Shown here: positions 1 through 64,000 of the stretch, one piece after another
Position numbering within the stretch: the first letter of the stretch is position 1
Layout: the number at the start of each line of letters is the position of its first letter
Origin: Allosphingosinicella sp.
GTDB lineage: Bacteria; Pseudomonadota; Alphaproteobacteria; Sphingomonadales; Sphingomonadaceae
Direction: 5' to 3'
Assembly (NCBI GenBank): GCA_036491055.1
Contig: DASXCT010000016.1
Coordinates: 982 to 64,981 of the forward strand
Length of the DNA: 64,000 nucleotides
Translations under genes and position numbers: made by a program
The notes under the pieces: generated by a model
Seen by the model: the letters and a program-made list of their open reading frames with translations, nothing else
The model's database searches: none
What the model was told of the DNA's origin: nothing

Positions 1-27
1 CCGCCCCCACATGGCAGCGGTGCACTC

Positions 28-492
28 ATGGGGTGGCGGCTCGACCTCGAAATCCATGGAAAGACATGGGACAGCGGAGAGGGAGCCTATCGCGTCGGCG
101 GGCGCTGGAATGCGAAGGGGAAGCGCGCCGTCTATTGCAGCGTCGACCCGTCAACCGCGATTCTGGAGGTTGCGGTTCACAAGACCTTCAAGACCCTCGA
201 CACCGTGCCCCATGTGCTCACGTGCCTGAGAATCCTCGATCCCTCAGGCGTCCATGTCGTGCAGCCGGCCGACGTGCCGAACCCCAATTGGCTCGTGCCG
301 GGCATTCCGGGCGATGGACAACAGAAATTCGGCAATCAACTGCTGGCCGATCATCCGTTCGTCCTGATCCCGAGCGCCGTTTCGTCGCGCAGCTGGAATC
401 TCATTTTCGACAGCGTGAAAGCCTCCGGAGCATATGAGTTGGTAAGCCAGGAGCGGTTCGCTCTCGATACGAGGCTCCATCCCCCTTCATGA
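28..492 (+). CDS. RES-domain protein (toxin of RES-Xre type TA system); reading frame is open back to position 1, so probably 5'-truncated by the window
   Basis: WDSGEGA..GGRWN..G..AVYCS.DPSTAILEVAVH and LIPSAVS..SWNLIFD motifs typical of RES domains. Confidence 0.85.
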   Translation: MGWRLDLEIHGKTWDSGEGAYRVGGRWNAKGKRAVYCSVDPSTAILEVAVHKTFKTLDTVPHVLTCLRILDPSGVHVVQPADVPNPNWLVPGIPGDGQQKFGNQLLADHPFVLIPSAVSSRSWNLIFDSVKASGAYELVSQERFALDTRLHPPS

Positions 493-572
493 GTGTCCAA
501 AATGCCGGATCGATCGACAGCGGGTCGAGCGAACCATGACCCAACATCCGGCGCGCGGGTGCCAGCATCCTG

Positions 573-3500
573 CTATGGTCCCATCGCGGTCTCCCGCCCC
601 AGCACCCGCGTCGGGACGCCCTGGTAGCGCAGGCCCGGCAGCAGATGCTCGTGCTTCATCACGACGCTGTGGGGGCCGACATGGGCGGCTTCGCCGATCG
701 CGGCGCCGTAGAGGGGGATTGTGGCGGACGCGACGGTGGCGCGGGGGCCGATGGTGACCTTGCCGATCTTGAGGACGCGGTCTTCGAACGTGTGGGCCTG
801 GAACATCGCGCTCACCGTCGCGCCGGCGCCGATCTCGATCATGTCCGGGTCCACCACCTGCGCGAATTCGGGGCCGAGGATCGCGCCGCGGCCGATTTTC
901 ACGCCCATCAGGCGCAGATAGGCCGTGAGCAGGAACGTGCCTTCGAGTTGCTGGAGCGTCAGCGCGGCGAAGCGGGCCCAGGCGACGAACAGGAAATCCC
1001 AGCGGCTGCACCAGCAGGACCAGAGCGGGTGCTGGCCCGGCCTGACGCGGCCGATCAGCCCCCATTTGAGCAGGAGGACGAGGAGGCAGAGCGCCGCGAT
1101 CGGCGCCAGGGTCGCGGCCGGAAGGACGAGGAAGGCGAAGGCGGCGGGACTTGCGGCGCGGTTCCCGGCCGCGACGATCCCGTACCAGCAGGCGGTCAGC
1201 AGCAAGGGCGGCACCGGCAGGACGAACCTTAGCGACTCCCAGAAGACGCGGTTGGCGAAGCGGATCGGCGAGGGATCGTGGGTGAGCCTGCGGTCCGCCT
1301 CCACCAGCTCGCGGCGGGGCAGGTCGAAGCTTGGATGGCCGAAGCGGCTGTGGCCGGCGGCGATCTGGCGGGAATCGGCGACGGTCGCGACCCCGATCAA
1401 GATGTCGTCGGGAAGCCGCTCGCCGGGCGGGATCACGACATGGTTGCCGAGGAACGTATTGCGGCCGAGCGATACCGGCGCCAGTGCCGCCACGCCGTTC
1501 GTCACCACCGGCCCGCCGAGGTAGATGCCGTCGGCGAAGAAGGTCTCGCCGCCGATCGCCACCAGCTCCGGAACGACGTCGACGATCGTGCTGATCTCGC
1601 TCCTGGCGCCGATCCGCATGCCGGCGAGCCGCAGCCAGAGCGGCCAGAACAGGGTGCCGCTCAGCCAGCGTCCGGCGGAGGCGAGGATGCCGGTCTTCAG
1701 CCAGATGCGGATGTAGGCGAGGCTCCAGCGGCCGACCGCCCCTTCGCGCACCGGGCCCAGGGCGCGCAGGATCAGGGCCTCGGCGGCGAGGGTGAGCGGC
1801 ACGCCGGCGATCGTGAGGCCGGTCAGGATCGCGATCGTGCCGAGGTCGAAGCTCGGGGCATAGAGCCAGCGCCAGAGCGCGGCCATGTCGATCCCGTAGA
1901 GGCGGCACAAAGCGAGGGTGAGGAGCTGGGCGGGGACGAGGACCAACCAGGCCGCGGCGCCCTCGGCGATCATGGTCAAGAGGCCGTGCAGCCACGGCGC
2001 GAGCGCGCGGGCGGTGGGGCGCGGCGGCGGCGCGGCGGCGAGGCCGGCGGGCGCGGCGGGGACGCCGTCCCAGCGCTCGCCGTCGGGGATCTCGGCGCCG
2101 GAATCGAGGACGGACAAAGCGGCGAGTACGCTGCCCGCGCCGAGCCGGCAATGGCCCTGCACCGCGGCGCGGACGCGCAGGGCCGCGCCGGCGCCGATCG
2201 TCACCGGGCCGACCACGATGTCGCCGCGATCGAGCTCGACCAGGCCGATTTGGGCGTCCTGGCCGATCGAGGCATCGTCGCCGATGTCGAGCAGGTCCCA
2301 GCCGCCGCGGCCGAGCGCGACGCCGCGATGGATGTGGACTCGATGGCCCACTTTGGCGCCGAGCATCCGCAGCACCGCCGCCTGGGCGCCGGTGCCGGCG
2401 ATCAGTGCCCAGGGGATGAGCCGCGCCACCTGCACGACCACCCAATGGCGGATGTAGAAGAGGCTGCCGACCGGCGCGCGCATGGGGCGGTAGCGGCCGA
2501 CGACCAGCCGCTTCACCAGCCAGGCGAAGGCGACCGACGCGGGCAGATAGAGCGCGGCCCCGGCCATGGCGAGCAAGGGGAGAGCGAAGATCGCGCCGGC
2601 GACGCCGAGCGCGTCGAACAGAGGGGGGAGCAATTTGAACGCGGCGAGCCAGGCGATCCAGGCGGCGATCAGCAATTGCGCGGCGAGGCAGGCGAGCTGG
2701 ACGATCGCGGTGAGGATTGGTCGGGGGCGGCCTTCGCGGTGCAGGATTGGCGCGGGGATGCCGGCGGCGTCGGAGCGGGCCATGCCGAGCTCGGCCAGCC
2801 GGCGGACGTTGCGCGCGTCGTAAATGTCGCTGACGGTGATCCAGTCGGTCGCGGATTGCTCGCGGAGCAGGGTGACGAGCATCGCCGCACTGAGGGAATC
2901 GCCGCCCAGATCCTCGAAGAAATCGTCCTCGACCGAGATTCCGTCGGGGCGCTTCAATATGTCGGCCATCGCCTCGCCGAGCCGGCGCTCGAGCGGGGTG
3001 GCGGGGGCGGCGGATCGGCGGGCGGGCTCGGGGGCGGGGGCGTCGAGCCGGGGCAGAGCGGCGCGGTCGAGCTTGCCGCCGACGCTGGTCGGGAGGGCGC
3101 CCAGCGTGCCGATCCGGCGCGGCACCATGTGGCGGGGGAGGGTGGCGGCGAGGGCGGCCTTCAGCGCCTCGGCCTCGGGCGGCGCATCGGGGTCGTCGGG
3201 GACGATCCAGGCGACCAGCTCGGGCGCGCCGTCTTCCTGCAGCCGGGCGGCGGCGGCGCGGATTCCGGGGAGGGCGGCGAGCCGCGCCTCGATCTCGGCA
3301 AGCTCGACGCGGTGGCCGCGGATCTTCACCTGGGCGTCGATGCGGCCGTGATAATGATAGTCGCCCGCGGCGTCGCGGCGGACGAGGTCGCCGGTCCGGT
3401 AGAGGCGGCCGAGCGTGGGATGGTCGACGAATTTCTCGGCGGTGATTTCGGGGCGGTGGCGATAGAAGCGGGCGAGGCCCGCGCCGCCGATGCAGAGCTC

Positions 3501-4589
3501 GCCGCGGCCGCCGTCGGGCACCAAGGCGAGGTTGGCGTCGAGCACCCAGGCATTCATGCCCGGCACCGGCTTGCCGATCGTGATCGGTTCGCCGGCGCGG
3601 ATTTCGGCGCGGAGGCACGTGACCGAGCATTCGGTTGGGCCGTAGCCGTTGACCAGCCGCCGCCCCACCGACCAGGCGTCGGCGATGTCGGACGGCAGCG
3701 CCTCGCCGCCGACATAGAGCAAGCGGAGGTCGGGGAGCGCCTCGGCCGGATTGCTGCAGCCCGTGCTGCGCAGCAAAGTCGGCGGCGGGCAGAAGATGGT
3801 GGCGCGCTCGCGCTGGAGCCAGGGGATCAGGTCCGGGCCGAGGCGCGCTGTCGCATCGTCCATGACGAGCAGGATCGCGCCGGCCGAGAAAGCGAGCCAG
3901 GTCTCTTCGAGGAAGCTGTCATAGGCGGCGGACGAACCCTGGACGGTGCGGTCGGCTTGGGTGATTCGGAATTCGTCGAGATCGGAGCGGATGAGGTTGG
4001 CGATGCCGCCATGCTCGATCATCACACCCTTGGGCCGGCCGGTCGTGCCCGACGTGTAGATGACGTAGGCGAGGCGGTTGGGGCCGATGTCGCGGGGGAG
4101 CGGGCGTTCGGGTGGGGTGCGTTCGAGCAGGATCGCGGGGTCGAGCAGGGGGCAGGATTCTTCGGCGAGCGGGCGCAGGCGGGCGCGGCCGGGATCGTCG
4201 GCGAGGACGATCGGCGGCTCGGCATCGGCGATGATCTCGCGGATGCGTTCGTCGGGGAAAGCGGGGTCGAGGCTGGTGAAGGCGCCGCCCGCCTTCAGTA
4301 CCGCGATCTGGGCGACGTGCAGCAGAGGCGAGGTGCGTGGGAGGAGCAGGGGGACGATCGCTTCGGGCGCGAGGAAGGGCAGGAGGTGGCGGGCGAGGCA
4401 ATCGGAGAGGGTGCCGAGTTGGGCGTAGCTCAGGGTTTGGCGTTCGGGGCGGTTTCGGCCTGGGGGGATTTCGATGGCGGTTGAATCGGGGGCGCGGCGG
4501 GCGGGGCCGGTCAGGAAATCGTGCAGCAGGACGGGGGCGCTCAGGCGCGCGTGCCCGGCATGCTGGTCCTGCGGATCGTCCCTCCCCAT
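573..4589 (-). CDS. Pls/PosA-family single-module membrane NRPS (A domain, T domain, transmembrane/left-handed beta-helix C-terminal repeats); poly-amino-acid synthetase-like
   Basis: A-domain motifs YVIYTSGTTGRPKG, YGPTE, YRTGDL, QVKIRGHRVEL; T domain FFEDLGGDSL; three TM plus hexapeptide blocks (GAKVGHRVHI, GMRIGARSEI, GVKIGRGAIL) ending FQAHTFEDRVLK. Confidence 0.9.
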   Translation of the reverse strand: MGRDDPQDQHAGHARLSAPVLLHDFLTGPARRAPDSTAIEIPPGRNRPERQTLSYAQLGTLSDCLARHLLPFLAPEAIVPLLLPRTSPLLHVAQIAVLKAGGAFTSLDPAFPDERIREIIADAEPPIVLADDPGRARLRPLAEESCPLLDPAILLERTPPERPLPRDIGPNRLAYVIYTSGTTGRPKGVMIEHGGIANLIRSDLDEFRITQADRTVQGSSAAYDSFLEETWLAFSAGAILLVMDDATARLGPDLIPWLQRERATIFCPPPTLLRSTGCSNPAEALPDLRLLYVGGEALPSDIADAWSVGRRLVNGYGPTECSVTCLRAEIRAGEPITIGKPVPGMNAWVLDANLALVPDGGRGELCIGGAGLARFYRHRPEITAEKFVDHPTLGRLYRTGDLVRRDAAGDYHYHGRIDAQVKIRGHRVELAEIEARLAALPGIRAAAARLQEDGAPELVAWIVPDDPDAPPEAEALKAALAATLPRHMVPRRIGTLGALPTSVGGKLDRAALPRLDAPAPEPARRSAAPATPLERRLGEAMADILKRPDGISVEDDFFEDLGGDSLSAAMLVTLLREQSATDWITVSDIYDARNVRRLAELGMARSDAAGIPAPILHREGRPRPILTAIVQLACLAAQLLIAAWIAWLAAFKLLPPLFDALGVAGAIFALPLLAMAGAALYLPASVAFAWLVKRLVVGRYRPMRAPVGSLFYIRHWVVVQVARLIPWALIAGTGAQAAVLRMLGAKVGHRVHIHRGVALGRGGWDLLDIGDDASIGQDAQIGLVELDRGDIVVGPVTIGAGAALRVRAAVQGHCRLGAGSVLAALSVLDSGAEIPDGERWDGVPAAPAGLAAAPPPRPTARALAPWLHGLLTMIAEGAAAWLVLVPAQLLTLALCRLYGIDMAALWRWLYAPSFDLGTIAILTGLTIAGVPLTLAAEALILRALGPVREGAVGRWSLAYIRIWLKTGILASAGRWLSGTLFWPLWLRLAGMRIGARSEISTIVDVVPELVAIGGETFFADGIYLGGPVVTNGVAALAPVSLGRNTFLGNHVVIPPGERLPDDILIGVATVADSRQIAAGHSRFGHPSFDLPRRELVEADRRLTHDPSPIRFANRVFWESLRFVLPVPPLLLTACWYGIVAAGNRAASPAAFAFLVLPAATLAPIAALCLLVLLLKWGLIGRVRPGQHPLWSCWCSRWDFLFVAWARFAALTLQQLEGTFLLTAYLRLMGVKIGRGAILGPEFAQVVDPDMIEIGAGATVSAMFQAHTFEDRVLKIGKVTIGPRATVASATIPLYGAAIGEAAHVGPHSVVMKHEHLLPGLRYQGVPTRVLGRETAMGP

Positions 4590-4711
4590 GGGACTCTCCT
4601 AGCGCTGGCGTGGGGGGCGTCAACGCGGGGCGCGGGGGTGGGGCGGGCGTGGTTTCTGGTTCGCGAAGGCGCGAAGGGGCCGCGGGGGTGGCATGGCGGC
4701 AGTGCATCTTT

Positions 4712-4761
4712 ATCCGCCCCGGGACGGGGAGGGGGACCACCCGCAGGGTGGTGGAGGGGGG
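4712..4761 (-). repeat. REP-like palindromic element, family A
   Basis: Reverse complement of CCCCCTCCACC-hairpin-GGTCCCCCTCCCC...GGGG unit. Confidence 0.8.
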
Positions 4762-4834
4762 TCGTGCAGAGGCGCAGGTCCCTTCATCGCACTGGGAGCG
4801 GGCGCGGGAAGTGCGGTGGAGGGAGGCTCGGTGC

Positions 4835-4894
4835 GGGTCTCCGGACCCCCTCCACCGCCGTTCCGGCGGTCCCCCTCCCCGCGAGCGGGGAGGA
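4835..4894 (+). repeat. REP-like element family A, identical over 60 bp to 5547-5606
   Basis: gggtctccggaccccctccaccgccgttccggcggtccccctccccgcgagcggggagga at both sites. Confidence 0.9.
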
Positions 4895-4943
4895 ATGTTT
4901 GGGCCGGTTCTTTCTTTGAAAGGCGCGCGATGTCCGAGCGGGG

Positions 4944-5459
4944 TCAGTCGGGCTTGGGTGGATCGGGCCGGGGCGATATCCAGGTGATCAGGTCCCATTC
5001 GTTGCGGATCGCCAAAAGCAGGCTGGCGGTGATCACGGCCGCCAGGCCGAAATCGGCCAATCGCCAATCCCGCCATATCGCCACGCCGGCCAGGCCGAGC
5101 GCCAGATACAGCGCGCTTGGGATCAGGCCGTAATACCAGATGTCGGTCCAGTGAATCTCATCGCCCAGCCGCCTGATCCCCGCGACCGAGATGAGGCCGC
5201 GCACCAGGCCCCACAGCGCCACCCCGACCGCGATCGCCGCGAAGGATATGCGGCCGATGCCCGGCGCCAGGGCGGCGGCGCTCAGCGCCAGGATGAAGCT
5301 GACGTTCAGGACGATCGGGCCCATGTACAGTCTCGATCCGGCGAGCACGCTCTCCCGCGAACGGCCGTGCATCAGGGTGATCACGACGAAGATCAGCCCG
5401 ATGAGCACCGCGGCCGCCGAGCCTGCCATCAGGAAGAAGTCGTTCCATCCCTCGAACAT
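4944..5459 (-). CDS. Small integral membrane protein
   Basis: C-terminal 171 aa of ORF 4944..7619 starting MFEGWNDFFLMAGSAAAVLIGLIFV; several hydrophobic helices. Confidence 0.75.
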   Translation of the reverse strand: MFEGWNDFFLMAGSAAAVLIGLIFVVITLMHGRSRESVLAGSRLYMGPIVLNVSFILALSAAALAPGIGRISFAAIAVGVALWGLVRGLISVAGIRRLGDEIHWTDIWYYGLIPSALYLALGLAGVAIWRDWRLADFGLAAVITASLLLAIRNEWDLITWISPRPDPPKPD

Positions 5460-5467
5460 GGCCGGGC

Positions 5468-6955
5468 TTATACCGATGGCGTTTCCGCGTGAAAACGGGG
5501 GGCGACGATTGTCGAGGGGCCGGCATGGTCCCGGCGGGGTTCGTGTGGGTCTCCGGACCCCCTCCACCGCCGTTCCGGCGGTCCCCCTCCCCGCGAGCGG
5601 GGAGGATGATGGCGCGTCGAATTCCAGCCGGTCCCGGGGGCCGGTCGCGCCGTAGCCCGTGTCCCTGTAACCGCGAGGATCAAGATCCGGGGGGCGGGAG
5701 TCTCGCGGGCGGTTTCCGTGGATTCCGGGTTGCGTCCGGAATGAGGGAAGGGCGCCCCGCTCGGCGCGCGGGCGATCGAGCTTCGTGAGGGGCCTTCCAG
5801 GCGGTCGCGGAGGCGCAGGAAGGGGCGCTCGACCGTCCAGTAGAGCAAAGCGCCGAGCGCCAGCGCTGCCGCGACGGCGAGGGCGAGGCGCGGGTAGCCG
5901 GCGAGGCCGGCGCGCGGGGTGAGGGTGGCGACGACGGCGTGATAGGCGATCTTTTGGCTGAGATAGAGGCTGTAGGCCGCGGTCGCGAGCGCCGCGGCGC
6001 CGGGGATTGGGAAGCGGCCGAGCAGCGCCCGGTCGGTGCTGGCGGCGGCGACGACGAGGGCGATCGCGCCGGAGAGCAGGGGAAAGCCGAGAGTGGCTGC
6101 CGGGAGATGCGCGATCTGGCCGTGGAAGAGGAGGATGGCGGCGCCGATGCCGGCAAGGCCGCAGGCGAGCAGCAGGTTCGGCCGCGCCACCAGCCGCGCC
6201 CAGGCGGCCGGCCGGTAGATTTTCAGCGCGGCCGCGGCGATGCCGGCGAGGAGGCCGTCGAGCCGGCTCCAGGTCGGGTAATAGATGAAGGCCATATAGG
6301 CGCCTCCATCGGGGTCGGCCGAGGGATCGAAGGCGGGTTGGGCGACGTAGCGCAGCCAGAGCCAGCTCCGGATCGCGACCCCGAACAGCAGGACGAAGGC
6401 CAGGATTGCGCCGGTCCGCCGCGCCGACGGGCGCCAGGCGAGCAAGGCGACGACGGCGGGGAAGACCAGGTAGAATTGCTCCTCCACGCAGAGCGACCAG
6501 ATATGGGAGAAGGCCTTGGGCGCGGTCGGTTCGAACAGCAAATTCTCGGTGAAGGTCGCGAACTGCCAGGCGGGCTGCATGTCCGGCCATTCGCGCGCGG
6601 CCGGGACGAGCAGATAGACGGCGAGGATCGCGGCATAAGCGGGCAAAGTGCGCAGCAGCCGGCGTGCGAAGAAGCGCTTGTAATCGGGCCGCGCGCCTTC
6701 GGCCCAGGGCCTGAGGAGCTGGCTCGCGATCAGGAAGCCGCTGAGGACGAAGAAGAGGTCGACGCCCATCCAGCCGAACATGATGAACCAATGATCCGGG
6801 TCCGGCACCAGATCGAGCGTCATCGCATGGTAGAGCATCACCCAGGCGATCGCCGCCGCGCGCACGATGTCGAGCCCGTGCCGCCGCGGGGCGCGTGGGC
6901 GCGGGGCGGGTGCGTCGGTGGGCGTGGCGGTGCGGAGCGGAGACAGGAGGTTCAC
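5468..6955 (-). CDS. Acyltransferase family 3 (OafA/YrhL-like O-acyltransferase) with a long non-homologous C-terminal read-through
   Basis: GLDIVRAAAIAWVMLYH, GVDLFFVLSGFLI, FSHIWSLCVEEQFY, AYSLYL, VERPFLRLR motifs. Confidence 0.9.
   Translation of the reverse strand: MNLLSPLRTATPTDAPAPRPRAPRRHGLDIVRAAAIAWVMLYHAMTLDLVPDPDHWFIMFGWMGVDLFFVLSGFLIASQLLRPWAEGARPDYKRFFARRLLRTLPAYAAILAVYLLVPAAREWPDMQPAWQFATFTENLLFEPTAPKAFSHIWSLCVEEQFYLVFPAVVALLAWRPSARRTGAILAFVLLFGVAIRSWLWLRYVAQPAFDPSADPDGGAYMAFIYYPTWSRLDGLLAGIAAAALKIYRPAAWARLVARPNLLLACGLAGIGAAILLFHGQIAHLPAATLGFPLLSGAIALVVAAASTDRALLGRFPIPGAAALATAAYSLYLSQKIAYHAVVATLTPRAGLAGYPRLALAVAAALALGALLYWTVERPFLRLRDRLEGPSRSSIARAPSGAPFPHSGRNPESTETARETPAPRILILAVTGTRATARPAPGTGWNSTRHHPPRSRGGGPPERRWRGSGDPHEPRRDHAGPSTIVAPRFHAETPSV
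5547..5606 (+). repeat. REP-like element family A, identical to 4835-4894
   Basis: Direct sequence comparison. Confidence 0.9.
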
Positions 6956-7005
6956 CGGCTGAAGCTAGAAAAAGCGGGGCCGGCGGGGAAGGGCAGGATT
7001 TTGGG

Positions 7006-7152
7006 TTCGCGCAGAGACGCAGAGACGCAGAGAGGCCGAGGCAATGGCGACGACATGGCGAGCCCGGCCAAGCCGGCATCTGAATCGGCTTCGCCGGACG
7101 GGCTGATGCCGATGTCATGAAACCGCGGCCTCTCTGCGTCTCTGCGCGAACC
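7006..7152. repeat. About 150-bp MITE-like element, family B, with GCAGAGACG-repeat terminal inverted repeats
   Basis: gttcgcgcagagacgcagagacgcagag ... ctctctgcgtctctgcgcgaac; core shared with 8726-8880. Confidence 0.8.
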
Positions 7153-7189
7153 ATTTCCTTTCTTAACGCCGAATCCGGCGCCTTGGGGC

Positions 7190-8605
7190 TCAGCGTGTCG
7201 TCGTAGCGATCGCCTCGACCAGGCCCGGCACCCAATGGTCGCCGTCGCGCAGCTTGAAGCCGGCGCGATAGCCCCAGGCGCAGCTCTGGATGCCGATCGA
7301 GGCGAAGGCGCTGCTGATCGCGTGATAATAGCGGATGCGCTGCTCCACGGGCACGCGCGGATCGTCCTGCGCGCCATATTCGCCAAGGATGGGGACGCGG
7401 CCGGTGCGTGCCATGTAATCTCGCACGGTTTGAAGGCCCCGGTCGAGCTCGGCCTTGTCGGCCGCCGAGCCGTAGGCGCGGCCGATCGGCGGCGGATGGG
7501 ATCCGGTCCAGGTCGCCCCCTGGTGGGTGAAGGCCATCGGATCGTAATAATGGAAGGTCGGGACGACATAGGGATCGTCGGGCATCGGCAGGGTAGCGAG
7601 GGAGCCGATTCCGCTCCAATTCTCGCCGCCGACCAGCACCGGCCGCGTCCGGTTGGTGGCGCGGATGGCGGCGAGCGCGGGGGTGAAGACGGCCATCAGA
7701 TTGGCGTTGGTGAATTTGTCGTGCGGTTCGTTGTCGAGCTCGAACCAGAGGCTGGCGGGGGCGTGGGCGAAGCTGGACGCGATCTGGCGCCAGAGGCCCG
7801 CGAAGCGCGCCGCATTGGCTTCCGGCGCGGCATCCAGCCCGTCATAATGGTGGATGTTGAGGATGACGTTGAGCCCAGACGCGGTTGCGAGGCCGACGAC
7901 ATGGTGGACGCGGGCGAGGAAGGCGGGGGCGATCGCATAAGGCGCCGTCTCGCCGGCATGGGCGGACCAGCGCACCGGGATCCGCACCGTCCGGAAGCCC
8001 GCCGCGCGGATGATGCGGAAATCGTCGTCGGTTATGCGCGGAGCCCAATCGCCTTCCGTAGGCGCCTCGAGCGCGTCGGAGACGTTGATGCATTTGCCGA
8101 CAGCCAGGGCCGGGCCGATCCGCGCCCGCGCCGCCGGCCCCGGCGTGTAGGCGAAGCCCGGGGCCATCGGCATCGACCAGTCGACCGGGGGAGGCGGCGG
8201 CAGCACGCCGCGAACGAAGCGCATCGGCACCGCGCCCTGGGGCGCGGCAAAGGCGCCGACATAGGCGTGTTGGGCCGGGTCCCACGTTCCGGCATAATGG
8301 GCCTTGGCCTGCGGCACGTCGAAGGCGAGCCGGCCGGCGTCGGCCGTCACGTTGGCGAGCGGAACGCCGATGCCGCCCTGGTCGGGAGAATCGACCGTCC
8401 CGGCAAGGGCACCGCCTTCGCGGCGGAAATGAAGCGCGATGCGCATGCCGCCGGTTGCGATGTCCGGGCCGTCATACCAGTCGCCCTGCGGATCGGGCGC
8501 GGCGGTGGGCGTGTCTTGGGCCGGGGCGGCGGCGGGCGATGCGGCGAGGCCGGCGAGGGTTGCAATCAATCCGAAAGCCACGGCGCCGTTGCGCATTCGC
8601 CTCAT
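7190..8605 (-). CDS. Secreted glycoside hydrolase family 5 with an extra N-terminal domain
   Basis: Signal peptide; GFRTVRIPVRW, FELDNEPH (acid/base), PTFHYYDP, ILGEYGA (nucleophile). Confidence 0.9.
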   Translation of the reverse strand: MRRMRNGAVAFGLIATLAGLAASPAAAPAQDTPTAAPDPQGDWYDGPDIATGGMRIALHFRREGGALAGTVDSPDQGGIGVPLANVTADAGRLAFDVPQAKAHYAGTWDPAQHAYVGAFAAPQGAVPMRFVRGVLPPPPPVDWSMPMAPGFAYTPGPAARARIGPALAVGKCINVSDALEAPTEGDWAPRITDDDFRIIRAAGFRTVRIPVRWSAHAGETAPYAIAPAFLARVHHVVGLATASGLNVILNIHHYDGLDAAPEANAARFAGLWRQIASSFAHAPASLWFELDNEPHDKFTNANLMAVFTPALAAIRATNRTRPVLVGGENWSGIGSLATLPMPDDPYVVPTFHYYDPMAFTHQGATWTGSHPPPIGRAYGSAADKAELDRGLQTVRDYMARTGRVPILGEYGAQDDPRVPVEQRIRYYHAISSAFASIGIQSCAWGYRAGFKLRDGDHWVPGLVEAIATTTR

Positions 8606-8725
8606 CCTCCCTCATCGCCGGCACGCGGCGGTCCTCACACATTCTGTGTTGTCGATATAATACACCGGTGCCGGATCGAATCAATGCGCTGTTCTCGCGC
8701 GCCGCGGACGGTCACTGACACGTTT

Positions 8726-8880
8726 TGGTTCGCGCAGAGACGCAGAGACGCAGAGAGGCCTGGGCAGTAATGACGGCATCACGAGCCCGGCGAAGCCGGC
8801 ATTTGAATGGCTTCGCCGGATGCGCGCTTCGTCATCACATGAGACACGGATCCTCTGCGCCTCTGCGTCTCTGCGCGAAA
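8726..8880. repeat. MITE-like element family B, second copy
   Basis: Same terminal inverted repeats and core gagcccggc.aagccggcat.tgaat.gcttcgccgga as 7006-7152. Confidence 0.8.
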
Positions 8881-8944
8881 TATCCTTCTTGTACTTCTTT
8901 GGTGGCTCTCCGCGATCGTCTATAAATCCGTGTAATTGAATTAG

Positions 8945-9020
8945 GTATTGTGTCCCCACGACTACCATAATCCATGTAATCGGTATTGCGTCCCCACGAC
9001 TAATTGCGTCCCCATGACTA
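8945..9020 (+). repeat. Three short direct repeats (GT)ATTGYGTCCCCAYGACTA
   Basis: Copies at 8945-8964, 8983-9002, 9003-9020. Confidence 0.75.
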
Positions 9021-9037
9021 AGCTTTCGCGGCTCTCA

Positions 9038-9086
9038 CCCCCCTCCACCATGCTTCGCATGGTCCCCCTCCCCGTCCCGGGGAGGA
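9038..9086 (+). repeat. REP-like element family A
   Basis: ccccctccaccatgcttcgcatggtccccctccccgtcccggggagga. Confidence 0.85.
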
Positions 9087-9136
9087 GACGAGCCGCGGGG
9101 AGCGGGCTGGTGTCCCCATGATTAGAGTCGCGTCCC

Positions 9137-10237
9137 CTAGACCACCGCCGGCTCCAGGATGCGGATCGTGCCCGCGGCGGCGTCGATCTCGGCGCGGACG
9201 CCTTCAGGGATGGCGAACTGGTTGGCGACATGGCCGATATTGGCGCCCGAAAAGGCCGGCACGCCGAGCGGCGCCAGGTGCTGGGCGAGGAGCTGGGGGA
9301 TGGTGAAGCCGCTATAATCGGGCACGTTGCCGGTGCAGCGCGCGCATTGGCCGAAGACGATGCCGGCGAGCCTGGCGAGGATGCCGGCCTGGCCGAGCTG
9401 GGTCAGCATCCGGTCGACCCGATATTCGGCCTCGCCGGTTTCTTCGAGGAACAGGATCCGGCCTTCGAAGGGCGGCAGCCACGGCGTGCCGACCAAAGCG
9501 CAGAGGACGGAAAGGTTGCCGCCGACCAGGATGCCGCTGGCGATGCCGGGGCGGATCGCGGTCGTGCGCCAGCGTTCCTGTGCGGCGGGGCCGGGGGATG
9601 GCGGGTTTGGGGATGACGGATCGGGGGCGCCCGGATTCAGGATAGCTGGATTCAGCGTGGCCGGATCGGGGCTGCGGAAGAGCGGCGTCGCGGCGTCGAA
9701 GGCGAGGCTGTGGAAGCTGCTCCGGCTCATCTCCTGCCAGCCATTGTCGGCATTGGGCGCGTGGACGGTCGGAAAGCCCGCGTTCGCGGCGAAGGCGAGG
9801 TGGAGCGCGGTGATGTCGCTGAAGCCGACGAGCAGCTTGGGATGGGCGCGGATCAGATCCCAGTCGAGATAGGGGAGGAGCCGCGCCGAGCCCCAGCCGC
9901 CCTGGACCGCGAAGACGGCGCGCACCGCCGGATCGGCATACATGGCGTTGATGTCGTCGGCCCGCATTCGGTCGTTGCCGGCGAGATAGCCGTAGCGCGC
10001 CGTTACATGCGGGGCGATTTTCGCATTGAGGCCCATGGCGGCGAGGGTCGCCTTGACCGGCTCGATCTGGGCGGGGTCGTCGCTGAAGCGGGCCGGCGCG
10101 ACGAGGCCGATCGTGTCGCCGGGGCGAAGCCGCGGCGGCTTGCGGGGCGCTTCCGCCTCCGCCGCCGCGGCGGGCCACGCCCCAGCGCCGGCGAGGAGCG
10201 CGCTCATTCCCGCGAGGACGGATCGCCGGCTGGGCAT
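9137..10237 (-). CDS. LD-carboxypeptidase (peptidase S66) with Tat-like signal
   Basis: MPSRRSVLAG; LRPGDTIGLVAPA, GGWGSARLL, LVGFSDIT, LVGGNLS, LFLEE, IGHV catalytic motifs. Confidence 0.92.
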   Translation of the reverse strand: MPSRRSVLAGMSALLAGAGAWPAAAAEAEAPRKPPRLRPGDTIGLVAPARFSDDPAQIEPVKATLAAMGLNAKIAPHVTARYGYLAGNDRMRADDINAMYADPAVRAVFAVQGGWGSARLLPYLDWDLIRAHPKLLVGFSDITALHLAFAANAGFPTVHAPNADNGWQEMSRSSFHSLAFDAATPLFRSPDPATLNPAILNPGAPDPSSPNPPSPGPAAQERWRTTAIRPGIASGILVGGNLSVLCALVGTPWLPPFEGRILFLEETGEAEYRVDRMLTQLGQAGILARLAGIVFGQCARCTGNVPDYSGFTIPQLLAQHLAPLGVPAFSGANIGHVANQFAIPEGVRAEIDAAAGTIRILEPAVV

Positions 10238-10650
10238 GGGGCTTCATAGCAAAGTGGGGCGGGAGAGGGAGGGCTGGTTTGTGCGGGGTGGGACCATGCG
10301 TTCGCGAAAGGCCGTGGCGATGAGGCGGAAAGCCCAGCGTCAGCCGGCGATCGTCCTTGCCCAGCCGTGCTCGGTGAGGTCCGGCTGGTCGGCCCGGAAT
10401 GTTTCGTCGAAGCCGCCTCCCATGGAAACAGGCCGACGCGGTCGGGCCAAACGAGGCGCAGGTAGGGGAAGACATCGCCGCCGTAGAACCAGCGGCTCCA
10501 GCCGAGCAACTCCGGACAATGGCGCGCGGGGTGAACGGGATCGGCTTCCGGGGTCGGGTCGCGCCGGCGAGGCCGGGGAATGGTCGGAGCGGGTGCCGTG
10601 CCGGCTTGCGCGGCGGGCTGCGCCTCCGGGCCGGCCGCGCTTCTTTCCCT

Positions 10651-11265
10651 TCAGCGATGTTTCACGAGGACAACGCCCACCAGCAGCAAAAGCGACACGA
10701 GCATATAAACCACGAGCACGGCCCGCTGTTGCCGAGTCAACCGGGGATAGTCCTCTCTGGCCGCCGCCATCGCCCTCTGGAATTCCGCTTCGTCGGCCTT
10801 CGTCGCGGCGGCGTTCTGGGCGGCCTTGATCATGTTGCTGATCTGGATGGCCAGGAGCGGCACGTCGAAGTTCAGCGACTGCCAGCGCGCCTTTTCCGAT
10901 GCGCTGTCGGGGAGCGGGTGCCAGCGAAGCTTCACATAGCGCGCCCTTGCGTCCATGATCCGGATCTGATCGATCTGGGACCATTGCCAGAAGCGCTCGC
11001 GCCCCGGCGTCAGCAGCCGAAGGCCGTCCATCGACATCCTGATCTCGGGCGGGTTCATGTAATAATCGACCGCGACCGCGGTGCCCGCGAGGAGCATGGC
11101 GATCAGGCCGGCGACGATCCAGGCGAACACATTGTCAAGCACCATGAAGCCGCCGGAATTGGTCACGGCCACCTTCAGCAGCCACCCGCCACAGGCGGCC
11201 GAGAGCACGCCATAAAGGACATAGCCCCAGCGGCGGGAGTGAATGACGATCGGTTCCGAATTCAT
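10651..11265 (-). CDS. Hypothetical membrane protein
   Basis: Two N-terminal and one C-terminal hydrophobic segments; no family recognised. Confidence 0.6.
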   Translation of the reverse strand: MNSEPIVIHSRRWGYVLYGVLSAACGGWLLKVAVTNSGGFMVLDNVFAWIVAGLIAMLLAGTAVAVDYYMNPPEIRMSMDGLRLLTPGRERFWQWSQIDQIRIMDARARYVKLRWHPLPDSASEKARWQSLNFDVPLLAIQISNMIKAAQNAAATKADEAEFQRAMAAAREDYPRLTRQQRAVLVVYMLVSLLLLVGVVLVKHR

Positions 11266-11587
11266 GGGATTTCCCTAAGGGATGAAAATTAACATCGTGT
11301 CGTCGTAAGCCGGCACGTTCGGCGGGCGATCGTTGGTTCCCTCTGCACGGCATCAGGCCGCGCCTCCTTCACGGTCCGATGGCGCCCGGCGTGGAAGATG
11401 TTGGCCCGGCAGCCGGCCGTCCGACAAAGCGGAGACGAGGTTGCGCCCGGCCGTGATTGTGATGTCGCAGCCGAGGAAGTCCGTTCCCTGCTTCATCGAT
11501 CGGCGCGGAGATTCGTGTCGGACGTTTGTGCCCTCGCCTTCGATCGACGAGGGTGAGGTCGACGGAGGCTGGGCGGGTCTCGCAACT

Positions 11588-11626
11588 CACCCCTCCCCAA
11601 CCCCTCCCCATCGAGGGGAGGGGCTT
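11588..11626. repeat. Palindromic REP-like element, family C
   Basis: ccctccccaacccctccccatcgaggggagggg. Confidence 0.7.
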
Positions 11627-11789
11627 TGTCGTTCGCCCCGCCGCTTATTCGCCATCCTCCGCGTCCAGCCCATTGGTCGTGCGGTTTTCGGGATCGTAGC
11701 CGGTGAGAAGGGCGCCGCGCCTCGTTCGAACGAATGCCGATGATCGCGCGGGTTTTTGGGTGCATGATCGGGCGGAAAGGGGAGAGAAG

Positions 11790-13602
11790 ATGGCGTACAC
11801 CGTCAGCATCAGCATCCGGAACGATTGCGGCGCCGAGGCGGACATCGCCTTGTTCCACAGCGGATCCCTGCCGCCGGGCAGCGGCGTCCAGTCGGGCGCG
11901 TGGACGATCGCCGCGGGGCAGGTTGCGGGGCCGCTAGCCGTCTCCTTCGACCCGGACGATTTCAACACCGATTTCTGGGCCGTGACCGCTTTCGTGAAAA
12001 GCGGGCCGAATGCCGGGCTTTACGTCAATGAAGGGGACACGTTCGCCAACTGGATCGAATGCCAGCTCGAGGAAAAGGATGGCGGCACGTCGCCGACCTT
12101 TTCGGTCGGCACGGCGACGTTCGACGTCGCTTTGGTTTCGGGCGGCTGTGCGAACGGGATGAGCCTGCTCGCGCCTTTGTCATCGAGCGCCACCGCGGCG
12201 ATCGGGCGGGTGTTCGTGGTCATGCTGGAGAACCGGTCGTTCGACCATATCTTCGCCTGGTCGGGGCTGCCCGGGATCGACGTGGCGGATACGGGCAATT
12301 CGAATACCTATGAATATCAAGGGAGTTTCATCACCGCCAATTGCACGCCCGGCGCCCCCAAGAGCCTGCGGACCGATCCCGGCCACGAATTCAACGACGT
12401 GCTGGTGCAGCTTTGCGGGCCGATGGTGCTCTACAGGCCGGGCAAGCCTTATCCCGAGACCGACAATAGCGGCTTCCTCGCCAGCTATGCGACCTCGACC
12501 TCCGAGCCGCCCTACGCGCCGCCTCCGATCACGGCGATCGGCGACATCATGCGCGGCTTCACGACGCAAAAGGCGATGCCGAACCTCTATGCGCTCGCGC
12601 GCGACAATGCGATCTGCGACCATTGGCATGCATCCATGCCCGGGCCGACCTGGCCGAACCGCTTCTTCGTCCACGGCGCGTCGTCGTCCGGCCTCGACGA
12701 CAGCCCGACCTCCACGCAGATCGGCGAGTGGGAGGCGAAGATACCGGCCGGGTTCGAATATGCGAACGGGTCGATCTTCGATCGGCTCAATGCGCAGGGC
12801 ATTCCCTTTGCCCTCTACAGCGACTTCACCTCGGACTGGCTGAGCGCCTATAGCGACGATCACCTATGCCGGGGGATCGTCGCAGCATCCGATGGACGAC
12901 GTCGTCGGCGGCGACCGGCTGCTCGGGGCGGTCTACAATGCGATCGCCGGCTCGCCCCATTGGGGGTCGAGCCTCCTGGTCGTCATCTATGACGAGCATG
13001 GCGGGCTCTACGACAAGGTCGCGCCGCCGACGGGGGTCGCGGCGCCGGGCGACGATCCCGACTTCGGGTACAGCACGCACGATTTCGACTTCACCACGCT
13101 TGGCGTGCGGGTGCCGGCGGTTTTGGTGTCGCCGCTGATCGCCGCCGGGACGGTCAGCAATGCCGTCTACGATCATTCTTCCGTGCCGAAATTGCTCGAG
13201 CAATTGTGGGGATTGGCGAGCCTGACCGATCGCGACCAGGCGGCCGAATCCCCGCTGCAATGCGTGACCTTGGCCGCGCCGCGAACGGGCGTGGCGATGC
13301 TTCCCGAGGCGGCGAGGCCGGCGCGGCACGGCGGACCGCGCGCGGCGCCGGCGGAGAGGGAGGCGCTGTTGAGCCGGCCGGTCCCGGCCTCGGGGAATCT
13401 GGTCGGCACGCTTGCGGTGCTCCGGAAGACCGATCTCGAGCTCTCCGGCTATTCGGCGGCCGCGCGGGCCGCGCTGGGGGTGCGCTGGGCGGCGATCCGG
13501 ACGCGCGGGGACGTCGAGGCCTATGCGAAGGAAGTGCTGGCGAAGGTGGCGGCCGAGCGGGAGCGCCGGCGGGCATCAGCGCGAGGGCCGCGGTCGGGGT
13601 AG
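11790..13602 (+). pseudogene. Phosphoesterase / phospholipase C family gene split by an out-of-frame internal deletion near 12861
   Basis: Frame 1: VFVVMLENRSFDH, DPGHEF, WHASMPGPTWPNRFFVHG; frame 2: TYAGGSSQHPMDD, LLVVIYDEHGGLYD, GVRVPAVLVSP, YDHSSV. Confidence 0.8.
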
Positions 13603-13615
13603 CACCTCCGCGGCC

Positions 13616-13894
13616 TCATTCGCCGACGTAATGGAAGGCGATGAAATAGACGTTGGTGCCGCTGCCGTGCTTCGCGGTCTTGAGCAGGTCGACGAGGCCG
13701 TCGAAGCCGGAGTCGCGCGCCATCTCGCCGGTGACGTCGGCGAGGGCGATCTCCATGATCGAGTCGATCACGACGTGGCCGGGCGGCAGGGGATAGCGGC
13801 CGCCGGCGCGGACGCGCGGCGATTGCCAGATGCGGATCGTTGTCGTGATCTCGCCGCGCCGGATGCGGTCGCGCAGTTTCTTGGTGAAGACCAT
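13616..13894 (-). CDS. ASCH-domain-like small protein
   Basis: MVFTKKLRDRIRRGEITTTIRIW..., ARDSGF motif; C-terminal part of ORF 13616..14359. Confidence 0.7.
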   Translation of the reverse strand: MVFTKKLRDRIRRGEITTTIRIWQSPRVRAGGRYPLPPGHVVIDSIMEIALADVTGEMARDSGFDGLVDLLKTAKHGSGTNVYFIAFHYVGE

Positions 13895-13956
13895 CAGGCC
13901 GACATGGCACGATCGCGGCGGGGATGCACGGCGGCAATGCTCGGCCTGCGACGCGA

Positions 13957-14466
13957 TCAGGGGAGAGAGGGCGTCGGTTCCTCCGGATCGTCGAACCGGG
14001 GATCGGGGCCGTAGAGGTTCGGCCCATCGGTTCCGGGCCACAGGAAGAGGACGAGAATAAGGAGGGCGAGCAGGTCCGCGGCCCAGCTCGCCGGCGTCAT
14101 TCGCGCGGCGAGGATCGCCATGACGTCGCCCTTCGCTTCGGCGATCCGCTGCGGAATCGAGAGGAGGAGGCTGAGAGGGAGGACCAGCCCCCACCAGCCC
14201 GGGCGGCCCTGGTCGTGGAGGCGCCGCACGAATAAAGCGAAGAGCGGGACGAGGACCAGCAGGCCGAGCGCGGTCTGGAACCAGAGGAAGCTGCGATAGG
14301 ATGCGACCGCCCCGATCGCGAAACCGGTGACGACGCCGAGCAGGGCGACGGCGATCCAATAATAAAGCACTTTGGTCCGGCGCGAGCGGCCGGTGAAATC
14401 GAACGTGCCGCGCAGCGTTTGGAGGAGCAGCCGCGCATTGTTTCCGGTGGCGTCGCTATAGGCCAG
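13957..14466 (-). CDS. DUF805-family inner membrane protein (start uncertain)
   Basis: FDFTGRSRR, LFVRRLHDQGRPGWW, GTDGPNLYGPDP; frame open upstream of the called start at 14370. Confidence 0.85.
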   Translation of the reverse strand: MAYSDATGNNARLLLQTLRGTFDFTGRSRRTKVLYYWIAVALLGVVTGFAIGAVASYRSFLWFQTALGLLVLVPLFALFVRRLHDQGRPGWWGLVLPLSLLLSIPQRIAEAKGDVMAILAARMTPASWAADLLALLILVLFLWPGTDGPNLYGPDPRFDDPEEPTPSLP

Positions 14467-14625
14467 ATGCCGTCCCTCCGCTTGTTCAGCGCCTGATTCT
14501 GTGTGGCGCGCGCGAGCGTGGGGTGCAATGGCCTTGCTTTCCGCCAGGTCCGCTCCCGAAAATGGTGCTCAGACTCCGGGGACGTAAATTATCTCGGTCA
14601 AGATGTCGGCATGCACCGTGCCCGG

Positions 14626-14672
14626 CCCCTCCACCAGCCTGCGGCTGGTCCCCCTCCCCGTTCCGGGGAGGA
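14626..14672 (+). repeat. REP-like element family A
   Basis: cccctccaccagcctgcggctggtccccctccccgttccggggagga. Confidence 0.8.
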
Positions 14673-14796
14673 GTTTGGAGCAACCTGCGGCGGGGAATTC
14701 GGGGGGCACATGTCTCGAATTCGGGTTTCATTCTCCGCCGGTGTGGGCGTCGAGGACAGCGGATGAGGGATGGTGCAACCGGCTGCGGATACTGGA

Positions 14797-17439
14797 TTAT
14801 TCCGGCAGCGTCGCCTGTCCCGTCACCGAGAAGGCGCCGGTGGCGGTCGGCAGGCCGGAGCCGGGCTGGCCGCCGCCGATCGACACGGAATAGCGGCCGG
14901 CGGGGACGATGATGTCGCCGGCCGGGGTGACCATCGAGAGGTCGCGGGGCTGGAGGTCGAAGGCCACTGTCTCGCTCGCGCCGGGGGCGAGGTGGATGCG
15001 GCGGAAGCCCCTGAGGGCGCGGATCGGGGCGCCGGGGATTTCGGGGAATATGAGGTAGAGCTGGACCACTTCGTCGCCGGCCACCTGGCCGCTGTTGGTG
15101 ACCCGGACCGAGGCGTGGAGCGGCGTGCCGGCGCGGATCGGCGCCTTGGGCAAAGCGAGCGCGTCATAAGTGAAATTGGTGTAGCTGAGGCCGTAGCCGA
15201 ACGGCCAGAGCGGCGTGCCCGCGAAATAGCGGTAGGTCCGCCCCCGCATCGAATAATCCTCGAAATTGGGGAGCTGGCTCGCGTCCTCGTAAAAGGTGAT
15301 CGGCAAACGGCCCGACGGGTTGGCGGCGCCGCTCAATATGTTGGCGATCGCCGTGCCGCCTTCCTCGCCCGGATACCAGGCTTCGAGGATCGCGTTCGCA
15401 TGCGCCTTCTCCCAGCGGGAGGCGAGCGCGCTGCCATTGGTCAGCACGACGACGAGCGGCTTGCCCGCGGCGGCGACGGCGCGGACGAGGGCTTCTTCCG
15501 GCGCGGGCATTTCGAGGCTGGTGCGGTCGCCGCCCTGGAAGCCGGGCTCGCTCACCGGCATTTCCTCGCCTTCGAGCGCGCTGGTGATGCCGACGATCGC
15601 GACGACGACGTCGGCCTCCCTGGCCGCGGCAATGGCAGCGGGATCGGGCGCGTCGTCGACCGGCGCCCAGATGAGCCGCGCCGCGGGCGCGCCGCCCGGC
15701 CGGGTGCGATAGGAGATTTCGAGGCGGACGGGCTGGCCCTTGTCGAGATGGATGCGGCCGAGGCGGGTGGCGCCATAGGTCTGGGCGATCGTCCTTCCGG
15801 CGACGCTGACATGCGCGAAGCCCGCCGCCTCGATTCCGAGCCGGTAGTCGCCGCTCGCGGGCGCGACGAGCATCCCCGTCCAGCGCACATTGAACGGCTT
15901 GCCGCGCAGGGCCGGCGGAACGCGGTCCGGGTCGAGATCGACGGCGGGCTCGATCCGCGATGCGATTGGGGCCGCGGCCGGATCCTCATGCTCGCCCGCG
16001 CGATAATCGGCGCGAAGGCCGGTCTTGCCGTCCGACGTGGCGAGCGAGGCGGTGGGCACTGGCGCCCCGGCGTTCGCGAGGAATTGGGTGCCGGGGACGT
16101 AGGCGATCGTCGCGCCGGGGAACGTCGCCTTCATCCCTTCCAGCATGGTGACGACGCGCGTCGGCTGGCCGTTATAATTGCCGAGCAGCACGTCTTTCTG
16201 GTCGGCGAGAGGACCGACGACGAGGATATGCTTCGCCCCTTTCAGCGGCAGCACGCCGTCATTCTTGAGCAGCACCATCGATTCCTCGGCGAGGCGCAAC
16301 GCCGATTGCCGGTGGGCGGGGCTGTCGAGCGCGCTGGCGTCGGGATGCGCATAGGGGCCGACCGAGGGCGGATCGAACATGCCGAGCCGCATGCGCGCGG
16401 TGAACAGGCGGACGAGCGCGGTGTCGATCGCGCCCTCGGCGAGCGCGCCCTCGCGGACGGCTTCGGCATAGGGCTTGTAGTCCGCGTCGCCGGTGACGTC
16501 GCCGAAGGTGATGCATTCATTGTCCATGCCGCGCGCGAGCGAGATGGCGGAGGCCTGGGGCTGGGACGGGCGGTAATGATGGCCTTCGAAAATGTCGTGC
16601 ACCGCGCCGCAATCGGAGACGACATAGCCCTGGAAGCGCCACGCGCCGCGCAGGATGTGCTGGAGCAGGAACTGGTTCGCGCAGGCGGGCTCGCCGTCGA
16701 TGCCGTTATAGGCGCACATGATCGAGCCGGCATGGCCTTCGGTGATCGCGGCGCGGAAGGCGGGGAGGTAGGTGTCCTCGAGATCGTGCCTGCTGACGTC
16801 GATGTCGGCGAAATGGCGCGTCGGCTCGGGCCCGCTGTGGACGGCAAAGTGCTTGGGGGTGGCGATGGCGCGATAATGTTGCGGATCGTCGCCCTGCATT
16901 CCGGTGATGTAGGCGACGGCCATGCGGCCGGTCAGATACGGGTCCTCGCCATAGGTTTCCTGGCCGCGGCCCCAGCGCGGATCGCGGAAGATGTTGACGT
17001 TGGGCGCCCAGAAATCGAGCCCCTCCATGGTCGACGAATGGCCGGCGCGGACGTCGGCCTCGTGCTTGATGCGGCCTTCGACGCCGATCTGCTCGGCCAT
17101 AAAGTGGATGCCGGGCGCGTCGAAGGTGGCGGCGAGGCCGATCGGCTCGGGATATTCGGTGGTGCCGTCGACCGCGACGCCGTGGAGCGCCTCGCTCCAC
17201 CAGTCGTAAGCGGGAACGCCGAGCCGCGGAATCGCGCGGGCATGGTTGACGAGCTGCGACGCCTTTTCCGCGAGCGTCATGCGGTGGACGAGATCGGCGG
17301 CGCGGGTTTCGGCGGGGAGGGTGGGGTTCAGGTAAAGCGGCTTGGGCGTGTCCCGGGCACCGGAAGCGCCGGCCGCGAGCATTGCGCCCGCCGCCATCAT
17401 CCCCGCCGCCATCCTCAACGTCGCGATGCGCTTGCCCAT
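14797..17439 (-). CDS. Glycoside hydrolase family 3 (beta-glucosidase/xylosidase) with PA14 insert and Fn3-like C-terminus
   Basis: WWSEALHGV, PNVNIFRDPRWGRGQETYGEDP, KHFAVH, YVVSDCGA, EGEEM, DEVVQLY..LRGFRR; start taken at MGKRIATL. Confidence 0.93.
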   Translation of the reverse strand: MGKRIATLRMAAGMMAAGAMLAAGASGARDTPKPLYLNPTLPAETRAADLVHRMTLAEKASQLVNHARAIPRLGVPAYDWWSEALHGVAVDGTTEYPEPIGLAATFDAPGIHFMAEQIGVEGRIKHEADVRAGHSSTMEGLDFWAPNVNIFRDPRWGRGQETYGEDPYLTGRMAVAYITGMQGDDPQHYRAIATPKHFAVHSGPEPTRHFADIDVSRHDLEDTYLPAFRAAITEGHAGSIMCAYNGIDGEPACANQFLLQHILRGAWRFQGYVVSDCGAVHDIFEGHHYRPSQPQASAISLARGMDNECITFGDVTGDADYKPYAEAVREGALAEGAIDTALVRLFTARMRLGMFDPPSVGPYAHPDASALDSPAHRQSALRLAEESMVLLKNDGVLPLKGAKHILVVGPLADQKDVLLGNYNGQPTRVVTMLEGMKATFPGATIAYVPGTQFLANAGAPVPTASLATSDGKTGLRADYRAGEHEDPAAAPIASRIEPAVDLDPDRVPPALRGKPFNVRWTGMLVAPASGDYRLGIEAAGFAHVSVAGRTIAQTYGATRLGRIHLDKGQPVRLEISYRTRPGGAPAARLIWAPVDDAPDPAAIAAAREADVVVAIVGITSALEGEEMPVSEPGFQGGDRTSLEMPAPEEALVRAVAAAGKPLVVVLTNGSALASRWEKAHANAILEAWYPGEEGGTAIANILSGAANPSGRLPITFYEDASQLPNFEDYSMRGRTYRYFAGTPLWPFGYGLSYTNFTYDALALPKAPIRAGTPLHASVRVTNSGQVAGDEVVQLYLIFPEIPGAPIRALRGFRRIHLAPGASETVAFDLQPRDLSMVTPAGDIIVPAGRYSVSIGGGQPGSGLPTATGAFSVTGQATLPE

Positions 17440-17554
17440 GCCCCTGCTGCTCCCCCTTCCTCGGCGAGGCACCATCGCGGCTTTGCCGGACGTCCGCAAT
17501 GGGTGGAAAGCGGGCATGGCCGCCGCTACGCTCGCCGGACGGGAGAATGACAGG

Positions 17555-18094
17555 ATGATCGGGCTGTTGATCGCTTCGGCGCTGCTCGCGGCGCCCGGGC
17601 CGGGCGTAGGGGTGGCGTGCGGCCTTCGCCGGCTGGAGGCGTGCGAAAGCACGAACCAGCTGGTGTGGGGCCCGGGATTCGAGCGCGCCTTGCGCCGGTT
17701 CCTGGGCCGCGATGCCGACGATCGGGTCAGCTATCTCTATTCCCGCGGGCGCCTGATCGGCCAGGTGCGCGAGGTGCTGGGCGGGCCGCCCGATGCGCCG
17801 CGCAGCCTGCCCGGCGGCAGCCGGCTGTTCACCGCCTGCCGCGCGCATTCCTGCGAGGAGAAGGGCGCGGTCGCGTTCGCGGCCGACGGCCATATCGTCG
17901 CGATCGGCGTCCTCAACTATCATTGCGGGAAATGCGCGCGGGCCTGGCTCGACCTGTTCGTGCGCGGGCGGGGCACGGCGACCGAGACGGCGCGGACGGC
18001 GATCGTCCGATGGGCCGCCGCCGCGGCGGGCGATCGTGCCGACATTCTGCGGAGGTCGCCGGAAAAGGCCGTGATCCTGCACAGGCTGGATTGA
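17555..18094 (+). CDS. Hypothetical exported protein
   Basis: MIGLLIASALLAA signal; Cys pairs (ACRAHSCEEKG, HCGKC). Confidence 0.6.
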   Translation: MIGLLIASALLAAPGPGVGVACGLRRLEACESTNQLVWGPGFERALRRFLGRDADDRVSYLYSRGRLIGQVREVLGGPPDAPRSLPGGSRLFTACRAHSCEEKGAVAFAADGHIVAIGVLNYHCGKCARAWLDLFVRGRGTATETARTAIVRWAAAAAGDRADILRRSPEKAVILHRLD

Positions 18095-18158
18095 GGCGGG
18101 GCGGCGCGATGGTCGGAAAATATCGGGAAAGCCGTTGCGGCTGTCACAGGCTCGGCTG

Positions 18159-18809
18159 ATGGGTCCGCGCACCCGCCTGGGCGTCATCCTTGCGACGTTC
18201 GTGGCGCTGATCTTGTCGACGGCCGCCGACGCGAGGTTCGTCAGATATACGACCGTTCGGGACGAAAAGGACGGGTGCGGCATGTATCCGTCGGACGTGT
18301 TCGACGAGGCGCGTGCCGGCTGGGGGGATTGCCGATTGCGCAGCGCCGGCGAGAGCCCGCTCTGGAAGGGTCTCACAATGGCCGGTGCGCGCCGGCAGGT
18401 GCGGTTCACGTTCAACGAAGGCCACGGCCGGTACACAAGGGTGATCGACTTCGTCGAGCTTGCCGACGGGAGCGGCGAAGTGCGGCGCGAGACGATTACG
18501 CCCCTTCCCGGCCATTGGCTGCGGGTCGACGAAAGGCACCATGATCGCGTTTCGGCCGAGGACGTGCGGAGACTCAATGCGCTCGCCGATGCTTCCGGCC
18601 TGTGGAAGTTCGACGTCGGGACGTGGAACCATCAGGATCCCGACTGGCTCTATTTCGATTGCGAGAGCCTGGACATGGAGCGGATCGACGCCGGCGGCTA
18701 TCGTTTCTCGACCGTCTTCATCAGCTGTAGCCGGCCCAAAAAGCTGGTTCCGCTGGTCGATTTTCTTACCGGGCTGGCCGGACTAAAGGCGGACGACTTC
18801 CTGTACTGA
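18159..18809 (+). CDS. Hypothetical exported protein
   Basis: Signal-peptide-like N-terminus LGVILATFVALILSTAADA; globular remainder. Confidence 0.6.
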   Translation: MGPRTRLGVILATFVALILSTAADARFVRYTTVRDEKDGCGMYPSDVFDEARAGWGDCRLRSAGESPLWKGLTMAGARRQVRFTFNEGHGRYTRVIDFVELADGSGEVRRETITPLPGHWLRVDERHHDRVSAEDVRRLNALADASGLWKFDVGTWNHQDPDWLYFDCESLDMERIDAGGYRFSTVFISCSRPKKLVPLVDFLTGLAGLKADDFLY

Positions 18810-19176
18810 TCAGGTTTGCCGGCGGTCGGGGGCGTGGCTGTCAGGTGCGACAGGGAAGGGCACCACCGATTCGCGCTCCAGTTTGCTGCCACGGCTTACC
18901 GCCTCCAGATCCGCAGCGAACGCTTCGAGCGCTGGCGCCAGATCCCGCCACCGTGTGGGAATAACCTGAAGGGGATGGGGTCCATCGGTGCCTTCACTTC
19001 AGCTGATCCGACGACCCGCGAAAGCCGTTAGGAAGGAGGAGATTGGGTTGCCGCTTGGCGCCAGGTTCACTTGCATTCGTCAATATAGGACGCAGGCGGC
19101 GCGGGCCAAGCACGTCTTTTGAGCAGGGTTTTCCGGGCTCGTTCCCGGGCGTTGCTGCCGAATTTCCAGTGCCGTG

Positions 19177-19211
19177 TTCATGGATGCTGAATCGAGTTCA
19201 GCATGACGGCT
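19177..19211. repeat. Palindromic REP-like element, family D
   Basis: atgctgaatcgagttcagcat inverted repeat. Confidence 0.55.
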
Positions 19212-19356
19212 TTGGGGCGGACTTCGCGGCGTGGGCTTCGCGGCGCGATGCCGGATGTGGCGCGCCGCGCGATTTTTCTTTTTCGTGGACTTTCGCTTTC
19301 CGATTTTTTGTGATTCATCCTGGCGGCCGGGGGCTTCGGCGTGGGGAGGGTGGTCG

Positions 19357-21414
19357 ATGTTCGCGTTGCAGCCGCCGGCGGCGGTCCAGCCGGCTCCGGC
19401 GGACGACAGGTCCGACGTCATCGAGGTGGTCGGGACCCGCCTCGACCAGGTCCAGAAGATCGACCGGCGCAGCTATCAGGTGAAGGAGACGCCACACGCG
19501 GCGCAGCAGGACATGCTGCAGCTGCTGCGCGGGCTGCCGGCGGTCACCATCTCGCCCGAGGACGAGATCATGCTGCTCGGATCGGGCAATGTGACGATCA
19601 CGGTCGACGGGCGGCCGCTTCATGTGCTCGACGTCGGCCAATATCTGCGCACGCTCCACGGCAGCGACATCGAGCGGATCGAGATCATCACCAACCCGTC
19701 CGCCCAATATTCGGCCGCGGGCACGGGCGGGGTCATCAACATCGTGCTGAGGAAGAAGCGCAACGACGGCGTCACCGGCTCGGCCAGCGTCGAAGCCTCC
19801 AGCTACGGGCGCGGCGAGGCGAGCGGGTCGGTCAAGTCGAAAAAGGGACGGTGGACGTTCGAGCTCCAGGCGCAGGGCGACGACGGCCGCACCAGCCGCA
19901 GCACCTATCATTCGCTGCGCACGATCGCGCCGGCCGGCGGCGGCGCGCCGACGGTCAACACCCAGGACGGGGACAATCGCTCGCGGGCAGCCTGGACGTC
20001 GATCGACGCCAAGATCAGCTACGATCTCGACCCCGGGACCAGCCTTTCGCTCGACTCGTTCGGCGGCTTCTGGCGCAACCGGACGACGGGCGAGGACGAT
20101 TATCGCGGGCTGACGCCGGACTTCCAATCCTTCTCCGAGCGCCGGACGCAGCGCAATGAGGGGACCTTCCTCGGCAGCCAGCTCGCGCTCGACCACAAAG
20201 GCGCGCGGGAAGGCGAGATGCTGAAGGCGAGCGCGCAGGTCTACGGCAATCCGCGAAGCGACCAGGACGCTCGGATGGACCTCAGCGACGGCGGCGCGCT
20301 GGCGAGCGACCGGCATGACGGCCTGCTGTTCACCGACGCCCAGGCCGATTGGGAGCATCCGATCGGCAAGAAGGAGATATTGTCGCTCGGTGCGCACTGG
20401 TTCCTGCAGGATTTCCACCACCATTATGCGTTCATGGGCTCGGGCGATCCGTCGCTCGATTTCAGCGCCGCGGACGCCTATGTCGCGGTCGACCGGACCG
20501 CCTCCGCTTACGCGACCTTCCAGCAGGCGATCGGGAGCTGGACCTTCATGCCGGGCCTGAGGGTGGAGCAGGACAGCCGCAGCATCTCCAGCCCCGGCCG
20601 GCCCTATGTCCGGATCGAGCGCACCGATCTGTTCCCGACCTTCCATGCCGAGCACCGGTTCGGCAAGGCGATCGACCTGACGCTCAGCTACAGCCGGCGC
20701 ATCGACCGGCCGGGGATGGACCAGCTCCATCCTTACCCGATCGTCACCGGGCCGCTCTCGATCACGCAGGGCAATCCGGACCTTCGCGACCAGTCGACCG
20801 ACGCCTGGGAAGCGAATTTGCATTATCACCGCCGCAAGCTCGACATCGGCCTGATCCTCTACGACCGCGAGACGCGCGGGCTGTGGGGCCAGGCCTTTTC
20901 GGTCGATGCCGACGGGATCAATGTCGACATGCCGATCAATGCCGGCCGCAAATCGGACCGGGGCGCGGAATTCGACGTCGGAACGCCTCTGCTGCGCCGC
21001 GTCAAGCTGACGACCAGCCTCAATTTGTTCGACAGCCGCGTGCCGATCGGCGGCCCGAACGATGGGGCAGCGGGCAGCGCAAGCGACGAGACGCTGCGCT
21101 TCACCGCCAATATGACGCTCGAATGGGACGGGTCCGAGCATCACGGCCGCGCGGGTGACGTCGCCCAGCTCCAATTCTATTATAACAGCCCACAGCGGAC
21201 GTTCGAGAATCGCATAGGCAGCTTTTTCCTGCCGATCCTCAGCGTCACGCACAGCCTGACGCGCAAGCTGGCGGTCACCGCGACCCTGTCGGGTTATGGG
21301 CTGATCGACCGCCGCTACGACGTGTCGTCGCCTTTGCTGCAGGAACGGACGATTTCGGGCGGGCGCCGGCCCGAGTTCAGGCTGAAGCTGGTGAAAACGT
21401 TCGGTGGATCGTGA
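19357..21414 (+). CDS. TonB-dependent receptor / outer-membrane beta-barrel
   Basis: Plug motif IERIEIITNPSAQYSAAGTGGVINIVLRK; GNPDLR; C-terminal FRLKLVKTF. Confidence 0.9.
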   Translation: MFALQPPAAVQPAPADDRSDVIEVVGTRLDQVQKIDRRSYQVKETPHAAQQDMLQLLRGLPAVTISPEDEIMLLGSGNVTITVDGRPLHVLDVGQYLRTLHGSDIERIEIITNPSAQYSAAGTGGVINIVLRKKRNDGVTGSASVEASSYGRGEASGSVKSKKGRWTFELQAQGDDGRTSRSTYHSLRTIAPAGGGAPTVNTQDGDNRSRAAWTSIDAKISYDLDPGTSLSLDSFGGFWRNRTTGEDDYRGLTPDFQSFSERRTQRNEGTFLGSQLALDHKGAREGEMLKASAQVYGNPRSDQDARMDLSDGGALASDRHDGLLFTDAQADWEHPIGKKEILSLGAHWFLQDFHHHYAFMGSGDPSLDFSAADAYVAVDRTASAYATFQQAIGSWTFMPGLRVEQDSRSISSPGRPYVRIERTDLFPTFHAEHRFGKAIDLTLSYSRRIDRPGMDQLHPYPIVTGPLSITQGNPDLRDQSTDAWEANLHYHRRKLDIGLILYDRETRGLWGQAFSVDADGINVDMPINAGRKSDRGAEFDVGTPLLRRVKLTTSLNLFDSRVPIGGPNDGAAGSASDETLRFTANMTLEWDGSEHHGRAGDVAQLQFYYNSPQRTFENRIGSFFLPILSVTHSLTRKLAVTATLSGYGLIDRRYDVSSPLLQERTISGGRRPEFRLKLVKTFGGS

Positions 21415-22079
21415 TGATGTCCGGTACGGGAGGTTTTGAAATGCGTGGATTCTCGCCCCTCTGGATCGGACTGTTCCTGCTCGCCGCTGCTGCGCCGGCC
21501 GCCGCGAAGACGGTGACGATCGCGGACGGCACGGCCGAGGTGCAGGTCACCGACCGGCCGGTGCAAAGCCGGTGCGTGGTGGTCGTATCGAGCGGCTCCA
21601 ATGCGCGCGATGCCGATGCCTGCGCGCGGGCGCTGGCGGCGGTGCCGGTCGAAGCGGGCGGGCTGCCGCCGGGCGCATTCCTCTTTCCCGGGCGGGATCG
21701 GCTTTACGCGGACGGCGCGTGCGTCGAGGCCGGCGGGGCGCCGGTTGCGGATCGCTTCGCCGCGGCCTGCGCGGCGATGCTCAAGACCATGGGTGAGGCG
21801 CGGGTCGCCATGGCGATCGATCCGGAAACCTGGGTTCGGCCGGGCGACCTCCGCAGCCGCGATGTGCATGGGGGCTCGATCAACCTTTCGATCGGCGTCG
21901 GCCCGGACGGAAAGGCAAGCTACTGCGTGCCGATCCGTTCGAGCGGCAGCGACAGGCTCGACAAAACATTGTGCGCGGCGATCCTCGAGCGCGCGCGATT
22001 CGAGCCGGCGCTGGACGAGAAGGGGCGGCCGATGCCGTCCGCTTATGCGCGGCAGTTCCGCTTTCCAGCCGCCGATTGA
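21411..22079 (+). CDS. TonB C-terminal domain protein (energy transducer-like)
   Basis: IGVGPDGKASYC...SSGSDRLDKTLC...RFEPALDEKGRP. Confidence 0.8.
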   Translation: MMMSGTGGFEMRGFSPLWIGLFLLAAAAPAAAKTVTIADGTAEVQVTDRPVQSRCVVVVSSGSNARDADACARALAAVPVEAGGLPPGAFLFPGRDRLYADGACVEAGGAPVADRFAAACAAMLKTMGEARVAMAIDPETWVRPGDLRSRDVHGGSINLSIGVGPDGKASYCVPIRSSGSDRLDKTLCAAILERARFEPALDEKGRPMPSAYARQFRFPAAD

Positions 22080-22153
22080 GGAGGCTCGGGCCCCGGTTGG
22101 CGGAGCCGCCGAACATCGTCAGGGCCTTTTGGGAGAGGAACAATCGCCCGGTT

Positions 22154-22558
22154 TTACGCCACCGGGCGAGACCAAGCGTTCCTGAGCAGGTTCGCCAAAG
22201 CGAGCATTTGCCATGCCACCCAGAGGCCGAACCACAGGGCCACGCCGGCGGTTTCGAAGGCCCACATCTTCAGGAAATATTCGCGCTCGGCGCCGAATAT
22301 GTTGCGCAGCAAAAGCAGGTCCAGCATCGCGGCAATGATCAGGATGGCGGCGTCGATCCCGATCGCGCGTGACGACGCGGCGAAGGCGCGGATGAAGGTT
22401 GCAGGATAGAGGGGCAGCAAAGCGAGCGTGAACCAGAAGGGCGCAACCCAGCCATGCCCTGCGCCGGCGACGCCCAGGCCGAGCAATAAAGTGGCGAACC
22501 AGGCCAGTAGGCCGAGCCCGCCCCAGACGACCAACCGTTTGCGCCGCCCCTTCGCCAT
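22154..22558 (-). CDS. Hypothetical membrane protein
   Basis: Four hydrophobic segments. Confidence 0.6.
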   Translation of the reverse strand: MAKGRRKRLVVWGGLGLLAWFATLLLGLGVAGAGHGWVAPFWFTLALLPLYPATFIRAFAASSRAIGIDAAILIIAAMLDLLLLRNIFGAEREYFLKMWAFETAGVALWFGLWVAWQMLALANLLRNAWSRPVA

Positions 22559-22630
22559 CGGCCGAAATTGGCAGAGGCCGAGGCCGTCCGCAACGGCGAG
22601 CGGAATAAGCCTGCCCGATTCCGGAATGCG

Positions 22631-23230
22631 TCACGACCGCGCGAAAACGAGCAAAGGTTCGATATCGTGCGCATCGGCGGCGCGCTGTGCAGCGATATAG
22701 CGATTGCGGGCCTCGCCCGGATCGATGGGGCTGGCGCTCCAGGTGAAGCGCGGCGCGCCGAGCCGGGTTATGAGGAGGTCGGCGGCGAGCCGGCCATGGC
22801 GGCCATTGCCGTTGGGAAAGGGATGGATGAGCACCAGCCGGTGATGGAACCGAACGGCGATCTCGTCGGGGGAATAGGTCCCTTTTTCCACCCAGTAATG
22901 GGTGTCGCCGAGCAACTGGCGCAGATCGAGCGGGATCATGACGCTGTCGGAGCCGATCCGGCGATTCTTCTCGCGCGAATATTCGCCTGCCCAGGACCAG
23001 ACCCGGCCGAACATCCGCTTGTGAAGCGCGCGCAGGACGCTTTCGTCGAGGACGTCGCGACCGCGGCTGAACGCCCAGCGCTCGCCTTCGAGGATGTTGG
23101 CCTGCTCAACCTCGTTCAACTCGTGCCGAAGGGCGATCCAGCTCGGGATGAGCCCCGTTTTCTCTTCATGCGAGAGCGGGGTGTTGCCGTCCTCGTCCGA
23201 GAACAGGTCGACCGTCACGATTCGTCCCAC
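22631..23230 (-). CDS. Mobile mystery protein B (Fic domain)
   Basis: HPFPNGNGRHGR Fic motif; TPLSHEEKTGLIP..ELNEVEQANI N-terminus; overlaps protein A gene. Confidence 0.9.
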   Translation of the reverse strand: MGRIVTVDLFSDEDGNTPLSHEEKTGLIPSWIALRHELNEVEQANILEGERWAFSRGRDVLDESVLRALHKRMFGRVWSWAGEYSREKNRRIGSDSVMIPLDLRQLLGDTHYWVEKGTYSPDEIAVRFHHRLVLIHPFPNGNGRHGRLAADLLITRLGAPRFTWSASPIDPGEARNRYIAAQRAADAHDIEPLLVFARS

Positions 23231-23688
23231 AGGCGTCTGGGATCGCCCGCGAGCAGCTCGTCGACCAGGCGTTCCCGTTCGGCCGCAAGCGCGGCGCGGT
23301 CGAGCCCCTGATTCTCCAGGGCCATGCTGTGGCTGATGGGCGCAAGCAGCCGCTCGGCGACGCGCGCGGCGCGCTCACGCAGGATTTCGTCCAGGGGACG
23401 GTTGGGCACGAGTGCGTAGACGAGGGTGCAATCCATCGCCGCTGCCGCCTCCCGGAGCAGCTTGAGCGTAATGGCGTCGTTCGCCTCGTTCTTTTCGAGG
23501 ACGGTGACGTTCGAGTGGGCCCGGCCGAGCCTGGCGCCGAGCTGGCGCGTGGTGAGGCCGAGCGCATCCCGAACGGCCCGGACCCATCCTCTTGGCGGGC
23601 GCTCGAAATCGGCGATGGCGCGGATCGGAGTGAAGCGCCGTTCGAGGTGCTTGCGGGCGAGGGCTTTCGTATTCATGGTCCATTCCAT
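23215..23688 (-). CDS. Mobile mystery protein A (Xre HTH); likely start 23676
   Basis: PPRGWVRAVRDALGLTTRQLG..., ITLKLLREAAAAMDCTLVYALVP, HSMALENQ. Confidence 0.9.
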   Translation of the reverse strand: MEWTMNTKALARKHLERRFTPIRAIADFERPPRGWVRAVRDALGLTTRQLGARLGRAHSNVTVLEKNEANDAITLKLLREAAAAMDCTLVYALVPNRPLDEILRERAARVAERLLAPISHSMALENQGLDRAALAAERERLVDELLAGDPRRLWDES

Positions 23689-23831
23689 TGGAGCGGTATC
23701 GCCTTATTAGGTATCATGTAATAGACCATAAAGCAACAATTTGGTTCGTTATAATGGAACGGAGCTAGGCGATTGACGGAAGGTCGATTGCGCGCTCAAC
23801 TCGCGCATGCCGTTCGAAGGGGAGCAGGAAC

Positions 23832-24338
23832 ATGTCGCGTCGCTTCAGGATTGCCGGCCTTGCGCTGGTGCTCGCTCTCTCTGCGCGGGCCGATGCGGCG
23901 GGCTGGGCGCTCGCGCCGGCGGCCGGAGGGCACGGGGCGGTGCTGACCTTCGGGGCGGGGGCGCCGCTCTCCTACCGGTTCGAATGCGCGGCCGACGCCG
24001 TGATCGTCACCGAGACCGGGGTCACCAAGCTCCTCGACGTCAAGACGGGCAACAGGATCGGCGACGATGCGCAGGCGGCGATGCCGCCCGGCGCGGCGAT
24101 GATGGCGCTGTTCGCGGGCAAGGGCGAACCCGACTTCCGGCCGGCCGAGGCGGCGAAGAATCCGGCGGGCGGCTGGGACCTCACCATCCGGCTACCGAAG
24201 GGCGACAAGCAATTGAAGGCGGCCGCGCGGAGCGAGACGATCTCGCTGTTCACCACCGGCGAGACCGCGGCCGTCCCGATGGATGCCGACGCGCGGGCGA
24301 AGTGGAACGATTTCCTGCGAAGCTGCAATGCGGGCTGA
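23832..24338 (+). CDS. Hypothetical exported protein
   Basis: Signal peptide; good RBS (ggagcagga). Confidence 0.65.
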   Translation: MSRRFRIAGLALVLALSARADAAGWALAPAAGGHGAVLTFGAGAPLSYRFECAADAVIVTETGVTKLLDVKTGNRIGDDAQAAMPPGAAMMALFAGKGEPDFRPAEAAKNPAGGWDLTIRLPKGDKQLKAAARSETISLFTTGETAAVPMDADARAKWNDFLRSCNAG

Positions 24339-24393
24339 GCGGGTGGCGTCAATCCGCGACGGACATCTAGGTTGTAGCAGTCAAATAATCATG

Positions 24394-25146
24394 TCAGCGG
24401 TTTGCGCCTGCAACCGAGGTTATCACCGCGGGCGGCGCGTTTGGCTTCGTGGAAGTTTGCGACGGCGCGCTGGCCGTGCGCGGCAGTCCAGGATTCTGTA
24501 GGCGAACCGCTGGGAAACTGATTCGTTTCTCAGTAGCTCTTTTCGCCTTTTCTGCCGCTTTTTCCGCTCGCTTGCTCTGCCAGTTGGCCCACCAGCTCTT
24601 GAACGCACCAAATGCTTTTCGGCGATACGCGGCGCCGGCATCCTCGGCTGCCATTGCGACTGGTGCCACGATCTTCATGGTGGCTTGGGCGATGGCATCG
24701 TCGGACACGCCATCGACCAGCTGGATATAGCGGCATTGCCGGCGGCAGGATTCAATGGCCTCTGCATAAGCCGTTCCACCCTTTCGGAAGGCTCGAATGA
24801 GGTGCTGAACTGATTTGGATATACCCTCGCCGATGCCGATGACGATTTCCGCGTGCTCGCTGCGCAAAATTTCGGCGATTCGTTTGCGATCGGCCATTGG
24901 CCCTTTTGGGCCGTAAAGCGTCAGGATCGCGACGAGCTTCCTGAGCGACATGCGCTCAGCCTCGCTCAATTCCGCGAGCCCTTTCACCTCGGTTCCAAAG
25001 AATTTGAGCTTGGCGAGTGCCGCAACAATTCTAGGCGTCGCGAGTAGGATTATGGTGCCAAGTCCGAGACCTAACCCAACTCCAAAACCGATGCCAAAAG
25101 TAAAGAATGGAATGGTCGGTGAGATGAATTCCCAAAGGGCGTGCAT
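24394..25146 (-). CDS. Hypothetical protein with N-terminal transmembrane helix, AT-richer than flanks
   Basis: Long ORF in visibly lower-GC DNA; RBS GGGGGA before MHALWEF. Confidence 0.6.
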   Translation of the reverse strand: MHALWEFISPTIPFFTFGIGFGVGLGLGLGTIILLATPRIVAALAKLKFFGTEVKGLAELSEAERMSLRKLVAILTLYGPKGPMADRKRIAEILRSEHAEIVIGIGEGISKSVQHLIRAFRKGGTAYAEAIESCRRQCRYIQLVDGVSDDAIAQATMKIVAPVAMAAEDAGAAYRRKAFGAFKSWWANWQSKRAEKAAEKAKRATEKRISFPAVRLQNPGLPRTASAPSQTSTKPNAPPAVITSVAGANR

Positions 25147-25447
25147 GTCCTGTCCCCCGTGCACCGATTCAAGAATTATCATCTATTGCTGCTCTGAGGA
25201 ATAGGTGACGCTGCCATTTTATTATCTAACGCAGGAGAGGAGGCAGGGCTAATCTCGACACGTCTGCGTTGGTGCAAGCCCCCTTCCAAGCTTAGACGGG
25301 CGTGTCGCGGGTCCGCGGGCTCAGCGTGCCCGCCGCCAGCGGCGCCACGCTACCCACGCCGGCACGAACAAGGCGCTCTTGAGTGCGCGGCCAGCTATCG
25401 GCAGATTGCGCACATCGGGAGCGCGCCGGTCCGCACTGGGGGTGATT

Positions 25448-25981
25448 ATGTTCGTGGGATTGTCGGCAAGTGGGGTCGTCCTCCGCCGCGTCCGCCTCGT
25501 CGCCGGGGTGGCGGCGTTGGCGGCGGGCGTGGCCGGGTGCGGGAGCGGGGGTTCGAAGCAGGCGGGGCGGCCGGAGCGGGGCGCCTTTCCATGCACGCCT
25601 TCTTATGTCCATGACGGGGATACGTTCCGCTGCACCGACGGGACGCGGATCCGGGTGGCCGGCATCAATGCGCGCGAGATCGCGCATGAGGGGGCCGAGA
25701 CCCATGACAATGGCTGCAATCCGGGCGCGCCTTGTCCCCAGGTCGATGCGGTGGCGGCGCGGGAGAAGCTTGTCCGTCTGCTCGGGACGCCCGGCGCGAT
25801 CGACGATTATGGCAACGAGCATGTCAGCGGTCCGCCCTTGAGCTGCGATCCGAACGGCATGTCCTATGACCGGATCGCGGCCTTCTGCTTCACTGGGAGC
25901 GGGACCGACATTTCCTGCGCGATGGTGGCGGGCGGGGCGGCGGCGACCTGGCCGCGTTACTGGAAAGACCATCGCTGCTGA
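25448..25981 (+). CDS. Thermonuclease (SNase) family lipoprotein
   Basis: Lipobox VAGC; VHDGDTF..IRVAGINARE, SYDR motifs. Confidence 0.8.
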   Translation: MFVGLSASGVVLRRVRLVAGVAALAAGVAGCGSGGSKQAGRPERGAFPCTPSYVHDGDTFRCTDGTRIRVAGINAREIAHEGAETHDNGCNPGAPCPQVDAVAAREKLVRLLGTPGAIDDYGNEHVSGPPLSCDPNGMSYDRIAAFCFTGSGTDISCAMVAGGAAATWPRYWKDHRC

Positions 25982-26029
25982 TCCCGTGGCTTGCCTGGCG
26001 ATGCCGTGTTGTTGGAGGCGCCGTAATTT

Positions 26030-26297
26030 TGTCACGCGAAGGCGCGAAGGCGCGAAGAAAAAGGCAAGGAAGCGGCTTCGCCGAAAGGGTATTGGAGCCG
26101 CGGACTCTCTGCGTCTCTGCGTCTCTGCGCGAACCAGATAGGGACTCTGGGACCGCTACGCCGTCGTCGGTTCGTGGCATCGATGCTGCTGATTGTTCGC
26201 GCAGAGACGCAGAGACGCAGAGAAGGAAAAGAAAATTGATTGCGGCTTCGCCGCGAACGCGCGGGAGCAGCGGACCCTTCGCGCCTTTGTGTGAACC
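26030..26297. repeat. Composite family B repeats (GCAGAGACG and GCGAAGGC arrays)
   Basis: cgcgaaggcgcgaaggcgcgaag at 26035; ctctgcgtctctgcgtctctgcgcgaac near 26107; gttcgcgcagagacgcagagacgcagag near 26195. Confidence 0.75.
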
Positions 26298-26352
26298 GGA
26301 AGCAGCGTTGCCGCCCGCGCCGAGGCCGGCGATCAGGGCGGCGGGGCGGCTG

Positions 26353-29136
26353 TCAGGGGAAGAGCTTCGGCAGAGCGTCGAGGAGGCGGTCCATGCTCAG
26401 GCCGCCGAGGCGGCGGTAGGATTCCCATTGGGCTTCGTCGAAAGACTGGTCGATCGTGGGTTGCTGGGGGAAATCCTTGTTGGCCGTCGCATAGCCGAGG
26501 ATGTCGGGCGGGACGTCGGCGAGCAGGCGCGGCTTGATCCAGAGGAGGTGGATCGTCGCGTCGTCGAACGCGGCTTCCAGGACCAGATAGGAAGCGGGCT
26601 CGGACGGCCTGGCGAAGGCCTTGCGCCAATCCCTGTCCGCGTCGGGATCGACGAAGAGTATATGGTCTTTCGGGTGGCAGCCCCAAGCCCTGAGTTGCGC
26701 CTTGCGGGCCGTGCCGCCCAGGATCCGGATCTCGCCGCCGAGATCGATGCGGGTCGTGCGGACGAGCGTCTCCAGATTGGCGAAGACATGGTCCGGATCG
26801 GCGGCATTGTCGCTGACCAGGATGAGCGGGACGCGCCGCTTCAGCAGCCTATAGGCGCCGGTATTTTCGAAATGGCCGCCGTCGGTCAGATATTTGCGGC
26901 TGCGGCGCCGCGAATAATGGGCGATCATCTCGTCGCGGAGGTAAAGGAAGGTTTCGAACGGCCTTTGCCATTGGCGCCGCCTGAAATCGGGATCGACGCC
27001 GGGCGACCACCACCAATAGCCGAGCCGGACATTGGCGAAGCTGAGCGCGAGCGCATAGCCGAGATGGGTGAGGCGGCCCATGCCGCTCGAGACGGCCGCG
27101 CCCGAGATCGCGCACCATTGGCCGAGGCTAAGATGCTCGGCGCAATCGCGCTTACCGAGCGCGGTCCAGCCGACGGCGCGATCGATGCCGATCTCGACGC
27201 CTTTGGGCGTCAGCGTCAGCATCTCGCCCTTGCGGTCGCGCTCGACCAGTTGGGAGCGGGGGTCGACCGTCTCGTTGAGCGTGGTGTTGATGAGGTGAAG
27301 CGGCGCCGGCAGGTCGAGCCGGCTGTAGAGCTCCGGTCTGATATAGTCGCCCGGATCGTTCTCGGTGATGCCGGAGCCGCGATGGGCGGCCGCCACCTTT
27401 TCGAGCCGGCCCATGTTGCTCGCGCCGAGATAGGCGCGGGTCAGGCGGGCGGCGTAGAGGCCGTGCAACGACGACAGGTTGATGAAGCCGGTCGAGCCGC
27501 CGGCGATCAGCGCCAGCACGGCGATCGCGGCGGCGAGCAGCAGGAACAGGCGCCACTGGATCTGGCTCTGCCAGCCCGGTCCGCTCCAGGCGACATGGTG
27601 AAGCACCGCGCCGACCATGATCGCGACCGCGCCGTAGAGGATGAAGCCGGCAGCGAAGGCGAGCGGCTGCAGCAGCGTGCGGAGCAGGGCGCCGGCCTTA
27701 CCCTTGCCCTTGCCCTCGAACCAGCCGGGCAGCTTGTTGATCAGGAAGGCGAGCAGCGGCACGAGGGCGGCGGCGAGCGCGGAGAAACGGCTCGTCGTGG
27801 CGAACCAGGAATCGAGGGCGACGGCGCTGCTGTCGATCAGGGCGACGACCAGGATACGCAGCAGCCAGAGATTGCTGACGGCGAGCGCGGTGAGGCGGCG
27901 GCGCGTTTCGGCGGTGAGGAGGGCGGATCTGCCTTCGCCGATCTGCGTCCAGCCGGCCACGAGCAGGGCAAGGAAGCAGGCAGCCGCCGCGGCGGCAAGG
28001 CCGGCCGCGACGAGCGACGGGAAGCCGAAATGCCAATGGCCGGCGCGATCGAGCAGCGGCCAGGCGAGCATCGGCGGCCAGGAAGGACGGTGCGGGAACC
28101 GGCCGATCCATTCGTCGGCGAGCAGGATCAGCACGAGCCCGGCCAGCATCGCCGCCACCGCGGCGCCGAGATTGAGCCAGAGCCGCGGCCACGCTTTCTC
28201 GTTGGGGGACATCGCCTCGGTCATCCAATAAGCGATGCCGAAGACGATCGAGGCGAGCAAAGGGAGGATGGCAAGCGCCGCGATCGGGCTGACCGGGACG
28301 AAATGGAGAGGCGGCGGGAGCGGATGGGCGGCGGCGCAGAGGGTGCAGGGCGGCGGCGGGGCGGATGGGAGCGGGACCCAGGTCCAGCCGAACGGAACAT
28401 GCCATAGGCGCGCGAGCCAGCCTTCGGCGAGGATCGGCACGGCGAGGATGAGGGCGGCCGCGAGCGCGAAGACATAGAGCATCGCGATCCAGTTGCGCGC
28501 CAGATAGGCGACGGCGTAGCCGTAATCGCCGAGCCCGTTGGGGGCGAGATAGCGGCTATGCTCGCGCAGCCACCAGATCGGGTTGCGGACGCCCCTTCCC
28601 CCGTCGGAGCGCGGCCAGTCGAGCCGCCTTTCGCAGGCCCGGCTGGCCAGCGCCTCGTGCGCGAATTCATATTGGGTCTCGATCGATTGCGGCCAGTCTG
28701 GCGGCAGGACGATCGTGTCCGCGCCGCCTTCATCCTCGATCCGGACCTGTGGCGCGATCCCGCGCGCCGCGCCCGGCACGAACAGGCTGCGCAGGAAGCA
28801 GCCGATATAGCCGCCGCCCGAGACGGTGGAGAGGATGTCGATCCTGCCGAGCGCGTTCCGAGCCCAGCCGCGGGCGGGCCTTCGCGCGAGCGCCTGGATC
28901 AGGCCGAGCGAGAAGGTGGCGCTGCGGATGCCGCCGCCCGACAAAGCGAGGCCGACCAGGCTTTGGCGCAGCGCCCGGTCCTCCGGCGTCTTCTCTTCGG
29001 GGTGCGGCGCTGCGTTGTCGCTTGCCCGCCTGGTCGCGTCCCGCGTGGGCCTGCTTTCCCACCATTCGCGCACCCGGGCCCGATGCGCGACGAGCGCCGC
29101 CACCGCATCGCGGTCGATGCCGGTCCGCTCGGTCAT
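26353..29136 (-). CDS. Patatin/cPLA2-like phospholipase with many transmembrane helices
   Basis: GLALSGGGIRSATF, STVSGGGY nucleophile, LTDGGHFEN; about ten hydrophobic segments; FPQQPTIDQSFDEAQWESY. Confidence 0.85.
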   Translation of the reverse strand: MTERTGIDRDAVAALVAHRARVREWWESRPTRDATRRASDNAAPHPEEKTPEDRALRQSLVGLALSGGGIRSATFSLGLIQALARRPARGWARNALGRIDILSTVSGGGYIGCFLRSLFVPGAARGIAPQVRIEDEGGADTIVLPPDWPQSIETQYEFAHEALASRACERRLDWPRSDGGRGVRNPIWWLREHSRYLAPNGLGDYGYAVAYLARNWIAMLYVFALAAALILAVPILAEGWLARLWHVPFGWTWVPLPSAPPPPCTLCAAAHPLPPPLHFVPVSPIAALAILPLLASIVFGIAYWMTEAMSPNEKAWPRLWLNLGAAVAAMLAGLVLILLADEWIGRFPHRPSWPPMLAWPLLDRAGHWHFGFPSLVAAGLAAAAAACFLALLVAGWTQIGEGRSALLTAETRRRLTALAVSNLWLLRILVVALIDSSAVALDSWFATTSRFSALAAALVPLLAFLINKLPGWFEGKGKGKAGALLRTLLQPLAFAAGFILYGAVAIMVGAVLHHVAWSGPGWQSQIQWRLFLLLAAAIAVLALIAGGSTGFINLSSLHGLYAARLTRAYLGASNMGRLEKVAAAHRGSGITENDPGDYIRPELYSRLDLPAPLHLINTTLNETVDPRSQLVERDRKGEMLTLTPKGVEIGIDRAVGWTALGKRDCAEHLSLGQWCAISGAAVSSGMGRLTHLGYALALSFANVRLGYWWWSPGVDPDFRRRQWQRPFETFLYLRDEMIAHYSRRRSRKYLTDGGHFENTGAYRLLKRRVPLILVSDNAADPDHVFANLETLVRTTRIDLGGEIRILGGTARKAQLRAWGCHPKDHILFVDPDADRDWRKAFARPSEPASYLVLEAAFDDATIHLLWIKPRLLADVPPDILGYATANKDFPQQPTIDQSFDEAQWESYRRLGGLSMDRLLDALPKLFP

Positions 29137-29510
29137 GCGGCGGCGCCGAGCCGGCGCTGCGAAAGCGCATCGTCCATATCGAGCCGTCCCCCATTCCTGC
29201 GGCTGGAAAGGAACGCGAAAAGCTACGGGGTCTGGAAATCGAAGTATAGCGGGAAAATACGATTGGAATGGAAGAATCCGGCCGCTTGTCCGGCGTCAGG
29301 GACGTCGGGCTGCGACGCTTAAACCCGCGCCGCAGCCCCGCGGCCGATTGTTAACATCGCTTAGAAGCCTGGAATCGCAAGCAAGTTTTCTTAAATCTTC
29401 TTTAGAATCCTGCTCTTGTTCCTTTCGCTGCTGGTCCCTGCCCACGAATCGTGTCATGGTTGCATTCCGGTCTCTGCTCGTGGGGGATTTCGGCAGGAGG
29501 GGAGGGGGAG

Positions 29511-31340
29511 ATGGCGACTTTGGACCTTCGCGTCTATTGCGGCGCGGACAGCAATTTCCTGGCCTGGTGGTCGGCCGCGAAGATCCCCGGCTGCCTCGGC
29601 TATGGGGTGAACAGGCGGATCGACGGCGGCGCGCCGGAGCCGCTGACCGCTTATGTCGGCTTCGGGGGCGGCACCGGGCCCGTCCAGGCCAATGCCGACG
29701 GCCAGCCGAGCACGAAATGGCCGTTCCAGCGCTTCACCTGGTCCGATTTCGAGCCGCATCCCGGCACGGTCGAATATCAGGTGGTCGCGATCGTCGGGAC
29801 GTCGGACGCGCCGGCCGAGGGCGCCGTGTCGGACTGGGTCGCGCCGGCGCCGCCGCAATTCGGCGACATCATCCCCTATTTCAACTTCGGGACGATCAGC
29901 TCGCGCTGGTTCTCGACCATGGCGGCGATCTATCCGGAGGAATTCGATACGCTTCGCAAGAAGGTGTCCGGGGCGGGATCCGAGCAGGCACTGGCGGATG
30001 TGCTGAACCTGCCGCAGGTCAAGGGCGCCCCTGAGGGCAGCCCGACGATCGGCGACAAGATGGGCGGCGCGCTCAGGCAGCGGGTCCACAAATTGCTGGC
30101 CGACGTCAAGGCCGACCCCACGGCCGAAATCTATGCCGCTTTGTTCGAGCTTGCCGGCGACGATCTGGTCGAGGGCCTGGCGGCGCTCGGCGCGCGCTGT
30201 CACCTCCTCCTCGCCAACGGCACGCATACCCAGGACAAGGCCACCAAGACCGACAAGGACGAGAATGCGGCGGCGGCGGCCGCGCTTGAGGATAGCAAGG
30301 TCGACCTCAAGCGGCGGATGTTGAAGCCGGACGGCGTCTTCGCCCACAACAAGTTCGTCGTGGTCTGCCAGGGGGGAAAGCCGACATGGGCCTGGTCGGG
30401 CAGCACCAACTGGACGCCGCACGGCCTCTGCAGCCAGGCCAATAACGGCATCGAGATTCGCGATGCGGACGTCGCCCAGGCGTATTTCGACGCCTGGCAC
30501 CGGCTCGCCGCGGCCGCGGACGCGACACCGCCGCCGCAGCTTCCGCCGGCGCAGGAGCAATATCATTTCGCCAAAGGCGGGCTTACGACTTCGGTCTTCT
30601 TCAGCCCGCACAAGCTGCCGGCGGCGGACGGCGCCAAGTCGCCCGACCTCGTTTACGCGAACGCGCTGATCCGCGGCGCCAAGCAGGGCATCCTCTCGCT
30701 GATGCTGGACCCGGGTTGGGCGGGGAGCATGTTGCAGGCGATCCGCGAGGCGGCGGCCGCGAACCAGGATCTCTACGTGCGCGGCGTCGTCAATTCCGAC
30801 CCGACCGTGATGGCCAAGAAGGATCCGACCGCGATCGGCTTCCTCCACGGGCATGAGGCGGTGCCGTCCAATTACGACATCGTGCTTCCGGCCCAGCAGC
30901 AGCAGGATAATGAGCCGATCGACGATTATCTCGGCCGGCTCGGCATCGTCGTCGTCCATTCCAAGGTAATCATCATCGATCCGCTGGGCGATCACCCGGT
31001 GGTGATGACCGGATCGCACAATATGGGCGTCAAGGCGGCGACGAAGAATGACGACAATCTCGTCATCGTCGAAGGGGACAGGGATCTGGCGGTGGCCTAC
31101 GCGCTCAATGTGATGAGCGTGTTCAACCATTTCTGGTGGCGCCACAACATGGCCCCGCCGTCGAAGAAGGCGGCGGCGGCGGCTTCCACCGCCCAGGCAG
31201 CGGGGCCATCCACCGCCGCGGCGAGCGCCGCCTCGGGCGCGGGCTGGACCGGGCTCAGGACGGACGATGGGTGGCAGGACAAATTCTACGACGGCGGCAG
31301 CGAGGTCAGCGAGGCGCGGTTCTGGGGAGTGGCGCCTTAG
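29511..31340 (+). CDS. Phospholipase D-like protein (two HKD-type motifs)
   Basis: AHNKFVV..SGSTNWT and VHSKVIIID..TGSHN. Confidence 0.88.
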   Translation: MATLDLRVYCGADSNFLAWWSAAKIPGCLGYGVNRRIDGGAPEPLTAYVGFGGGTGPVQANADGQPSTKWPFQRFTWSDFEPHPGTVEYQVVAIVGTSDAPAEGAVSDWVAPAPPQFGDIIPYFNFGTISSRWFSTMAAIYPEEFDTLRKKVSGAGSEQALADVLNLPQVKGAPEGSPTIGDKMGGALRQRVHKLLADVKADPTAEIYAALFELAGDDLVEGLAALGARCHLLLANGTHTQDKATKTDKDENAAAAAALEDSKVDLKRRMLKPDGVFAHNKFVVVCQGGKPTWAWSGSTNWTPHGLCSQANNGIEIRDADVAQAYFDAWHRLAAAADATPPPQLPPAQEQYHFAKGGLTTSVFFSPHKLPAADGAKSPDLVYANALIRGAKQGILSLMLDPGWAGSMLQAIREAAAANQDLYVRGVVNSDPTVMAKKDPTAIGFLHGHEAVPSNYDIVLPAQQQQDNEPIDDYLGRLGIVVVHSKVIIIDPLGDHPVVMTGSHNMGVKAATKNDDNLVIVEGDRDLAVAYALNVMSVFNHFWWRHNMAPPSKKAAAAASTAQAAGPSTAAASAASGAGWTGLRTDDGWQDKFYDGGSEVSEARFWGVAP

Positions 31341-31693
31341 GGGGGTTGCGAAGACGATTCATTCGATGTGGCGCCGGCATGTCCGGAGCGCCGGCGCGTT
31401 TTTGTCGGCGCGGTCACGGGACGCGCCCGCATCGGATTCCTGGCTTTGCCGGCTCCGAGTGAAGGGCGGATTTGCCGGCGCATCCGGTCGCGCTCCAACC
31501 GAAAGCTGGATCGGTGTTCGAACCTCATGTTCCAGTATCGCATAATAGTTGATCCACATCTCTCCGGGGCGGGGAGCTCGTAGAGCCCGCCGACCCTCCT
31601 TCTCGATTCCAGGCGCTTTTTCCCCTCCACCGCGCTGCGCGCGGTCCCCCTCCCCACGGCGTTCGCCGTGGGGAGAACAAACGTTAGTCTTCC

Positions 31694-32152
31694 ATGGTCG
31701 CAGATTCAGGCTTGCGCGATTTGTGCGTATATCGCATATACCGACTCATGCACATGGAAGTGGATCATTTGGCGGGCGTTCGCGCCGGGATGGCGTTCCG
31801 CGTCTGTTTCGGCGGGTACAGCTTGCACAGGCTGAGGCGGCTGCCGCTGCCGCGCGGCTTGCTGCTGGTGGCGGAGATCCAACGGGCGGTTTGCGATCAT
31901 TATGGGTTGCCGCTGAGGGCGATGACGGTGGCGGGGCGGGCGCGGGAGATGGCGTGGCCGCGGCAGGTGGCGATGTTCCTCTGCCGGGAGCTGACCGGGC
32001 GATCCTTGCCCGACATCGGGCGGCGCTTCGGTGGGCGGGACCATACGACCGTGCTCCATGCTTTGCGCGCCGTCGAGAAAAGGCGGCGGGGCGATGCGGA
32101 GCTCGACCGGGATTTGCGGCTGCTCGCGGCGCGGCTGGAGGGGCGGCGGTGA
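31694..32152 (+). CDS. Stand-alone DnaA C-terminal (domain IV) HTH protein; start uncertain
   Basis: IQRAVCDHYGL..RQVAMFLCRELTGRSLPDIGRRFGGRDHTTVLHA. Confidence 0.9.
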   Translation: MVADSGLRDLCVYRIYRLMHMEVDHLAGVRAGMAFRVCFGGYSLHRLRRLPLPRGLLLVAEIQRAVCDHYGLPLRAMTVAGRAREMAWPRQVAMFLCRELTGRSLPDIGRRFGGRDHTTVLHALRAVEKRRRGDAELDRDLRLLAARLEGRR

Positions 32153-32343
32153 CGGCGACGGGGCTCGACACGCTGCGCAGCGGGCTGAGGAAGGTTCATG
32201 CGGCGGGGGCGCTCGGCTGCGTCCGCGTCGAGCATTGGGCGCGGACGCATGGGCGGTCGCACGAGGAGATCGAGGGGCTGATCGCCGAGATCCGGCTCGA
32301 GGACGCGCTGCGGGTGCGGCCGGAGGCGGAGGTTGAGGAATGA
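32149..32343 (+). CDS. Small hypothetical phage protein
   Basis: GTGA overlap with upstream stop and ATGA overlap downstream (translational coupling). Confidence 0.55.
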   Translation: MTATGLDTLRSGLRKVHAAGALGCVRVEHWARTHGRSHEEIEGLIAEIRLEDALRVRPEAEVEE

Positions 32344-32690
32344 GGGGGGATTCGGGGGGTGCATGTCGGATCGATCCGGCGGGAAAAGTGGGCTCGGCGG
32401 TGCCGCGCGCCGGCCTCTGGCCGGCACCCCCACCCCTTCCCCTCCCCACAAGGGGGAGGGGTTTGGAAAGTTGGAATCACGCGTCTGCCAATTCCGCGAT
32501 CTATGTCCACGGCGGCGGCGCTTGTCCGGTCGATCCCGACTCCGCTGTCCGCGTCACCTTTCGAAATGGGGTGAGCGCGCGTCATGCCTCCCCGGCGCGG
32601 CAGCTTCATTGGGGGCATCGGGGGCGGGACGATGTGTGGGACATCGTGGCTTATGAGAGTCTCGCCGGCGCGGGGCGGGGGCGGCGATGA
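32340..32690 (+). CDS. Hypothetical phage protein carrying an in-frame palindromic repeat
   Basis: HGGGACPVDPDSAVRVTFRNG..W.H..WDIVAY motif recalled from small phage proteins; ATGA overlaps at both ends. Confidence 0.6.
   Translation: MRGDSGGACRIDPAGKVGSAVPRAGLWPAPPPLPLPTRGRGLESWNHASANSAIYVHGGGACPVDPDSAVRVTFRNGVSARHASPARQLHWGHRGRDDVWDIVAYESLAGAGRGRR
32425..32461. repeat. REP-like element family C inside a coding region
   Basis: caccccttcccctccccacaagggggagggg. Confidence 0.65.
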
Positions 32691-33652
32691 GCTTGGCGGG
32701 GGGGTATGTCCGCGTCCATCGCAGCCTGATCGGGCATCCGGCGTTTCGCAACGACGCGGAAGCGATGGCGTTCGCCTGGCTGGTCTGCCGCGCGGCCTGG
32801 CAGCCGGTGGAGCTTCGCTACAAGGGGCGGCTGGTGCGGCTGGGGCGGGGGCAGCTTGCGCTGTCGGTGCGCGATTTCGCCGCCGCCATGGACCGCGACA
32901 AGGGCTGGGCCGAGAGGCTGCTTCGGCGACTCCGCGCGCGGGCCATGGTCGAGACGGAGAAGGGGGCCGGCTCGCTCATCATAAGCATCTGCAATTACGG
33001 GCGATTCCAGGCGGATGAGGCGGCGGCCAAGGCGCCGCGCAAGACGGCGGCCAAGACGGCGGCGGGACGCGGGCGCGACACGGAACAAGGAATCGAAGAA
33101 GGGGAAGAGATTCCCCCTCCGCCCCCGGCGAAGGGGCCGGCGCGGGCTTCGGGCAAGCGGGCCCTTCCGGCCGACTGGCAATTGCCGGCGGTCGAGAGCC
33201 TGACCGACAAGGCGCGCGCCTGCGCCGCCTTGTGGTCGCGGGCGAGCTATGAGGCGGTGGGGGAGGCCTTCGTCTGCTATTGGCGGCGGACCGGGCGGCG
33301 CAATGTCGACTGGCGGCTGACCTTCTGCGGCTGGGTGCTGCGCGAGCATGAAAAGGTGATGCGGAGCGAGCGCTTCGGTGCCGCGCCGCCCGCCGCCGCC
33401 GCCGCGCCGCGGGCGATGGACGCGGAAGAGCGCGCGTCGCTCGCCGCCCTCCACCAGGCGCGCGAGACCATGGCATTCGACGATTGGCACAGGCTGCGCC
33501 AGGCGCATTTTCGGCGCTGGCCGGGCGACGCGGTGCGGCGCGACGCGGGCGGGCGCGCGCGGGCGCTTGCCGACGCGCTGCCGCCGGCGCTGCGGCGCAA
33601 GCGGGCCGGCGGGGCATCCAAAGACGGGCAATCGACGGGGCAGGAGGACTGA
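32687..33652 (+). CDS. Phage replication initiator (lambda O-like / replisome organiser)
   Basis: GGYVRVHRSLIGHP..RGQLALSVRDFA..IISICNYGRFQ N-terminal domain; F..YW..NVDWRLTF C-terminal motif. Confidence 0.75.
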   Translation: MSLAGGYVRVHRSLIGHPAFRNDAEAMAFAWLVCRAAWQPVELRYKGRLVRLGRGQLALSVRDFAAAMDRDKGWAERLLRRLRARAMVETEKGAGSLIISICNYGRFQADEAAAKAPRKTAAKTAAGRGRDTEQGIEEGEEIPPPPPAKGPARASGKRALPADWQLPAVESLTDKARACAALWSRASYEAVGEAFVCYWRRTGRRNVDWRLTFCGWVLREHEKVMRSERFGAAPPAAAAAPRAMDAEERASLAALHQARETMAFDDWHRLRQAHFRRWPGDAVRRDAGGRARALADALPPALRRKRAGGASKDGQSTGQED

Positions 33653-33656
33653 AGAC

Positions 33657-34256
33657 GTGGCGAAACGGACCAAGCGCAAGGTCAAGACGGCGACGCAGCT
33701 CCAGGCGGAGGCCGAGCAGAGGCTGCGCATCCGCGCAGTCGATTCCGGCATTCCCGAGCATCGCGTCGCCGGCGAGCGCATCCGCGATTATGCGCCCGAC
33801 CAGGTGATCGATTTGAGCGGCGAGCTCGGCGGCGGGCGCAACCGGCAATATCAGGTGCTGCGATTGCTCTATCCGACGGTGGTCGACCGCTGGCTGGCCG
33901 AGGGCGGGCCGGGCTTCGAGGAGCCGCAGCGGCGCGCGATCGAGCATTGCCGGGCGCTGTGGACCCGGCTCGGCACGCAGGGGCGGCTGACCGCGCGCTG
34001 GGACGGCGTCGGCGGCGGCCGCGGCGACCGCAACCGCGTGCTCGAGCAGGCCGAGGCCCATGCCGAGATCAGGGGCTATGAGGCGCGGCTGGGCATGCCC
34101 TGGGTGTGGGAGGTGTTCGAGCTGGTCGTCCGCCACGACGAGCCCGCCGGCGCCGCCGCGAGCAAGCTCGCCAGCAACAGCGCCCAGCGGCAGGCGCACG
34201 CCAAGGCCTGCGTGGGGTTCGTGGCGAGCGCGATCGCGATGTGGCGGGGCTATTAG
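33657..34256 (+). CDS. DUF6456-like protein, putative late-gene regulator/antiterminator
   Basis: Position between replication and packaging genes; TVVDRW, LTARW, VFELVVRHDEP..A C-terminal helical motif; family assignment from memory. Confidence 0.6.
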   Translation: MAKRTKRKVKTATQLQAEAEQRLRIRAVDSGIPEHRVAGERIRDYAPDQVIDLSGELGGGRNRQYQVLRLLYPTVVDRWLAEGGPGFEEPQRRAIEHCRALWTRLGTQGRLTARWDGVGGGRGDRNRVLEQAEAHAEIRGYEARLGMPWVWEVFELVVRHDEPAGAAASKLASNSAQRQAHAKACVGFVASAIAMWRGY

Positions 34257-34317
34257 GGCAGATTGGCAAGTACTTGCCAATCGTCATTGGAATTGGTTCT
34301 CCCGATGCTGGGAGCGG

Positions 34318-35463
34318 CTAGGCCGGCTCGGCGGAGATTCCCGCTTCCGGAACAGGCTCGGCCGGCGTTGGCGCAGGCACATTTTCGATAAAGAGGGCTG
34401 CGAGCGGATCATTGATGTAATAATTGCTTCGGCCCGCCCGGTGCTTGGACAACAGCCCCCCGGCGGTGAGCTGGTCAAGGTAGCGGGCGGCCGTCTGCCG
34501 GCTGATGTCCAGTTCCCGCTGCAGGAATTCGATGCGGGTGTAAGGGAATCGGAAGAGGGTGTTGAGCAGATCCTGGGAATAGATCTTCTTGTGGTTCGTG
34601 CGCAGATTGTTCTTATAGTCCCGCATCAGCTCCTTGATGTCGCCGATGAGGCGCAGCGTGTCGATGGAGGTGCTGGTGACGGCCTGGAGCATGTACAGGA
34701 TCCAGCTCTCCCAGTCTCCGGTCTCCCGCACCGCCTGAAGCAGCCGGTAATATTCGCCCTTGTTCGCGGTGATGTAGCGGCTGAGATAGAGGATCGGAAT
34801 CTCTAGCAGCTTCTCGCGCACGAGATAGAGGACGTTGATGATGCGTCCGATCCGACCGTTGCCGTCGGGGAACGGGTGAATGCTCTCGAACTGGTGGTGA
34901 ATGACGGCCATCTTGACGAGGGGATCGAGGTCGCAAAGCGCATCGTCGTTGATGAACCGCTCCAATTTCCCCATCAGGTCCTGGATCGCGTTGGCGTCCT
35001 GCGGCGGGATATAGACGAGCTTGCCGCTGGCTTCGTTCTTCAAGGCGGTTCCCGGCGTCGCGCGATATCCGCCCGTCGTCCGCTTCAGCACCTGGAACAT
35101 CCGGGTGATGGTGTTGTTGGTGAGCAGTCCCTCCTGAGCGCACAAGGCGTCGTGGCCGACCTGGAGCGCGTCCCGGTAAAGCGCCACTTCCTTGGCGGCC
35201 GGCGAGGCGGGGTTTTCGGGGAACAGGCTGACCTGGAACACCTCATCCTGCGTCGTGACGATATTCTCGATCTCCGAGCTCGCCTTCGCTTCCTGGAGGG
35301 CGAGCGTGTCGATGAGGATGCCTTGGTTGGGGATGCCGCCGGCACGGCCCTTCAACTCGGCGAGGTGACGGTGCGCGCGCGCGGCGGCGCGCAGCACGGA
35401 AGGGTTTTCGAGCGCCGCGTTCGGCGGGAGCTCAGGGATCGTATAAGTCGGCTTGAGAGTCAT
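34318..35463 (-). CDS. Fic family protein with N-terminal Fic_N region and C-terminal HTH
   Basis: EAKASSEIEN inhibitory-type motif; HQFESIHPFPDGNGRIGR; SRQTAARYL. Confidence 0.92.
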   Translation of the reverse strand: MTLKPTYTIPELPPNAALENPSVLRAAARAHRHLAELKGRAGGIPNQGILIDTLALQEAKASSEIENIVTTQDEVFQVSLFPENPASPAAKEVALYRDALQVGHDALCAQEGLLTNNTITRMFQVLKRTTGGYRATPGTALKNEASGKLVYIPPQDANAIQDLMGKLERFINDDALCDLDPLVKMAVIHHQFESIHPFPDGNGRIGRIINVLYLVREKLLEIPILYLSRYITANKGEYYRLLQAVRETGDWESWILYMLQAVTSTSIDTLRLIGDIKELMRDYKNNLRTNHKKIYSQDLLNTLFRFPYTRIEFLQRELDISRQTAARYLDQLTAGGLLSKHRAGRSNYYINDPLAALFIENVPAPTPAEPVPEAGISAEPA

Positions 35464-35471
35464 TGCGGCTC

Positions 35472-35500
35472 ATGTTCGCGGAACTGGTTTTTGCGAACAT
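35472..35500. promoter_or_regulatory. Inverted repeat ATGTTCGC-N13-GCGAACAT just upstream of the Fic gene
   Basis: Perfect 8-bp arms 9 bp from the start codon. Confidence 0.45.
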
Positions 35501-35660
35501 ATCATGCATGACGTGTTACAAAAAGTGAAAAATGTTAACACGTCTGGCCGCATATGCTATGCAGGGTGACGCATCTCGAGACCGACTCTCGCAAGCCGTC
35601 ATGCTCGCCCTCGTCGAAAGCTTGCGCTACGCTCCGCTAGCACACAGGGGGAATAGACGC

Positions 35661-36602
35661 ATGAAATCATGGATTTTCGCGCTCGCGGCGGTCGCCGCGT
35701 GGGGATCGGCCGCTTCGGCGCGGACTGGGGCGGCGCCGGCGGTCGCCTATCGGCCGCTGGGGGTGGACGATCTCGGCATCCAGTTCGTCGACGACGGCTC
35801 GGTCCGGAAGGACGGGACGAGCCGGGATTTTTCGATGCTGGTGGTGTTCGCGCACCCGATAGCCGACGATAACGGGGCCGAATTTCTCTATGCGACGCTC
35901 CGGTCGCGGGTCGATTGCGCCGCCGGGACCGAGCAGGACCTCTTCGCAATCTTCCACGCGAAGGACGGCACCGACCAAAGGCCGACCGTCCACCATCCGG
36001 CCGCTTCCCTCCAGCCCGGATCGGTGATGGCGGACGCCGCGGATTATGTGTGCACGGGGAGGCGCAAGGCCGCCGCCGCGGAGGGGCGGGCGATGAGCGA
36101 GGCGGAGGCGGTGCGCGTCGCGACGGGCGCCTTCGCGGTTTCGGCCCCGGCGGCCGGCGCGTCCCAACCCGTCTATCGGTTGCTGGGCGTGACCGATGAG
36201 GATGCCGAGTTTCTCGACCAGGGCTCGATCGCGAAGGACGGAGCGCTCCGGGACTACCGGCTGCTGGTGGTGTGGGCGACGCCCAAGCTCGGGAGCGACG
36301 GCAGGACCGAGCATCCCTTTGCCAAATACCAGGCCCGGATCGACTGCGCCGCGTGGATGTCGAGCCTGCTTTCCATCACCATCTACAGCAGGAGCGGCCC
36401 GGAAAAGCCGATCATCCTTGGCCGGGGCCCGGATCGTCTTGAGCCGGGCTCGGTCGCAGAGACCGGCGCCGACTATCTCTGCAAGGGTAAATTGGCTGCG
36501 CAGATCGCGGGCGCGCCCCTGATCACGGTGGAGGAAGCGGTCCGCTCCGCGACCATGCTTTTCGCGGGACGCAAGGACCGGCGCGGCGCGGGAGGACAGT
36601 GA
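35661..36602 (+). CDS. Exported protein with two tandem about 130-aa surface-adhesin-E-like domains
   Basis: Signal peptide; each domain YR.LG..F.D.GS..DG..R..R.DCAA..PGSV..ADY.C.G. Confidence 0.75.
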   Translation: MKSWIFALAAVAAWGSAASARTGAAPAVAYRPLGVDDLGIQFVDDGSVRKDGTSRDFSMLVVFAHPIADDNGAEFLYATLRSRVDCAAGTEQDLFAIFHAKDGTDQRPTVHHPAASLQPGSVMADAADYVCTGRRKAAAAEGRAMSEAEAVRVATGAFAVSAPAAGASQPVYRLLGVTDEDAEFLDQGSIAKDGALRDYRLLVVWATPKLGSDGRTEHPFAKYQARIDCAAWMSSLLSITIYSRSGPEKPIILGRGPDRLEPGSVAETGADYLCKGKLAAQIAGAPLITVEEAVRSATMLFAGRKDRRGAGGQ

Positions 36603-36705
36603 GCGGCGCGGGGGCTGCGCCGGCTCCGGCGTTTCGCCGTCGACGCGATGCTCGCGCTCTTCGCCGACTTGCGCTAGGCTTCATCGCAAAACGGGGGGCA
36701 GGCGC

Positions 36706-38064
36706 ATGAAAGCGTGGTTTTTGGCGTTCATGGTGTTGGGGGCTTCGGCGGCTGCTGCTGCGGCGCAGTCGAGCGCCTTGCCGGAGGCGCGCTATCGGTT
36801 GATGGGCTACAGGGGCGATGAGGTTCAGTTCCTCGACGAGGGATCCGTCGACACGGACGGGACCAGGCGGGACTTTTCCTCCCTGACGGTGGACTCGGCG
36901 CCCCGGGCCGGCCCGCACGGCCGGCCGGAAGACAGCTATGGCGTGATTCGAAGCCGGATCGATTGCGCCGCGTGGACGGTGCAGCCGCTCTCCGCGCGGG
37001 TCCATTGGCAGAGCGGCCTGGGCGAACGCGTGGCCGCCAATCGAGCGCCCGTGGCCATCCCGGTGAATTCGTTCGCGGAGCTTTTCGCCGATTTTCTCTG
37101 CAAGGGCCGGACGGATTGGCTGATCAGGCGGTCGCATCTGGTCCGCGAAGCGGATGCGGTTCGCTCCGCGCGGCGCTTTTTCTCCGTCCCGACGGCGACG
37201 GACGCGTCGGGAGATTCGCGCTACCGCCTGCTGGATCTCGAGGACGCCGACGCCCAGCTCATCGACGAAAAGTCCATCAAGGAAGACGGCCCGCGCCGGA
37301 AATTCTCGCTGCTGATCATTTGGCCTCAACCCCGGTCCGGGGGAGGGGAAAGCGAGCCCGCCTCTCTCCACGACGAAATCCCGATGCGGGTCGATTGCGC
37401 CGCATGGACGATGCAGACCCTCTCGGGGAGGCCGAATGCGGGAAGCGGCACCGGAACGCCGCTTGTTCATGCCATCCTGCCGGGCTCGGTCGCGGAGACG
37501 GCGGCCGATTATGTCTGCAAGGGCAAGCTGGACCCCGACATCTCGCCGGCGAACGCCGCGAACGAAGCGCAGGCGGTGCGCGGCGCGATGCGTTTCCTCG
37601 CCGTGACGGGTTGGGGAAGCGCGCCGCCGGATCCCGCCTACCGTCTCATCGCCGCGGACGGCGATGCGGCCAATTATCTCGACGAAAGCGCGATCGCGCG
37701 GGCCGGCGCGACCCGGGAATATTGGATTCTGGGGCTGCGGGCAAAGCCCGAACGCGACAGGTACGGCGCCGAACATCCCTATGCGAGGTACCAGCTCCGC
37801 ATCGATTGCGCCGCGTGGACTACGCAGGCGCTCAAGGTGATTCCCTATACGAAGCGCGGGCCGGACCAGCTTGTTTCGCTTGCCGCCGAGCCGCAGCGCA
37901 TCGACCCGGATTCGGCGACGGAGGCCACCGCCAATTTCCTGTGCAAGGGCGAACTCGATCCGGCGATCGCGGCGAGGCACCTGGTCTCGCAGGACGAAGC
38001 GGTGCGCGAGGCGCTGAGCAATTTCGTGGCGGCCGGCCGGCCGCGCGATGCGCGCGGGAGGTGA
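36706..38064 (+). CDS. Exported protein with three tandem surface-adhesin-E-like domains, paralog of the upstream gene
   Basis: Same repeat three times (RIDCAAW ... LCKG); similar signal peptide MKAWF vs MKSWI. Confidence 0.75.
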   Translation: MKAWFLAFMVLGASAAAAAAQSSALPEARYRLMGYRGDEVQFLDEGSVDTDGTRRDFSSLTVDSAPRAGPHGRPEDSYGVIRSRIDCAAWTVQPLSARVHWQSGLGERVAANRAPVAIPVNSFAELFADFLCKGRTDWLIRRSHLVREADAVRSARRFFSVPTATDASGDSRYRLLDLEDADAQLIDEKSIKEDGPRRKFSLLIIWPQPRSGGGESEPASLHDEIPMRVDCAAWTMQTLSGRPNAGSGTGTPLVHAILPGSVAETAADYVCKGKLDPDISPANAANEAQAVRGAMRFLAVTGWGSAPPDPAYRLIAADGDAANYLDESAIARAGATREYWILGLRAKPERDRYGAEHPYARYQLRIDCAAWTTQALKVIPYTKRGPDQLVSLAAEPQRIDPDSATEATANFLCKGELDPAIAARHLVSQDEAVREALSNFVAAGRPRDARGR

Positions 38065-38120
38065 ACGGGGCGGCCACCGGAACAACCCAGGTTGCCGCCG
38101 CGACCCTTCGCGAAAAGGCG

Positions 38121-38149
38121 GTTGACAACGTAATGCCGACCTGCTAGGA
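38121..38149 (+). promoter_or_regulatory. Putative sigma70 promoter for the late operon
   Basis: TTGACA-17 bp-TAGGAA preceded by GC, in the gap before the co-oriented late genes. Confidence 0.45.
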
Positions 38150-38422
38150 AGGTCATACTCGCTAGAGTTGCGCCTGACGGGCAGAGGGGAAATCCCCCGG
38201 GCAGCCGCGGCGCCGGCTCCGGCCTCTTTCATCCCTACGATGATCTTCCTATGCCGTGCCGCGCGTTCCTTCCCTGCGCGCGTGCGCGGTGCCGCCCGCA
38301 CCCCCGACGCACCTTCCGAACGCCAAGAGCGCTTGTCACCGCTGAGGCGAGGTTTGCGGGCGGCATAAAATCCCGGCCCCTGTCACGTCCGGCCGAAATC
38401 CAGCCAGCCCAGGAGAGTCCCG

Positions 38423-38617
38423 ATGAGCGACGACGGCCTCTGCGGCTTCGGCGAGCCGGCGTTGGCGCCCGCGCTCGCCGCGCCCGAGCCGGTCGGCATG
38501 GTCGACGGGCGTTCGATCGCCGGCTTCTGGATGCCTTATTGGGCATCGCGTTCCTATCCCATGGCTGCCCATCCCGTGCCGGGCCGCTGCATTCTCGGGC
38601 GGGGCTGTCGTGGATGA
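38423..38617 (+). CDS. Small hypothetical phage protein
   Basis: RBS AGGAG; overlaps next ORF. Confidence 0.4.
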   Translation: MSDDGLCGFGEPALAPALAAPEPVGMVDGRSIAGFWMPYWASRSYPMAAHPVPGRCILGRGCRG

Positions 38618-38813
38618 TCCGATCGCGCCCGATATCGAGGCCATCTACCGCATGGTCGCGCTCGCCTGCGCCGCCTTCGTCACCGACGAGGCGAAGGATC
38701 ATACCGCTGTGCTCGCCGTGGCGGACAGCTTCCTCGAATATATCGATCCTTTGATCGCGGCCGACCAGGGCGTGCGGTTTACGTGCGACAAGGCGGTGCA
38801 GCCGAAGAGGTGA
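38610..38813 (+). CDS. Small hypothetical phage protein
   Basis: Host-like codon usage, co-oriented with late operon. Confidence 0.5.
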   Translation: MDDPIAPDIEAIYRMVALACAAFVTDEAKDHTAVLAVADSFLEYIDPLIAADQGVRFTCDKAVQPKR

Positions 38814-38845
38814 GAGCGGAGAGGGGGCTTCGTGCGGGCCTCAGG

Positions 38846-38894
38846 CCCCCCTCCACCGCCGTTCCGGCGGTCCCCCTCCCCGTCCCGGGGAGGA
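38846..38894 (+). repeat. REP-like element family A (inside prophage)
   Basis: cccccctccaccgccgttccggcggtccccctccccgtcccggggagga. Confidence 0.85.
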
Positions 38895-38991
38895 TTTGAG
38901 CAGCCGTCTTGTCAGGTCGCGCGGGGCCTTTCGCTGAACCGCGCATTCGCCGCCGCCATTCCCGGCCCATGGCCAAACTTAGGAGAAGCAC

Positions 38992-40827
38992 ATGACCCTC
39001 AATCCCACCAATGCCGGCCTGTTCGTCGACCTCGCCAGCGTCTCGATCGACGCCGGGATCGATATGATCGAGCTCGAGGGCTATCGCGAGGCAGGCAAGG
39101 GGGCGGGGCGTTATTTCCGGTGGACCGACGATCTGCCGGCGCTGCCGGCGGTCGGCACCGGCGAGAATGCCTGGTGGGCGACCGATGCCGACGGCGGCAC
39201 TTGGTATCCCGACGAGACCCAGCTCAACCTCTATCATTTCGGCGCCTATTGGGACGTTGAGACCGCCACCAATCCCTGGACCGGGACCGACGATTATCCC
39301 GCCTTCCTCGCCTTCAAATCTTATTGCATCTGGGTGCGCAAGAGCGACGGCTTCGCCGCCGACTATCTGTGCCTGCCCAAGCTGAGCCTGCCGTTCGGCG
39401 CCGGCTATACGTCGGCGACCTGGGAGTTCAATTTCGGCACGCCCCATCTCGTCGGCGTCGGATCGGGCGGACGCAACGGCGGCTATCCGACCATCCTCGT
39501 CGCGGCGCCGGGCGTCGACGGCATCGCCACCGAAACCACCAATACGACCGGCAACACGACCCGCACCCCCGGCGTCGGCGCGACCGACGCCTTGTTCGAG
39601 CATATCCAGCTCCGCACCTTCGGCGACGGCGGCGGCACGACCGCGGACGGCTGGCGGATCCGCTGCCAGACGCGGCTGATCGAATGCTCCGCGCGCGATT
39701 TCATCCGTTACGGCGTCAACATCACCGGAACGATCGGCGGCGGCGGATCGGCGGAAGGCAATGACAATCTCTGCGAGATTATCGGCGGCACCTATAGCTA
39801 TAACGGCGCCGCCGGCATTTTCCTGGATGGCGGCGATTCCAACCAGAGCACGATCACCGGCCCCGTCGACGTCTCGTCGAACGGCGGGTGGGGCGTGTGG
39901 GACAGCTCGTTCCTCGGCAATCTGTGGTCGGGAACGCACACCAACGGCAATGGCGTCGCGACCTCCGGGCCGCTTTATGCCACCAACGTCAATGGCAATT
40001 GCTGCAATTATAGCGGCAACCGCTATTCGGTGCAGCCGGGCCAGGCGGCCGGCGCCTCGACCAATGCGCCGAGCGGCACGACCGCGGCCAACACATGGTG
40101 GCATTGGATCCAGGCCGGCGGCGTGCACGTCGAATATCCCACCTGGGTTTCGGGCATGACCTGGACCGAGGGGGGGCCGTTCTTCACAGATAATCTCAAT
40201 TCGACCTCCGTCTTCCTCCATTGCTATTCGGAGGAGCTTGGCGGCCCGTCGCGCTTCTCCAACCAGACGCTCATCATCGGCGGCCTCCATGCCGCGGGCG
40301 TCATCGGCGGGACCTTCATCCGCGCCGATCTCGGCAGTCTCAAGAATACGGGCGGCGGATTCTGGTCGATCCAGGACGATGGCACCGGCAACAATGTGTC
40401 ATCGATGATCGGTGGCGCCGCATTGAGCCGTGATTTCCGGACCTTCTCTTATGGGACGCTGCAGCCCTGGACCGAGCATTACAATACGAGCACCGGCAAC
40501 ATCCACTTTCTTTACTCGCATTTCGACGGTTGGTGCGCCTACACGATCACCGGGCCGAGCACGACCTACCAGTTCGGCCGCGGAGCGGGCGTGCCGCATC
40601 GGCTGCAGGTTCCCGAGATCTTCGTCGGCAGTACGTCCAACGCGCGGAGCATCAGCTCGGCCTCGGCGATGCCGTCGAGCGGGACCTATGGCGAGGGCGA
40701 TTTCGTGCACAATACGCTGCCGAGCGTCTCGTCCGGCAAGGTGCTGACCGGCTGGATCCGGCTGACCAGCGGGAGTGGCAACGTGCTCAATACCGATTGG
40801 GCGGCCTGCTACGCGACGACGAGCTGA
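38992..40827 (+). CDS. Tailspike / beta-helix receptor-binding-like protein
   Basis: N-terminal GYREAGKGAGRYF head-binding-type motif; Gly/Asn/Thr-rich beta-helix-like body; C-terminal PSSGTYGEGDFVHN..GWIRLTSG tailspike motif. Confidence 0.7.
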   Translation: MTLNPTNAGLFVDLASVSIDAGIDMIELEGYREAGKGAGRYFRWTDDLPALPAVGTGENAWWATDADGGTWYPDETQLNLYHFGAYWDVETATNPWTGTDDYPAFLAFKSYCIWVRKSDGFAADYLCLPKLSLPFGAGYTSATWEFNFGTPHLVGVGSGGRNGGYPTILVAAPGVDGIATETTNTTGNTTRTPGVGATDALFEHIQLRTFGDGGGTTADGWRIRCQTRLIECSARDFIRYGVNITGTIGGGGSAEGNDNLCEIIGGTYSYNGAAGIFLDGGDSNQSTITGPVDVSSNGGWGVWDSSFLGNLWSGTHTNGNGVATSGPLYATNVNGNCCNYSGNRYSVQPGQAAGASTNAPSGTTAANTWWHWIQAGGVHVEYPTWVSGMTWTEGGPFFTDNLNSTSVFLHCYSEELGGPSRFSNQTLIIGGLHAAGVIGGTFIRADLGSLKNTGGGFWSIQDDGTGNNVSSMIGGAALSRDFRTFSYGTLQPWTEHYNTSTGNIHFLYSHFDGWCAYTITGPSTTYQFGRGAGVPHRLQVPEIFVGSTSNARSISSASAMPSSGTYGEGDFVHNTLPSVSSGKVLTGWIRLTSGSGNVLNTDWAACYATTS

Positions 40828-40852
40828 GGAGTCGCCGCGGGCGGGGCTCAGG

Positions 40853-40901
40853 CCCCCCTCCACCATGCTCCGCATGGTCCCCCTCCCCGTTCCGGGGAGG
40901 A
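40853..40901 (+). repeat. REP-like element family A (inside prophage)
   Basis: cccccctccaccatgctccgcatggtccccctccccgttccggggagga. Confidence 0.85.
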
Positions 40902-40931
40902 TGAAGGCCGACCAGCCCGAAAGGGAGCCGG

Positions 40932-41219
40932 ATGACGAAGACCATGGAGGACGCGCCGGCAGCCGTGGGGCGGGCGCGTCCTGGGCGCAGGGCGGCGCGG
41001 GCGAAAGCCGCAGCGCCGGGGCTGCGGGCGGCGAAGGAGGCGATCGCGCTGGCGGCCGACGCGCTCGGGGGGCATGAACGGCTCGTCGAATGGGCGCGGG
41101 AGGACGCGAAGAACGAAAGCGTCTTCTGGTCGAGCATCTATCCCAAATTGATTCCGATCCAGCTTTCCGGCGACGGCGGGGGGGCGGTGGAACATGGGGT
41201 GACGGTGAAGTTCGTTTGA
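40932..41219 (+). CDS. Probable terminase small subunit
   Basis: Directly before TerL; AADALGG..L.EWA..FWSSIYPKLIP motif. Confidence 0.6.
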   Translation: MTKTMEDAPAAVGRARPGRRAARAKAAAPGLRAAKEAIALAADALGGHERLVEWAREDAKNESVFWSSIYPKLIPIQLSGDGGGAVEHGVTVKFV

Positions 41220-41269
41220 ATTCGGTTTTGGTGGGGGTCGGGGGTTGGGGATAGTTCTCAGACGCCGAA

Positions 41270-41350
41270 CCCCCTCACCATGTGCCGCCGCTAAGGTTCG
41301 TCTGGGGGACGAACCAGGCGGCACATCCTCTCCCCACTTGGGAGAGGGAG
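41270..41350. repeat. Nested-hairpin REP-like element family C between terS and terL
   Basis: tgtgccgcc..ggcggcaca, ggttcgtc..gacgaacc, cctctcccca..ggagagg stems. Confidence 0.7.
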
Positions 41351-41363
41351 TCTGGAGGCTCCC

Positions 41364-42632
41364 TTGCATGAGGTCGAGATTCCGGGCGCCTTTCGGGGGT
41401 TGTTCGAGGCGCATCGCTACAAGGCCTTTTACGGCGGGCGGGGATCGGCCAAGTCGCATAGCTTTGCGACGGCTTTGGTCATCCTGGCGGCCGCGCGGCC
41501 TTTGCGGATCGTTTGCGCGCGGGAGATCCAGAACAGCTTGCGCGATTCGGTCAAGCAGCTGATCGAGGACAAGATCGCGGCGCTCGGGCTCGACGCGCAT
41601 TTCGATTGCCAGAGCAAGGTGACCAGGGGCCGCAACGGCTCGCATTTTTCCTATATCGGCCTGTGGCGGAACCCGGACGCGATCAAGTCGATGGAGGGGG
41701 CCGATATCTTCTGGGGGGAGGAGGCTTCGGCTTTCTCCGAACGCTCGCTTCGGATCGTGCGGCCGACCATGCGCAAGCCGGGATCGGAATTGTGGTTCTC
41801 GTGGAACCCGGAGTTCGAGCACGATCCGGTCGACCGCTTCTTCCGCGGCGGGGCGCCGCCGCCCGACGCTTTGGTGCGCGAGGTGAGCTGGCGCGACAAT
41901 CCCTGGTTCGCCGGCACGCCGCTCCAGGCCGAGATGGACTATGATTATTCCGCCGATCCGGCGCGCGCCGCCCATGTCTGGGGCGGGTCCTATGTCAGCG
42001 CGGTCGACGGGGCTTATTATGCCGCGGCGCTCGGCGAGGCACGGGCGGCGGGGCGGATCGGCCAGGTCGCGCCCGATCCCCTGATGGCCAAGCGCGCCTT
42101 CTGGGACTTGGGGGTGAGCGATTCGACCTCGGTCTGGGTGGCGCAGTTCGTCGGGCGCGAGATCCGGGTCCTGGATTATTGCGAGGGGCAGGGGCAGCCG
42201 CTTTCTTATTATTGCGACTGGCTGCGGGCGCGCGGCCATGGGTCGGCGCTCTGCGTGCTTCCGCATGACGGGGCGCGGCGGGACAATGTGACCGCTCTGC
42301 GCTTCGAGGACCATCTGCGCGAGGCCGGCTTCGCGGTCGAGACCGTGCCCAACCAGGGCAAGGGCGCTGCGATGCGGCGGATCGAGGCGGCGCGGCGGCT
42401 GTTCCCGGCGATCTGGTTCCACGAGGAGACGTGTCGCGAAGGGCTGAAGGCTTTGGCGGCTTATGCCGAGAAGCGGGACGACAAGAGGAATGTGGGGCTG
42501 GGGCCGGACCATAATTGGGCCTCGCATGCGGCCGATGCCTTCGGGCTGATGTGCATCGCTTATGAGGCGCCGCGGGAGCGGCGGAAGGCGGTGGAGCGGG
42601 CGGATTTCGGGGCTGGGGGGTGGATGGGGTGA
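41364..42632 (+). CDS. terL: Terminase large subunit (PBSX-type)
   Basis: YGGRGSAKSH Walker A; IFWGEEA Walker B; FSWNP; WDLGVSDST and HNWASHAADAF nuclease motifs. Confidence 0.95.
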   Translation: MHEVEIPGAFRGLFEAHRYKAFYGGRGSAKSHSFATALVILAAARPLRIVCAREIQNSLRDSVKQLIEDKIAALGLDAHFDCQSKVTRGRNGSHFSYIGLWRNPDAIKSMEGADIFWGEEASAFSERSLRIVRPTMRKPGSELWFSWNPEFEHDPVDRFFRGGAPPPDALVREVSWRDNPWFAGTPLQAEMDYDYSADPARAAHVWGGSYVSAVDGAYYAAALGEARAAGRIGQVAPDPLMAKRAFWDLGVSDSTSVWVAQFVGREIRVLDYCEGQGQPLSYYCDWLRARGHGSALCVLPHDGARRDNVTALRFEDHLREAGFAVETVPNQGKGAAMRRIEAARRLFPAIWFHEETCREGLKALAAYAEKRDDKRNVGLGPDHNWASHAADAFGLMCIAYEAPRERRKAVERADFGAGGWMG

Positions 42633-42642
42633 CCTTCTTCAT

Positions 42643-42847
42643 TCTCCCTGCGATTTCGCGGGGAGGGGGACCATGCGAAGCATGGTGGAGGGGCCTTGGC
42701 ACGGCGCATGAAGGGGGCCCCTCCACCACCCTGCGGGTGGTCCCCCTCCCCTCAGAATCGAGGGGAGGATTTAAGGGCGCCCGCCTCCGCCACCCTGCGG
42801 GTGGTCCCCCTCCCCTCGGAATCGAGGGGAGGATTTAAGGGCGCCCC
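42643..42847. repeat. Cluster of three family A REP-like copies (one inverted, two tandem direct) between terL and portal
   Basis: 42643-42693 (-), 42718-42769 (+), 42785-42833 (+). Confidence 0.85.
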
Positions 42848-42872
42848 GCCTTTGAAATGATGGGAGATTGGG

Positions 42873-44948
42873 ATGGGTGAGATTGCTCCTGGCGACGGTT
42901 ACGACGCCGATGCCGACGACGCGGCCGAAACGCCCGACAAGATCCTTGCCGCGGCGCGGGAGGATTATCGGCGGGCGCGGGAATATTGGCAGGACAATCA
43001 GCGCGAGGCGCAGGCGGACCTGGAATTCGCGCGGCTGGGACGGCAATGGCCGGCAGCGGTCGAGGAGCAGCGGCGGCGCGAGCATCGGCCGTGCCTCACC
43101 TTCAACAAGATGCCCTCCTTCATCCGCCAGGTCGTCAACGATAGCCGGCAGAACAAGCCTTCGATCAAGGTCCACCCGCAGGATTCGGGCGCCGATCCGC
43201 AGGTCGCGACCATCTATGACGGGCTGATCCGCAACATCGAGGCGACCTCCGACGCCGACGTCGCCTACGACACCGCGATCGAGCATGCGGTGGGGCAGGG
43301 CTTCGGCTTCTGGCGGGTCAACACCGCTTATGCCTGCGACGACGCTTTCGACCAGGATATCGTGATCGAGCGGATCGCCAATCCGTTCACGGTGTACGGC
43401 GATCCGCGATCGACGGCGGCGGATTCGTCGGACTGGAACATCGCCTTCGTCATCACGACGATGCCGAAGGACGAGTTCGAGCGGCAGTACCCGGACGCCG
43501 AATGCACGAGCTGGGAGTTCGATTTCGCCGACTGCCCGGACTGGCTCGACGGCGACGACGTCGTCCTCGCCGAATATTGGACGCGGGAGAAGGCGGCGCA
43601 CGACATCGTCGCGCTTTCGGACGGATCGATCATCGCGCTCGAGGAATTGGAGGCCGATCCGCGCCAGTTCGAGGGCGTCGAGGTCGTCGGGCGGCCGCGT
43701 ACGGTCGAGACGTACAAGGTGACGCAGCGGCTGATGACCGGCGCCGAGATACTGAAGACGGTCGACTGGGCGGGCAAATATATCCCGATCGTCCCCGTTT
43801 ATGGCGACGAGGTGATCGACGAGCATGGCAAGCGCCATTTCCGGTCTTTGATCCGCGACGCCAAGTCGGCGCAGGAGATGCTCAATTACTGGCGGACGAC
43901 GACGACCGAGCTTGCCGCGCTCGCGCCCAAGGCGCCCTGGGTGGGCGAGCAGGGGGCGTTCGACGTCGATCCCAATTGGGACGTCGCGAACAGCGCGAGC
44001 CTTTCGAAGCTCGAATATCGCAAGGGCTCGCCGATGCCGCAGCGCCAGCCTTTCGCCGGCGTGCCGGCGGGGGCGCTGCAGGAGGCGCTGAACGCCAATG
44101 ACGACATGAAGGCGATCATCGGCATTTACGATGCGTCCTTGGGCGCGCGCAGCAACGAGACGTCGGGCAAGGCGATCATGGCGCGGCAGCGGGAAGGGGA
44201 CGTTTCGACCTTCCACTTCATCGACAATCTGTCGCGGGCGATCCGCCATTCGGGGCGGATCCTCCTCGACCTCATTCCCAAGGTCTATTCGACCCAGCGG
44301 ATGATCCGCGTGCTCGGCGACGATCTGGCGCCGGCCAATGCCCAGGTCGCGCCGACCGGGCAGGCGGTGACTCCGGTGGTCGGGCCGCCGCGGGCCGATC
44401 CCGCCAATCCGATGCAGCTGATGCCGCCGGCGGTGGTCGGGCATGTCTACGATCTCGCCGCGGGCAAATACGACCTCACCGTGTCGGCGGGGCCGAGCTA
44501 CACGTCGCGGCGCGAGGAGGCGAACGACCTCATGATGCAGATGATGCAGGCGGCGCCGCAGGTCATTCCTTTGATCGCCGACATCTGGGTCGAGCAGCAG
44601 GACATGCCGCTTGCCGACCAGCTCGCCGATCGGCTGCGGCTGATGTTGCCGCCCCAGGCGCAGCAGGGGCCGGGCGGGGCGGGGGGCGGTGTGCCGCCGC
44701 AGGTGGCGGCGCAGATGAGCCAGCAGCAGCAGGTCATCCAGCAGGGCGCCGCGAAGCTCCAGCAGCAGGCGCAGGAGAACCAGGCGATGCAATTGCGGAT
44801 CGCCCTGCTCGAGACCGAGCTCGCCAACCGCCAGAACGAGCAGGGCCTCAAGAGCCAGGAGCTGCAGGTCAAGAGCTACGACGCCGAGACGCGGCGGATC
44901 GAGGCGATGCGGCCGCAGGTGGTCGGGATGGGGGCGCAGGCGGGGTAG
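42873..44948 (+). CDS. Portal protein (P22 gp1-like)
   Basis: RPCLTFNKMPSFIRQVVNDSRQN, YIPIVPVYG, SLIRDAKSAQ, NETSGKAIMARQREG, GKYDLTVSAGPSYTSRREEA; Gln-rich C-terminal barrel. Confidence 0.93.
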   Translation: MGEIAPGDGYDADADDAAETPDKILAAAREDYRRAREYWQDNQREAQADLEFARLGRQWPAAVEEQRRREHRPCLTFNKMPSFIRQVVNDSRQNKPSIKVHPQDSGADPQVATIYDGLIRNIEATSDADVAYDTAIEHAVGQGFGFWRVNTAYACDDAFDQDIVIERIANPFTVYGDPRSTAADSSDWNIAFVITTMPKDEFERQYPDAECTSWEFDFADCPDWLDGDDVVLAEYWTREKAAHDIVALSDGSIIALEELEADPRQFEGVEVVGRPRTVETYKVTQRLMTGAEILKTVDWAGKYIPIVPVYGDEVIDEHGKRHFRSLIRDAKSAQEMLNYWRTTTTELAALAPKAPWVGEQGAFDVDPNWDVANSASLSKLEYRKGSPMPQRQPFAGVPAGALQEALNANDDMKAIIGIYDASLGARSNETSGKAIMARQREGDVSTFHFIDNLSRAIRHSGRILLDLIPKVYSTQRMIRVLGDDLAPANAQVAPTGQAVTPVVGPPRADPANPMQLMPPAVVGHVYDLAAGKYDLTVSAGPSYTSRREEANDLMMQMMQAAPQVIPLIADIWVEQQDMPLADQLADRLRLMLPPQAQQGPGGAGGGVPPQVAAQMSQQQQVIQQGAAKLQQQAQENQAMQLRIALLETELANRQNEQGLKSQELQVKSYDAETRRIEAMRPQVVGMGAQAG

Positions 44949-44992
44949 GGGTGGCGACCGGTGTCGCCGCATGTTGTAGCGTCTAAGAAGCG

Positions 44993-45211
44993 CTAGCGGT
45001 GGCCCCGCCCGAAGCTGGGCTGTGAATGCCTCACGCCGCTAGTGACAACGTCATAGCCGCATGGGTGGCAAACCAGGGTATTGGCCCGTCCCACCGGGAG
45101 GCTTTCATGCTTCATGATCGATTTCTTGCCGTGCTGATAGCAATGGGGACATATCCAATGGGGTGGCTCCGACGGCTCCACGCCTTCCTTCAAACGGTAG
45201 GCGACAGAGCC
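44993..45211 (-). pseudogene. 3' remnant of a zinc-ribbon hypothetical protein
   Basis: GSVAYRLK..EPPHWICPHCY..KKSIM..LVCHPC; recognisable homology stops at about 45212. Confidence 0.5.
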
Positions 45212-45213
45212 TT

Positions 45214-45435
45214 GCCTGGGATGCGCTAAACTCCGATCAGGATGCCGGGTCCATGGCCAGGACGTTCGCCCTGAATTATGAGGGGATGGCCAACAAAACA
45301 GACGATCCAAAGCAGCGGGCAGCGCTCGCGGACGTGCTCAGCACAATTCCCCTCGATCCTACCAAGTCCCCGCGGCGGCCCACTAGCCCGCCACCTGAAA
45401 TCCAGGCCTATCTCCGGCGACGAGCGGGCCGCTAA
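45214..45435 (+). pseudogene. 3' remnant paralogous to the C-terminus of the lysozyme-tipped ejection protein (61410..63578)
   Basis: AWDALNSDQDAGSMARTFALNYEGMANKTDDPKQRAAL vs AWAALHSNQSAGQMAAKVAMDYEGMANKTGDPEKRAAI; 35/58 identical over the last block. Confidence 0.85.
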
Positions 45436-45462
45436 ACCGACAGTCGGAGAGGGCCCAAAGAC

Positions 45463-45774
45463 TCAGTTGCGGTTCTTCCGGCATGGCAGCCAATAGAACA
45501 TCGACCTGGGTGCTTCGAATTCATGCGAGCCCCAGCACCAGCCCATCCGCTCCACGCGTTCGATTAGTCGGTCACGGCGCGCGCAGGTGCGTTTCTTGAC
45601 CGCAATGTCGTAGGTTCCGCTGCAGATCGGGTCCAGGACGGTAATCCGGCGGATGAGGCTTTCAAGCGGCTGCGTGCGCGGCGCTTTGTATTCCGAGATG
45701 CAGCATGCGCTCGCCGACGTCGTGATCAGTGTTGCCGCCAGGAACGCTGCCGCGATCGTTGTCGAAGGGCGCAT
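45463..45774 (-). CDS. Small exported Cys-rich protein, paralog of 63564..63914
   Basis: Signal peptide; ACCISE, TYD.AV.KRTCARRDRL, GWCWGS, YWLPCR shared. Confidence 0.8.
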   Translation of the reverse strand: MRPSTTIAAAFLAATLITTSASACCISEYKAPRTQPLESLIRRITVLDPICSGTYDIAVKKRTCARRDRLIERVERMGWCWGSHEFEAPRSMFYWLPCRKNRN

Positions 45775-45815
45775 GGACCGTCTCCCAGCCCATTCATACC
45801 GGAACGCGATTTTCG

Positions 45816-45830
45816 GAACAAGTGAAGAAC
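45816..45830. promoter_or_regulatory. Alphaproteobacterial LexA (SOS) box consensus GAAC-N7-GAAC
   Basis: GAACaagtgaaGAAC in the intergenic gap between divergent genes. Confidence 0.6.
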
Positions 45831-46058
45831 AGAGTGCTTACGCCAAATCGCTCATCCTAACCCAGGGTCGGATCCGGGCGAAGGGTCGTTCACCGCTTTC
45901 ATCCATCCTTCGATACGCCGTTTCGACAAGCTCAACAGCTACTCAGGATGAGCGGGCAGGGGGGCACGGCGAGATCATGAGTTTGCCGCCAACCCCTGCG
46001 GGGGAGCGGCTTTACCTGGCCCGTCGTGAGACGCGCCTTTTCCTGAAAGAGGAGCCCC

Positions 46059-46925
46059 ATGGAGAACGAGACCGCGACCAACCCAAGCGGCGGCGAGGAT
46101 ACGGATTTTTCCACCCTCGCCGGCGATGCGGGAGTCGAGACCGAGACGCTCGAACCGACCCTCGATGATTACGGCAATCCGGTCGAACCGGACGACAGCG
46201 AGGAAGTCGAGCAGGATGGGCAGAAATTCCGCGTGCCCAAGGCGCTCAAGGATTCGTTCCTGAGGCAGGCGGACTATACCCGCAAGACGCAGGAAGTGGC
46301 GGACATGCGCCGGGCCGTCGAGGCCGAGCGGCAGGTCCTCCACCAGGCCAGCGACGCGGAGATCGGGACGCTCGCCCAGGTGCGGGCGCTCGACCAGCAG
46401 CTTGGCTATTATAACCGCATCGACTGGGACCGCTGGGAGCAGCAGGATCCGTTCGAGGCCCAGAAGGGCTGGCGGCAGTTCCAGCAGCTCCAGCAGGCGC
46501 GGCAGCAGACCGCGGGACATTTTTCGCAGCTCGTACAGCACCGGAATTTCGTTGCGCAGCAGGACACTGCCAGGCGCATCGAGGAAGGCCGGGCAGTGCT
46601 CGCCCGCGACATCAAGGGATGGGGCCCCGAGCTGGCATCGGGCCTGCTCGAGACGGGCGCGAGGCAATACGGCCTGCACAGAGCGGAGATCGAGGAGGCT
46701 TTCACCGATCCCCGCCTGGTCAAGGTCCTGCACGACGCGCACCAATATCGCCTCATCCATGGCAAGCAGCAGCAGGCGCAGCGTCATCTCGCCGCGCAGC
46801 AGGCCGAACCAGCAGCCCGCCCCGCCGCCTCGCGCGCGCCCGGCCAGGGACTGGACGATCGGCTGAGCGCGGAGGAATGGGCGCGGCGCCGCGACGAGCA
46901 GGTGCGCAAGCGCCGGGCTCGATAA
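46059..46925 (+). CDS. Capsid scaffolding protein
   Basis: Acidic N-terminus, FLRQADYTRKTQEVA motif, helical Gln-rich body; lies between portal and coat. Confidence 0.85.
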   Translation: MENETATNPSGGEDTDFSTLAGDAGVETETLEPTLDDYGNPVEPDDSEEVEQDGQKFRVPKALKDSFLRQADYTRKTQEVADMRRAVEAERQVLHQASDAEIGTLAQVRALDQQLGYYNRIDWDRWEQQDPFEAQKGWRQFQQLQQARQQTAGHFSQLVQHRNFVAQQDTARRIEEGRAVLARDIKGWGPELASGLLETGARQYGLHRAEIEEAFTDPRLVKVLHDAHQYRLIHGKQQQAQRHLAAQQAEPAARPAASRAPGQGLDDRLSAEEWARRRDEQVRKRRAR

Positions 46926-47026
46926 CAGGCAGGACATCCGACCGTCGCGCCTCGACTCCTGCCCCTGGTGGGCAGGGGCTGAGGTGGGATGCCGGACCTG
47001 GTCCGGCGCGCGGCTTTGCCGCGCTA

Positions 47027-47074
47027 CCCCTCATCCGGCTCTTCGAGCCACCTTCTCCCACAAGGGGAGAAGGG
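47027..47074. repeat. REP-like element family C
   Basis: cccctcatccgg..gccaccttctcccacaaggggagaagg. Confidence 0.75.
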
Positions 47075-47173
47075 AGATTGAAGCCGAACGGGCCACGGAA
47101 CGTCCTTCCTTCCTTTCTTCAACCCACACCCGCGCCGTGAGGCGCCGGCCTTCCCACAGATGGATTTTTCACC

Positions 47174-48370
47174 ATGGCAAACAGCATTCTCACGCCCACC
47201 GCAGTGACCCGCGAGGCGCTGCGCATCCTCCACCAGAAGCTCAATTTCGTGGGCAATATCGTCCGCGAATATGATGACAGCTTCGCCAAGAAGGGCGCCC
47301 GGATCGGCGACACGCTCAAGATCCGGCTGCCCAACCAATATGTCGTGCGCACCGGCGCGGTGCTGGCGACGCAGGATACGAACGAGACCAGCGTGTCGCT
47401 GACCGTCGGCACCCAGAAGGGCGTCGACCTCAACTTCACCTCGGTCGACCTCACCTTGTCGCTGGACGATTTCTCCGACCGCATCCTGCAGCCGGCGATG
47501 ACCGTCCTCGCCGCGAACATCGAGGCCGACGCGCTTTCGATGTACAAGGACGTCGCCAACAGCGTGTGGAACGGCGGATCGGCGGCGACGCTCGCCAAGG
47601 TGCTGCAGGGGCGCAAGCTCCTCCAGGATCATTTGACGCCGCTCAACGAGCGCACGGCCTTGCTCAACACGCAGGACAATGTCGACATCGTCACCGACGT
47701 CAAAGGGCTGTTCAACGCGCAGGACACGATCTCGAAGCAATATAAGGAAGGCTATGTCGGCCGGACCGCGGGCTTCGATTTCGCGGAGAATACGTTGATC
47801 CCGGCCCATGCCCGCGGCGCCGGCAACACCGCCTATACGACCAACACCACCGGCCTTGCGACCGACGGCACCGAATATGCCGCCATCACCGTCGCGACCG
47901 GCACCGGCACGCTGAAGAAGGGCGACGTCATCACCATCGCCGGCATCGACCGCGCGCATCCGGAATCGAAGGCGGACCAGGGCGCTTTGCGCCAGTTCGT
48001 CGTCGCCGCCGATTATGCGGGCGGGGCCGGTTCGGTTTCGATCTCGCCGAGCATCTTCCTCGGCGGGCCGAAGCAGAATTGCGTCGCCGCGACGACCTCG
48101 GCGACGGCGGCGGTGGCAATCGCCGGCACCGCCTCGACCGCGGTCGGCACCTCGCTCATGTTCCAGAAGGAAGCGTTCGCCTTCGCGACCGCCGACCTGG
48201 TCATGCCGCAGGGCGTGGACTTCGCGTCGCGCCAGGTGCTCGACGGGGTGTCGATGCGGATCGTCCGCGCATACGACATCAACAACGACAAGTTCCCGTG
48301 CCGGATCGACGTCCTCTACGGGTACAAGACGCTGCGGGCCTCTCTGGCCTGCCGGCTGCACAACAACTGA
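47174..48370 (+). CDS. Major capsid protein (P22 coat protein gp5 family)
   Basis: MANSILTP, KGARIGDTLKIRLP, FAFATADL, FPCRIDVLYGYKTLR. Confidence 0.93.
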   Translation: MANSILTPTAVTREALRILHQKLNFVGNIVREYDDSFAKKGARIGDTLKIRLPNQYVVRTGAVLATQDTNETSVSLTVGTQKGVDLNFTSVDLTLSLDDFSDRILQPAMTVLAANIEADALSMYKDVANSVWNGGSAATLAKVLQGRKLLQDHLTPLNERTALLNTQDNVDIVTDVKGLFNAQDTISKQYKEGYVGRTAGFDFAENTLIPAHARGAGNTAYTTNTTGLATDGTEYAAITVATGTGTLKKGDVITIAGIDRAHPESKADQGALRQFVVAADYAGGAGSVSISPSIFLGGPKQNCVAATTSATAAVAIAGTASTAVGTSLMFQKEAFAFATADLVMPQGVDFASRQVLDGVSMRIVRAYDINNDKFPCRIDVLYGYKTLRASLACRLHNN

Positions 48371-48373
48371 CCC

Positions 48374-48412
48374 TGAAGGGGAGGGGGCGTTCGCGCTTCC
48401 TCCCCTTTCTTC
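48374..48412 (+). terminator. Putative intrinsic terminator after the coat gene
   Basis: gaaggggaggggg-cgttcgcg-cttcctcccctttc stem followed by T-rich run. Confidence 0.6.
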
Positions 48413-48432
48413 CTGCGAATTGGAGGGCGGAC

Positions 48433-49074
48433 ATGGCGACCCTGACCCAGCTTTATGCCCGCATCATCCTCGACACGAACCGCGACGACCTGAATGCGGG
48501 CGGCGAGCTCGAGCAGGCCAAGATCGATGCGGTGGCCGACGCGATCGAGACCTGGGCCGACGAGCTTTTCTGGTTCAACCGCACCACCGGTGTCGTCACC
48601 ACCGTGCCGAACATCGCCACCGCGGCGATACCGGCGGGGATGCGATCGGCGACGATAATCTCCTACCACGCCGCCGCCCTGCGCAAGGTGCCGGTCGAGA
48701 ATCTGGAGCGAAGCTTCGATCCGGCCAATATCGTCAAGGGCCAGCCGACCGAGTGGGCGGCCTATCTTGACGAGCTTTCCTTCTATCCGACGCCGGACGC
48801 GGCCTATGCGCTCGTCGTCTACGGCACCGCCGATCTTGGCGTTCCCGCGACGTCCAACGCCTGGACCGTCGAGGGCTATCGCCTGATCCTCGCCACCGCC
48901 AAGAAGATCCTGTGCCGCGGCTCGCTGCGCGATCCCGACGGCCTCGCCCTCGCCCGCGACGAGGAGCAGGAGGCGCTCGACAAATTGCGGCGCGAGACCC
49001 GCCGACGCGCCGGCGCGCCGCGGTCGATCGAGCTGCCGGTGAATCCGCCGGCGTTCAACATCGTGACCGGGTGA
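48433..49074 (+). CDS. Head-tail adaptor protein
   Basis: Follows coat gene; GQPTEWA..LSFYPTPDAAY motif. Confidence 0.7.
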   Translation: MATLTQLYARIILDTNRDDLNAGGELEQAKIDAVADAIETWADELFWFNRTTGVVTTVPNIATAAIPAGMRSATIISYHAAALRKVPVENLERSFDPANIVKGQPTEWAAYLDELSFYPTPDAAYALVVYGTADLGVPATSNAWTVEGYRLILATAKKILCRGSLRDPDGLALARDEEQEALDKLRRETRRRAGAPRSIELPVNPPAFNIVTG

Positions 49075-49084
49075 GGCGCGGGCG

Positions 49085-49954
49085 ATGAAGCTGTTTCGCC
49101 CGTCCGAGGGCCCGGTCTGGCTGCCGCGCTTCGGGGATTCGATCCTTTCCGGCTTCAAGTCGGTGATGAGCGCGCCCTTCCGTCCGTGGCGGGCGGCGAC
49201 GGCCGACCTTCCCGCCGCTTCGGATTATGAAGGCGGGATCGTCTGGAATACCGACGATAAGCAGATCGGCTATTCGGACGGCACGGCCTGGCGGGAGCTG
49301 GTGCGGGCGGGGGCGGACACTGCTTACGCCTTGCGGGCGGACAATCTGTCGGACCTGGCCTCTGCTTCGACGGCGCGGACCAATCTCGGCCTCGGTACCG
49401 CCGCGACGCAGAATACAGGCACGTCGGGGGCGACATTGCCCTTGCTCAGCACCGCCAATGCCTGGACGACCGACCAGAATTTCGCCGGCCTGGTCAAGGC
49501 CAATGGCGGCGGGATCGCCTTTCCCGCGACGCAGGTCGCCTCTTCGGATCCGAACACGCTCGACGATTATGAAGAAGGCGTCTGGACGCCGGGCGTGGCG
49601 TTTGGAGGGGTTTCGACTGGAATCACCTATAGCGTTCAAGCCGGCAAATATACGAAGATCGGCAGGCTGGTCTTCATCGATATCAGCGTCATTCTGACCT
49701 CGAAGGGAAGCGCGACTGGATCGGCTCAAATCACGGGCCTTCCTTTCCCGATCGGATCGAGCACGGCGTTCAGCAATATGCCGGCCTATGGCACCAGCCT
49801 CGCCTCCACGGTGACGAATCTGTTCTTTTTCGCCTCTCCCGGAGCCTCCGCTTTGACCGCGCTCAATTTCTCGTCGGGTGCATTGGCCGCGCTGACCGAC
49901 GCCAGCTTTACCAACACCACCGTCGTACGCGTCAACGGCGCCTATTCCGCCTGA
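49085..49954 (+). CDS. Tail fibre-like protein
   Basis: LPAASDYEG..SDGTAW; NLSDLASASTARTNLGL; LDDYEEGVWTP..GKYTKIGRLV..ITGLPF fibre motifs. Confidence 0.75.
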   Translation: MKLFRPSEGPVWLPRFGDSILSGFKSVMSAPFRPWRAATADLPAASDYEGGIVWNTDDKQIGYSDGTAWRELVRAGADTAYALRADNLSDLASASTARTNLGLGTAATQNTGTSGATLPLLSTANAWTTDQNFAGLVKANGGGIAFPATQVASSDPNTLDDYEEGVWTPGVAFGGVSTGITYSVQAGKYTKIGRLVFIDISVILTSKGSATGSAQITGLPFPIGSSTAFSNMPAYGTSLASTVTNLFFFASPGASALTALNFSSGALAALTDASFTNTTVVRVNGAYSA

Positions 49955-49981
49955 CGATGCCGTGAAGAGAGAGGAACCAGC

Positions 49982-50347
49982 ATGCAGCGTTACGATCCCA
50001 ATGCCGCCCATGGCGCGGTGTTCAGCCTGTGCCCGGGCACCGAATATGCGACGATCGCGGCCGCGCAGACCGACCAGGTGCTTGCGGGCTCGGAGAGCGG
50101 CGACGGCGTCGGCGCGGTCGGCGACTATCTTTCGCACCTCGTCATCGTGCCGGCGGCCGCGGCGTGCGGCGCGGTTTCGGTCAAGGACGGGAGCAATGCG
50201 ATCACAATCTTCGCCGGCGGCGGCACCGTCGCCTTGCCGACGCTCGCGCCGATCACGATCTTCCTCGGCCTTCGCAGCAAGTCCGGCTCCTGGAAGGTGA
50301 CGACCGGCGCCAGCGTCTCCGTGATCGCCGCCGGGGCGTTCAGCTGA
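49982..50347 (+). CDS. Hypothetical virion protein
   Basis: Co-oriented, beta-rich; TGATG coupling to next gene. Confidence 0.65.
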   Translation: MQRYDPNAAHGAVFSLCPGTEYATIAAAQTDQVLAGSESGDGVGAVGDYLSHLVIVPAAAACGAVSVKDGSNAITIFAGGGTVALPTLAPITIFLGLRSKSGSWKVTTGASVSVIAAGAFS

Positions 50348-51207
50348 TGTACCCCGCCGTCGCCGCCGCGATGAGCGGTGCCCAGGCCCCCGTCATTGCG
50401 GCGGCGGCGGCGAGCGGCTTCACCTTCGCGAACGCCGAGGCGGCGGCGGTCGTGGTCGCGATGACCAGCCCGCCGGACGATGCCCGCAAGCAGCTGATCG
50501 ACGATCTGGTCGGCGCGCTGAAGAACGGCGCGACCAGCGGCTCCGACATCTGGGCGAAGCTCGACTTGCTCTACATCCTCGCCGCCGCCGACCGGCAGGC
50601 CGCCTTGCTGAACTGGAAGGGTGGGGGCTTCGACGGCACGATCGCCGGTACCGGGACCTTCACGTCCGATCGCGGCTGGCAGGGCGACGGATCGACCGGC
50701 TATATCGATACCGGCTTCGACCCGACGATGGCGACGGCGCCGAATTACGCGCTGAACAGCGGGCATCTCGGCTTCTGGTCGCGGACGCCGGATGCGGCGG
50801 CCAGCACGGTGTCGCGGGACATCGGCTCGAACGGCAGCGGCAACGGAGCCGTCGCGCGGGACTCGAACGACAATGCATCCTGCGCGATCAATACGATTAT
50901 CAACCTCCAAAACGGCCCGACCTTCGGTCCGAACAGCGACGGCAGCGGTCATTTTTCCTTCAATCGCTCGGCGAGCGACGCGGAGCAGGTCTACCGGAAC
51001 GGTGTCGACATCGCCACGGTGAACAGGAACAAGGCGTCGCGAATACTTGTCGACGCGAACATCTTCGTCGGTGCGACGGGTAGCCCGCTCGCCCTTTCCT
51101 CGCGCGAGTTCGCAGCCGCGCACATTGGCGCAAGCCTGAATGCCCCGGAAACCGCAGATCTCTCCAATGCGCTCCAGACTTATCTTCACCAGGTAGGGGC
51201 CGCCTGA
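50347..51207 (+). CDS. Putative tail-associated protein, copy 1
   Basis: AMTSPPDDARKQLIDDLVG..IWAKLD N-terminal domain; beta-rich C-terminal domain; part of ORF 50029..51207. Confidence 0.75.
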   Translation: MYPAVAAAMSGAQAPVIAAAAASGFTFANAEAAAVVVAMTSPPDDARKQLIDDLVGALKNGATSGSDIWAKLDLLYILAAADRQAALLNWKGGGFDGTIAGTGTFTSDRGWQGDGSTGYIDTGFDPTMATAPNYALNSGHLGFWSRTPDAAASTVSRDIGSNGSGNGAVARDSNDNASCAINTIINLQNGPTFGPNSDGSGHFSFNRSASDAEQVYRNGVDIATVNRNKASRILVDANIFVGATGSPLALSSREFAAAHIGASLNAPETADLSNALQTYLHQVGAA

Positions 51208-51265
51208 CGTCGACCGCCACTCGACTACCCGGCAAATTCGGGAACCGTTTTCCCGTTGAGCGAGA

Positions 51266-51880
51266 TCAGGTGGTCCCTTTCGTTCCTGCGTTGGTGAGGA
51301 TGGTTTGCGAAATATGGCCGACCGACCATGAAAGCTGGTGATCTACGAAGATTTTGACCCCGGCCGCGCCGAGCTTGCGGAAAAGGTAATAATCCTCGCC
51401 AACGAAGTTCTCGCCATCCTCGCTCGGTTCGTTCAGGAAATAAGGCTTCTCGATTTTGCTGAAAACCGAGGTCTTCATCAGGCATAAGCCGAGTCCCATG
51501 GCGTCGACCTCCGTCAGCGCCCCTTTTTCGGCCAATTCCCTTGTTGTGGCAAACCATAAGCCGGGCCCGAGCGATGCCGTCGGCTGCTCCGGCATAAGCC
51601 GTTTGGCATAGTTCGCCCCCACAACGTCGAGATCGTGAGAGAGGAGCCTGGCAAGCGCGTCCGGTGGGAATGTGTGATCGGCGTCGAGCCACAGAATATA
51701 GTCTGCCCCACCCGTGATCGCCGCCTTGACCAATGACTGCCGAATGCCGGGAAGAGTGGCGGAGCTGCCTGCGATAAGCCCAATCTGCGCCTTGACCGTA
51801 TGCAGAAGAAGCTGACCCAGGCTGACCATGAACGCCAGCTTCGGATCGCCATGGCAGGGGATGCAGACCGCGACTTTCAT
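51266..51880 (-). CDS. GT-A fold (GT2-like) glycosyltransferase, copy 1, antisense to the late operon
   Basis: MKVAVCIPC, YILWLDADH (DxD), VVGANY, GEDYYL, VDHQLS..VGH. Confidence 0.8.
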   Translation of the reverse strand: MKVAVCIPCHGDPKLAFMVSLGQLLLHTVKAQIGLIAGSSATLPGIRQSLVKAAITGGADYILWLDADHTFPPDALARLLSHDLDVVGANYAKRLMPEQPTASLGPGLWFATTRELAEKGALTEVDAMGLGLCLMKTSVFSKIEKPYFLNEPSEDGENFVGEDYYLFRKLGAAGVKIFVDHQLSWSVGHISQTILTNAGTKGTT

Positions 51881-52212
51881 TCGGGCGGCGGCATAGCAGA
51901 AGGCATGGTTTGCCACATCGGATAAAATTGCGGGACTTCATCCTGATTCCCGCTCGCAACCGAAGCGTATCAGCGTCGCCGCCAAGCCATGTCCGCAAGG
52001 CCATCTGGAATGGACTTTTGTTTTACCGTTCTTTTCGGCCTGCTCATTCCACCTGACTGAAAACCACTCTAGCGAACGCCACGCACAATCCGGCAGGACC
52101 GCCGTCATCGTCGCTCCTTGGCGCGAAAGGGAGGAATTGTGATCGACCTCATCGCCTGCCTGCCTCCGCTTGGCTTCGGCTCGGATCGTATCGCTGTCGG
52201 GACTTTCGGCAG

Positions 52213-53028
52213 ATGAACCCTGCCGTCCTCGCCGCTTTGTGCGGCGCCCATGTCTCCGTCATGGCCGCGGCGGCCGAAGGCTTCGTCTTCGCGAACGTCG
52301 AGGCGGCGGTTGTCGTTGCCGCCATGACGAGCCCGCCCGACGATGCCCGCAAGCAGCTGATCGACGATCTCGTCGGATCGCTGAAGAACGGCGTGACCAG
52401 CGGCTCCGACATCTGGGCGAAGCTCGATTTCCTGTGGGTGCTGGCGGCGGCGGACAGCCAGGCTTCACTGATCGACTGGAAGGGAAGCTACGACCTCACC
52501 GCCAATGACGCGCCGACCTTCACCGCAGACCGGGGCTGGAACGGCGACGGGGCTACGGCGGGGATGAACCTGTCGAGCGCGTTCACGCCGTCGACGGCGG
52601 GAGGCCAGTGGGGAACGAACAGCGCGCATATCGGCGCGTTTAATCTTACCGCAGCCAGCTCAAGCGCCATTTCGGCTGGCGCGAGCACTGCCGTCGTTAG
52701 CGGCGGCACCGGTTCACCGGGCGGCTGGATTGGAACCAACTTCTTTGGCGAAACCCCCGCGCCGGCGGGCTCGGCGCCTCACCACATCTGCATCAGCCGA
52801 ACCGGCAACACGACCCAAGTCGCGTACCGAAACGGCGTCGGCGGATCGACGCAAACTTCGTCCGCAAGCGCCGTCGTCACTCCGATCTTCGTGCTTTCCG
52901 ACAGCGCGGGAGGCCCAGCAACAGACGCAAACATCTCTCTCGTTCATGGCGGCGCCGGGCTGAGCGCGGCCGAAGTGCTCGACCTCTACAACGCCGTCGC
53001 GACCTATTTGGCCGGGGTTGGCGCCTGA
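52213..53028 (+). CDS. Putative tail-associated protein, copy 2 (conserved N-terminus, divergent C-terminus)
   Basis: 34/36 identity to copy 1 over AMTSPP...WAKLD; C-terminal halves much less similar. Confidence 0.75.
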   Translation: MNPAVLAALCGAHVSVMAAAAEGFVFANVEAAVVVAAMTSPPDDARKQLIDDLVGSLKNGVTSGSDIWAKLDFLWVLAAADSQASLIDWKGSYDLTANDAPTFTADRGWNGDGATAGMNLSSAFTPSTAGGQWGTNSAHIGAFNLTAASSSAISAGASTAVVSGGTGSPGGWIGTNFFGETPAPAGSAPHHICISRTGNTTQVAYRNGVGGSTQTSSASAVVTPIFVLSDSAGGPATDANISLVHGGAGLSAAEVLDLYNAVATYLAGVGA

Positions 53029-53618
53029 TGCTTCAGCACGGTCTCCGCGATATGCCCGATCTCCCAGGAAACGGCATGATCGACGTAGACCGGTATCTTG
53101 GCGGCAAGTAGATTGCCGAAAAGGAAACTGTCCTCCCCTATCGCAATCTTGCGGTCGCGGTCATAGCCGAAGAGAAACCACGGTTCGGGAAGCCGCTCGA
53201 AAATCGAGGTGTTGGTGAGGCACAGGCCCAGACCCAGAGCGGACACCTGCTCCACGCTTCCGGACCTGACCTTCTCTTCCGTCGTGGCGACAGGCGTTTG
53301 ACCGATATAGGCGGTTGAGGGTTGTCCGGTTTGGCGCCTCACGCAATTGGCGCCGACCACGGGTACGTTGCGGGCGAGAAGTCGGCTCAGCGTGTCCGGT
53401 GGAAAGGTCATGTCCGCGTCGATCCAGAGGATCCAGTCGGCGCCCCATTCCCGGGCCTGGGCGACGAGCACGTTCCTGGCCTGTGGAAGGATCGCGGAGC
53501 TCACGACGAACAGGCGCACGTCGACATTTTCAATTCGATGGTTCGTCAGCCCCACCATGCTCAATAGGAAGCCGAGCTTCGGATCGCCGTGACAGGGTGT
53601 GCAGATCGCGACCTTCAT
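53004..53618 (-). CDS. GT-A fold (GT2-like) glycosyltransferase, copy 2, antisense
   Basis: MKVAICTPCHGDPKL, WILWIDADM (DxD), GEDSFL, VDHAVSWEIGH. Confidence 0.8.
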   Translation of the reverse strand: MKVAICTPCHGDPKLGFLLSMVGLTNHRIENVDVRLFVVSSAILPQARNVLVAQAREWGADWILWIDADMTFPPDTLSRLLARNVPVVGANCVRRQTGQPSTAYIGQTPVATTEEKVRSGSVEQVSALGLGLCLTNTSIFERLPEPWFLFGYDRDRKIAIGEDSFLFGNLLAAKIPVYVDHAVSWEIGHIAETVLKHQAPTPAK

Positions 53619-53677
53619 TTGACGGACCATAACATGCCGATGCTCTTCGCACAGCATCGCAACCACACGGAGGAATC

Positions 53678-55141
53678 GTGGCCGATCTCATCACCTTTCT
53701 TCCACCGCCGGGGCTCAGCTCGGACGACACGACCTTCGAGGATGAGGGGAAGTGGGCGGACGGCTCGAACGTGCGCTTCCGGCAGGGCAAGCCGGAATGC
53801 ATCGGCGGCTGGTCTTTGCTGATCTCCGGCCTCGCCGCGTCGATCACCGACATGCTCGGCTATATTTACGATTCCATCCCGCACGCCGTTTATGCGGGCG
53901 GGTGGAAGCTCTATGTCGCCAACGAGCTCGACACGACGCCGACGGACGTCACCCCGACCGGCCTCACCAGCGACGACACCTCCGCCAATTGGGCGCTCGC
54001 CGCCTTCGGATCGACGCTGCTTGCCTCGCAACGCCTCGGCAAGCTCTACGCCATGCCGGTGCCGGGAACGCCCGCGGCGCCGGTGGCCACCGCGCCGGCG
54101 CAGATCATGTCGATGCTGGTGACGCAGGAACGCCAGGTGCTCGCCTTCGGCTGCAACGAGGAGGTGTCGGGCATCTTCAACCCGGCCTGCATCCGCGGCA
54201 GCGACCTCGAAGACTATACGGTCTGGACGACGCTCCCGACCAACAATTGCTTCGAGCATGTCCTCGACGACGGCGGCATGATCTTCGCCGCGGCTTTGGT
54301 CGGCGCCTATGTCGGGGTGTGGACGACGAGCGGCCTGTGGATGGGCCAGTTCATCGGCGATCCGAGCCAGACCTACCGCTTCGACCGGGTCGATACCGGC
54401 GTCGGCATCGTCGCCACCGGCGCGGTCGCGATCGACAAGGGCATCGCTTACTGGGTCGGCATCGACCTCAATTTCTACCGCTGGGAGCCGGGCGCGGCGC
54501 CCGAGATGCTCGCCTGCCCGATTTCCAAGGATTTCAAGGAGAACGTCGTCTCGGGGGCCTCGATCCGGGTCGAGGTCAATCCCTCGTTCAACGAGATCTG
54601 GATCCTCTATCCCGACAATCGCGACACGCCGGGCGTCAATTGCAGCCGCTACGTCGCTTATTGCGTCGACGAATCGGCGGCGGCCGCGGCGGCGGGCGGC
54701 ATGGCGGTCTGGTATCGGGGCCAGCTCGCGCGGGATTCGATGCTGCCGCCGGGGCCGCTCTCGCAGGTGCTCGGCGCCCAGACCTTGATGGGCGACGTCG
54801 CCGGCAACATCTACACGCACGAAATCCCGACCGTCGCCCCGGATGCCTGGTTCATCCAGTCGGCGGACCAGTATCTCGGCAACAGCCGGACGCGGATGAT
54901 GGTGCGCGGGTTCGTTCCGGATTTCGATTATCAGTCGGGCGACGTCACGCTCACCCTGCTGATGCGCGACCGGCCGCGGTCGACGCCGGTGACCAAGGGC
55001 CCCTACACGATTCCCAACACCGCGGCGAAGCTGGATTTCCGCGCCTCGGGCCAGATCGCCGCGGTCCGGCTCGACGGCACCGCCACCTATATGCGGCTCG
55101 GCAAGCCCCTGTTCGACACGGCTCCGCTCGGCGAGCGGTGA
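53678..55141 (+). CDS. Tail hub/tubular protein (P22 gp10-like)
   Basis: About 490 aa beta-propeller-like; W.DGSNVRF..G..IGGW N-terminus; position in tail module. Confidence 0.7.
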   Translation: MADLITFLPPPGLSSDDTTFEDEGKWADGSNVRFRQGKPECIGGWSLLISGLAASITDMLGYIYDSIPHAVYAGGWKLYVANELDTTPTDVTPTGLTSDDTSANWALAAFGSTLLASQRLGKLYAMPVPGTPAAPVATAPAQIMSMLVTQERQVLAFGCNEEVSGIFNPACIRGSDLEDYTVWTTLPTNNCFEHVLDDGGMIFAAALVGAYVGVWTTSGLWMGQFIGDPSQTYRFDRVDTGVGIVATGAVAIDKGIAYWVGIDLNFYRWEPGAAPEMLACPISKDFKENVVSGASIRVEVNPSFNEIWILYPDNRDTPGVNCSRYVAYCVDESAAAAAAGGMAVWYRGQLARDSMLPPGPLSQVLGAQTLMGDVAGNIYTHEIPTVAPDAWFIQSADQYLGNSRTRMMVRGFVPDFDYQSGDVTLTLLMRDRPRSTPVTKGPYTIPNTAAKLDFRASGQIAAVRLDGTATYMRLGKPLFDTAPLGER

Positions 55142-55294
55142 GCCCGCGCCTGCTTGCGGCGGAAGGATCGGGCTCATGGGACCGGTGACGATCGCGGCGA
55201 TGGCCGGATGCCAGCATGCGGTCCACGCCGCCGGCCCGGCGGTCCCGGGGCCCTATGCGCCGTGGCGGCCTGATCCGCTTCGGGGAGATGCACG

Positions 55295-55666
55295 ATGATC
55301 CCCGTCATGTGGTGCGACTATCTGCCGTGGCGGGCGTCGTTCGAGCGGGCGCTCGATCCGCGTTTCTTCACGATCGACTATCTCGATCGCCGCATCAATG
55401 ACGGGAGCGTCAAGCTGTTCGTCTGCCGCGCGGCGGCTCTGGTCGTCGAGCTCAAAGCCTATCCGACCGGAAATTTCGACGGCCATGTGCTGATCGCGGC
55501 GGGCGATCCGGCGGCGATCGTCGGCACCTTGCGGCCCGAGGCGGAGGCCTGGCTGAAGGGCATCGGCGCGCTCGGCGCCCTGGTCGAGAGCCGGCCGGGC
55601 TGGGCGCGGCTGCTTCGCGAACATGGCTATCGCACCCACCAGCAGGTGGTGAGGAAGGATCTGTAG
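55295..55666 (+). CDS. Small virion assembly protein (P22 gp14 / T7 gp13 position, GNAT-like)
   Basis: Position before ejection genes; SRPGWARLL..GY motif. Confidence 0.6.
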   Translation: MIPVMWCDYLPWRASFERALDPRFFTIDYLDRRINDGSVKLFVCRAAALVVELKAYPTGNFDGHVLIAAGDPAAIVGTLRPEAEAWLKGIGALGALVESRPGWARLLREHGYRTHQQVVRKDL

Positions 55667-57412
55667 ATGGACCAATGGACCCAGCGTTTCGCCGACATCA
55701 AGGACCAACTCTCCCAGTCCGGCCTCAACGCCGCCCAGCAAGGCCAGGCGCTGAGCGGCTGGGTGGCGGCCAATCCGCGGCCGGCCAATGCGGCGCCGCC
55801 GCCGATGCTTTCGGGCGATGCCCTTGCCGGCGCGCCGGCCGGCCCGATGAGCGCGGCGACCGCTTCCGCACCGCCGCCCTTGTTGCCCCAAATGGCGGCG
55901 AGTCCCGCGGCGAAGCCCGCGCCGGCGCTTGCGCCCAATGTCGCGCCGGTGCCTTTGCCCAGGCCGCCGGCCAACGCGCCGGTTCTGCCGCCGGCCCTTG
56001 CCCCGGCCGCGCCGGGCCTTGGCGCGTCACTGGCCATGCCGCCGCTCGGCGGGCCGAACCTGGCGCGGGCGCCGATCGTCTCGGCCGACGCGCCGATCGC
56101 CGCGTCGCCCTTGCTGTCGCCGACGCCGATCCTGCCGCGGGCACCGCTTATTCCGCAGGTGCCGCCCCCGACCGCGCCGGCCGTGCCGGCGGCGCCTTCC
56201 GTGGCGAACATGCGCGTCGGCGCGCCGGTCCAGGCTTCGTCGCCCGCGCCGGTCGTGCCCGCGCCGAAGCCCGCCGCCATCCCCGCCGCGCCGCTCCCGT
56301 CGCCCGCGCTTATTCGTCCGGCCGCCTCGCCGGCGCCGGCGCCGCTGCCGGTGCAGCCGAGCCCGGCGCCGGCGCCGCCCATGCCCAGGCCAATTTTGTC
56401 GCCGACGCCGGCGCCGCTGCCGGCCCCGCTGCCGGCGGGCGGGCCGAACGCGGCGAACCAGAACGAGAGCTCGAACATCGACGCGCGCGTCAACGCGATC
56501 CTGGCCCGCAACAACGCGCCTTCTCCGCCATCGCCAACGCTCCCTCCGCCTCCGCCGCCGCGGCCGGCCCCGGCGCCCCCGCCGGTCCCGGTCGTGCCGC
56601 CGCTTCCGAAGCCGGTTCCTGCTCCGGTGGCTCCGGTGGCGCCCGCGCCGCCGCCGGCCGCAATGCCCATGCCGCCGGCGCCGCCTCTTGTGGCCCCGCC
56701 GGCTCCGGTCGTCGCGCATCCGGTTCCGGCGCCGCCCGTGCCTGTGCCCGCGCCCGCTCCGGTGCCGAAGCCGGTGCTTCCGCCGGCGCCGCCGCCGATG
56801 CTGCCTTCGGCGCCGATCGTGAGCGTGCCGCCGCCGCCTCTGCCCAGGCCGCCGGTGAGCGCGCCGGTGCTTCCGCCCGCGCCGCCGCCGCCTCCGCCGC
56901 CCCGGCCGGCGCCGATGCCCCCGCCGATGCCGGCCGTGCCGCCACCGCCCGGAACGCCGTCGACGCCGGCGACGATCGCGCCGTTGCCGACCCAGATGCC
57001 GACCGTGTCGACGATGTCGCCGGCGCCCAAGGCTCCCGCCACCGCGAACATCGACACCCATGTCAATGCGCCGACCCAGGTTTCGCTGCCCGTCTATCAG
57101 CCGCCGGCTCTGCCCTCCTTCCTCGACGGCGGGCTGATCCCGAGCTTCACCGGCTACACGCCGGCGCCGTCGATGCCGGGCTATGCGATGCCGCGCACCG
57201 GCCACCCGTTCGCGCCGACGCCCGCCGCCCAGAATGCGCCGCTGCTGCCGGGCTTCAACAACCCGTTCGTCGGGGCGGCCGGGGGCGGCGGCGGGATCGC
57301 TTATGGGGTTGGGGGCGCGATCGCCGGCACCGGCTACGATCCGAGCGATCCGACGGGGCTGGGGGCGCTTTACGGCCAGCTGCTGGTGCCGAAGATCACG
57401 CCGCAGGTTTAG
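55667..57412 (+). CDS. Extremely Pro/Ala-rich protein in the ejection-protein position
   Basis: ATG directly after the upstream TAG; CCG-dominated Pro codons; non-repetitive N- and C-terminal caps. Confidence 0.65.
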   Translation: MDQWTQRFADIKDQLSQSGLNAAQQGQALSGWVAANPRPANAAPPPMLSGDALAGAPAGPMSAATASAPPPLLPQMAASPAAKPAPALAPNVAPVPLPRPPANAPVLPPALAPAAPGLGASLAMPPLGGPNLARAPIVSADAPIAASPLLSPTPILPRAPLIPQVPPPTAPAVPAAPSVANMRVGAPVQASSPAPVVPAPKPAAIPAAPLPSPALIRPAASPAPAPLPVQPSPAPAPPMPRPILSPTPAPLPAPLPAGGPNAANQNESSNIDARVNAILARNNAPSPPSPTLPPPPPPRPAPAPPPVPVVPPLPKPVPAPVAPVAPAPPPAAMPMPPAPPLVAPPAPVVAHPVPAPPVPVPAPAPVPKPVLPPAPPPMLPSAPIVSVPPPPLPRPPVSAPVLPPAPPPPPPPRPAPMPPPMPAVPPPPGTPSTPATIAPLPTQMPTVSTMSPAPKAPATANIDTHVNAPTQVSLPVYQPPALPSFLDGGLIPSFTGYTPAPSMPGYAMPRTGHPFAPTPAAQNAPLLPGFNNPFVGAAGGGGGIAYGVGGAIAGTGYDPSDPTGLGALYGQLLVPKITPQV

Positions 57413-57450
57413 GGGGCGGCGCCGTCAGCGGGTTTGCTTCCACCTCCCGT

Positions 57451-57525
57451 CACCCTCACCCAACTTCGCCTAGGCTCCTTCGTCGCCAAGGCTTCGTATC
57501 CCTCTCCCCTCAAGGGAGAGGGGGG
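57451..57525. repeat. REP-like element family C
   Basis: caccctcacc..ccctctcccctcaagggagaggg. Confidence 0.7.
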
Positions 57526-57565
57526 TTTCACCCGCCTTCACGCAATCCTTTGACCGGAGGACCCG

Positions 57566-60500
57566 ATGGGCCTTTCTTCTTCTTCGTCCAACTCGACGAG
57601 CAACCAGCAGACCAATCAGACCGCCACGACCACCCCGGTCGCGCCGTCCTGGCTGACCCAGGGGCTGCAAAATTATGTCGGGTCGATCGGCAGCTTCGCC
57701 GATTCCGATCCGAACAGCTTCGTCGCCGGCGCCTCGCCGCTCGAGCAGCAGGCGTATAACAATGCCGACGAGCTTGGCGGGCTCAACAACAATTTCAGCA
57801 CCGCGTCCAAGATCGCGCTCGGCGTCGCCAACGCGCCGGCGAGCACGGTCCCGTCCGCCTCCGGCTACGGCGCCGCGCAGGGGGGGGTGTCGACCTATAA
57901 TCCGGCGACCTTGTCCAACCCGTTCGCGGCGGGCGCCAGCGGCTATAATGCCGCCCAGACGACCGGCACCTCTTATTCGGCGCCGACCTTCACGCCGGTC
58001 AATGTCGGGGCGGGGCTGGATCTCAATGGATTTTCGCCATCCTCATCGTCCTCGTCCGGATCCTCGCCGTTCACGATCACGCCTTTCTCCTCGACCTCGC
58101 CGCAATCGATCACCGCCGGCGGTTCCATTCCGCAGCCGCTGACCGCCAATCCGAACGCCGCGCAGGGCGGCTCCTTCACCCTCTCGCCCTTCTCGGCGAC
58201 GTCGCCACAGGCGGATTTCAACGCGGCTTCGTCCTCGGCCATTCCCTATGCTTTGACCTCGGCCTCGGGCTACAATTCAGCCAATGCCGCGGCGACCGGC
58301 TATGCCGCGCCCAATCTCGGCGCGGCGAGCCAGGCGGCCGGCGCCGGCTACAATGCCGCCACCGCCAATTCCTCGGGCTATGCGGTGCCGTCGCTCGCCA
58401 ATGCGGCGCTTGCCACCGGCACCGGCTTCAACGCCGCGCTCGCCAATGCATCGGGCTATGCCGCGCCCAATCTCGGCGCGGCGAGCCAGGCGACCGGCGC
58501 CGGCTACAATGCCGCCAATGCCGCCGCCGCCGGCTATGCGGTGCCGTCGCTCGGCGCCGCGAGCCAGGCGACCGGCGCCGGCTACAATGCCGCCAACGCG
58601 GCCGCGAACGGCTATTCGGTGGCGTCGCTCGGCAATGCCGCGCTCGCTTCGGGCCAGGGCTATAATGCCGCGCAGGCGGGGCCGGTGACGATCGCGCCGG
58701 CCGCCAATGCGGCCGCGTCCAACGCCCAGGCGGCGAGCCTGCTCACCAACCTCAATGGCTACATGAACCCCTATCTCGGCCAGGTCGTCAACGCGAGCAT
58801 GGCCGATTTCGACCAGAATGCCGCCGTGCAGCAGGCCCAGCTCAAGGCGCAGGGCGCGGCCGCCGGCGCCTTCGGAGGATCGCGCTTCGGAGTCGCCCAG
58901 GCGAGCCTGGACGACGATCTCGCCCGCGCCCGCGCCACCACCGAATCCGGCCTCCTCTCCAACGCCTTCAACACTGCGGCCGGCCTTTCCCAGTCGGACG
59001 CCGCCAACCGCCAGCAGGCGAGCCTGTTCAACGCCCAGAACCAGACCGGCGTATCGCAGGCCAATGCCGCCGCCGCCAACCAGCGCGCGCTCAGCCAGGC
59101 GCAGCTCAGCGCCCAGCTCGGCCTCGCCAACCAGTCCGCGACCAACCAGGCGTCGGAGTTCGGTGCCAATGCGCAGAACGCGGCGAGCCTCGCCAACCAG
59201 TCGGCGAACAACCAGTTCGCGCTCACCCGCGCCGGCATGCAGAATGACGAATCCCAGTTCGCCGCCTCCGCGCAGAACCAGGCCTCGCTCGCCAATGCCG
59301 CCGCCGCCAACCAGGCCGGCCAGTTCGGCGCCAATGCGCAGAATGCGGCGAGCCTCGCCAACCAGTCGGCGAACAACCAGTTCGCCTTGACCCGTGCGGG
59401 CATGCAGAATGACGAGGCGCAATTCGCCGCCGGCGCGCAGAACCAGGCCTCGCTCGCCAATGCCGCCGCCGCCAACCAGGCCGGCCAGTTCGGCGCCTTG
59501 GCGAGGAACAATGCCAGCCTCGCCAACCAATCGGCCAACAACCAGTTCGCCCTGACCCGCGCCCAGCAGCAGGCCGACGCCTCGCAATTCGGGGCGGCGG
59601 CGCAGAACCAGGCGGCGCTCGCCAACGCCTCGGCGCGCAACCAGGCGAGCCTGTTCAACGCCCAGGCGACCAATGCCGCCGGCCTTTCCAACCAGAGCGC
59701 GCTCAACCAGTTCGCCCTGACCCGCACCGGCATGCAGAACGACCAGGCGCAATTCGCGGCTTCGGCGGCGAACCAGGCCGCGCTCGCCAATGCGGCGTCG
59801 CGTAACCAGGCAGCGCAGTTCGGCGCGACGGCCCAGAATAATGCCAGCCTCGCCAACCAGTCCGCCAACAACCAGTTCGCGCTGACCCGGGCCCAGCAGC
59901 AGGCCGACGCCTCGCAATTCGGGGCGTCGGCGGCGAACCAGGCGGCGCTCGCCAATGCGGCGGCGGCCAACCAGGCGGGCCAGTTCGGCGCGGCGGCGCG
60001 CAACACCGCCAGCCTCGCCAACCAGGGCGCCGTCAACCAGATCGGGCTCGCCCAGGCGCAGATGCAGAACGACGCCGCCAAATATGGGGCGGATACGGCG
60101 AACCAGATGGCGCTCGCCAATGCCGCCGCGCAGAACCAGGCGGCGCAGTTCGGCGCGACGGCGCTGAACAATGCCGGCCTCGCCAACCAGAGCGCCGGCA
60201 ACCAGTTCGCGCTCGCCCAGGCGCAGATGCAGAACGACGCCTCGCAGTACAATGCGACCGCCAACAATGCGTCGATGCAGGCCTATCTCGCCGCGCTCAA
60301 CCAGTCGGCGCAGTTCAACGCGGGCGCGCAGAACCAGGCGAGCCTGTTCAACGCCCAGCAGAATGAGGCCGGGCTCGCCCGCCAGCTCCAGGCGGCCAAT
60401 GCGCTCAGCCAATATGGCAGCGATTACGGCACCAACACCCGCGCGGATCTGGGCGCGATGTCGCAGCTCGGCGCCCAGCAGCAGCAGATCGAGCAGGCTT

Positions 60501-60700
60501 ATGCCCTGGCGCCGCTCGCCCAGCTCCAGGCGGTCGGCCAATTGTTCGGCGCGACGCCCTACCAGGCGCTGATCGGGCAGACGATCAACACCAACGGCAC
60601 CAGCAGCGGGACGAGCTCGACTACCACGACACCGAGCCTGTTCTCGATGCTCATGCAGGCGGGCCAGAACGCGGCTAATGCCTATGCGGCGGGGGCTTGA
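57566..60700 (+). CDS. DNA ejection (transfer) protein with 26-aa and 55-aa tandem repeats
   Basis: MGLSSSSS N-terminus, YMNPYLGQVV and GAFGGSRFGV motifs typical of podoviral ejection proteins; Asn/Gln/Ala repeats. Confidence 0.8.
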   Translation: MGLSSSSSNSTSNQQTNQTATTTPVAPSWLTQGLQNYVGSIGSFADSDPNSFVAGASPLEQQAYNNADELGGLNNNFSTASKIALGVANAPASTVPSASGYGAAQGGVSTYNPATLSNPFAAGASGYNAAQTTGTSYSAPTFTPVNVGAGLDLNGFSPSSSSSSGSSPFTITPFSSTSPQSITAGGSIPQPLTANPNAAQGGSFTLSPFSATSPQADFNAASSSAIPYALTSASGYNSANAAATGYAAPNLGAASQAAGAGYNAATANSSGYAVPSLANAALATGTGFNAALANASGYAAPNLGAASQATGAGYNAANAAAAGYAVPSLGAASQATGAGYNAANAAANGYSVASLGNAALASGQGYNAAQAGPVTIAPAANAAASNAQAASLLTNLNGYMNPYLGQVVNASMADFDQNAAVQQAQLKAQGAAAGAFGGSRFGVAQASLDDDLARARATTESGLLSNAFNTAAGLSQSDAANRQQASLFNAQNQTGVSQANAAAANQRALSQAQLSAQLGLANQSATNQASEFGANAQNAASLANQSANNQFALTRAGMQNDESQFAASAQNQASLANAAAANQAGQFGANAQNAASLANQSANNQFALTRAGMQNDEAQFAAGAQNQASLANAAAANQAGQFGALARNNASLANQSANNQFALTRAQQQADASQFGAAAQNQAALANASARNQASLFNAQATNAAGLSNQSALNQFALTRTGMQNDQAQFAASAANQAALANAASRNQAAQFGATAQNNASLANQSANNQFALTRAQQQADASQFGASAANQAALANAAAANQAGQFGAAARNTASLANQGAVNQIGLAQAQMQNDAAKYGADTANQMALANAAAQNQAAQFGATALNNAGLANQSAGNQFALAQAQMQNDASQYNATANNASMQAYLAALNQSAQFNAGAQNQASLFNAQQNEAGLARQLQAANALSQYGSDYGTNTRADLGAMSQLGAQQQQIEQAYALAPLAQLQAVGQLFGATPYQALIGQTINTNGTSSGTSSTTTTPSLFSMLMQAGQNAANAYAAGA
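58268..58657 (+). repeat. Five 78-bp (26-aa) coding tandem repeats
   Basis: GYNAANAAAAGYAVPSLGAASQATGA and variants. Confidence 0.9.
59159..60313 (+). repeat. Seven 165-bp (55-aa, 5 x 11-aa) coding tandem repeats
   Basis: FGANAQNAASL ANQSANNQFAL TRAGMQNDESQ FAASAQNQASL ANAAAANQAGQ; register holds exactly from ttc 59159 to ttc 60314. Confidence 0.92.
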
Positions 60701-60701
60701 A

Positions 60702-61295
60702 ATGGCAGGATTGTTCGACACATCATCGCCGCAACAGCAGCACGGCTTCGACTGGGGCTCGGCCGCGCTCGGCTTCTTCGGCGTGCCGGCGAGCCTCATC
60801 CAGGCGCACAAGAAGCGCAAGGCGGAGCAGCAGCAACAGCAATTGATCTTCAACGCGATCGACAATGATCCGAACCTCAGCGACGGCCAGCGCGCCATCG
60901 CCAAGCTCTATCCGGGCGCCTACGCCCAGAGCCAGCTGCAGAATCTCGGCCCCGCAATGCCGGCGGCGAGCGGCGGCTACGCCGTCGCCAATGCGAATCC
61001 TTCGACCGCCAATTACCTGCCCGCGGGCCCGCCGGCGATGGCGATGGGCGCCATCGATCCGACGATGGGCCAGCCGCTCGGCGCGGCCACCGATTCGTCC
61101 TCGATCCCGTTCGGCTGGGGCGATGGGACGGCGATCGGCGGCGCGACCGCTTCGGTCGTGCCGCTGACCGACCAGGATGTTTCGGGCATGGATCAGACCG
61201 GCGGCTACGATCCCTATGGCGGCTATGGCAGCAGCTACGGTTTCGACAGCGATTACGGCAACGGCAGCAGCGACGGCGGCTTTGCCGATTTCTAG
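60702..61295 (+). CDS. Putative ejection protein
   Basis: Starts 1 bp after the upstream stop; Gly/Asp/Tyr-rich tail. Confidence 0.65.
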   Translation: MAGLFDTSSPQQQHGFDWGSAALGFFGVPASLIQAHKKRKAEQQQQQLIFNAIDNDPNLSDGQRAIAKLYPGAYAQSQLQNLGPAMPAASGGYAVANANPSTANYLPAGPPAMAMGAIDPTMGQPLGAATDSSSIPFGWGDGTAIGGATASVVPLTDQDVSGMDQTGGYDPYGGYGSSYGFDSDYGNGSSDGGFADF

Positions 61296-61409
61296 TCGGT
61301 AAGTCGCACCCGCCCAAGGCAGGCCTGCGGCCCTTTTCACGACCATCATCAAGCTTCGCAGCCGGGCCGTCCCGCCCGCCATGCGGATCAATCCCCAGGA
61401 GGACGATCA

Positions 61410-63578
61410 ATGGCCTATCAGGACGGCGATTCCAGGACCTATGGCGGCGTCACCTATCTGCGCCAGGACGGCCTCTGGTATCCGCAGCCCGATCCCGTGC
61501 TCGCGGCCGCCCAAGGCGGCGATGGCGGCGCGCCCGGCGATGGCAGCCAGGGCAACGCGCCCGATGCGTCGGCGCAGGCCGATCCCGACCAGCTCACCGG
61601 TCAGATCGCCCAGGTCAAGGACCAGTTCGTCAACGCGACCGATCCCGGCCAGAAGGTCAACGCGCTGTGGCAACTCGGCTCACTGATCATGGCGGCGAGC
61701 CAGCAGCCGCAGCAGGGCGGGGGAAGCGACGGCAGCGGCGGTTCAACCGGCAATCCGCCACAGCCGGCCGCGCTTTTCCAGCCGGGGCAGAACCAGCAGA
61801 ATCCGCCGCCCTTCATTGCCGGGCTGTCCGGCGCGCCCGACGACCCGGCCGGCGCGCTCCAGCAGCTCGGCGCGCCGCAGGGATCGGATGACGGCGGCAA
61901 CGGCACTGCGCAGCCGCCGCTGCCCCCGCCGCTCCTCGGCCAAGGTTCCGACAATGACGGCAACGACGGATCGGGCATTCCCCTCCTACCGTCCGATCAG
62001 CAGGGTCCGCCGCCGTTCATAGCGGGGCTTCCGGGCGCGCCCGGCGATGTGGCCAGCGCCCTGCAGCAGCTCACCACCCAGCAGGGCGCGACGGCTCCGG
62101 GTCTCGGCGGCGGCAACGGTCCGCAGCCACCCGCCTCCTTGTTCGCTGCCGGCGGGCCAGGCGGCACGAGCGGCGGAGCGCAGTCCGGCGGTCTGTTCGG
62201 CGCGCCAAGCCAGTCCGCCGGGCCGCCGCTGCCGCCGGACCAGCAGAACCCGCCGCCCTTCGTCGCGGGACTTCCCGGCGCACCCGGCGACGTAGCCAGC
62301 ATCCTCCAGCAGCTCGGTACGCCGCAAGGGGCAGGGGCTTCCGGCGACGGGCCGGACGCGCCGCAGCCGCCGGGCTCGTTGCCCGTCACCAATGCACCCG
62401 GCACCGGGAGCGACGATCAGCAGCAGCCCGGCGGCTTGCTTGGCATGCCGGGCCAGCCCGTCGTACCGCAGGCGCCCGCGCCGGGAGGGCCGGGCCCCCA
62501 GGGAAGGCCGCCTTTCATCCTGGCCTCCGCGCAGCAGCCCTTCCAGCCGAATGGCTTGCCGCCCGGTGGCGCTTTTCCAGGGCAGGGTGCCCGCGGTTCC
62601 CAACCCCCTTTTGGCGGCGCACCTGCCGGATTCCGTCTGGCTTCGCTGGATTCGCCGTCGGACGGACAGGCGGTCCTGCGGACCTACGGCTCTCCATTGG
62701 ATCCGGTTCTTGGGCCGCCGGCCAGCATCGCCCGCGCGCCGATCAAGGGTGCGCCGGCAGCAACTGCGACGCGGCAACCGACAGCCGCGCCAGGAGCGGC
62801 CACCCCCCAGCCGGCACAGGACCCGTTGCATGCCGAGTATAATTTTCAAGCCAACACCAACCTGGCGGTGGGGAGCAGTAAACTCACTCCAGATCAGAAA
62901 GCCGACCGCATCTATCAGATTGCGAAGCAACGCGGCCGCCCACTCGATCCGCACATGCGGCCGTGGCTCAAGGGCCACGCAAACGCGCCGATGATCGGGA
63001 ACATGCACATCGGGGAAGTCATCTCGCTCGCCCAGCGGGGCACCAGATTACGCAACCGGCTGATGCAGTTCGGATTCACTCCCGCCGCCGCGGCAGCGAT
63101 GGCGGCCAACGCGATGGTGGAAAGCTATGGCTATTATCGGTCTCCACAGCTGAGTGGCGGACCCGGCTATGGCCTCTGGCAATGGTCGCCTTATCGGCGG
63201 GGCTTATACGAAACGCTGAAGAAAAAGCAGAACAAAACGCTAAAGCAAAATCAGGACGTAAGCTTCTCAGCTGCTAATGAGGATGACCAGATCCGGTTCA
63301 TGATCTGGGAAATGCAGAATCAGCACCCCTACCATGATGCGTGGGCGGCGCTGCACTCCAATCAGAGTGCGGGGCAGATGGCGGCCAAGGTCGCAATGGA
63401 TTACGAAGGAATGGCGAACAAGACGGGAGATCCCGAAAAACGGGCCGCAATCGCGGATCTGCTGAGCAGCATTCCCGTCGATCCTCGGATGAATCTGGCC
63501 GCGCCGTCGAGTCCGCCACCGGAGGTCGACGCCTTTCTGCGGCGCAAGGCTGCCAGTGCGCGGTCAGTCGGGCGCTGA
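61410..63578 (+). CDS. Ejection protein with low-complexity N-terminus and C-terminal phage-tail-lysozyme-like domain
   Basis: FGFTPAAAAAMAANAMVES..GPGYGLWQW..RR..DQIRFMIWEM..DYEG matches the Phage_lysozyme2 pattern; three PPPF.AGL.GAP.D.A..LQQL repeats. Confidence 0.8.
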   Translation: MAYQDGDSRTYGGVTYLRQDGLWYPQPDPVLAAAQGGDGGAPGDGSQGNAPDASAQADPDQLTGQIAQVKDQFVNATDPGQKVNALWQLGSLIMAASQQPQQGGGSDGSGGSTGNPPQPAALFQPGQNQQNPPPFIAGLSGAPDDPAGALQQLGAPQGSDDGGNGTAQPPLPPPLLGQGSDNDGNDGSGIPLLPSDQQGPPPFIAGLPGAPGDVASALQQLTTQQGATAPGLGGGNGPQPPASLFAAGGPGGTSGGAQSGGLFGAPSQSAGPPLPPDQQNPPPFVAGLPGAPGDVASILQQLGTPQGAGASGDGPDAPQPPGSLPVTNAPGTGSDDQQQPGGLLGMPGQPVVPQAPAPGGPGPQGRPPFILASAQQPFQPNGLPPGGAFPGQGARGSQPPFGGAPAGFRLASLDSPSDGQAVLRTYGSPLDPVLGPPASIARAPIKGAPAATATRQPTAAPGAATPQPAQDPLHAEYNFQANTNLAVGSSKLTPDQKADRIYQIAKQRGRPLDPHMRPWLKGHANAPMIGNMHIGEVISLAQRGTRLRNRLMQFGFTPAAAAAMAANAMVESYGYYRSPQLSGGPGYGLWQWSPYRRGLYETLKKKQNKTLKQNQDVSFSAANEDDQIRFMIWEMQNQHPYHDAWAALHSNQSAGQMAAKVAMDYEGMANKTGDPEKRAAIADLLSSIPVDPRMNLAAPSSPPPEVDAFLRRKAASARSVGR

Positions 63579-63914
63579 ATACCATGCCCAATTGTGGTTC
63601 CTCCGGCACGGAAGCCAATAGAGTTCGAGCTCCAGTGCGCGGTCGTCACGCGAGCCCCAGCACCAGCCTAATCGGTGCGCCTCGTGCAGCAGGCGATCTC
63701 GGCGTGCGCAGGTGCGTTTGATGACAGCCTCGTCGTAGGTTGAACCACATTGCAGGGCTGCGACTGCAACCCGATGGATGATGACATGCGCCCGCCCGGA
63801 GCGTGGCGCTCCAGTTTCCGAAATGCAGCACGCCGCCGCCGGCGCGGCAAGCAAAGTTGTGGCTGCGAGGAACAGGAAAAACCGCGTCGCCCTTTGTGAC
63901 AATGCAATCCTCAT
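63564..63914 (-). CDS. Small exported Cys-rich protein convergent on the lysozyme gene; candidate inhibitor/immunity protein
   Basis: Signal peptide, six Cys, paralog of 45463..45774; 15-bp 3' overlap with the lysozyme gene. Confidence 0.78.
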   Translation of the reverse strand: MRIALSQRATRFFLFLAATTLLAAPAAACCISETGAPRSGRAHVIIHRVAVAALQCGSTYDEAVIKRTCARRDRLLHEAHRLGWCWGSRDDRALELELYWLPCRRNHNWAWYSAPD

Positions 63915-64000
63915 AACCACTATCCCTTCTTGCCGGCCCGTCATCTGTCGCCGAACCGACGTACTTTATTATCAGGGACCTGCTTCTGGAACAATAGAAG

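Follow-up and report, generated by a model that had tools for sequence, protein, structure and literature searches.

A phage-derived cluster with a P22-type head lies in the chromosome of a soil sphingomonad, Allosphingosinicella sp., from 31.5 to 64 kb of the window, the 64,000-nucleotide stretch of DNA analysed here. It contains packaging, head, tail and ejection modules, with TerL, a P22-type portal and coat, a scaffold, an adaptor, fibres and internal proteins. The left neighbour of the element is a host PLD gene (29451-31340; Pfam PF13091), and the first element gene (31694-32152) starts 353 bp after its stop codon, a gap that the original prediction had put at about 350 bp. The junction between the two (31341-31693) holds a copy of the REP A repeat (31607-31670), and conservation with a sister MAG starts at 31512 and runs rightward. 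The element has a minimum size of 32.5 kb. The window closes 0.4 kb past the last structural gene and 56 bp past the immunity-type gene imm2; the source contig is 65,589 bp long and Logan contigs reach only 48-89 nt beyond 64000. Read depth in the source metagenome is even over host and element, at about 26x, without alternative junctions.

The packaging and head genes are encoded on the forward strand. A 95-residue candidate small terminase (40932-41219) is assigned by position only; its homologues precede TerL in the related contigs L014 and L015, it has no Pfam match and it is unrelated to the Sf6-type terS of the phage-like contig L056. The large terminase TerL (41364-42632; Terminase_3, E 1e-29) is 96% identical in amino acid sequence to that of the sister MAG, with a dN/dS of 0.08. 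It is followed by a P22-type portal (42873-44948; P22_portal PF16510, E 5e-184, 590/594 model positions; dN/dS 0.19 against the sister MAG), a scaffolding protein (46059-46925; phrog_3927, E 9e-32), a P22-type coat (47174-48370; P22_CoatProtein PF11651, E 3e-35, full length; 97% identity to the sister MAG, dN/dS 0.11) and a head-to-tail adaptor (48433-49074; SU10_adaptor, E 4e-12). With a P22-family portal, a P22-family coat and a separate scaffold, this is a P22-type head module. Alignments of TerL, portal, scaffold, coat and adaptor with relatives cover the full length and show no frameshift or stop, in agreement with the predicted lack of frameshifts from the terminase onward. The cluster had been called intact; its packaging, head, tail and ejection machinery is, but the element is not pristine, as there is a truncated lysozyme2 gene remnant (45163-45435, forward strand); convergent with the remnant is imm1, a small Cys-rich lipoprotein gene (45463-45774, reverse strand). 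No Pfam or PHROG match to the P22 tail machine (gp4, gp10, the gp26 needle and the gp9 tailspike) was found in the element. With an SU10-type adaptor and none of these proteins detected, the tail is not P22-like.

Next to the adaptor is a variable tail-fibre module (49085-53666), identified through PHROG tail-fibre matches and containing a 222-nt direct repeat, D8. It consists of fib1 (49085-49954), p121 (49982-50347), fib2 (50344-51207) and fib3 (52213-53028), with genes X1 (51225-52004) and X2 (53004-53666) on the reverse strand; the GC3 of X1, 0.48, points to recent gene exchange. A 487-residue virion structural protein (53678-55141; phrog_3287, E 1e-43) and a 123-residue protein follow on the forward strand (53678-55666), a pair that is syntenic in L018, L012 and others. 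Downstream of the virion protein come four large low-complexity proteins and then a 722-residue protein. The candidate internal or ejection proteins in this region (55667-61295, forward strand) include a Pro-rich protein of 581 residues, an Ala/Asn/Gln-repeat protein of 1044 residues and one of 205 residues; they are long intact ORFs with homologues in L018 and carry the tandem repeats D1 and D3. The 722-residue protein (61410-63578, forward strand) has a C-terminal tail-lysozyme domain (Phage_lysozyme2, E 1.5e-20), and its gene is convergent with imm2 (63564-63944, reverse strand), which encodes a Cys-rich lipoprotein-like protein (phrog_25984; family alignment A1).

At the left end, the first gene (31694-32152, forward strand) encodes a 152-residue protein with a DnaA domain IV helix-turn-helix (Pfam Bac_DnaA_C, E 7e-28; PDB 1j1v, E 3e-19; dN/dS 0.20 against the sister MAG). 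From its sequence it is a candidate activator or origin binder, and L056 has a homologue upstream of terS. On the same strand are a conserved 64-residue ORF (32149-32343; 93% identity to the sister MAG, dN/dS 0.10), a 321-residue O/DnaD-like replication initiator (32687-33652; phrog_2514, phrog_1408 and phrog_345; 86% identity, dN/dS 0.24) and a 199-residue protein with no Pfam match (33657-34256; 97% identity, dN/dS 0.10). Cargo genes encode a Fic-family protein (34318-35463, reverse strand; Fic_N, Fic and SoFic-like_C; phrog_5978; dN/dS 0.16) and two Adhesin_E-repeat proteins (35532-36602 and 36706-38064, forward strand; PF16747) with internal repeats D10, D14 and D15 and a dN/dS of about 0.47. 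A 66-residue protein (38610-38810, forward strand) is the first gene of the core common to all close relatives and is 62-68% identical in L014 and L015, where it lies directly upstream of terS. Here it is followed by a segment (38833-40902) with a REP A copy on each side that encodes a beta-rich protein of 611 residues, p611 (38992-40827, forward strand), for which there was no family match in Pfam or PHROG and a structure prediction of pLDDT 30. The sister MAG lacks the whole segment and has a single REP there instead.

Integrase, recombinase, cI/Cro-type repressor, holin and endolysin gave zero Pfam or PHROG matches in the scanned ORFs of the 31.5-64 kb region, which bears out the prediction that no integrase, repressor or lysis genes are in view, and they were also not found among the host-side ORFs scanned. 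For integrase and recombinase this holds for the ORFs scanned across 1-64000, and no tRNA gene was found in the window. Because the right end of the element lies beyond the window, their absence from view says nothing about that end, and an integrase or repressor could be situated past a lysis cassette, right of 64000. In relatives the holin and endolysin genes follow those of the internal proteins, a position that would fall right of 64000 here, and in the closest relatives the lysis genes are succeeded by host genes without an integrase. At the left end, where a cI/cro block upstream of replication had been noted as missing, no repressor/Cro switch was found and the host PLD gene occupies that spot; a more complete comparator contig has a cI/cro-like HTH pair upstream of DnaA_C in its place, with assignments that score below Pfam thresholds. 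The order in the phage-like contig IMGVR_UViG_3300033069_000713 is divergent HTH pair, methylase, ParB-like gene, DnaA_C, NusG-like gene, terS and late genes.

The REP family A core, GGTCCCCCTCCCC, is present in 11 copies against 0.2 expected, five on the host side and six in the element (31643, 38869, 40876, 42660, 42739 and 42803), the last three between TerL and portal (42660-42846). REP C-like hairpins occur at 32442, 41330, 46959/47060 and 57504; Logan contigs of run X1 break at the first of these (32402-32463), and those between scaffold and coat (46950-47080) are found in the sister MAG too. The predicted host REPs inside the packaging and head operon are thus located in the terS-TerL, TerL-portal and scaffold-coat gaps. 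The repeats are short, palindromic, intergenic, multi-copy and common to the host and element sides, as is characteristic of REPs and REPINs, their density in the element equals that in the host flank, and read depth spikes 10-fold at them. No cognate RAYT transposase was found in the window. A different Allosphingosinicella contig carries Y1_Tnp genes. REPINs are reported to be vertically inherited, slow replicators (10.1101/2022.05.22.493013; 10.1101/2024.10.14.618302). The codon style is also like that of the host, as had been proposed, with an RSCU correlation of 0.953 and a GC3 of 0.874 in the host and 0.831 in the element.

In a sister genome, the Allosphingosinicella MAG SMAG_U1427, the same element adjoins the same PLD gene. 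Window positions 31512-57100 are covered by three contigs of this MAG, the left one with the PLD gene, which are broken at REPs, around the REP C hairpin at 32402-32463 (L001/L113) and at the REP A cluster at 42660-42846 (L113/L011). At least five REP sites are orthologous between the two genomes and are therefore older than the split. Pooled dS is 0.270 for the element core (14 genes) and 0.320 for the flanking host (five genes), and the core has a dN/dS of 0.24 over 12.6 kb, with no stop codon in its 14 genes where about 106 nonsense changes would be expected under neutrality. The dS of the head genes, 0.16-0.20, is below that of the host genes, 0.27-0.44, and the fibre genes reach 0.7-1.06, a mosaic that is also typical of live phages. 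With one sister genome only, the shared locus could reflect site-specific integration. The expectations of synteny and of selection are borne out in this pair, and the idea of a long-resident, host-controlled particle system gains partial support from the shared locus, the purifying selection, the dS near that of the host and the orthologous REPs. The predicted loss of autonomy is itself partial: no integrase is in view, but the DnaA-domain-IV protein and the O/DnaD-like initiator have been retained under purifying selection.

The closest clade, L014/L112 and L015/L110, consists of late-region-only elements from two other species with 72% portal identity. Both host flanks can be seen, formed by the same host genes in the two species, and integrase, repressor and replication genes are all missing. 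In these relatives dS is 0.15-0.40 for the element and 0.23-0.36 for the flanks, a divergence that matches the host, and the selection pattern is like that of the window and its sister. The chromosomal copies group as a single clade in the portal tree. At deeper divergence the flanking genes change, and one relative, L153, is visibly decaying, with a truncated coat gene; both observations would also be expected if prophages had been grounded repeatedly. Related phage contigs are 37-44 kb long, and in L123 an HTH gene lies just past the lysis genes.

Like RcGTA and CcGTA, the element is a phage-derived cluster for packaging, head and tail with no integrase in view; it co-diverges with its host under purifying selection, and one sister genome has it at the same locus. 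Upstream there is a gene for a small DnaA-like HTH protein, and GafA and GafY of GTAs use a DnaA-like DNA-binding domain (PMC9638019). Unlike these GTAs it has a podoviral architecture, which includes a P22-type head and is not homologous to RcGTA. A search for RNA or virome runs found none. As for self-propagation, it has no integrase in view but does retain the O/DnaD-like initiator and DnaA_C, and L015 and L014 have none of these. No CtrA box was found; neither CtrA nor alphaproteobacterial LexA boxes occur in the element above chance. Its capsid, judged by the P22-type coat and the 37-44 kb contigs, probably holds DNA of at least the length of the locus, unlike classical GTAs. With P22-like phages the element shares portal, coat, scaffold and headful-type terminase, but the adaptor is SU10-type, homologues of gp10, gp26 and gp9 were not detected, int, xis, c2 and cro are not in view and no lysis genes precede terS. 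In P22 itself, in situ replication and lateral transduction from the integrated prophage are documented (PMC8575938). An orthologous locus across species, a missing lysogeny module and purifying selection on the remaining phage genes are features that the element has in common with grounded defective prophages, from which it differs by keeping an entire virion module (more than 20 genes) and a replication initiator and by the host REPs in its late operon. The source for such domesticated or grounded prophages is reportedly Bobay, Touchon and Rocha in PNAS in 2014. A review is also available (PMC6379469).

The element looks like a retained particle-making element, for which gene transfer is only a candidate activity. 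We consider it most likely, with a probability of about 0.55, to be a grounded prophage, maintained by selection, from a family of temperate podoviruses with P22-type heads. A less probable but serious alternative would be an ordinary, still inducible temperate podophage, with lysis, integrase and immunity genes right of the window and either the same att site used twice or an active prophage inherited. The gene order of the relatives does place lysis genes there, 32.5 kb plus such genes nears the size of the related phage contigs, replication-type genes are present, every gene is intact and has a dN/dS below 1, the low head dS and mosaic fibres are compatible with it, and in L123 an HTH gene comes directly after the lysis genes. 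The HTH pair of the family, however, lies upstream of DnaA_C and not after the lysis genes, it would be unusual for an att site to fall between cro and the replication genes, and the closest relatives run from lysis genes into host genes with no integrase. The host-like REP density, the orthologous REP sites, the near-host dS and the even depth without alternative junctions likewise argue against it.

It would seem improbable that the locus encodes a killer particle, a PBSX-like phibacin that delivers a peptidoglycan hydrolase to competitors with the producer lineage shielded by the convergent lipoprotein. PBSX, the Bacillus defective prophage, likewise has a fixed place in the chromosome, encodes particles and cannot transmit itself, but it belongs to an unrelated lineage and has a myovirus-like architecture, small heads and a repressor of its own. 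Such a role would fit the lysin cassettes, which are polymorphic in the family (Phage_lysozyme2, VgrG3-like_C), saturated in dS and each accompanied by either LprI or a small secreted Cys-rich protein, and the orphan immunity genes that both the window and L153 retain beside truncated lysin genes. Ordinary podoviruses, however, also have lysin domains on ejection proteins, prophage-encoded inhibitors can serve superinfection exclusion, and the heads, terminase and portal, all retained, would be needless for a pure killing device. More improbable still is an inert, slowly decaying remnant without current function, as might be suggested by the lack of an integrase or repressor in view, the truncated lysozyme2 gene, the presence or absence of the p611 segment between the sisters, the repeat expansion in the 1044-residue gene and the truncated coat gene of L153. 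This reading is already disfavoured by the selection tests, in the absence of stops and the dN/dS across the core, and by the same pattern in the second species pair.

If the element is a grounded prophage, the missing lysogeny and immunity segment (integrase, early-left operon and cI/cro) would correspond to what lies upstream of the DnaA-domain-IV gene in related phages. Since then the element would have passed down vertically as part of the chromosome in two or more Allosphingosinicella-like species, with selection presumably preserving the function of the whole particle-making machinery. A host-controlled signal may turn on the DnaA_C-type HTH protein, upon which the O-like initiator and the 199-residue protein would fire in situ replication with no excision. 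The terminase would then begin headful packaging at a chromosomal pac site near terS and run rightwards through the late genes into downstream host DNA, filling T=7 P22-type heads of roughly 40 kb, in the style of lateral transduction and not in the random style of GTAs. Lysis would depend on a holin/endolysin cassette expected just right of 64000, and the virion lysin with its convergent periplasmic lipoprotein could provide protection of kin cells.

More speculatively, and we regard this as doubtful, the family may constitute an undescribed Sphingomonadales class of domesticated podoviral particle systems with P22-type T=7 heads, present in several stages of reduction and serving as a dedicated lateral-transduction platform with polymorphic lysin/immunity cassettes. 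If so, the stages of reduction would be represented by this copy, which has kept the DnaA_C, initiator and 199-residue genes, and by the late-region-only L015 type, and the platform would combine in situ replication with directional headful packaging of the downstream chromosome.

The phage-derived element adjoins a host flank (1-31340) of ordinary chromosomal or accessory genes, encoding among others an NRPS-like enzyme, a cellulase, a GH3 hydrolase, a TonB-dependent receptor and patatin-like and PLD-like proteins, in which neither a tRNA gene nor, among the scanned ORFs, an integrase was found. The PLD gene stops 353 bp short of the first element gene, matching the gap of about 350 bp given in the original prediction. 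The window, with a G+C content of ~67%, was drawn from a 65,589-bp metagenome contig, and read depth in the source metagenome is equal across host and element (~26x), with no alternative junctions seen. At 26353-31340 the patatin-like gene (927 aa) adjoins the PLD-like gene (629 aa), and the two are possibly a defence-type pair. The closest homologues of the PLD protein outside the sister genome described below are in Beijerinckiaceae, Acidobacteriaceae and Paraburkholderia (54-66% identity), so that the flank is itself accessory DNA. A host repeat family based on GCAGAGACGCAGAGA, at 7005-7041, 8728-8756 and 26072-26292, is confined within the window to the host side.

The element genes (31694-63944) lie almost entirely on the plus strand. 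The first, at 31694, codes for a DnaA-domain-IV protein (DnaA_C) and is followed by a 64-aa ORF, by the genes for an O/DnaD-like replication initiator and a 199-aa protein and, on the minus strand, by Fic. Next come two genes for Adhesin_E-repeat proteins and one each for proteins of 66 aa and 611 aa, the latter beta-rich. The 95-aa candidate terS then precedes TerL and the P22-type portal, after which lie a remnant of a lysozyme2 gene and, convergent with it, a small lipoprotein gene. Scaffold, P22-type coat and SU10-type adaptor genes lead to the variable fibre module, and the remaining products are a 487-aa virion protein, four large proteins of low complexity and a 722-aa protein with a terminal tail-lysozyme domain, followed by a second convergent lipoprotein gene. 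The core genes align to those of relatives over their full length without frameshifts and codon usage is host-like (RSCU r = 0.953, host versus element), both as had been predicted, although the truncated lysozyme2 gene 3′ of the portal qualifies the claim of an intact cluster and the replication-type genes qualify the original account of the element. The ORF at 48015-48770 was ruled out as a gene by a dN/dS of 2.4, and the N-terminal part of the ORF at 32340-32690, which overlaps a host palindromic repeat (REP), is doubtful.

The candidate terS matches no family and does not resemble the Sf6-type terS of the phage-like contig L056, and we therefore do not claim a GTA-like TerS lacking the DNA-binding domain. 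For the 611-aa protein the PDB sequence search was empty and the structure model uninformative (pLDDT 30). No phage genome close at the DNA level was found, the 722-aa protein was unmatched among phage records, and the portal is carried by only a 4.2-kb Logan contig. Scans for CtrA boxes, LexA boxes, promoters, terminators and Rfam families gave nothing above chance. A 1044-aa protein, with in-frame tandem repeats of 78 nt (58257-58646) and 165 nt (seven copies, 59113-60402), is about double the size of the homologues in relatives (473-485 aa). The fibre module contains a tandem duplication (50344-53666) of a unit comprising a fibre gene on the plus strand and a glycosyltransferase-like gene on the minus strand. 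Homologues of the minus-strand X genes of this module are on the plus strand in L015, a contig with a late-region-only relative, and the GC3 of only 0.48 suggests that X1 is a recent acquisition.

The genome nearest to the window is that of Allosphingosinicella sp. SMAG_U1427, a MAG from soil, with ~85% nucleotide identity in the flanking host genes. In the synteny check proposed with the original prediction, this sister genome proved to hold the same element beside the same PLD gene, on three contigs whose breaks fall exactly at REPs. The first (L001) has the PLD gene, an extra glycosyltransferase gene and the DnaA_C gene, the second (L113) corresponds to 32513-42698 without the REP-bracketed 611-aa segment, and the third (L011) to 42855 to ~57100. 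Both genomes share the cargo genes (Fic, adhesin-like) and at least five REP sites. By Nei-Gojobori estimates, dS between the two is 0.27-0.44 for five host genes (pooled 0.320) and 0.270 pooled over 14 element core genes, with values of 0.7-1.06 for the fibre genes and X2. Pooled dN/dS of the element core, also put forward as a check, is 0.24, and its 12.6 kb of coding sequence contains no stop codons against ~106 nonsense differences expected under neutral drift. The gap between portal and scaffold (44949-45981; 2180-3490 of L011) is a cargo hotspot with lineage-specific contents. The window has a lysin remnant and an immunity-type gene there, the sister MAG has unrelated DNA of 58% GC, and L014 and L015, contigs from two other species, carry complete lysin/immunity and VgrG3_C/LprI cassettes.

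Host REPs were indeed found inside the element, including the terS-TerL, TerL-portal and scaffold-coat gaps. Of the 11 copies of the REP A core (chance expectation 0.2), six are within the element, and C-type hairpins lie at four further gaps. This colonisation offers an independent clock of residence time. The gene for the 611-aa protein lies between two direct REP A copies (38833-40902) and is exactly missing from the sister MAG, where a single REP is present, as if REPs had mediated a deletion or an insertion.

The portal belongs to a large family, in which the chromosomal copies closest to the window group as a single clade by neighbour joining. In two species (GCA_028293025.1 and GCA_034668705.1) a ~23-kb version of the element runs from the 66-aa gene and terS to four small ORFs located 3′ of the holin and endolysin genes. 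It is flanked on the right in both by host genes (MarR, EmrA, MFS, ICMT) and on the left by Flp-pilin, PilZ and other non-phage genes, and no integrase, repressor or replication gene was found in either copy. Between this pair, dS is 0.15-0.40 for the element and 0.23-0.36 for the flanks, with dN/dS of 0.05-0.36. A third lineage (L153) is a decaying copy, in which the coat gene breaks off at residue 183 and the tail genes are missing. The 200-aa lipoprotein-like ORF at 25379-25981, for which no Pfam match was found, is 60% identical to a gene immediately beside this copy, perhaps a sign of an ancient neighbourhood or of cargo common to both. L125 was rejected as a relative, being an unrelated siphovirus with the endolysin as the sole shared gene.

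A serious rival, if on balance the less likely one, is that the element is an ordinary prophage truncated by the end of the window. The window ends 56 bp past the last gene, so the absence of modules at the right carries no meaning. Logan contigs of the source run end 48-89 nt beyond 64000, the right end of the sister copy was not found in searches with the 722-aa and 1044-aa proteins, and exact-protein look-ups for window proteins near the right end returned no record. Of the integrase, repressor and lysis genes originally listed as absent, none, holin and endolysin included, is detectable in view; in relatives, holin and GH24 endolysin genes come after those for the internal proteins, so that a lysis cassette is expected just beyond the window and the lack of lysis genes is best explained by the position of the window edge. 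At the left end, the early gene order of the family can be read from a more complete, 40.9-kb phage-like contig, where an early-left operon is followed by two divergent HTH genes (weak matches, cI-like and Cro-like), a methylase, ParB-like, DnaA_C and NusG-like genes, an Sf6-type terS and then the late genes. Compared with this layout the window element begins at DnaA_C, and the place expected for the switch is taken by a host gene. The comparator phage contig yielded no integrase in 38.8 of its 40.9 kb. The best reading is that the element is a grounded prophage, which has lost its lysogeny module and since then been kept by selection, because the co-divergence, the shared REPs and the state of the closest relatives all point there.

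Lysin genes of the Phage_lysozyme2 or VgrG3-like_C type are always paired with a convergent gene for a small secreted protein, either LprI or a member of a rare Cys-rich family. In the latter, small lipoprotein-like proteins with 63 representatives among 1.84 billion proteins, a GWCWGS motif and four cysteines are invariant. Members are found in the window (45463-45774 and 63564-63944, both on the minus strand), in L014 (13571-13903 and 16807-17145) and in L153 (7008-7316 and 15205-15450), always convergent with a lysozyme2-domain gene. Orphan copies are kept beside truncated lysin genes, which suggests an immunity or inhibitor role, and the pairing looks like an effector/immunity arrangement for superinfection exclusion or kin protection. 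In L010, an Allosphingosinicella metagenome contig, the region 5157-11230 holds two homologues (627-650 aa) of the 722-aa lysin protein that have no phage surroundings. Their neighbours are LysR and dehydrogenase genes, with Y1_Tnp (RAYT/IS200-like) transposase genes interspersed.

As a proposed mechanism, a host trigger may activate the grounded prophage through the DnaA_C protein, the retained initiator would then replicate it in situ, directional headful packaging would start near terS, and lysis would follow. This proposal takes its cues from GafA/GafY, whose DNA-binding domain is DnaA-like (PMC9638019), and from lateral transduction by P22 (PMC8575938). On present evidence the element is not a classical GTA, since its head is probably full size and its initiator is retained. 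To our knowledge, all genetically characterised GTAs have undersized heads and are unrelated to P22-type podoviruses. Were the element no more than a normal prophage that runs past the end of the window, its value would be in annotation only. Should its activity be demonstrated, the element would combine a fixed place in the chromosome with a P22-type head of full size and a replication initiator that has been kept, while lacking excision genes, and would be a natural case of lateral transduction become a host function. It would also provide a graded series, from complete phage through the window element and the late-only element to the decayed copy, for the study of prophage domestication.

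Follow-up and report, generated by a model that had tools for sequence, protein, structure and literature searches.

A probable remote relative of DUF6456 proteins as a likely late-gene regulator in a P22-like prophage

Introduction

GafA combines a DnaA-like N-terminus with a C-terminal part annotated as DUF6456. In Caulobacter it is split into GafY (identical to HdaB), which resembles DnaA domain IV, and the anti-terminator GafZ. GafY binds both GafZ and domains 3 and 4 of RpoD, requires IHF and sits far upstream of its target promoter. GafZ acts in anti-termination with NusA, NusG, and NusE, and its binding element lies inside the promoter, between -35 and -10. HdaB, which shares 32% identity with DnaA and has lost R399, was first described in replication control; later work ascribed these effects to GTA induction. 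Homologs of GafA are also carried by roseophages. To our knowledge, the only forms of GafA and GafYZ described so far are regulators domesticated by their hosts and those of a few roseophages.

A first-pass annotation of a 64,000-nucleotide stretch of DNA (the window) had proposed that a DnaA-type gene (g1) and a DUF6456-like gene (g3) could switch on a downstream P22-like operon in the manner of GafY and GafZ, and its premises on GafA, GafY, and GafZ agree with the literature. Here we compare this locus with related phages and describe what is new in it, a promoter block conserved right behind the g3 homologs of three of these phages.

Results

A short early operon containing a DnaA domain IV gene

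The stretch from g1 to g3 (Table 1) is best explained as a P22-like prophage's early operon, a short one for replication, with a sphingomonad-type bacterium from soil as the host. The sequence was found only in soil metagenome DNA runs. The genes to the left of g1 (PLD, patatin, Fic/DOC, TonB receptor, and GH3) are of host or defence type, with no integrase, repressor, or tRNA among them, and the earlier suggestion that g1 opens the element is plausible. At the other end g3 does close the early operon: no further plus-strand gene lies between it and a convergently oriented Fic gene, and the homologs in related phages likewise come last ahead of the late promoter. Between g1 and g3 lie g2, with a DnaD/O-like N-terminus and a DnaT-like middle (the Pfam DnaT match is weak), and the small g1b, which found no match in family searches and has a counterpart at the same position after the DnaA-like gene of the related phage locus L008 (tblastn, 38% over 61 aa, E = 4e-7). 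The GC3 values of g1 and g3 in their stated frames are within 0.82 to 0.87. A dead pseudogene remnant was considered and rejected, as GC3 and full-length conservation point to maintained genes.

Table 1. Coordinates of the early operon, inserted cargo, and late operon in the window
Feature	Position	Strand	Evidence or remark
DnaA box, exact, TGATCCACA	31550..31558	+	AT-rich stretch upstream of g1
Perfect hairpin, 12-bp stem, CTCCCCACGGCG TT CGCCGTGGGGAG	31650..31675	+	g1 leader
g1, stand-alone DnaA domain IV helix-turn-helix protein	31694..32152	+	152 aa as longest ORF
Second DnaA box, TGATCCACT	31759-31767	-	Inverted relative to the 31550 box
g1b, small ORF, 64 aa	32149..32343	+	GC3 frame; overlaps g1 stop
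g2, replication initiator/helicase-loader type protein	32687..33652	+	PHROG 35955, 2514, 1408, 345
g3, 199-aa protein of an unannotated family	33657..34256	+	GTG start; N-terminus matches homologs
Perfect 22-bp palindrome, GATTGGCAAGTACTTGCCAATC	34261..34282	.	Between convergent g3 and SoFic; unique in window
Inserted cargo between g3 and promoter block	34318..38064	.	Pfam, PADLOC
SoFic-type Fic defence gene	34318-35463	-	PADLOC SoFic, E 2.9e-116
Two Adhesin_E repeat proteins	35532-36602, 36706-38064	+	Pfam
Conserved late-promoter block: TTGACA, 17 nt, TAGGAA, ~22 nt, GTTGCGCC	38122..38174	+	Comparison of loci
Long leader before first large late gene	38175..38991	+	Sequence
Leader small ORFs	38423-38617, 38610-38813	+	In 38175..38991 leader
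REP-like GC hairpin	38873-38893		In late leader
Start of P22-like late operon	38992..48370	+	PHROGs; tblastn to related phages
611-aa protein	from 38992	+	First large late gene
REP-like hairpins in late operon	40880, 42743, 42807
95-aa ORF	40932-41219	+
TerL	41364-42632	+	PHROGs
Portal	42873-44948	+	PHROGs
Scaffold	46059-46925	+	PHROGs
Coat	47174-48370	+	PHROGs

The identification of g1 as a stand-alone DnaA C-terminal helix-turn-helix gene was confirmed by Pfam Bac_DnaA_C (PF08299; E = 7.2e-28, 96.9 bits against a cutoff of 31.5), by the DnaA C-terminus of TIGR00362 (103.6 bits) and by the E. coli DnaA domain IV structure 1J1V (E = 3e-19). This is the single domain of a protein of at most 152 aa, the start of which may lie downstream of 31694, since the first ~55 residues are unconserved among relatives. 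Aligned with 1J1V, g1 is ~47% identical to E. coli domain IV, as estimated by eye, and retains RDHTTVLHA and the equivalents of R399, P423, D433, H434, T435, and H439, the residues that reportedly contact the DnaA box in E. coli (work of Fujikawa from 2003). From its sequence we infer that g1 is a true DnaA-box-type DNA binder encoded in the g3 operon.

It is quite possible, if somewhat short of probable, that g1 is a replication-module protein that binds DnaA boxes and is not a transcription partner of g3. In that case, autoregulation of the early promoter is one possibility; others are joint action with g2 in marking or priming the phage origin and competition with, or titration of, host DnaA or HdaA. 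Retention of every base-contact residue of domain IV favors this role, as do the position of g1 two genes upstream of the DnaD/O-like initiator and the DNA methylase that adjoins its homolog in the replication regions of L008 and L013; the original description of HdaB as a replication-control factor also does so, an argument diminished by the later attribution to GTA induction. The exact DnaA box at 31550 overlaps the likely early promoter and, with the inverted box at 31759, forms the only two close DnaA-box sites in the element. However, the whole window contains 9 DnaA boxes against 7.7 expected, and because this is not above chance the boxes near g1 are treated as a lead only; mapping across related loci also revealed no pattern, with counts not above chance. 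The perfect hairpin in the g1 leader belongs, as a variant, to the REP-like family of hairpins also seen in the late operon.

Remote relationship of g3 to DUF6456

Members of the g3 family are ~185 residues long. Searching Pfam with g3 gave no match even at an E value of ≤10, DUF6456 (PF20057) included, and no NCBIfam, PHROG, or PDB sequence match was obtained. Foldseek searches of the PDB with models of the whole protein and of its core domain (residues 72 to 199) gave no match below an E value of 1, and none of the sigma-4, Q21, Q-lambda, and AlpA folds was matched; likeness to Q-lambda, Q21, or Q82 was absent from the Pfam, PHROG, PDB sequence, and Foldseek searches alike. A second homolog search with the broad g3 alignment returned the close family only, and tblastn against plasmids with g3, its relative P0212, and RDJL gp38 as queries found no match. 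The earlier label of "DUF6456-like" therefore gains no direct confirmation and is supported as remote homology alone, and the earlier proposal is half refuted on its own terms, g3 having given neither a direct DUF6456 match nor a sigma-4 or Q fold match to a solved structure.

Judged from sequence, the g3 family is probably related to DUF6456, though remotely. Its tie to DUF6456 and the GafA C-terminal part is weak and comes from three separate lines, namely, a Pfam-matching member, profile-profile comparison, and Foldseek. When 81 diverse family members were scanned with the DUF6456 model, one matched, marginally, and 80 did not; this member, P0212, scored 27.5 bits against a cutoff of 26.3, and P0264 scored 18.8 bits over the same columns. 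The profile of the narrow g3-family alignment reaches P0212 over its full length (E = 7e-17), and hhalign placed that alignment with the P0212 clade at 99.9%. As a bridge query P0212 retrieved three proteins only.

In the profile-profile comparisons, the broad g3-family alignment matched an alignment of nine phage proteins that are putatively GafA/DUF6456-like with a probability of 75.7% (P = 2.4e-5) across 119 columns covering g3 residues 66 to 195, and the P0212 clade matched the same nine proteins at 69.7%. The narrow alignment reached only 3.9% against these nine, and the broad alignment against the four RDJL-type GafA homologs alone gave 0.5%, which is not significant. Using a g3 model with a pLDDT of 88, Foldseek against BFVD ranked a viral "DUF6456 domain-containing protein" fourth (E = 0.018, probability 1.0, TM 0.46) and, more weakly, matched ECF sigma proteins and region 4 of sigma-70 (E = 0.5 to 3).

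A conserved promoter block behind g3 homologs

Downstream of g3, the presence of a P22-like structural operon was verified, with TerL, portal, scaffold, and coat genes in the window and P22_portal in the relatives. In L005, L008, L009, L012, L013, and L015, as with g3 itself in the window, the g3 homolog is the final early gene ahead of the terminase/portal module. In L008, L012, and L013, a promoter block spanning 53 to 54 nt lies 5 to 50 nt 3' of the stop codon of the g3 homolog. The consensus TTGACA-N17-TAnGnn-N22-G(T/G)TGCGCC was derived from these three phages and the window, the same four loci that it describes. The promoter that had been proposed at 38121 proved to be part of this block. 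A simple sigma-70 scan of 31 to 42 kb called nothing, and the block emerged only through the comparison of loci.

In the window, a 3.8-kb insertion with a SoFic-type gene and two adhesin genes has moved the block 3.9 kb away from g3. The displacement is read from the insertion joint on the right, where the window sequence from 38078 onward can be aligned to sequence beginning at the stop codons of g3 homologs; at the left joint stands the palindrome, which is likely a bidirectional terminator or operator. In lambdoid phages, the interval between regulator and promoter is a known cargo hotspot. Since the block lies directly behind the g3 homologs and was displaced by the insertion in the window, g3 occupies the phage Q slot. 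From this position and the remote homology, g3 is likely a late-gene regulator.

The late leader and the spaces between late genes contain candidate terminator hairpins. The REP-like hairpins may be genomic repeats rather than terminators, as they are found in host DNA too. Folding of four leaders revealed no conserved or unusually stable RNA structure (z-scores of -1.1 to +0.15). The 611-aa protein is not homologous to the first large late gene of L008.

An alternative is that g3 is an accessory protein of the early operon and no transcription factor, with the promoter marking an operon boundary and being controlled otherwise. This would fit the missing direct family and solved-fold matches, the marginal nature of all DUF6456 links, and the fact that most DUF6456 proteins have no tested function. 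We consider it unlikely, as the gene-then-promoter arrangement is tight and conserved, three independent weak links converge on one family and one register, and no other regulator candidate was found between the replication and late modules. Furthermore, the chromosomal copies of the g3 family are conserved and have an XRE repressor-type gene as their divergent partner, as would be expected of a regulator.

Co-occurrence of g1 and g3

Seven loci have enough upstream DNA to be compared, and g1-like and g3-like genes co-occur in five of them (the window, L005, L008, L012, and L013). A GafY/GafZ-type pair is possible but unproven. By full analogy, g1 would bind upstream of the late promoter and recruit RNA polymerase, g3 would bind g1 and the polymerase and supply anti-termination, and both genes would be needed. 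The co-occurrence speaks for this arrangement, together with the DnaA domain IV-like nature of GafY, the frequency of split gafY-gafZ pairs, and the g1 helix-turn-helix, which can be aligned in register, if weakly, to the N-terminal end of GafA homologs from phages (P = 0.006). The loci are related phages, however, and the co-occurrence is therefore not independent evidence. No locus has the two genes side by side or fused; they are 1.5 kb apart in the window, with g1b and g2 between them in the same operon, and 2.4 to 5.7 kb apart in the other four loci. L009, L015, and the chromosomal g3-family copies without exception lack a g1-like gene, no DnaA-box-like site is close to the late promoter, and g1 is much closer to authentic DnaA than HdaB/GafY is. 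We therefore regard the full analogy as rather doubtful, for g1 and g3 jointly. As to the original proposal that these genes switch on the late operon, the part concerning g3 gains from the Q slot, the promoter block, and the remote DUF6456 kinship, whereas the idea of a pair is weakened by nonadjacency, the lack of g1 in two of seven phages, the retained R399, and the replication-gene neighbors.

Discussion

Taken jointly, the reading that we favor, with moderate confidence, is that g3 is a late-gene regulator and a divergent member of the DUF6456 superfamily that acts at the promoter block, which lay directly behind g3 before the SoFic and adhesin genes were inserted. The superfamily as meant here would include the C-terminal part of GafA as well as GafZ. 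If g3 works as GafZ and phage Q do, RNA polymerase would acquire it at the promoter or shortly beyond, and the invariant G(T/G)TGCGCC, which falls ~10 to 20 nt after the transcript begins, is a candidate for the site of loading or pausing. The polymerase would go on to transcribe the long leader and read through the GC-rich hairpins spread along the late operon. Simple activation of the promoter by g3 would be the fallback mechanism. For g1, the role could be that of a GafY-like co-activator or a function related to replication or host DnaA.

A more speculative and, in our estimate, improbable extension is that GafZ and the GafA C-terminal part arose by domestication of a regulator that phages still carry as the g3 family, with the chromosomal copies as a second, independent domestication. 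It would make g3 the DUF6456-type "Q" of P22-like temperate alphaproteobacterial phages, with its own loading site, TTGACA-N17-TAnGnn-N22-GTTGCGCC, and the XRE-paired sphingomonad chromosomal copies, which have no adjacent late promoter, would control a distant phage-derived locus.

If g3 is the late-gene regulator favored above, its branch would offer a natural phage system for studying the GafZ-type mechanism, a candidate DNA loading site, and an annotation route for ~200 clusters of "hypothetical proteins"; SoFic and adhesin genes would also have been placed exactly between a late regulator and its promoter. Should g3 be unrelated to transcription, the finding is an ordinary prophage early operon.

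Compared with GafZ (CCNA_01112) of Caulobacter crescentus and the C-terminal part of Rhodobacter capsulatus GafA, g3 is alike in its hhalign link of 70 to 76%, which runs via phage GafA/DUF6456-like homologs only, and in having one family member above the Pfam DUF6456 cutoff. It is predicted to be all helical and to end in a helix-turn-helix-like helix pair, has a DnaA domain IV-like gene in its operon, and, as those regulators control a long phage-type head and packaging operon, is placed to do so. In contrast, g3 is missed by the DUF6456 model and annotated nowhere, belongs to a P22-like prophage and does not serve an RcGTA-type cluster, is predicted to have an additional N-terminal helix and beta-hairpin, and is not adjacent to the DnaA-like gene.

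Like GafY/HdaB (CCNA_01111) and the DnaA-like genes preceding gafA in Hyphomicrobiales, g1 encodes a small stand-alone DnaA domain IV-type helix-turn-helix and shares an operon with a DUF6456-related gene, the kinship being probable in the case of g3. It differs in being far more DnaA-like, with R399 kept (features of HdaB being taken from its description only), and in lying within a replication module, two genes away from g3. The GafA homologs of the roseophages RDJL Phi 1 (gp38), RDJL Phi 2, RDJL6, and vB_DshS-R4C are phage borne, as g3 is, and would belong to the same superfamily. Unlike g3, they fuse a DnaA-like N-terminus to the C-terminal domain, with RDJL6 having a split form, and they are found beside a ctrA-like gene in lytic siphophages, outside the Q slot.

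With lambda Q, Q21/Q82, and P22 gp23, no sequence or fold similarity of g3 appeared in Pfam, PDB sequence, and Foldseek searches, and the promoter-proximal pause site and terminators of the locus (the invariant GTGCGCC and the GC hairpins) are candidates only. In arrangement, however, the systems correspond: g3 is last in the early-right operon, right before the late promoter, the late genes come after a long leader, and the late operon begins before the terminase genes.

Organization of the element and its surroundings

GC content in the window is 63 to 74%, and soil metagenome assemblies were the only source of matches to its sequence. Using third-codon-position GC, a compact operon was outlined comprising g1, a DnaA domain IV gene, the 64-codon ORF g1b, g2, which is predicted to encode a DnaD/O-like replication initiator or loader, and the 199-codon g3. 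On the left flank are genes for PLD-domain, patatin-like, and Fic/DOC proteins, a TonB-dependent receptor, and a GH3 hydrolase. Left of g1, the window showed neither an integrase or repressor gene nor a tRNA, and the element seems to begin just before g1, as the first-pass annotation had placed it. To the right of g3 lie, in order, a convergent Fic gene, genes for two Adhesin_E repeat proteins, a 540-nt gap, two small ORFs, and a gene for a 611-aa protein, followed by TerL, portal, scaffold, coat, and further virion protein genes. These structural genes form a P22-like late operon, and P22_portal is present in related loci. Two of the late proteins are paralogs, with C-terminal parts matching PHROGs 26223 and 18498 (function unknown).

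In the left flank, the Fic/DOC protein matches the PADLOC candidate system PDC-S04 (E 5e-20) and has a small upstream partner; it is followed by patatin-like (927 aa) and two-domain PLD (629 aa) proteins, neither with a PADLOC match. The stretch is a possible defence or toxin island.

The window contains 12 copies of a GC-rich, REP-like hairpin family (CCCCTCCCC-loop-GGGGAGG), where chance would predict none; the copies lie between genes, in the host part as well as in the prophage. Within the element, hairpins follow g1b, the small late ORFs, and the 611-aa gene, and two, 64 nt apart, separate TerL from portal. The hairpins may be REP elements of the genome that have invaded an old prophage; alternatively, or in addition, they may be terminators for a processive factor to override.

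Positions of the features discussed, in window coordinates
Feature	Position	Strand	Basis
g1	31694-32152	+	third-codon GC
g1b, small ORF	32149-32343	+	third-codon GC
g2	32687-33652	+	third-codon GC
g3	33657-34256	+	third-codon GC
Fic/DOC, patatin-like, and PLD region	22631-23688, 26353-31340		
Exact DnaA box	31550		
Inverted DnaA box, one mismatch	31759		
Palindrome, 22 bp	34261-34282		
Inserted cargo	34318-38064		
Conserved promoter block	38122-38174		
Paralogous late proteins	50029-51207, 52213-53028		
REP-like hairpins	4872, 5584, 9065, 11601, 14651, 32439, 38873, 40880, 42743, 42807		
REP-like hairpin, variant	31650		

Probable remote relationship of g3 to DUF6456

g3 had been described as DUF6456-like; it is a real gene, but the relationship is at most remote. 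Its product had no match in Pfam even at E <= 10. Searches of PHROG, NCBIfam, and PDB sequences likewise returned no match. Close homologs fell into approximately 110 clusters, all of approximately 185 aa and all annotated as hypothetical, and an exhaustive profile search with the family recovered 208 representatives at E <= 1e-3. The AlphaFold model (pLDDT 88) consists of an N-terminal helix, a beta-hairpin, and five helices plus a disordered loop rich in Gly; neither the whole model nor a core-domain model had any Foldseek match in the PDB.

Three remote links to DUF6456, through a Pfam bridge, profile-profile comparison, and fold, agree in register. The bridge is P0212, found over its full length by the g3-family profile (E 7e-17), whose clade aligns with the family at 99.9% in hhalign. 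Residues 62 to 161 of P0212 match positions 22 to 120 of Pfam DUF6456 with 27.5 bits (cutoff, 26.3), and over those columns the related P0264 reaches 18.8 bits. For profile-profile comparison, nine phage proteins were assembled: RDJL Phi 1 gp38, relatives in RDJL Phi 2, RDJL6, and vB_DshS-R4C, and five IMG/VR ORFs chosen by a '...GLE..E...GW.ARS.K.VL' C-terminus. gp38 was chosen by position, adjoining the phage ctrA gene, beside which a phage GafA homolog has been placed (Fogg 2019). Against this set, hhalign gave probabilities of 75.7% (P 2.4e-5) for the broad g3-family alignment, over 119 columns and g3 residues 66 to 195, 69.7% (P 4.2e-5) for the P0212 clade, and 3.9% (P 0.011) for the narrow family; the broad family against four RDJL-type proteins gave 0.5% (P 0.12). 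When the g3 model was searched against predicted viral structures, a 'DUF6456 domain-containing protein' ranked fourth (probability 1.0, E 0.018, TM 0.46), with weak matches to sigma-70 region 4 and ECF sigma ranked below it. Remote homology of g3 to the DUF6456/GafA-C/GafZ superfamily, compared here through candidate phage GafA/DUF6456-like proteins, is likely but not proven.

The GafA homolog is one fused gene of approximately 310 codons in RDJL Phi 1 and Phi 2. It seems to be split in RDJL6 (L019, 524-1299), where a 134-aa ORF with the C-terminal domain only follows a separate 119-aa ORF. It is labelled 'ATPase' in RDJL Phi 2 and RDJL6.

A conserved putative promoter behind g3 homologs

All phage-type loci with g3 homologs (L005, from the Microcystis-culture phage Mvi-Yong1342-1, L008, L009, L012, L013, and L015) have this gene as the last of the early operon, 5' of the terminase/portal module, in agreement with the earlier view that g3 closes the early operon. 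L005 (PP496355.1, 'Microcystis phage Mvi-Yong1342-1') and the window element have TerL (59% identity), the g3 homolog, and a DnaA-like gene in common; the phage may in truth infect an alphaproteobacterium of the cyanobacterial culture.

A block of TTGACA, 17 nt, TAnGnn, approximately 22 nt, and G(T/G)TGCGCC, with a constant span of 53 to 54 nt, lies approximately 5 to 50 nt past the g3-homolog stop in L008, L012, and L013. The window copy coincides with a promoter previously guessed at 38121. In lambda and P22, Q and gene 23, respectively, are directly followed by the late promoter, an order matched by the g3 homologs and the block. The leader beyond it is long, with the first small ORF approximately 265 nt away, and no conserved RNA fold was found in it. 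In L008, approximately 1.1 kb past the block (7547-8691) has no convincing ORF and is either a leader of unusual length or an element that escaped recognition.

As window DNA from 38078 on aligns with DNA beginning at the g3-homolog stop codon, the 3.8 kb between g3 and the block is read as an insertion. Its cargo, which fits precisely into the space separating the g3 stop codon from the putative late promoter, is a Fic defence gene of the SoFic type (PADLOC SoFic, E 2.9e-116) and a paralogous pair of Adhesin_E repeat genes. A perfect palindrome of 22 bp, GATTGGCAAGTACTTGCCAATC, marks the left joint of the insertion; it lies between the convergent genes g3 and SoFic and is unique in the window. 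Like the Q/late-promoter region of lambdoid phages, this gap is a cargo hotspot.

The first-pass proposal that g1 and g3 could switch on the P22-like operon holds in part: from gene position, the conserved block, and the likely remote kinship with DUF6456, a late-gene regulator is the best reading of g3 and slightly more probable than not. By analogy, such a regulator would most likely act by anti-termination.

The DnaA-like gene and its relation to g3

That g1 is a stand-alone DnaA C-terminal HTH was borne out by matches to Pfam Bac_DnaA_C (E 7e-28), the C-terminus of the DnaA equivalog (103.6 bits), and solved DnaA domain IV structures (E 3e-19), and its identity as a DnaA-type gene is certain. 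Aligned residue by residue with domain IV of the E. coli protein, g1 retains all the counterparts of R399, P423, D433, H434, T435, and H439. Since these contact residues are retained, whereas Caulobacter GafY (HdaB), which resembles DnaA domain IV, is reported to share 32% identity with it and to lack R399, g1 resembles a functional DnaA-box binder more than a GafY that has diverged. The sole exact DnaA box in the 64 kb, TGATCCACA, lies in an AT-rich stretch 5' of g1, although the total count across the whole window is at chance level.

g1 and g3 had also been proposed to act as a GafY/GafZ-like pair. A g1-like gene accompanies the g3 family in the window, L005, L008 (where g1b is kept after it), L012, and L013; these are related phages, so the shared presence of the two genes does not count as independent evidence. 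The HTH of g1 aligns in register, weakly, with the N-terminus of phage GafA homologs (P 0.006). However, L009 and L015 have no g1-like gene, and elsewhere it never adjoins g3 or its homolog, lying 1.5 to 5.7 kb upstream and adjoining a DNA methylase gene in L008 and L013.

A second context of the family is a conserved sphingomonad chromosomal locus (L001 to L004, L006, and L007; e.g., L001 9416-10561), with neither a g1-like gene nor the promoter block near these g3 homologs. The homolog is 63% identical over 78% of g3 and divergent from an XRE-type HTH gene of approximately 150 codons, with which it looks like a domesticated regulator pair; the neighbourhood is stable (CHASE2-EAL, DUF1153/response regulator/EAL, Flp pilins, dCTP deaminase, and DnaB). 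Overall, a two-protein mechanism of the GafYZ type is possible, at fairly low probability; for g1, a function in replication or linked to DnaA is no less likely.

Comparison with known gene transfer agent activators

The literature premises on GafA and GafY/GafZ were confirmed by the published papers; the original observation was partly confirmed from sequence comparison, and its interpretation may be regarded as partly supported. For GafZ, which acts in anti-termination, a binding element has been placed between -35 and -10, and the first gene of the cluster is followed by a terminator; one group sees no similarity between GafZ and Q proteins, and another sees features shared with Q21. GafA homologs carried by phages have been described before, in roseophages. 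New here are a probable divergent, unannotated branch of the DUF6456/GafA-C/GafZ family placed in the Q slot of P22-like prophages, the conserved promoter block behind its genes, and, in a difference from GafY, a gene separate from g3 that is more DnaA-like than GafY.

Follow-up and report, generated by a model that had tools for sequence, protein, structure and literature searches.

The interval between the portal and scaffold genes of the window (the whole 64,000-nucleotide stretch analyzed here) holds two 5'-truncated genes joined back to back and one intact gene for a small Cys-rich protein, termed the orphan. A related gene pair, a lysozyme-tipped protein and its Cys-rich partner, is located at the right end of the window.

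44952–45981, no strand: variable cargo slot, between the portal stop (44948) and a point ~77 bp short of the scaffold start (46059)
44993–45211, minus: 3' fragment of a zinc-ribbon gene (CPHC...CHPC), 72 codons plus stop, phrog_1244/D3112 orf25 family
45212–45213, no strand: junction of the two truncated genes, 5' end to 5' end
45214–45435, plus: lysozyme stump, the last 73 codons plus stop of a type-B hydrolase gene tipped with Phage_lysozyme2
45463–45774, minus: intact orphan partner gene, 103-aa predicted secreted protein with a predicted signal peptide and a 4-Cys domain
45781–45830, minus: orphan promoter, with the SOS-box-like sequence GTTCTTCACTTGTTC at 45816–45830, -35 TTGTTC at 45816–45821, -10 TATGAA at 45793–45798 (17-nt spacer), Shine-Dalgarno GGGAGA at 45781–45786 and ATG at 45774
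45906–45956, no strand: short interspersed repeat, REP/MITE-like, with core TTCGACAAGCTCA, close to the slot's right boundary
61410–63578, plus: 722-aa protein with a C-terminal Phage_lysozyme2 domain (PF18013, E 1.5e-20, aa 548–682) and a type-A tail
63564–63914, minus: cognate type-A Cys-rich partner, 116 aa from ATG 63914 (the mechanical ORF extends to 63944)
63966–64000, minus: promoter of the tail-linked partner, -10 TAATAA at 63966–63971 and -35 TTGTTC at 63989–63994

The plus-strand fragment is the 3' end of a hydrolase gene. BLASTP of the open reading frame containing it (45163–45435, plus strand) against the 722-aa protein, whose gene is at the end of the structural gene block, gave a gap-free alignment to residues 644–714 with 43 of 71 residues identical and 58 of 71 positive (E 1e-27). 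Similarity at the DNA level starts at ~45213. A reading made from the sequence alone had called this segment the final ~73 codons of a paralog of the lysozyme-tipped protein, and the alignment bears this out; the 35/58 identity quoted there was an undercount. The stump is 75% identical to the tail of an intact lysozyme from locus L002. It lacks the catalytic region: it starts at the equivalent of aa 644 in a protein whose PF18013 domain spans aa 548–682, the conserved ANAMVES region with the catalytic Glu is absent, and the residues invariant in six intact enzymes all map upstream. The 90-aa stump ORF had no match in a Pfam search, and the L002 lysozyme fragment returned no matches when used as a homolog-search query.

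The minus-strand fragment was assigned to its family from PHROGs and tblastn searches against phages. The phrog_1244/D3112 orf25 layout consists of an N-terminal helical part of ~95 residues and a C-terminal CxxC...CxxC ribbon, and the fragment does not have this full layout. Its match to phrog_1244 (E 1.3e-11) covers profile positions 94–146 of 157 only, and pairwise it aligns to residues ~100–164 of the 178-aa D3112 orf25. Because only the C-terminal part is matched, the 5' ~95 codons of the zinc-ribbon gene are missing, as had been proposed from the letters. Homologs were detected by tblastn in 35 phages, including D3112, DMS3, JBD30, MP42 and E. coli phages. A word-indexed search of 5.8 billion proteins with the fragment found no relative, and PADLOC gave no match.

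Convincing zinc-ribbon homology stops at ~45211 and the stump homology ends at the same place, which agrees with the junction predicted at ~45212. The window derives from a soil metagenome and the repeat at 45906–45956 is nearby, and both points would suit an assembly chimera, a possibility raised with the sequence-only reading. A chimera is very improbable and was rejected. The junction is spanned by an independent 4251-bp Logan contig from run X1 that covers 44300–46500 at an even 23.5x without a single difference, and a 160-bp contig from a second soil sample (X2) is identical to 45124–45283. The repeat is 700 bp away from the junction.

Comparison of the portal-scaffold interval in relatives, a check put forward with the sequence-only reading, defines the interval as a variable cargo slot. 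L001, the closest relative (portal 94% identical), runs collinear with the window to 44951 and again from 45982, and its slot contains an unrelated Fic gene. Across 101 related loci the slot varies in length between ~30 bp and >6 kb. The slot in the window has neither a full-length post-portal hydrolase gene nor a duplicate of the portal 3' end, and no portal fragments were found in 45775–46058. A search of the same soil runs for a Fic-bearing slot of the L001 type gave flank matches only, the low-depth runs being uninformative. A GC3-based gene caller mis-strands the low-GC3 cargo, so it was used only to choose ORFs for Pfam.

The orphan gene is full length against all homologs and encodes a protein with 43 of 80 residues identical to the Cys-rich protein at 63.6–63.9 kb (E 6e-31). 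It keeps the motifs ARRDRL, GWCWGS and YWLPC, the predicted signal peptide and every conserved Cys, which upholds the description of an intact paralog beside the stump. Cleavage of the signal peptide is predicted after SASA, and inspection by eye located a hydrophobic N-terminal segment and an A-x-A site ahead of the CC motif in all close members. The predicted mature product is encoded by 45463–45705, with CCISEYGAPR as its conserved N-terminus. The convergent geometry noticed in the sequence-only reading is also present: the stump and orphan are separated by a 27-bp gap, and the counterpart pair at 63.57 kb overlaps by 15 bp. The partner in that pair most likely starts at 63914 within the ORF 63564–63944, a position derived from homolog starts and the conserved promoter. 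It has an NWAWY-type C-terminal extension in common with the partners of the other type-A lysozymes, L007 and the L135 orphan.

The 4-Cys domain of the orphan is predicted confidently, with pLDDT >95 for residues 37–103 of the AlphaFold2 model. Its sequence matches the C-terminus of phrog_25984 and has no relative in Pfam, PDB or PADLOC; neither Cys-rich protein of the window matches any Pfam family, even at E 5. Foldseek comparison of the orphan fold with PDB gave a best E of 2 to generic helical hairpins only, a profile search of PDB sequences found nothing below E 0.09, and the PDB fold search gave no match to a known lysozyme inhibitor. Among 94 relatives of the domain, known lysozyme-inhibitor domains were absent except in two proteins, where the 4-Cys domain is fused to the Pfam 'Lysozyme inhibitor LprI' domain.

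Nine upstream regions of Cys-rich genes were aligned, and the only conserved blocks are GTTC-N7-GTTC, the TTGTTC hexamer, the -10 element and the Shine-Dalgarno sequence. A perfect GTTC-N7-GTTC is located upstream of every close-family Cys-rich gene or operon, including those of L010 and L136, and in the orphan promoter it overlaps the -35 element (45816–45830). The tail-linked partner promoter is in register with the other eight, and the right edge of the window truncates its SOS box. The LexA operator of Caulobacter has the sequence GTTCN7GTTC (PMC9578287, table 1; PMC4211646). A single box in 64 kb could arise by chance in the window taken by itself, so the LexA-type reading rests on conservation and on the ~3-fold enrichment of the boxes in the slot across 101 loci. 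A generic sigma-70 scan of 44850–46150 reported no promoter because the conserved promoter scores 8/12 against the consensus and the tool cut-off is 9/12; the promoter was found by alignment. With this conserved LexA-box promoter, expression of the orphan is predicted to be SOS-linked, and the gene is apparently DNA-damage inducible. A search for RNA runs found none. In a quiet lysogen, LexA repression would keep such a gene largely silent, a pattern less in keeping with classical prophage exclusion.

The slot is, as judged by comparative sequence analysis, the native home of hydrolase/partner cassettes in sister phages. Full cassettes or arrays occupy the portal-scaffold slot in L010/L133, L011/L135, L002 and L007. 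The post-portal gene in these slots encodes a conserved N-terminus (MVKPWE[LM]DWS...) followed by swappable peptidoglycan-hydrolase heads of the Phage_lysozyme2, VgrG3-like or unassigned (domain X) type, one of them a T6SS VgrG3-like_C domain (E 6e-46). A gene for a predicted secreted partner (4-Cys domain, LprI or another) follows each head, and the types switch together: lysozyme2 with 4-Cys, VgrG3-like with LprI, and domain X with a 232-aa secreted protein. The 7.4-kb array of L135 has three hydrolase/partner units in the same slot as the window cassette. It includes a second lysozyme 3' stump with an intact Cys-rich gene (16528–17010), and the cut hydrolase carries upstream stops. Duplicated portal 3' ends at 13828–14128 and 17109–17218 would serve as homology arms. 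In L133, at 13917–14474, a VgrG3-like 3' stump is next to an intact LprI gene; the L133 and L135 arrays are known from MAG contigs alone.

The orphans are reciprocal between phages. The window has a type-A pair and a type-B orphan, and L002 has a type-B pair and an orphan Cys-rich gene that resembles the window's own type-A tail partner. A truncated hydrolase with an intact partner occurs in three cases (window, L135 and L133) and a partner without a hydrolase in L002_b and L003; no lysozyme stump was found next to P0002 in L003. The reverse decay, an intact hydrolase with a broken partner, was never seen among the loci compared. The convergent Phage_lysozyme2/Cys-rich pair occurs in 10 contexts down to ~30–40% identity, including the distant L136 and L137. 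Domain relatives distant from any hydrolase were found in L005 (chromosomal), L004 (near terS) and L138. A genome scan for the Cys-rich gene with a single protein found nothing, and alignment-based scans found one distant locus each. A mirror-tree comparison of lysozyme tails and partners (Mantel r 0.25, p 0.14) clustered only the type-A trio in both matrices, and co-variation is not used as support because the test is not significant.

These data support the analogy to orphan-immunity arrays drawn in the sequence-only reading, through the L135, L133 and L002 orphans and the lysozyme/Cys-rich linkage in 10 contexts. That reading had a fragment of a related element captured and trimmed until only the putative immunity gene survived. 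The trimming stands, in that two 5'-truncated genes abut and the partner is intact. The capture is less certain: in sister phages such cassettes are native to the slot, so the stump may have been inherited vertically instead of being captured. The sequence-level observations as a whole were confirmed.

In the best reading, the orphan protein is induced by the SOS response and, similarly to T4 Spackle, inhibits in the periplasm the virion lysozyme of a related phage; this function is inferred. The locus would be what decay has left of a cargo cassette in the slot, within a P22-like prophage of a sphingomonad-like soil bacterium, and the orphan a putative SOS-induced lysozyme inhibitor, an account given a probability of about one half. 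Recombination within the portal 3' end and the conserved N-terminus would bring in new units, and older units would be shoved downstream and shed their 5' parts. In the window, the type-B lysozyme gene would be reduced to its final 73 codons, with the convergent partner gene still beside it, and a deletion or illegitimate recombination would have joined this stump to an unrelated zinc-ribbon gene on the minus strand, of which the 3' third is left. The 103-aa orphan protein, a predicted periplasmic, disulfide-stabilized 4-Cys fold, would be transcribed from the predicted LexA-repressed promoter upon prophage-inducing DNA damage. It would bind and block the lysozyme head in the virions of related phages, where the virion location of the head is itself putative, and the induced cell would be shielded from superinfection and lysis from without. 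Two specificities would then be present in the prophage: the partner at 63.6–63.9 kb against its own type-A lysozyme, and the orphan against type B.

The Cys-rich family has dN/dS values of 0.08–0.5, indicating purifying selection. The orphan is the most divergent close-family member (46–62% identity) and its dN/dS of 0.22–0.65 is above that of other pairs, values that cannot isolate its terminal branch since dS is near saturation. The stump has no stops or frameshifts in 73 codons and a dN/dS of 0.15–0.29, the level between intact genes. An undecayed stump means that the truncation looks recent and that the orphan may be intact for want of time. A single recent event that cut both genes could then have left a neutral scar in which the orphan and its promoter persist through recency and are useless to the prophage, a view that also fits the fast turnover of the slot, with wholly different content in L001 between flanks that are 94% identical. 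This account is doubtful. The same outcome arose independently in L135, where the cut hydrolase carries upstream stops, in L133 and in L002_b without the reverse being seen, and the orphan retains its promoter, SOS box, Shine-Dalgarno sequence, predicted signal peptide and all conserved residues.

The linkage to lysozyme and the SOS-type promoter would suit any function at the time of induction, and the Cys-rich protein might act as an SOS-induced periplasmic timer or brake on the cell-wall hydrolysis of its own phage, as a helper of the hydrolase or in an envelope change. In L135 the LprI partner gene and its hydrolase gene share a strand, overlap and are probably co-transcribed late, and no endolysin, holin or spanin was recognized in the visible part of the prophage. 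Such a role is unlikely: it gives no reason to keep and stack partners of foreign specificity after the hydrolase is lost, as in L002 and L135, and the hydrolases have no signal peptide and are encoded in structural or post-portal positions outside any lysis cassette.

Polymorphic toxin systems provide a close parallel for the decay of the cassettes. CDI (cdiA-CT/cdiI), Rhs and T6SS loci contain orphan toxin-CT/immunity modules and orphan immunity islets; Poole et al. (2011), a reference in PMC5576092, are reported to have described such modules. The shared features are an effector 3' end with a 5' truncation next to an intact small partner (window, L135 and L133) and displaced units stacked downstream of the active gene with asymmetric decay. 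L135 also shares with CDI/Rhs orphans the short duplicated homology arms, formed by the portal 3' end and the conserved N-terminus. The setting differs, being a phage structural-gene block, and the effectors are cell-wall hydrolases with predicted periplasmic partners. The window slot also differs from those orphan loci in having no full-length active gene or shared arms, and L135 has both. In pore-forming colicin operons, the toxin gene carries LexA boxes and the immunity gene is on the opposite strand. The locus resembles them in its predicted SOS (LexA)-type control and in a partner on the strand opposite to the hydrolase, and departs from them in that the LexA-type box is on the partner gene rather than the toxin gene.

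MuF polymorphic toxins of temperate phages are likewise encoded right after the portal; their N-terminus is conserved, their C-terminal domain varies and a small ORF follows (PMC5576092), as in the sister-phage post-portal gene. The sister-phage proteins have no MuF (Phage_Mu_F) domain, and Pfam searches of the L010 and L011 post-portal proteins give only C-terminal hydrolase domains. The MuF report makes no mention of peptidoglycan, lysozyme domains or orphan modules (PMC5576092). Polymorphic toxin systems are typified by variable heads, small cognate partners and displaced modules. These features, together with the T6SS-type head, the post-portal position of MuF toxins and the colicin arrangement, fit a bacteriocin-like weapon: a virion-borne or lysis-released hydrolase that kills competitors, a partner that guards kin and an orphan that broadens protection. 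This proposal is improbable, since the hydrolase has neither an export signal nor a linked lysis/release gene and the SOS box belongs to the partner gene; it largely overlaps the superinfection-inhibitor explanation and differs mainly in the beneficiary.

T4 Spackle is a periplasmic inhibitor of the gp5 tail lysozyme and causes superinfection exclusion (PMC7677548). The Cys-rich proteins are likewise small, phage-encoded, predicted to be periplasmic and paired with the phage's own virion-type lysozyme, with inhibition proposed here, and their expression is predicted to be tied to the lytic program rather than to quiet lysogeny. They differ from Spackle in having no sequence or fold similarity to it (Foldseek and PDB profile search), in a gene that is physically linked to the lysozyme gene and converges on it, and in occurring as several specificity types, orphans and arrays with a LexA-type operator. 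Ivy, MliC/PliC, PliI, PliG and LprI are also small secreted or lipoprotein-like proteins, and the orphan is proposed to neutralize a lysozyme-fold enzyme as they do. LprI-family proteins are the partners of the VgrG3-like head in this slot and occur as fusions with the 4-Cys domain in 2/94 relatives, whereas the 4-Cys domain itself matches none of these inhibitors in Pfam or PDB.

The swappable arrays of the sister phages suggest that phages fight one another over cell-wall entry. It is conceivable, and put forward tentatively, that P22-like alphaproteobacterial phages are engaged in a phage-versus-phage effector/immunity race over cell-wall penetration, with swappable hydrolase heads on a portal-adjacent or tail-end virion protein, cognate periplasmic inhibitors (an undescribed 4-Cys family, LprI and others) whose LexA-controlled genes come on as prophages are induced throughout the population, and orphan arrays that widen exclusion, the window cassette being one such orphan. 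If the partners are inhibitors, Spackle-type exclusion, known from one lytic coliphage, extends to a modular polymorphic system of temperate soil phages, the lysozyme-inhibitor repertoire gains a small disulfide domain that is new and has no relative in Pfam or PDB, and the orphan-module dynamics of CDI/Rhs/T6SS loci are at work within a block of phage head genes. LexA control, as predicted, would tie the SOS response to the protection of induced cells from neighboring phages. Whatever the function, a family now labeled 'hypothetical' can be annotated robustly from the lysozyme/4-Cys linkage and the SOS-box promoter.

The REP/MITE-like repeat is single copy within the window. In four soil metagenomes it is present in many unrelated contigs, with differing flanks and at higher depth.

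A P22-like prophage block extends from ~35-41 kb through the end of the window, which is soil-metagenome DNA with a G+C content of 67% and an Allosphingosinicella MAG as its nearest genome match. The block encodes several large structural proteins and the following landmarks:

41364-42632, large terminase
42873-44948, P22-type portal (Pfam E 5e-184)
46059-46925, scaffold
47174-48370, P22-type coat
61410-63578, 722-aa protein with a C-terminal Phage_lysozyme2 domain (PF18013, aa 548-682)

The sequence-only reading placed a relic cassette between the portal and scaffold genes, consisting of two genes without 5′ ends and an intact Cys-rich gene. BLAST and profile alignments agree on all three pieces:

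left of ~45212, minus strand, zinc-ribbon gene fragment
45214-45435, plus strand, lysozyme gene 3′ stump
45463-45774, minus strand, intact Cys-rich gene (the orphan)

The stump is a paralog of the end of the 722-aa protein (43/71 identical to residues 644-714, E 1e-27). DNA similarity to the 722-aa gene starts at ~45213, and the conserved ANAMVES catalytic region is absent. The orphan is a full-length paralog of the Cys-rich gene that converges on the 722-aa gene at 63 kb (43/80, E 6e-31) and has lost no conserved residue. The zinc-ribbon ORF matches PHROG profile phrog_1244 (E 1.3e-11) at positions 94-146 of 157 only and can be aligned with the C-terminal portion of orf25 (178 aa) from Pseudomonas phage D3112. 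There orf25, too, is inserted on the opposite strand between packaging genes; convincing homology to orf25 stops at ~45211. With the two homologies ending at ~45211 and ~45213, the two 5′-less genes meet head to head at ~45212. A probability of about 0.9 is assigned to this anatomy.

An assembly artefact at the junction was ruled out by contigs from two soil metagenome samples. An independently built X1 contig (4251 bp, even 23.5x coverage) spans 44300-46500 with zero mismatches and a contig from the other sample, X2, covers 45124-45283 exactly, so the junction is genuine and not the chimera that had been considered. Either one deletion removed the divergent 5′ halves of the zinc-ribbon gene and a post-portal lysozyme gene, or a single illegitimate exchange joined two variants of the interval. 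The zinc-ribbon gene was not found in this interval in any of 101 related loci. The 27-bp gap between the convergent stop codons contains a palindrome, CCGACAGTCGG (45437-45447), that may be a shared bidirectional terminator or processing site; its CAGTCGG core recurs in the DNA alignment at the 63.57-kb pair.

The portal-scaffold interval was compared in 101 related (pro)phage loci collected with a scaffold-protein profile, and proved variable, with whole cassettes in sister phages. The closest relative (L001) has flanks 91-94% identical to the window; collinearity is lost at 44951 and regained at 45982, and the L001 interval holds a Fic-domain gene. Across the loci, the portal-scaffold distance ranges from ~30 bp to >6 kb; alpha/beta-hydrolase-like proteins, a GDSL esterase and an Acb3-like protein are among the occupants sampled. 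The Fic swap, the size range and the varied occupants mark the interval as a cargo hot spot, hereafter the slot. The window cargo has a G+C of 0.60-0.63 and a GC3 of 0.68-0.76, lower than the portal and scaffold genes (GC3 0.83-0.88). Post-portal genes at L116 5257-6471, L127 5038-6819, L017 2268-3185 and L091 5496-6392 encode products with an Acb3-like C-terminal domain (Acb3 is a CBASS inhibitor family), a GDSL esterase and alpha/beta-hydrolase-like proteins; the position seems to host varied enzymes or counter-defence cargo. Just inside the right edge of the slot lies a ~50-bp REP/MITE-like interspersed repeat (45906-45956, core TTCGACAAGCTCA), found in four soil metagenomes in many unrelated contigs with differing flanks and higher depth, where recombination may be concentrated.

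The Cys-rich family has very few close members, 3 others among 5.8 billion proteins. Contigs of these relatives and two MAG loci carry the Cys-rich gene in the same slot. Three loci (L002, L007 and L008) each have, next to the scaffold gene, a lysozyme gene convergent with a Cys-rich gene, and in L002 the Cys-rich gene is present as a tandem pair. Two further sister phages carry longer series. The slot of L010/L133 (portal 72% identical) contains, from portal to scaffold:

first, a ~440-aa gene starting MVKPWEMDWS..., Pro-rich in the middle and Phage_lysozyme2 at the C-terminus
second, a convergent Cys-rich-domain gene
third, a 3′ stump (31 codons) from a VgrG3-like hydrolase gene
fourth, an intact LprI-family gene, then scaffold

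The slot of L011/L135 is a 7.4-kb array:

first after the portal, MVKPW-lysozyme2 with a Cys-rich gene
second, a portal 3′ end fragment
third, MVKPW with an unassigned domain and a 232-aa secreted protein
fourth, a lysozyme 3′ stump (~45 codons, stops upstream) and an intact Cys-rich gene
fifth, a second portal 3′ fragment
sixth, MVKPW-VgrG3-like_C (PF21277, E 6e-46) and LprI (PF07007, E 4.5e-15), then scaffold

A conserved N-terminus is combined with swappable enzymatic heads, each followed by a small secreted partner, and with duplicated homology arms and displaced 5′-truncated units. Polymorphic effector/immunity loci have this layout, and window 45214-45774 is one displaced unit of it. The sequence-only interpretation of the cassette as a trimmed fragment with a surviving putative immunity gene, as in orphan-immunity arrays, is supported in structure and by comparative context.

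A profile search of 1.84 billion representatives defined the Cys-rich core as a ~65-residue four-Cys domain (C...C..RD.L......GWCWG.......W..C) that is not in Pfam. It occurs alone, repeated or fused in 114 representatives and is fused to the LprI family in 2/94 relatives. Linkage to lysozyme extends to distant members: the gene for P0007 (40% identical) in locus L136 is convergent with, and 25 bp from, a gene for a 593-aa Phage_lysozyme2 protein at a prophage end, and that for P0014 (L137) is convergent with a lysozyme2-like C-terminus. Exceptions are L005 (chromosomal), L004 (near terS) and a third case, L138. The hydrolase is cut beside an intact partner in the window, L135 and L133, the partner occurs on its own in L003 and as the L002_b copy, and no intact hydrolase with a broken partner was seen among the examined loci. 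Cassette decay is one-sided: the hydrolase is lost and the partner kept.

Lysozyme tails fall into type A (the 722-aa protein, L007 and the L135 stump) and type B (the window stump, L002, L008 and the first L135 unit), and the partners of all three type-A tails have a C-terminal NWAWY-like extension. The window holds a type-A pair and a type-B orphan, and L002 the converse. The correlation between tail and partner distance matrices is weak (r 0.25, p 0.14) and is not taken as support.

The upstream regions of nine Cys-rich genes are ~40% identical outside one conserved block, GTTC-N7-GTTC, whose 3′ half doubles as the -35 hexamer (TTGTTC). After a 17-nt spacer come the -10 (TAnnAn), a Shine-Dalgarno site (GGAGAC) and the ATG. 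The alignment places the orphan elements at:

45816-45830, minus strand, SOS-type box
45816-45821, minus strand, -35
45793-45798, minus strand, -10
45781-45786, minus strand, Shine-Dalgarno site

All close-family genes have a perfect box upstream, as do the divergent L010 gene and the L136 operon; the window end cuts through the copy at 63.99 kb. In Caulobacter, GTTCN7GTTC serves as the LexA operator (PMC9578287 table 1; PMC4211646). Taken by itself, the window has no more boxes (one in 64 kb) than chance could give; across the 101 loci, box density is ~threefold higher in the slot than outside (0.296 versus 0.089 per kb). From the in-register conservation and slot enrichment, partner genes are predicted to be LexA-repressed and induced upon DNA damage. 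Perfect boxes with a T-rich spacer are frequently located 2-40 bp past the portal stop (plus strand in L017, L034, L036, L037, L044, L091 and others) or upstream of other slot genes, and many cargo genes beyond the Cys-rich ones may be LexA-controlled. In L136, an SOS-box promoter leads into a two-gene unit (4332-5309) that encodes a 159-aa secreted protein of unknown family and then P0007; across the lysozyme gene, a 182-aa lipoprotein-like gene has a second box upstream (7305-7319).

An AlphaFold2 model of the orphan (94 relatives aligned) has pLDDT >95 for residues 37-103, forming two long helices and a β-hairpin; fold and profile searches of the PDB returned no matching solved structure. 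Family-wide dN/dS is 0.08-0.5, compared with 0.22-0.65 for pairs containing the orphan, the most divergent close member. The stump has no stop or frameshift and a dN/dS of 0.15-0.29, the level between intact genes. The lack of decay indicates a recent truncation, so orphan intactness alone is no proof of selection; the one-sided decay recurring in other loci is the better argument.

Alongside the observed anatomy, linkage, arrays, promoter motif and confident domain model, immunity function and SOS control are well-motivated predictions. The orphan protein has a signal-peptide-like N-terminus and would be exported to the periplasm with its four invariant Cys disulfide-bonded. Under LexA control, the partner would be made upon population-wide prophage induction, when an induced cell faces many neighbouring virions, and would inhibit the Phage_lysozyme2 heads in virions of related phages. 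The orphan would add type-B protection to the prophage's own type-A protection. This inhibitor mechanism stands at roughly even odds. In the periplasm, T4 Spackle binds gp5, the tail lysozyme, and thereby keeps out superinfecting phage (PMC7677548); the proposed orphan action is alike, without sequence or fold membership. The cassette likewise resembles CDI/Rhs/T6SS orphan CT/immunity modules in its working but not in sequence or fold. The polymorphic post-portal gene recalls the MuF toxins of temperate phages but lacks a MuF domain, and the MuF toxin paper (PMC5576092) mentions neither peptidoglycan hydrolase heads nor orphan modules. Full-text literature searching found no description of phage-borne hydrolase/inhibitor arrays.

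Elsewhere in the block, the 722-aa protein has three QNPPPF(I/V)AGLPGAPGDVAS.LQQLG repeats in a Pro/Gly/Gln-rich region (aa ~120-330), and the preceding gene (57566-60700) encodes a 1044-aa protein built from long tandem repeats rich in Asn, Gln and Ala (…NQSANNQFALTRAQQQADASQFGA…). The two proteins are candidates for a role in ejection; apart from the lysozyme domain, they have no assignment in Pfam or PHROG. A GC-rich palindromic repeat (…GGGGAGGGGGACCATGC…GCATGGTGGAGGGG…) occurs at 40852-40888, 42641-42695, 42715-42751 and 42779-42846, and three of the four copies fill the TerL-portal intergenic region, inverted and in tandem. Two adjoining gene products just upstream of the packaging genes (35532-36602 and 36706-38064) contain Surface-adhesin protein E domains (PF16747). 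Left of the phage block, 34318-35463 (minus strand) encodes a Fic_N/Fic/SoFic-like_C protein that differs from the Fic protein in the L001 slot (L001 2218-3420, minus strand; 28% identity).
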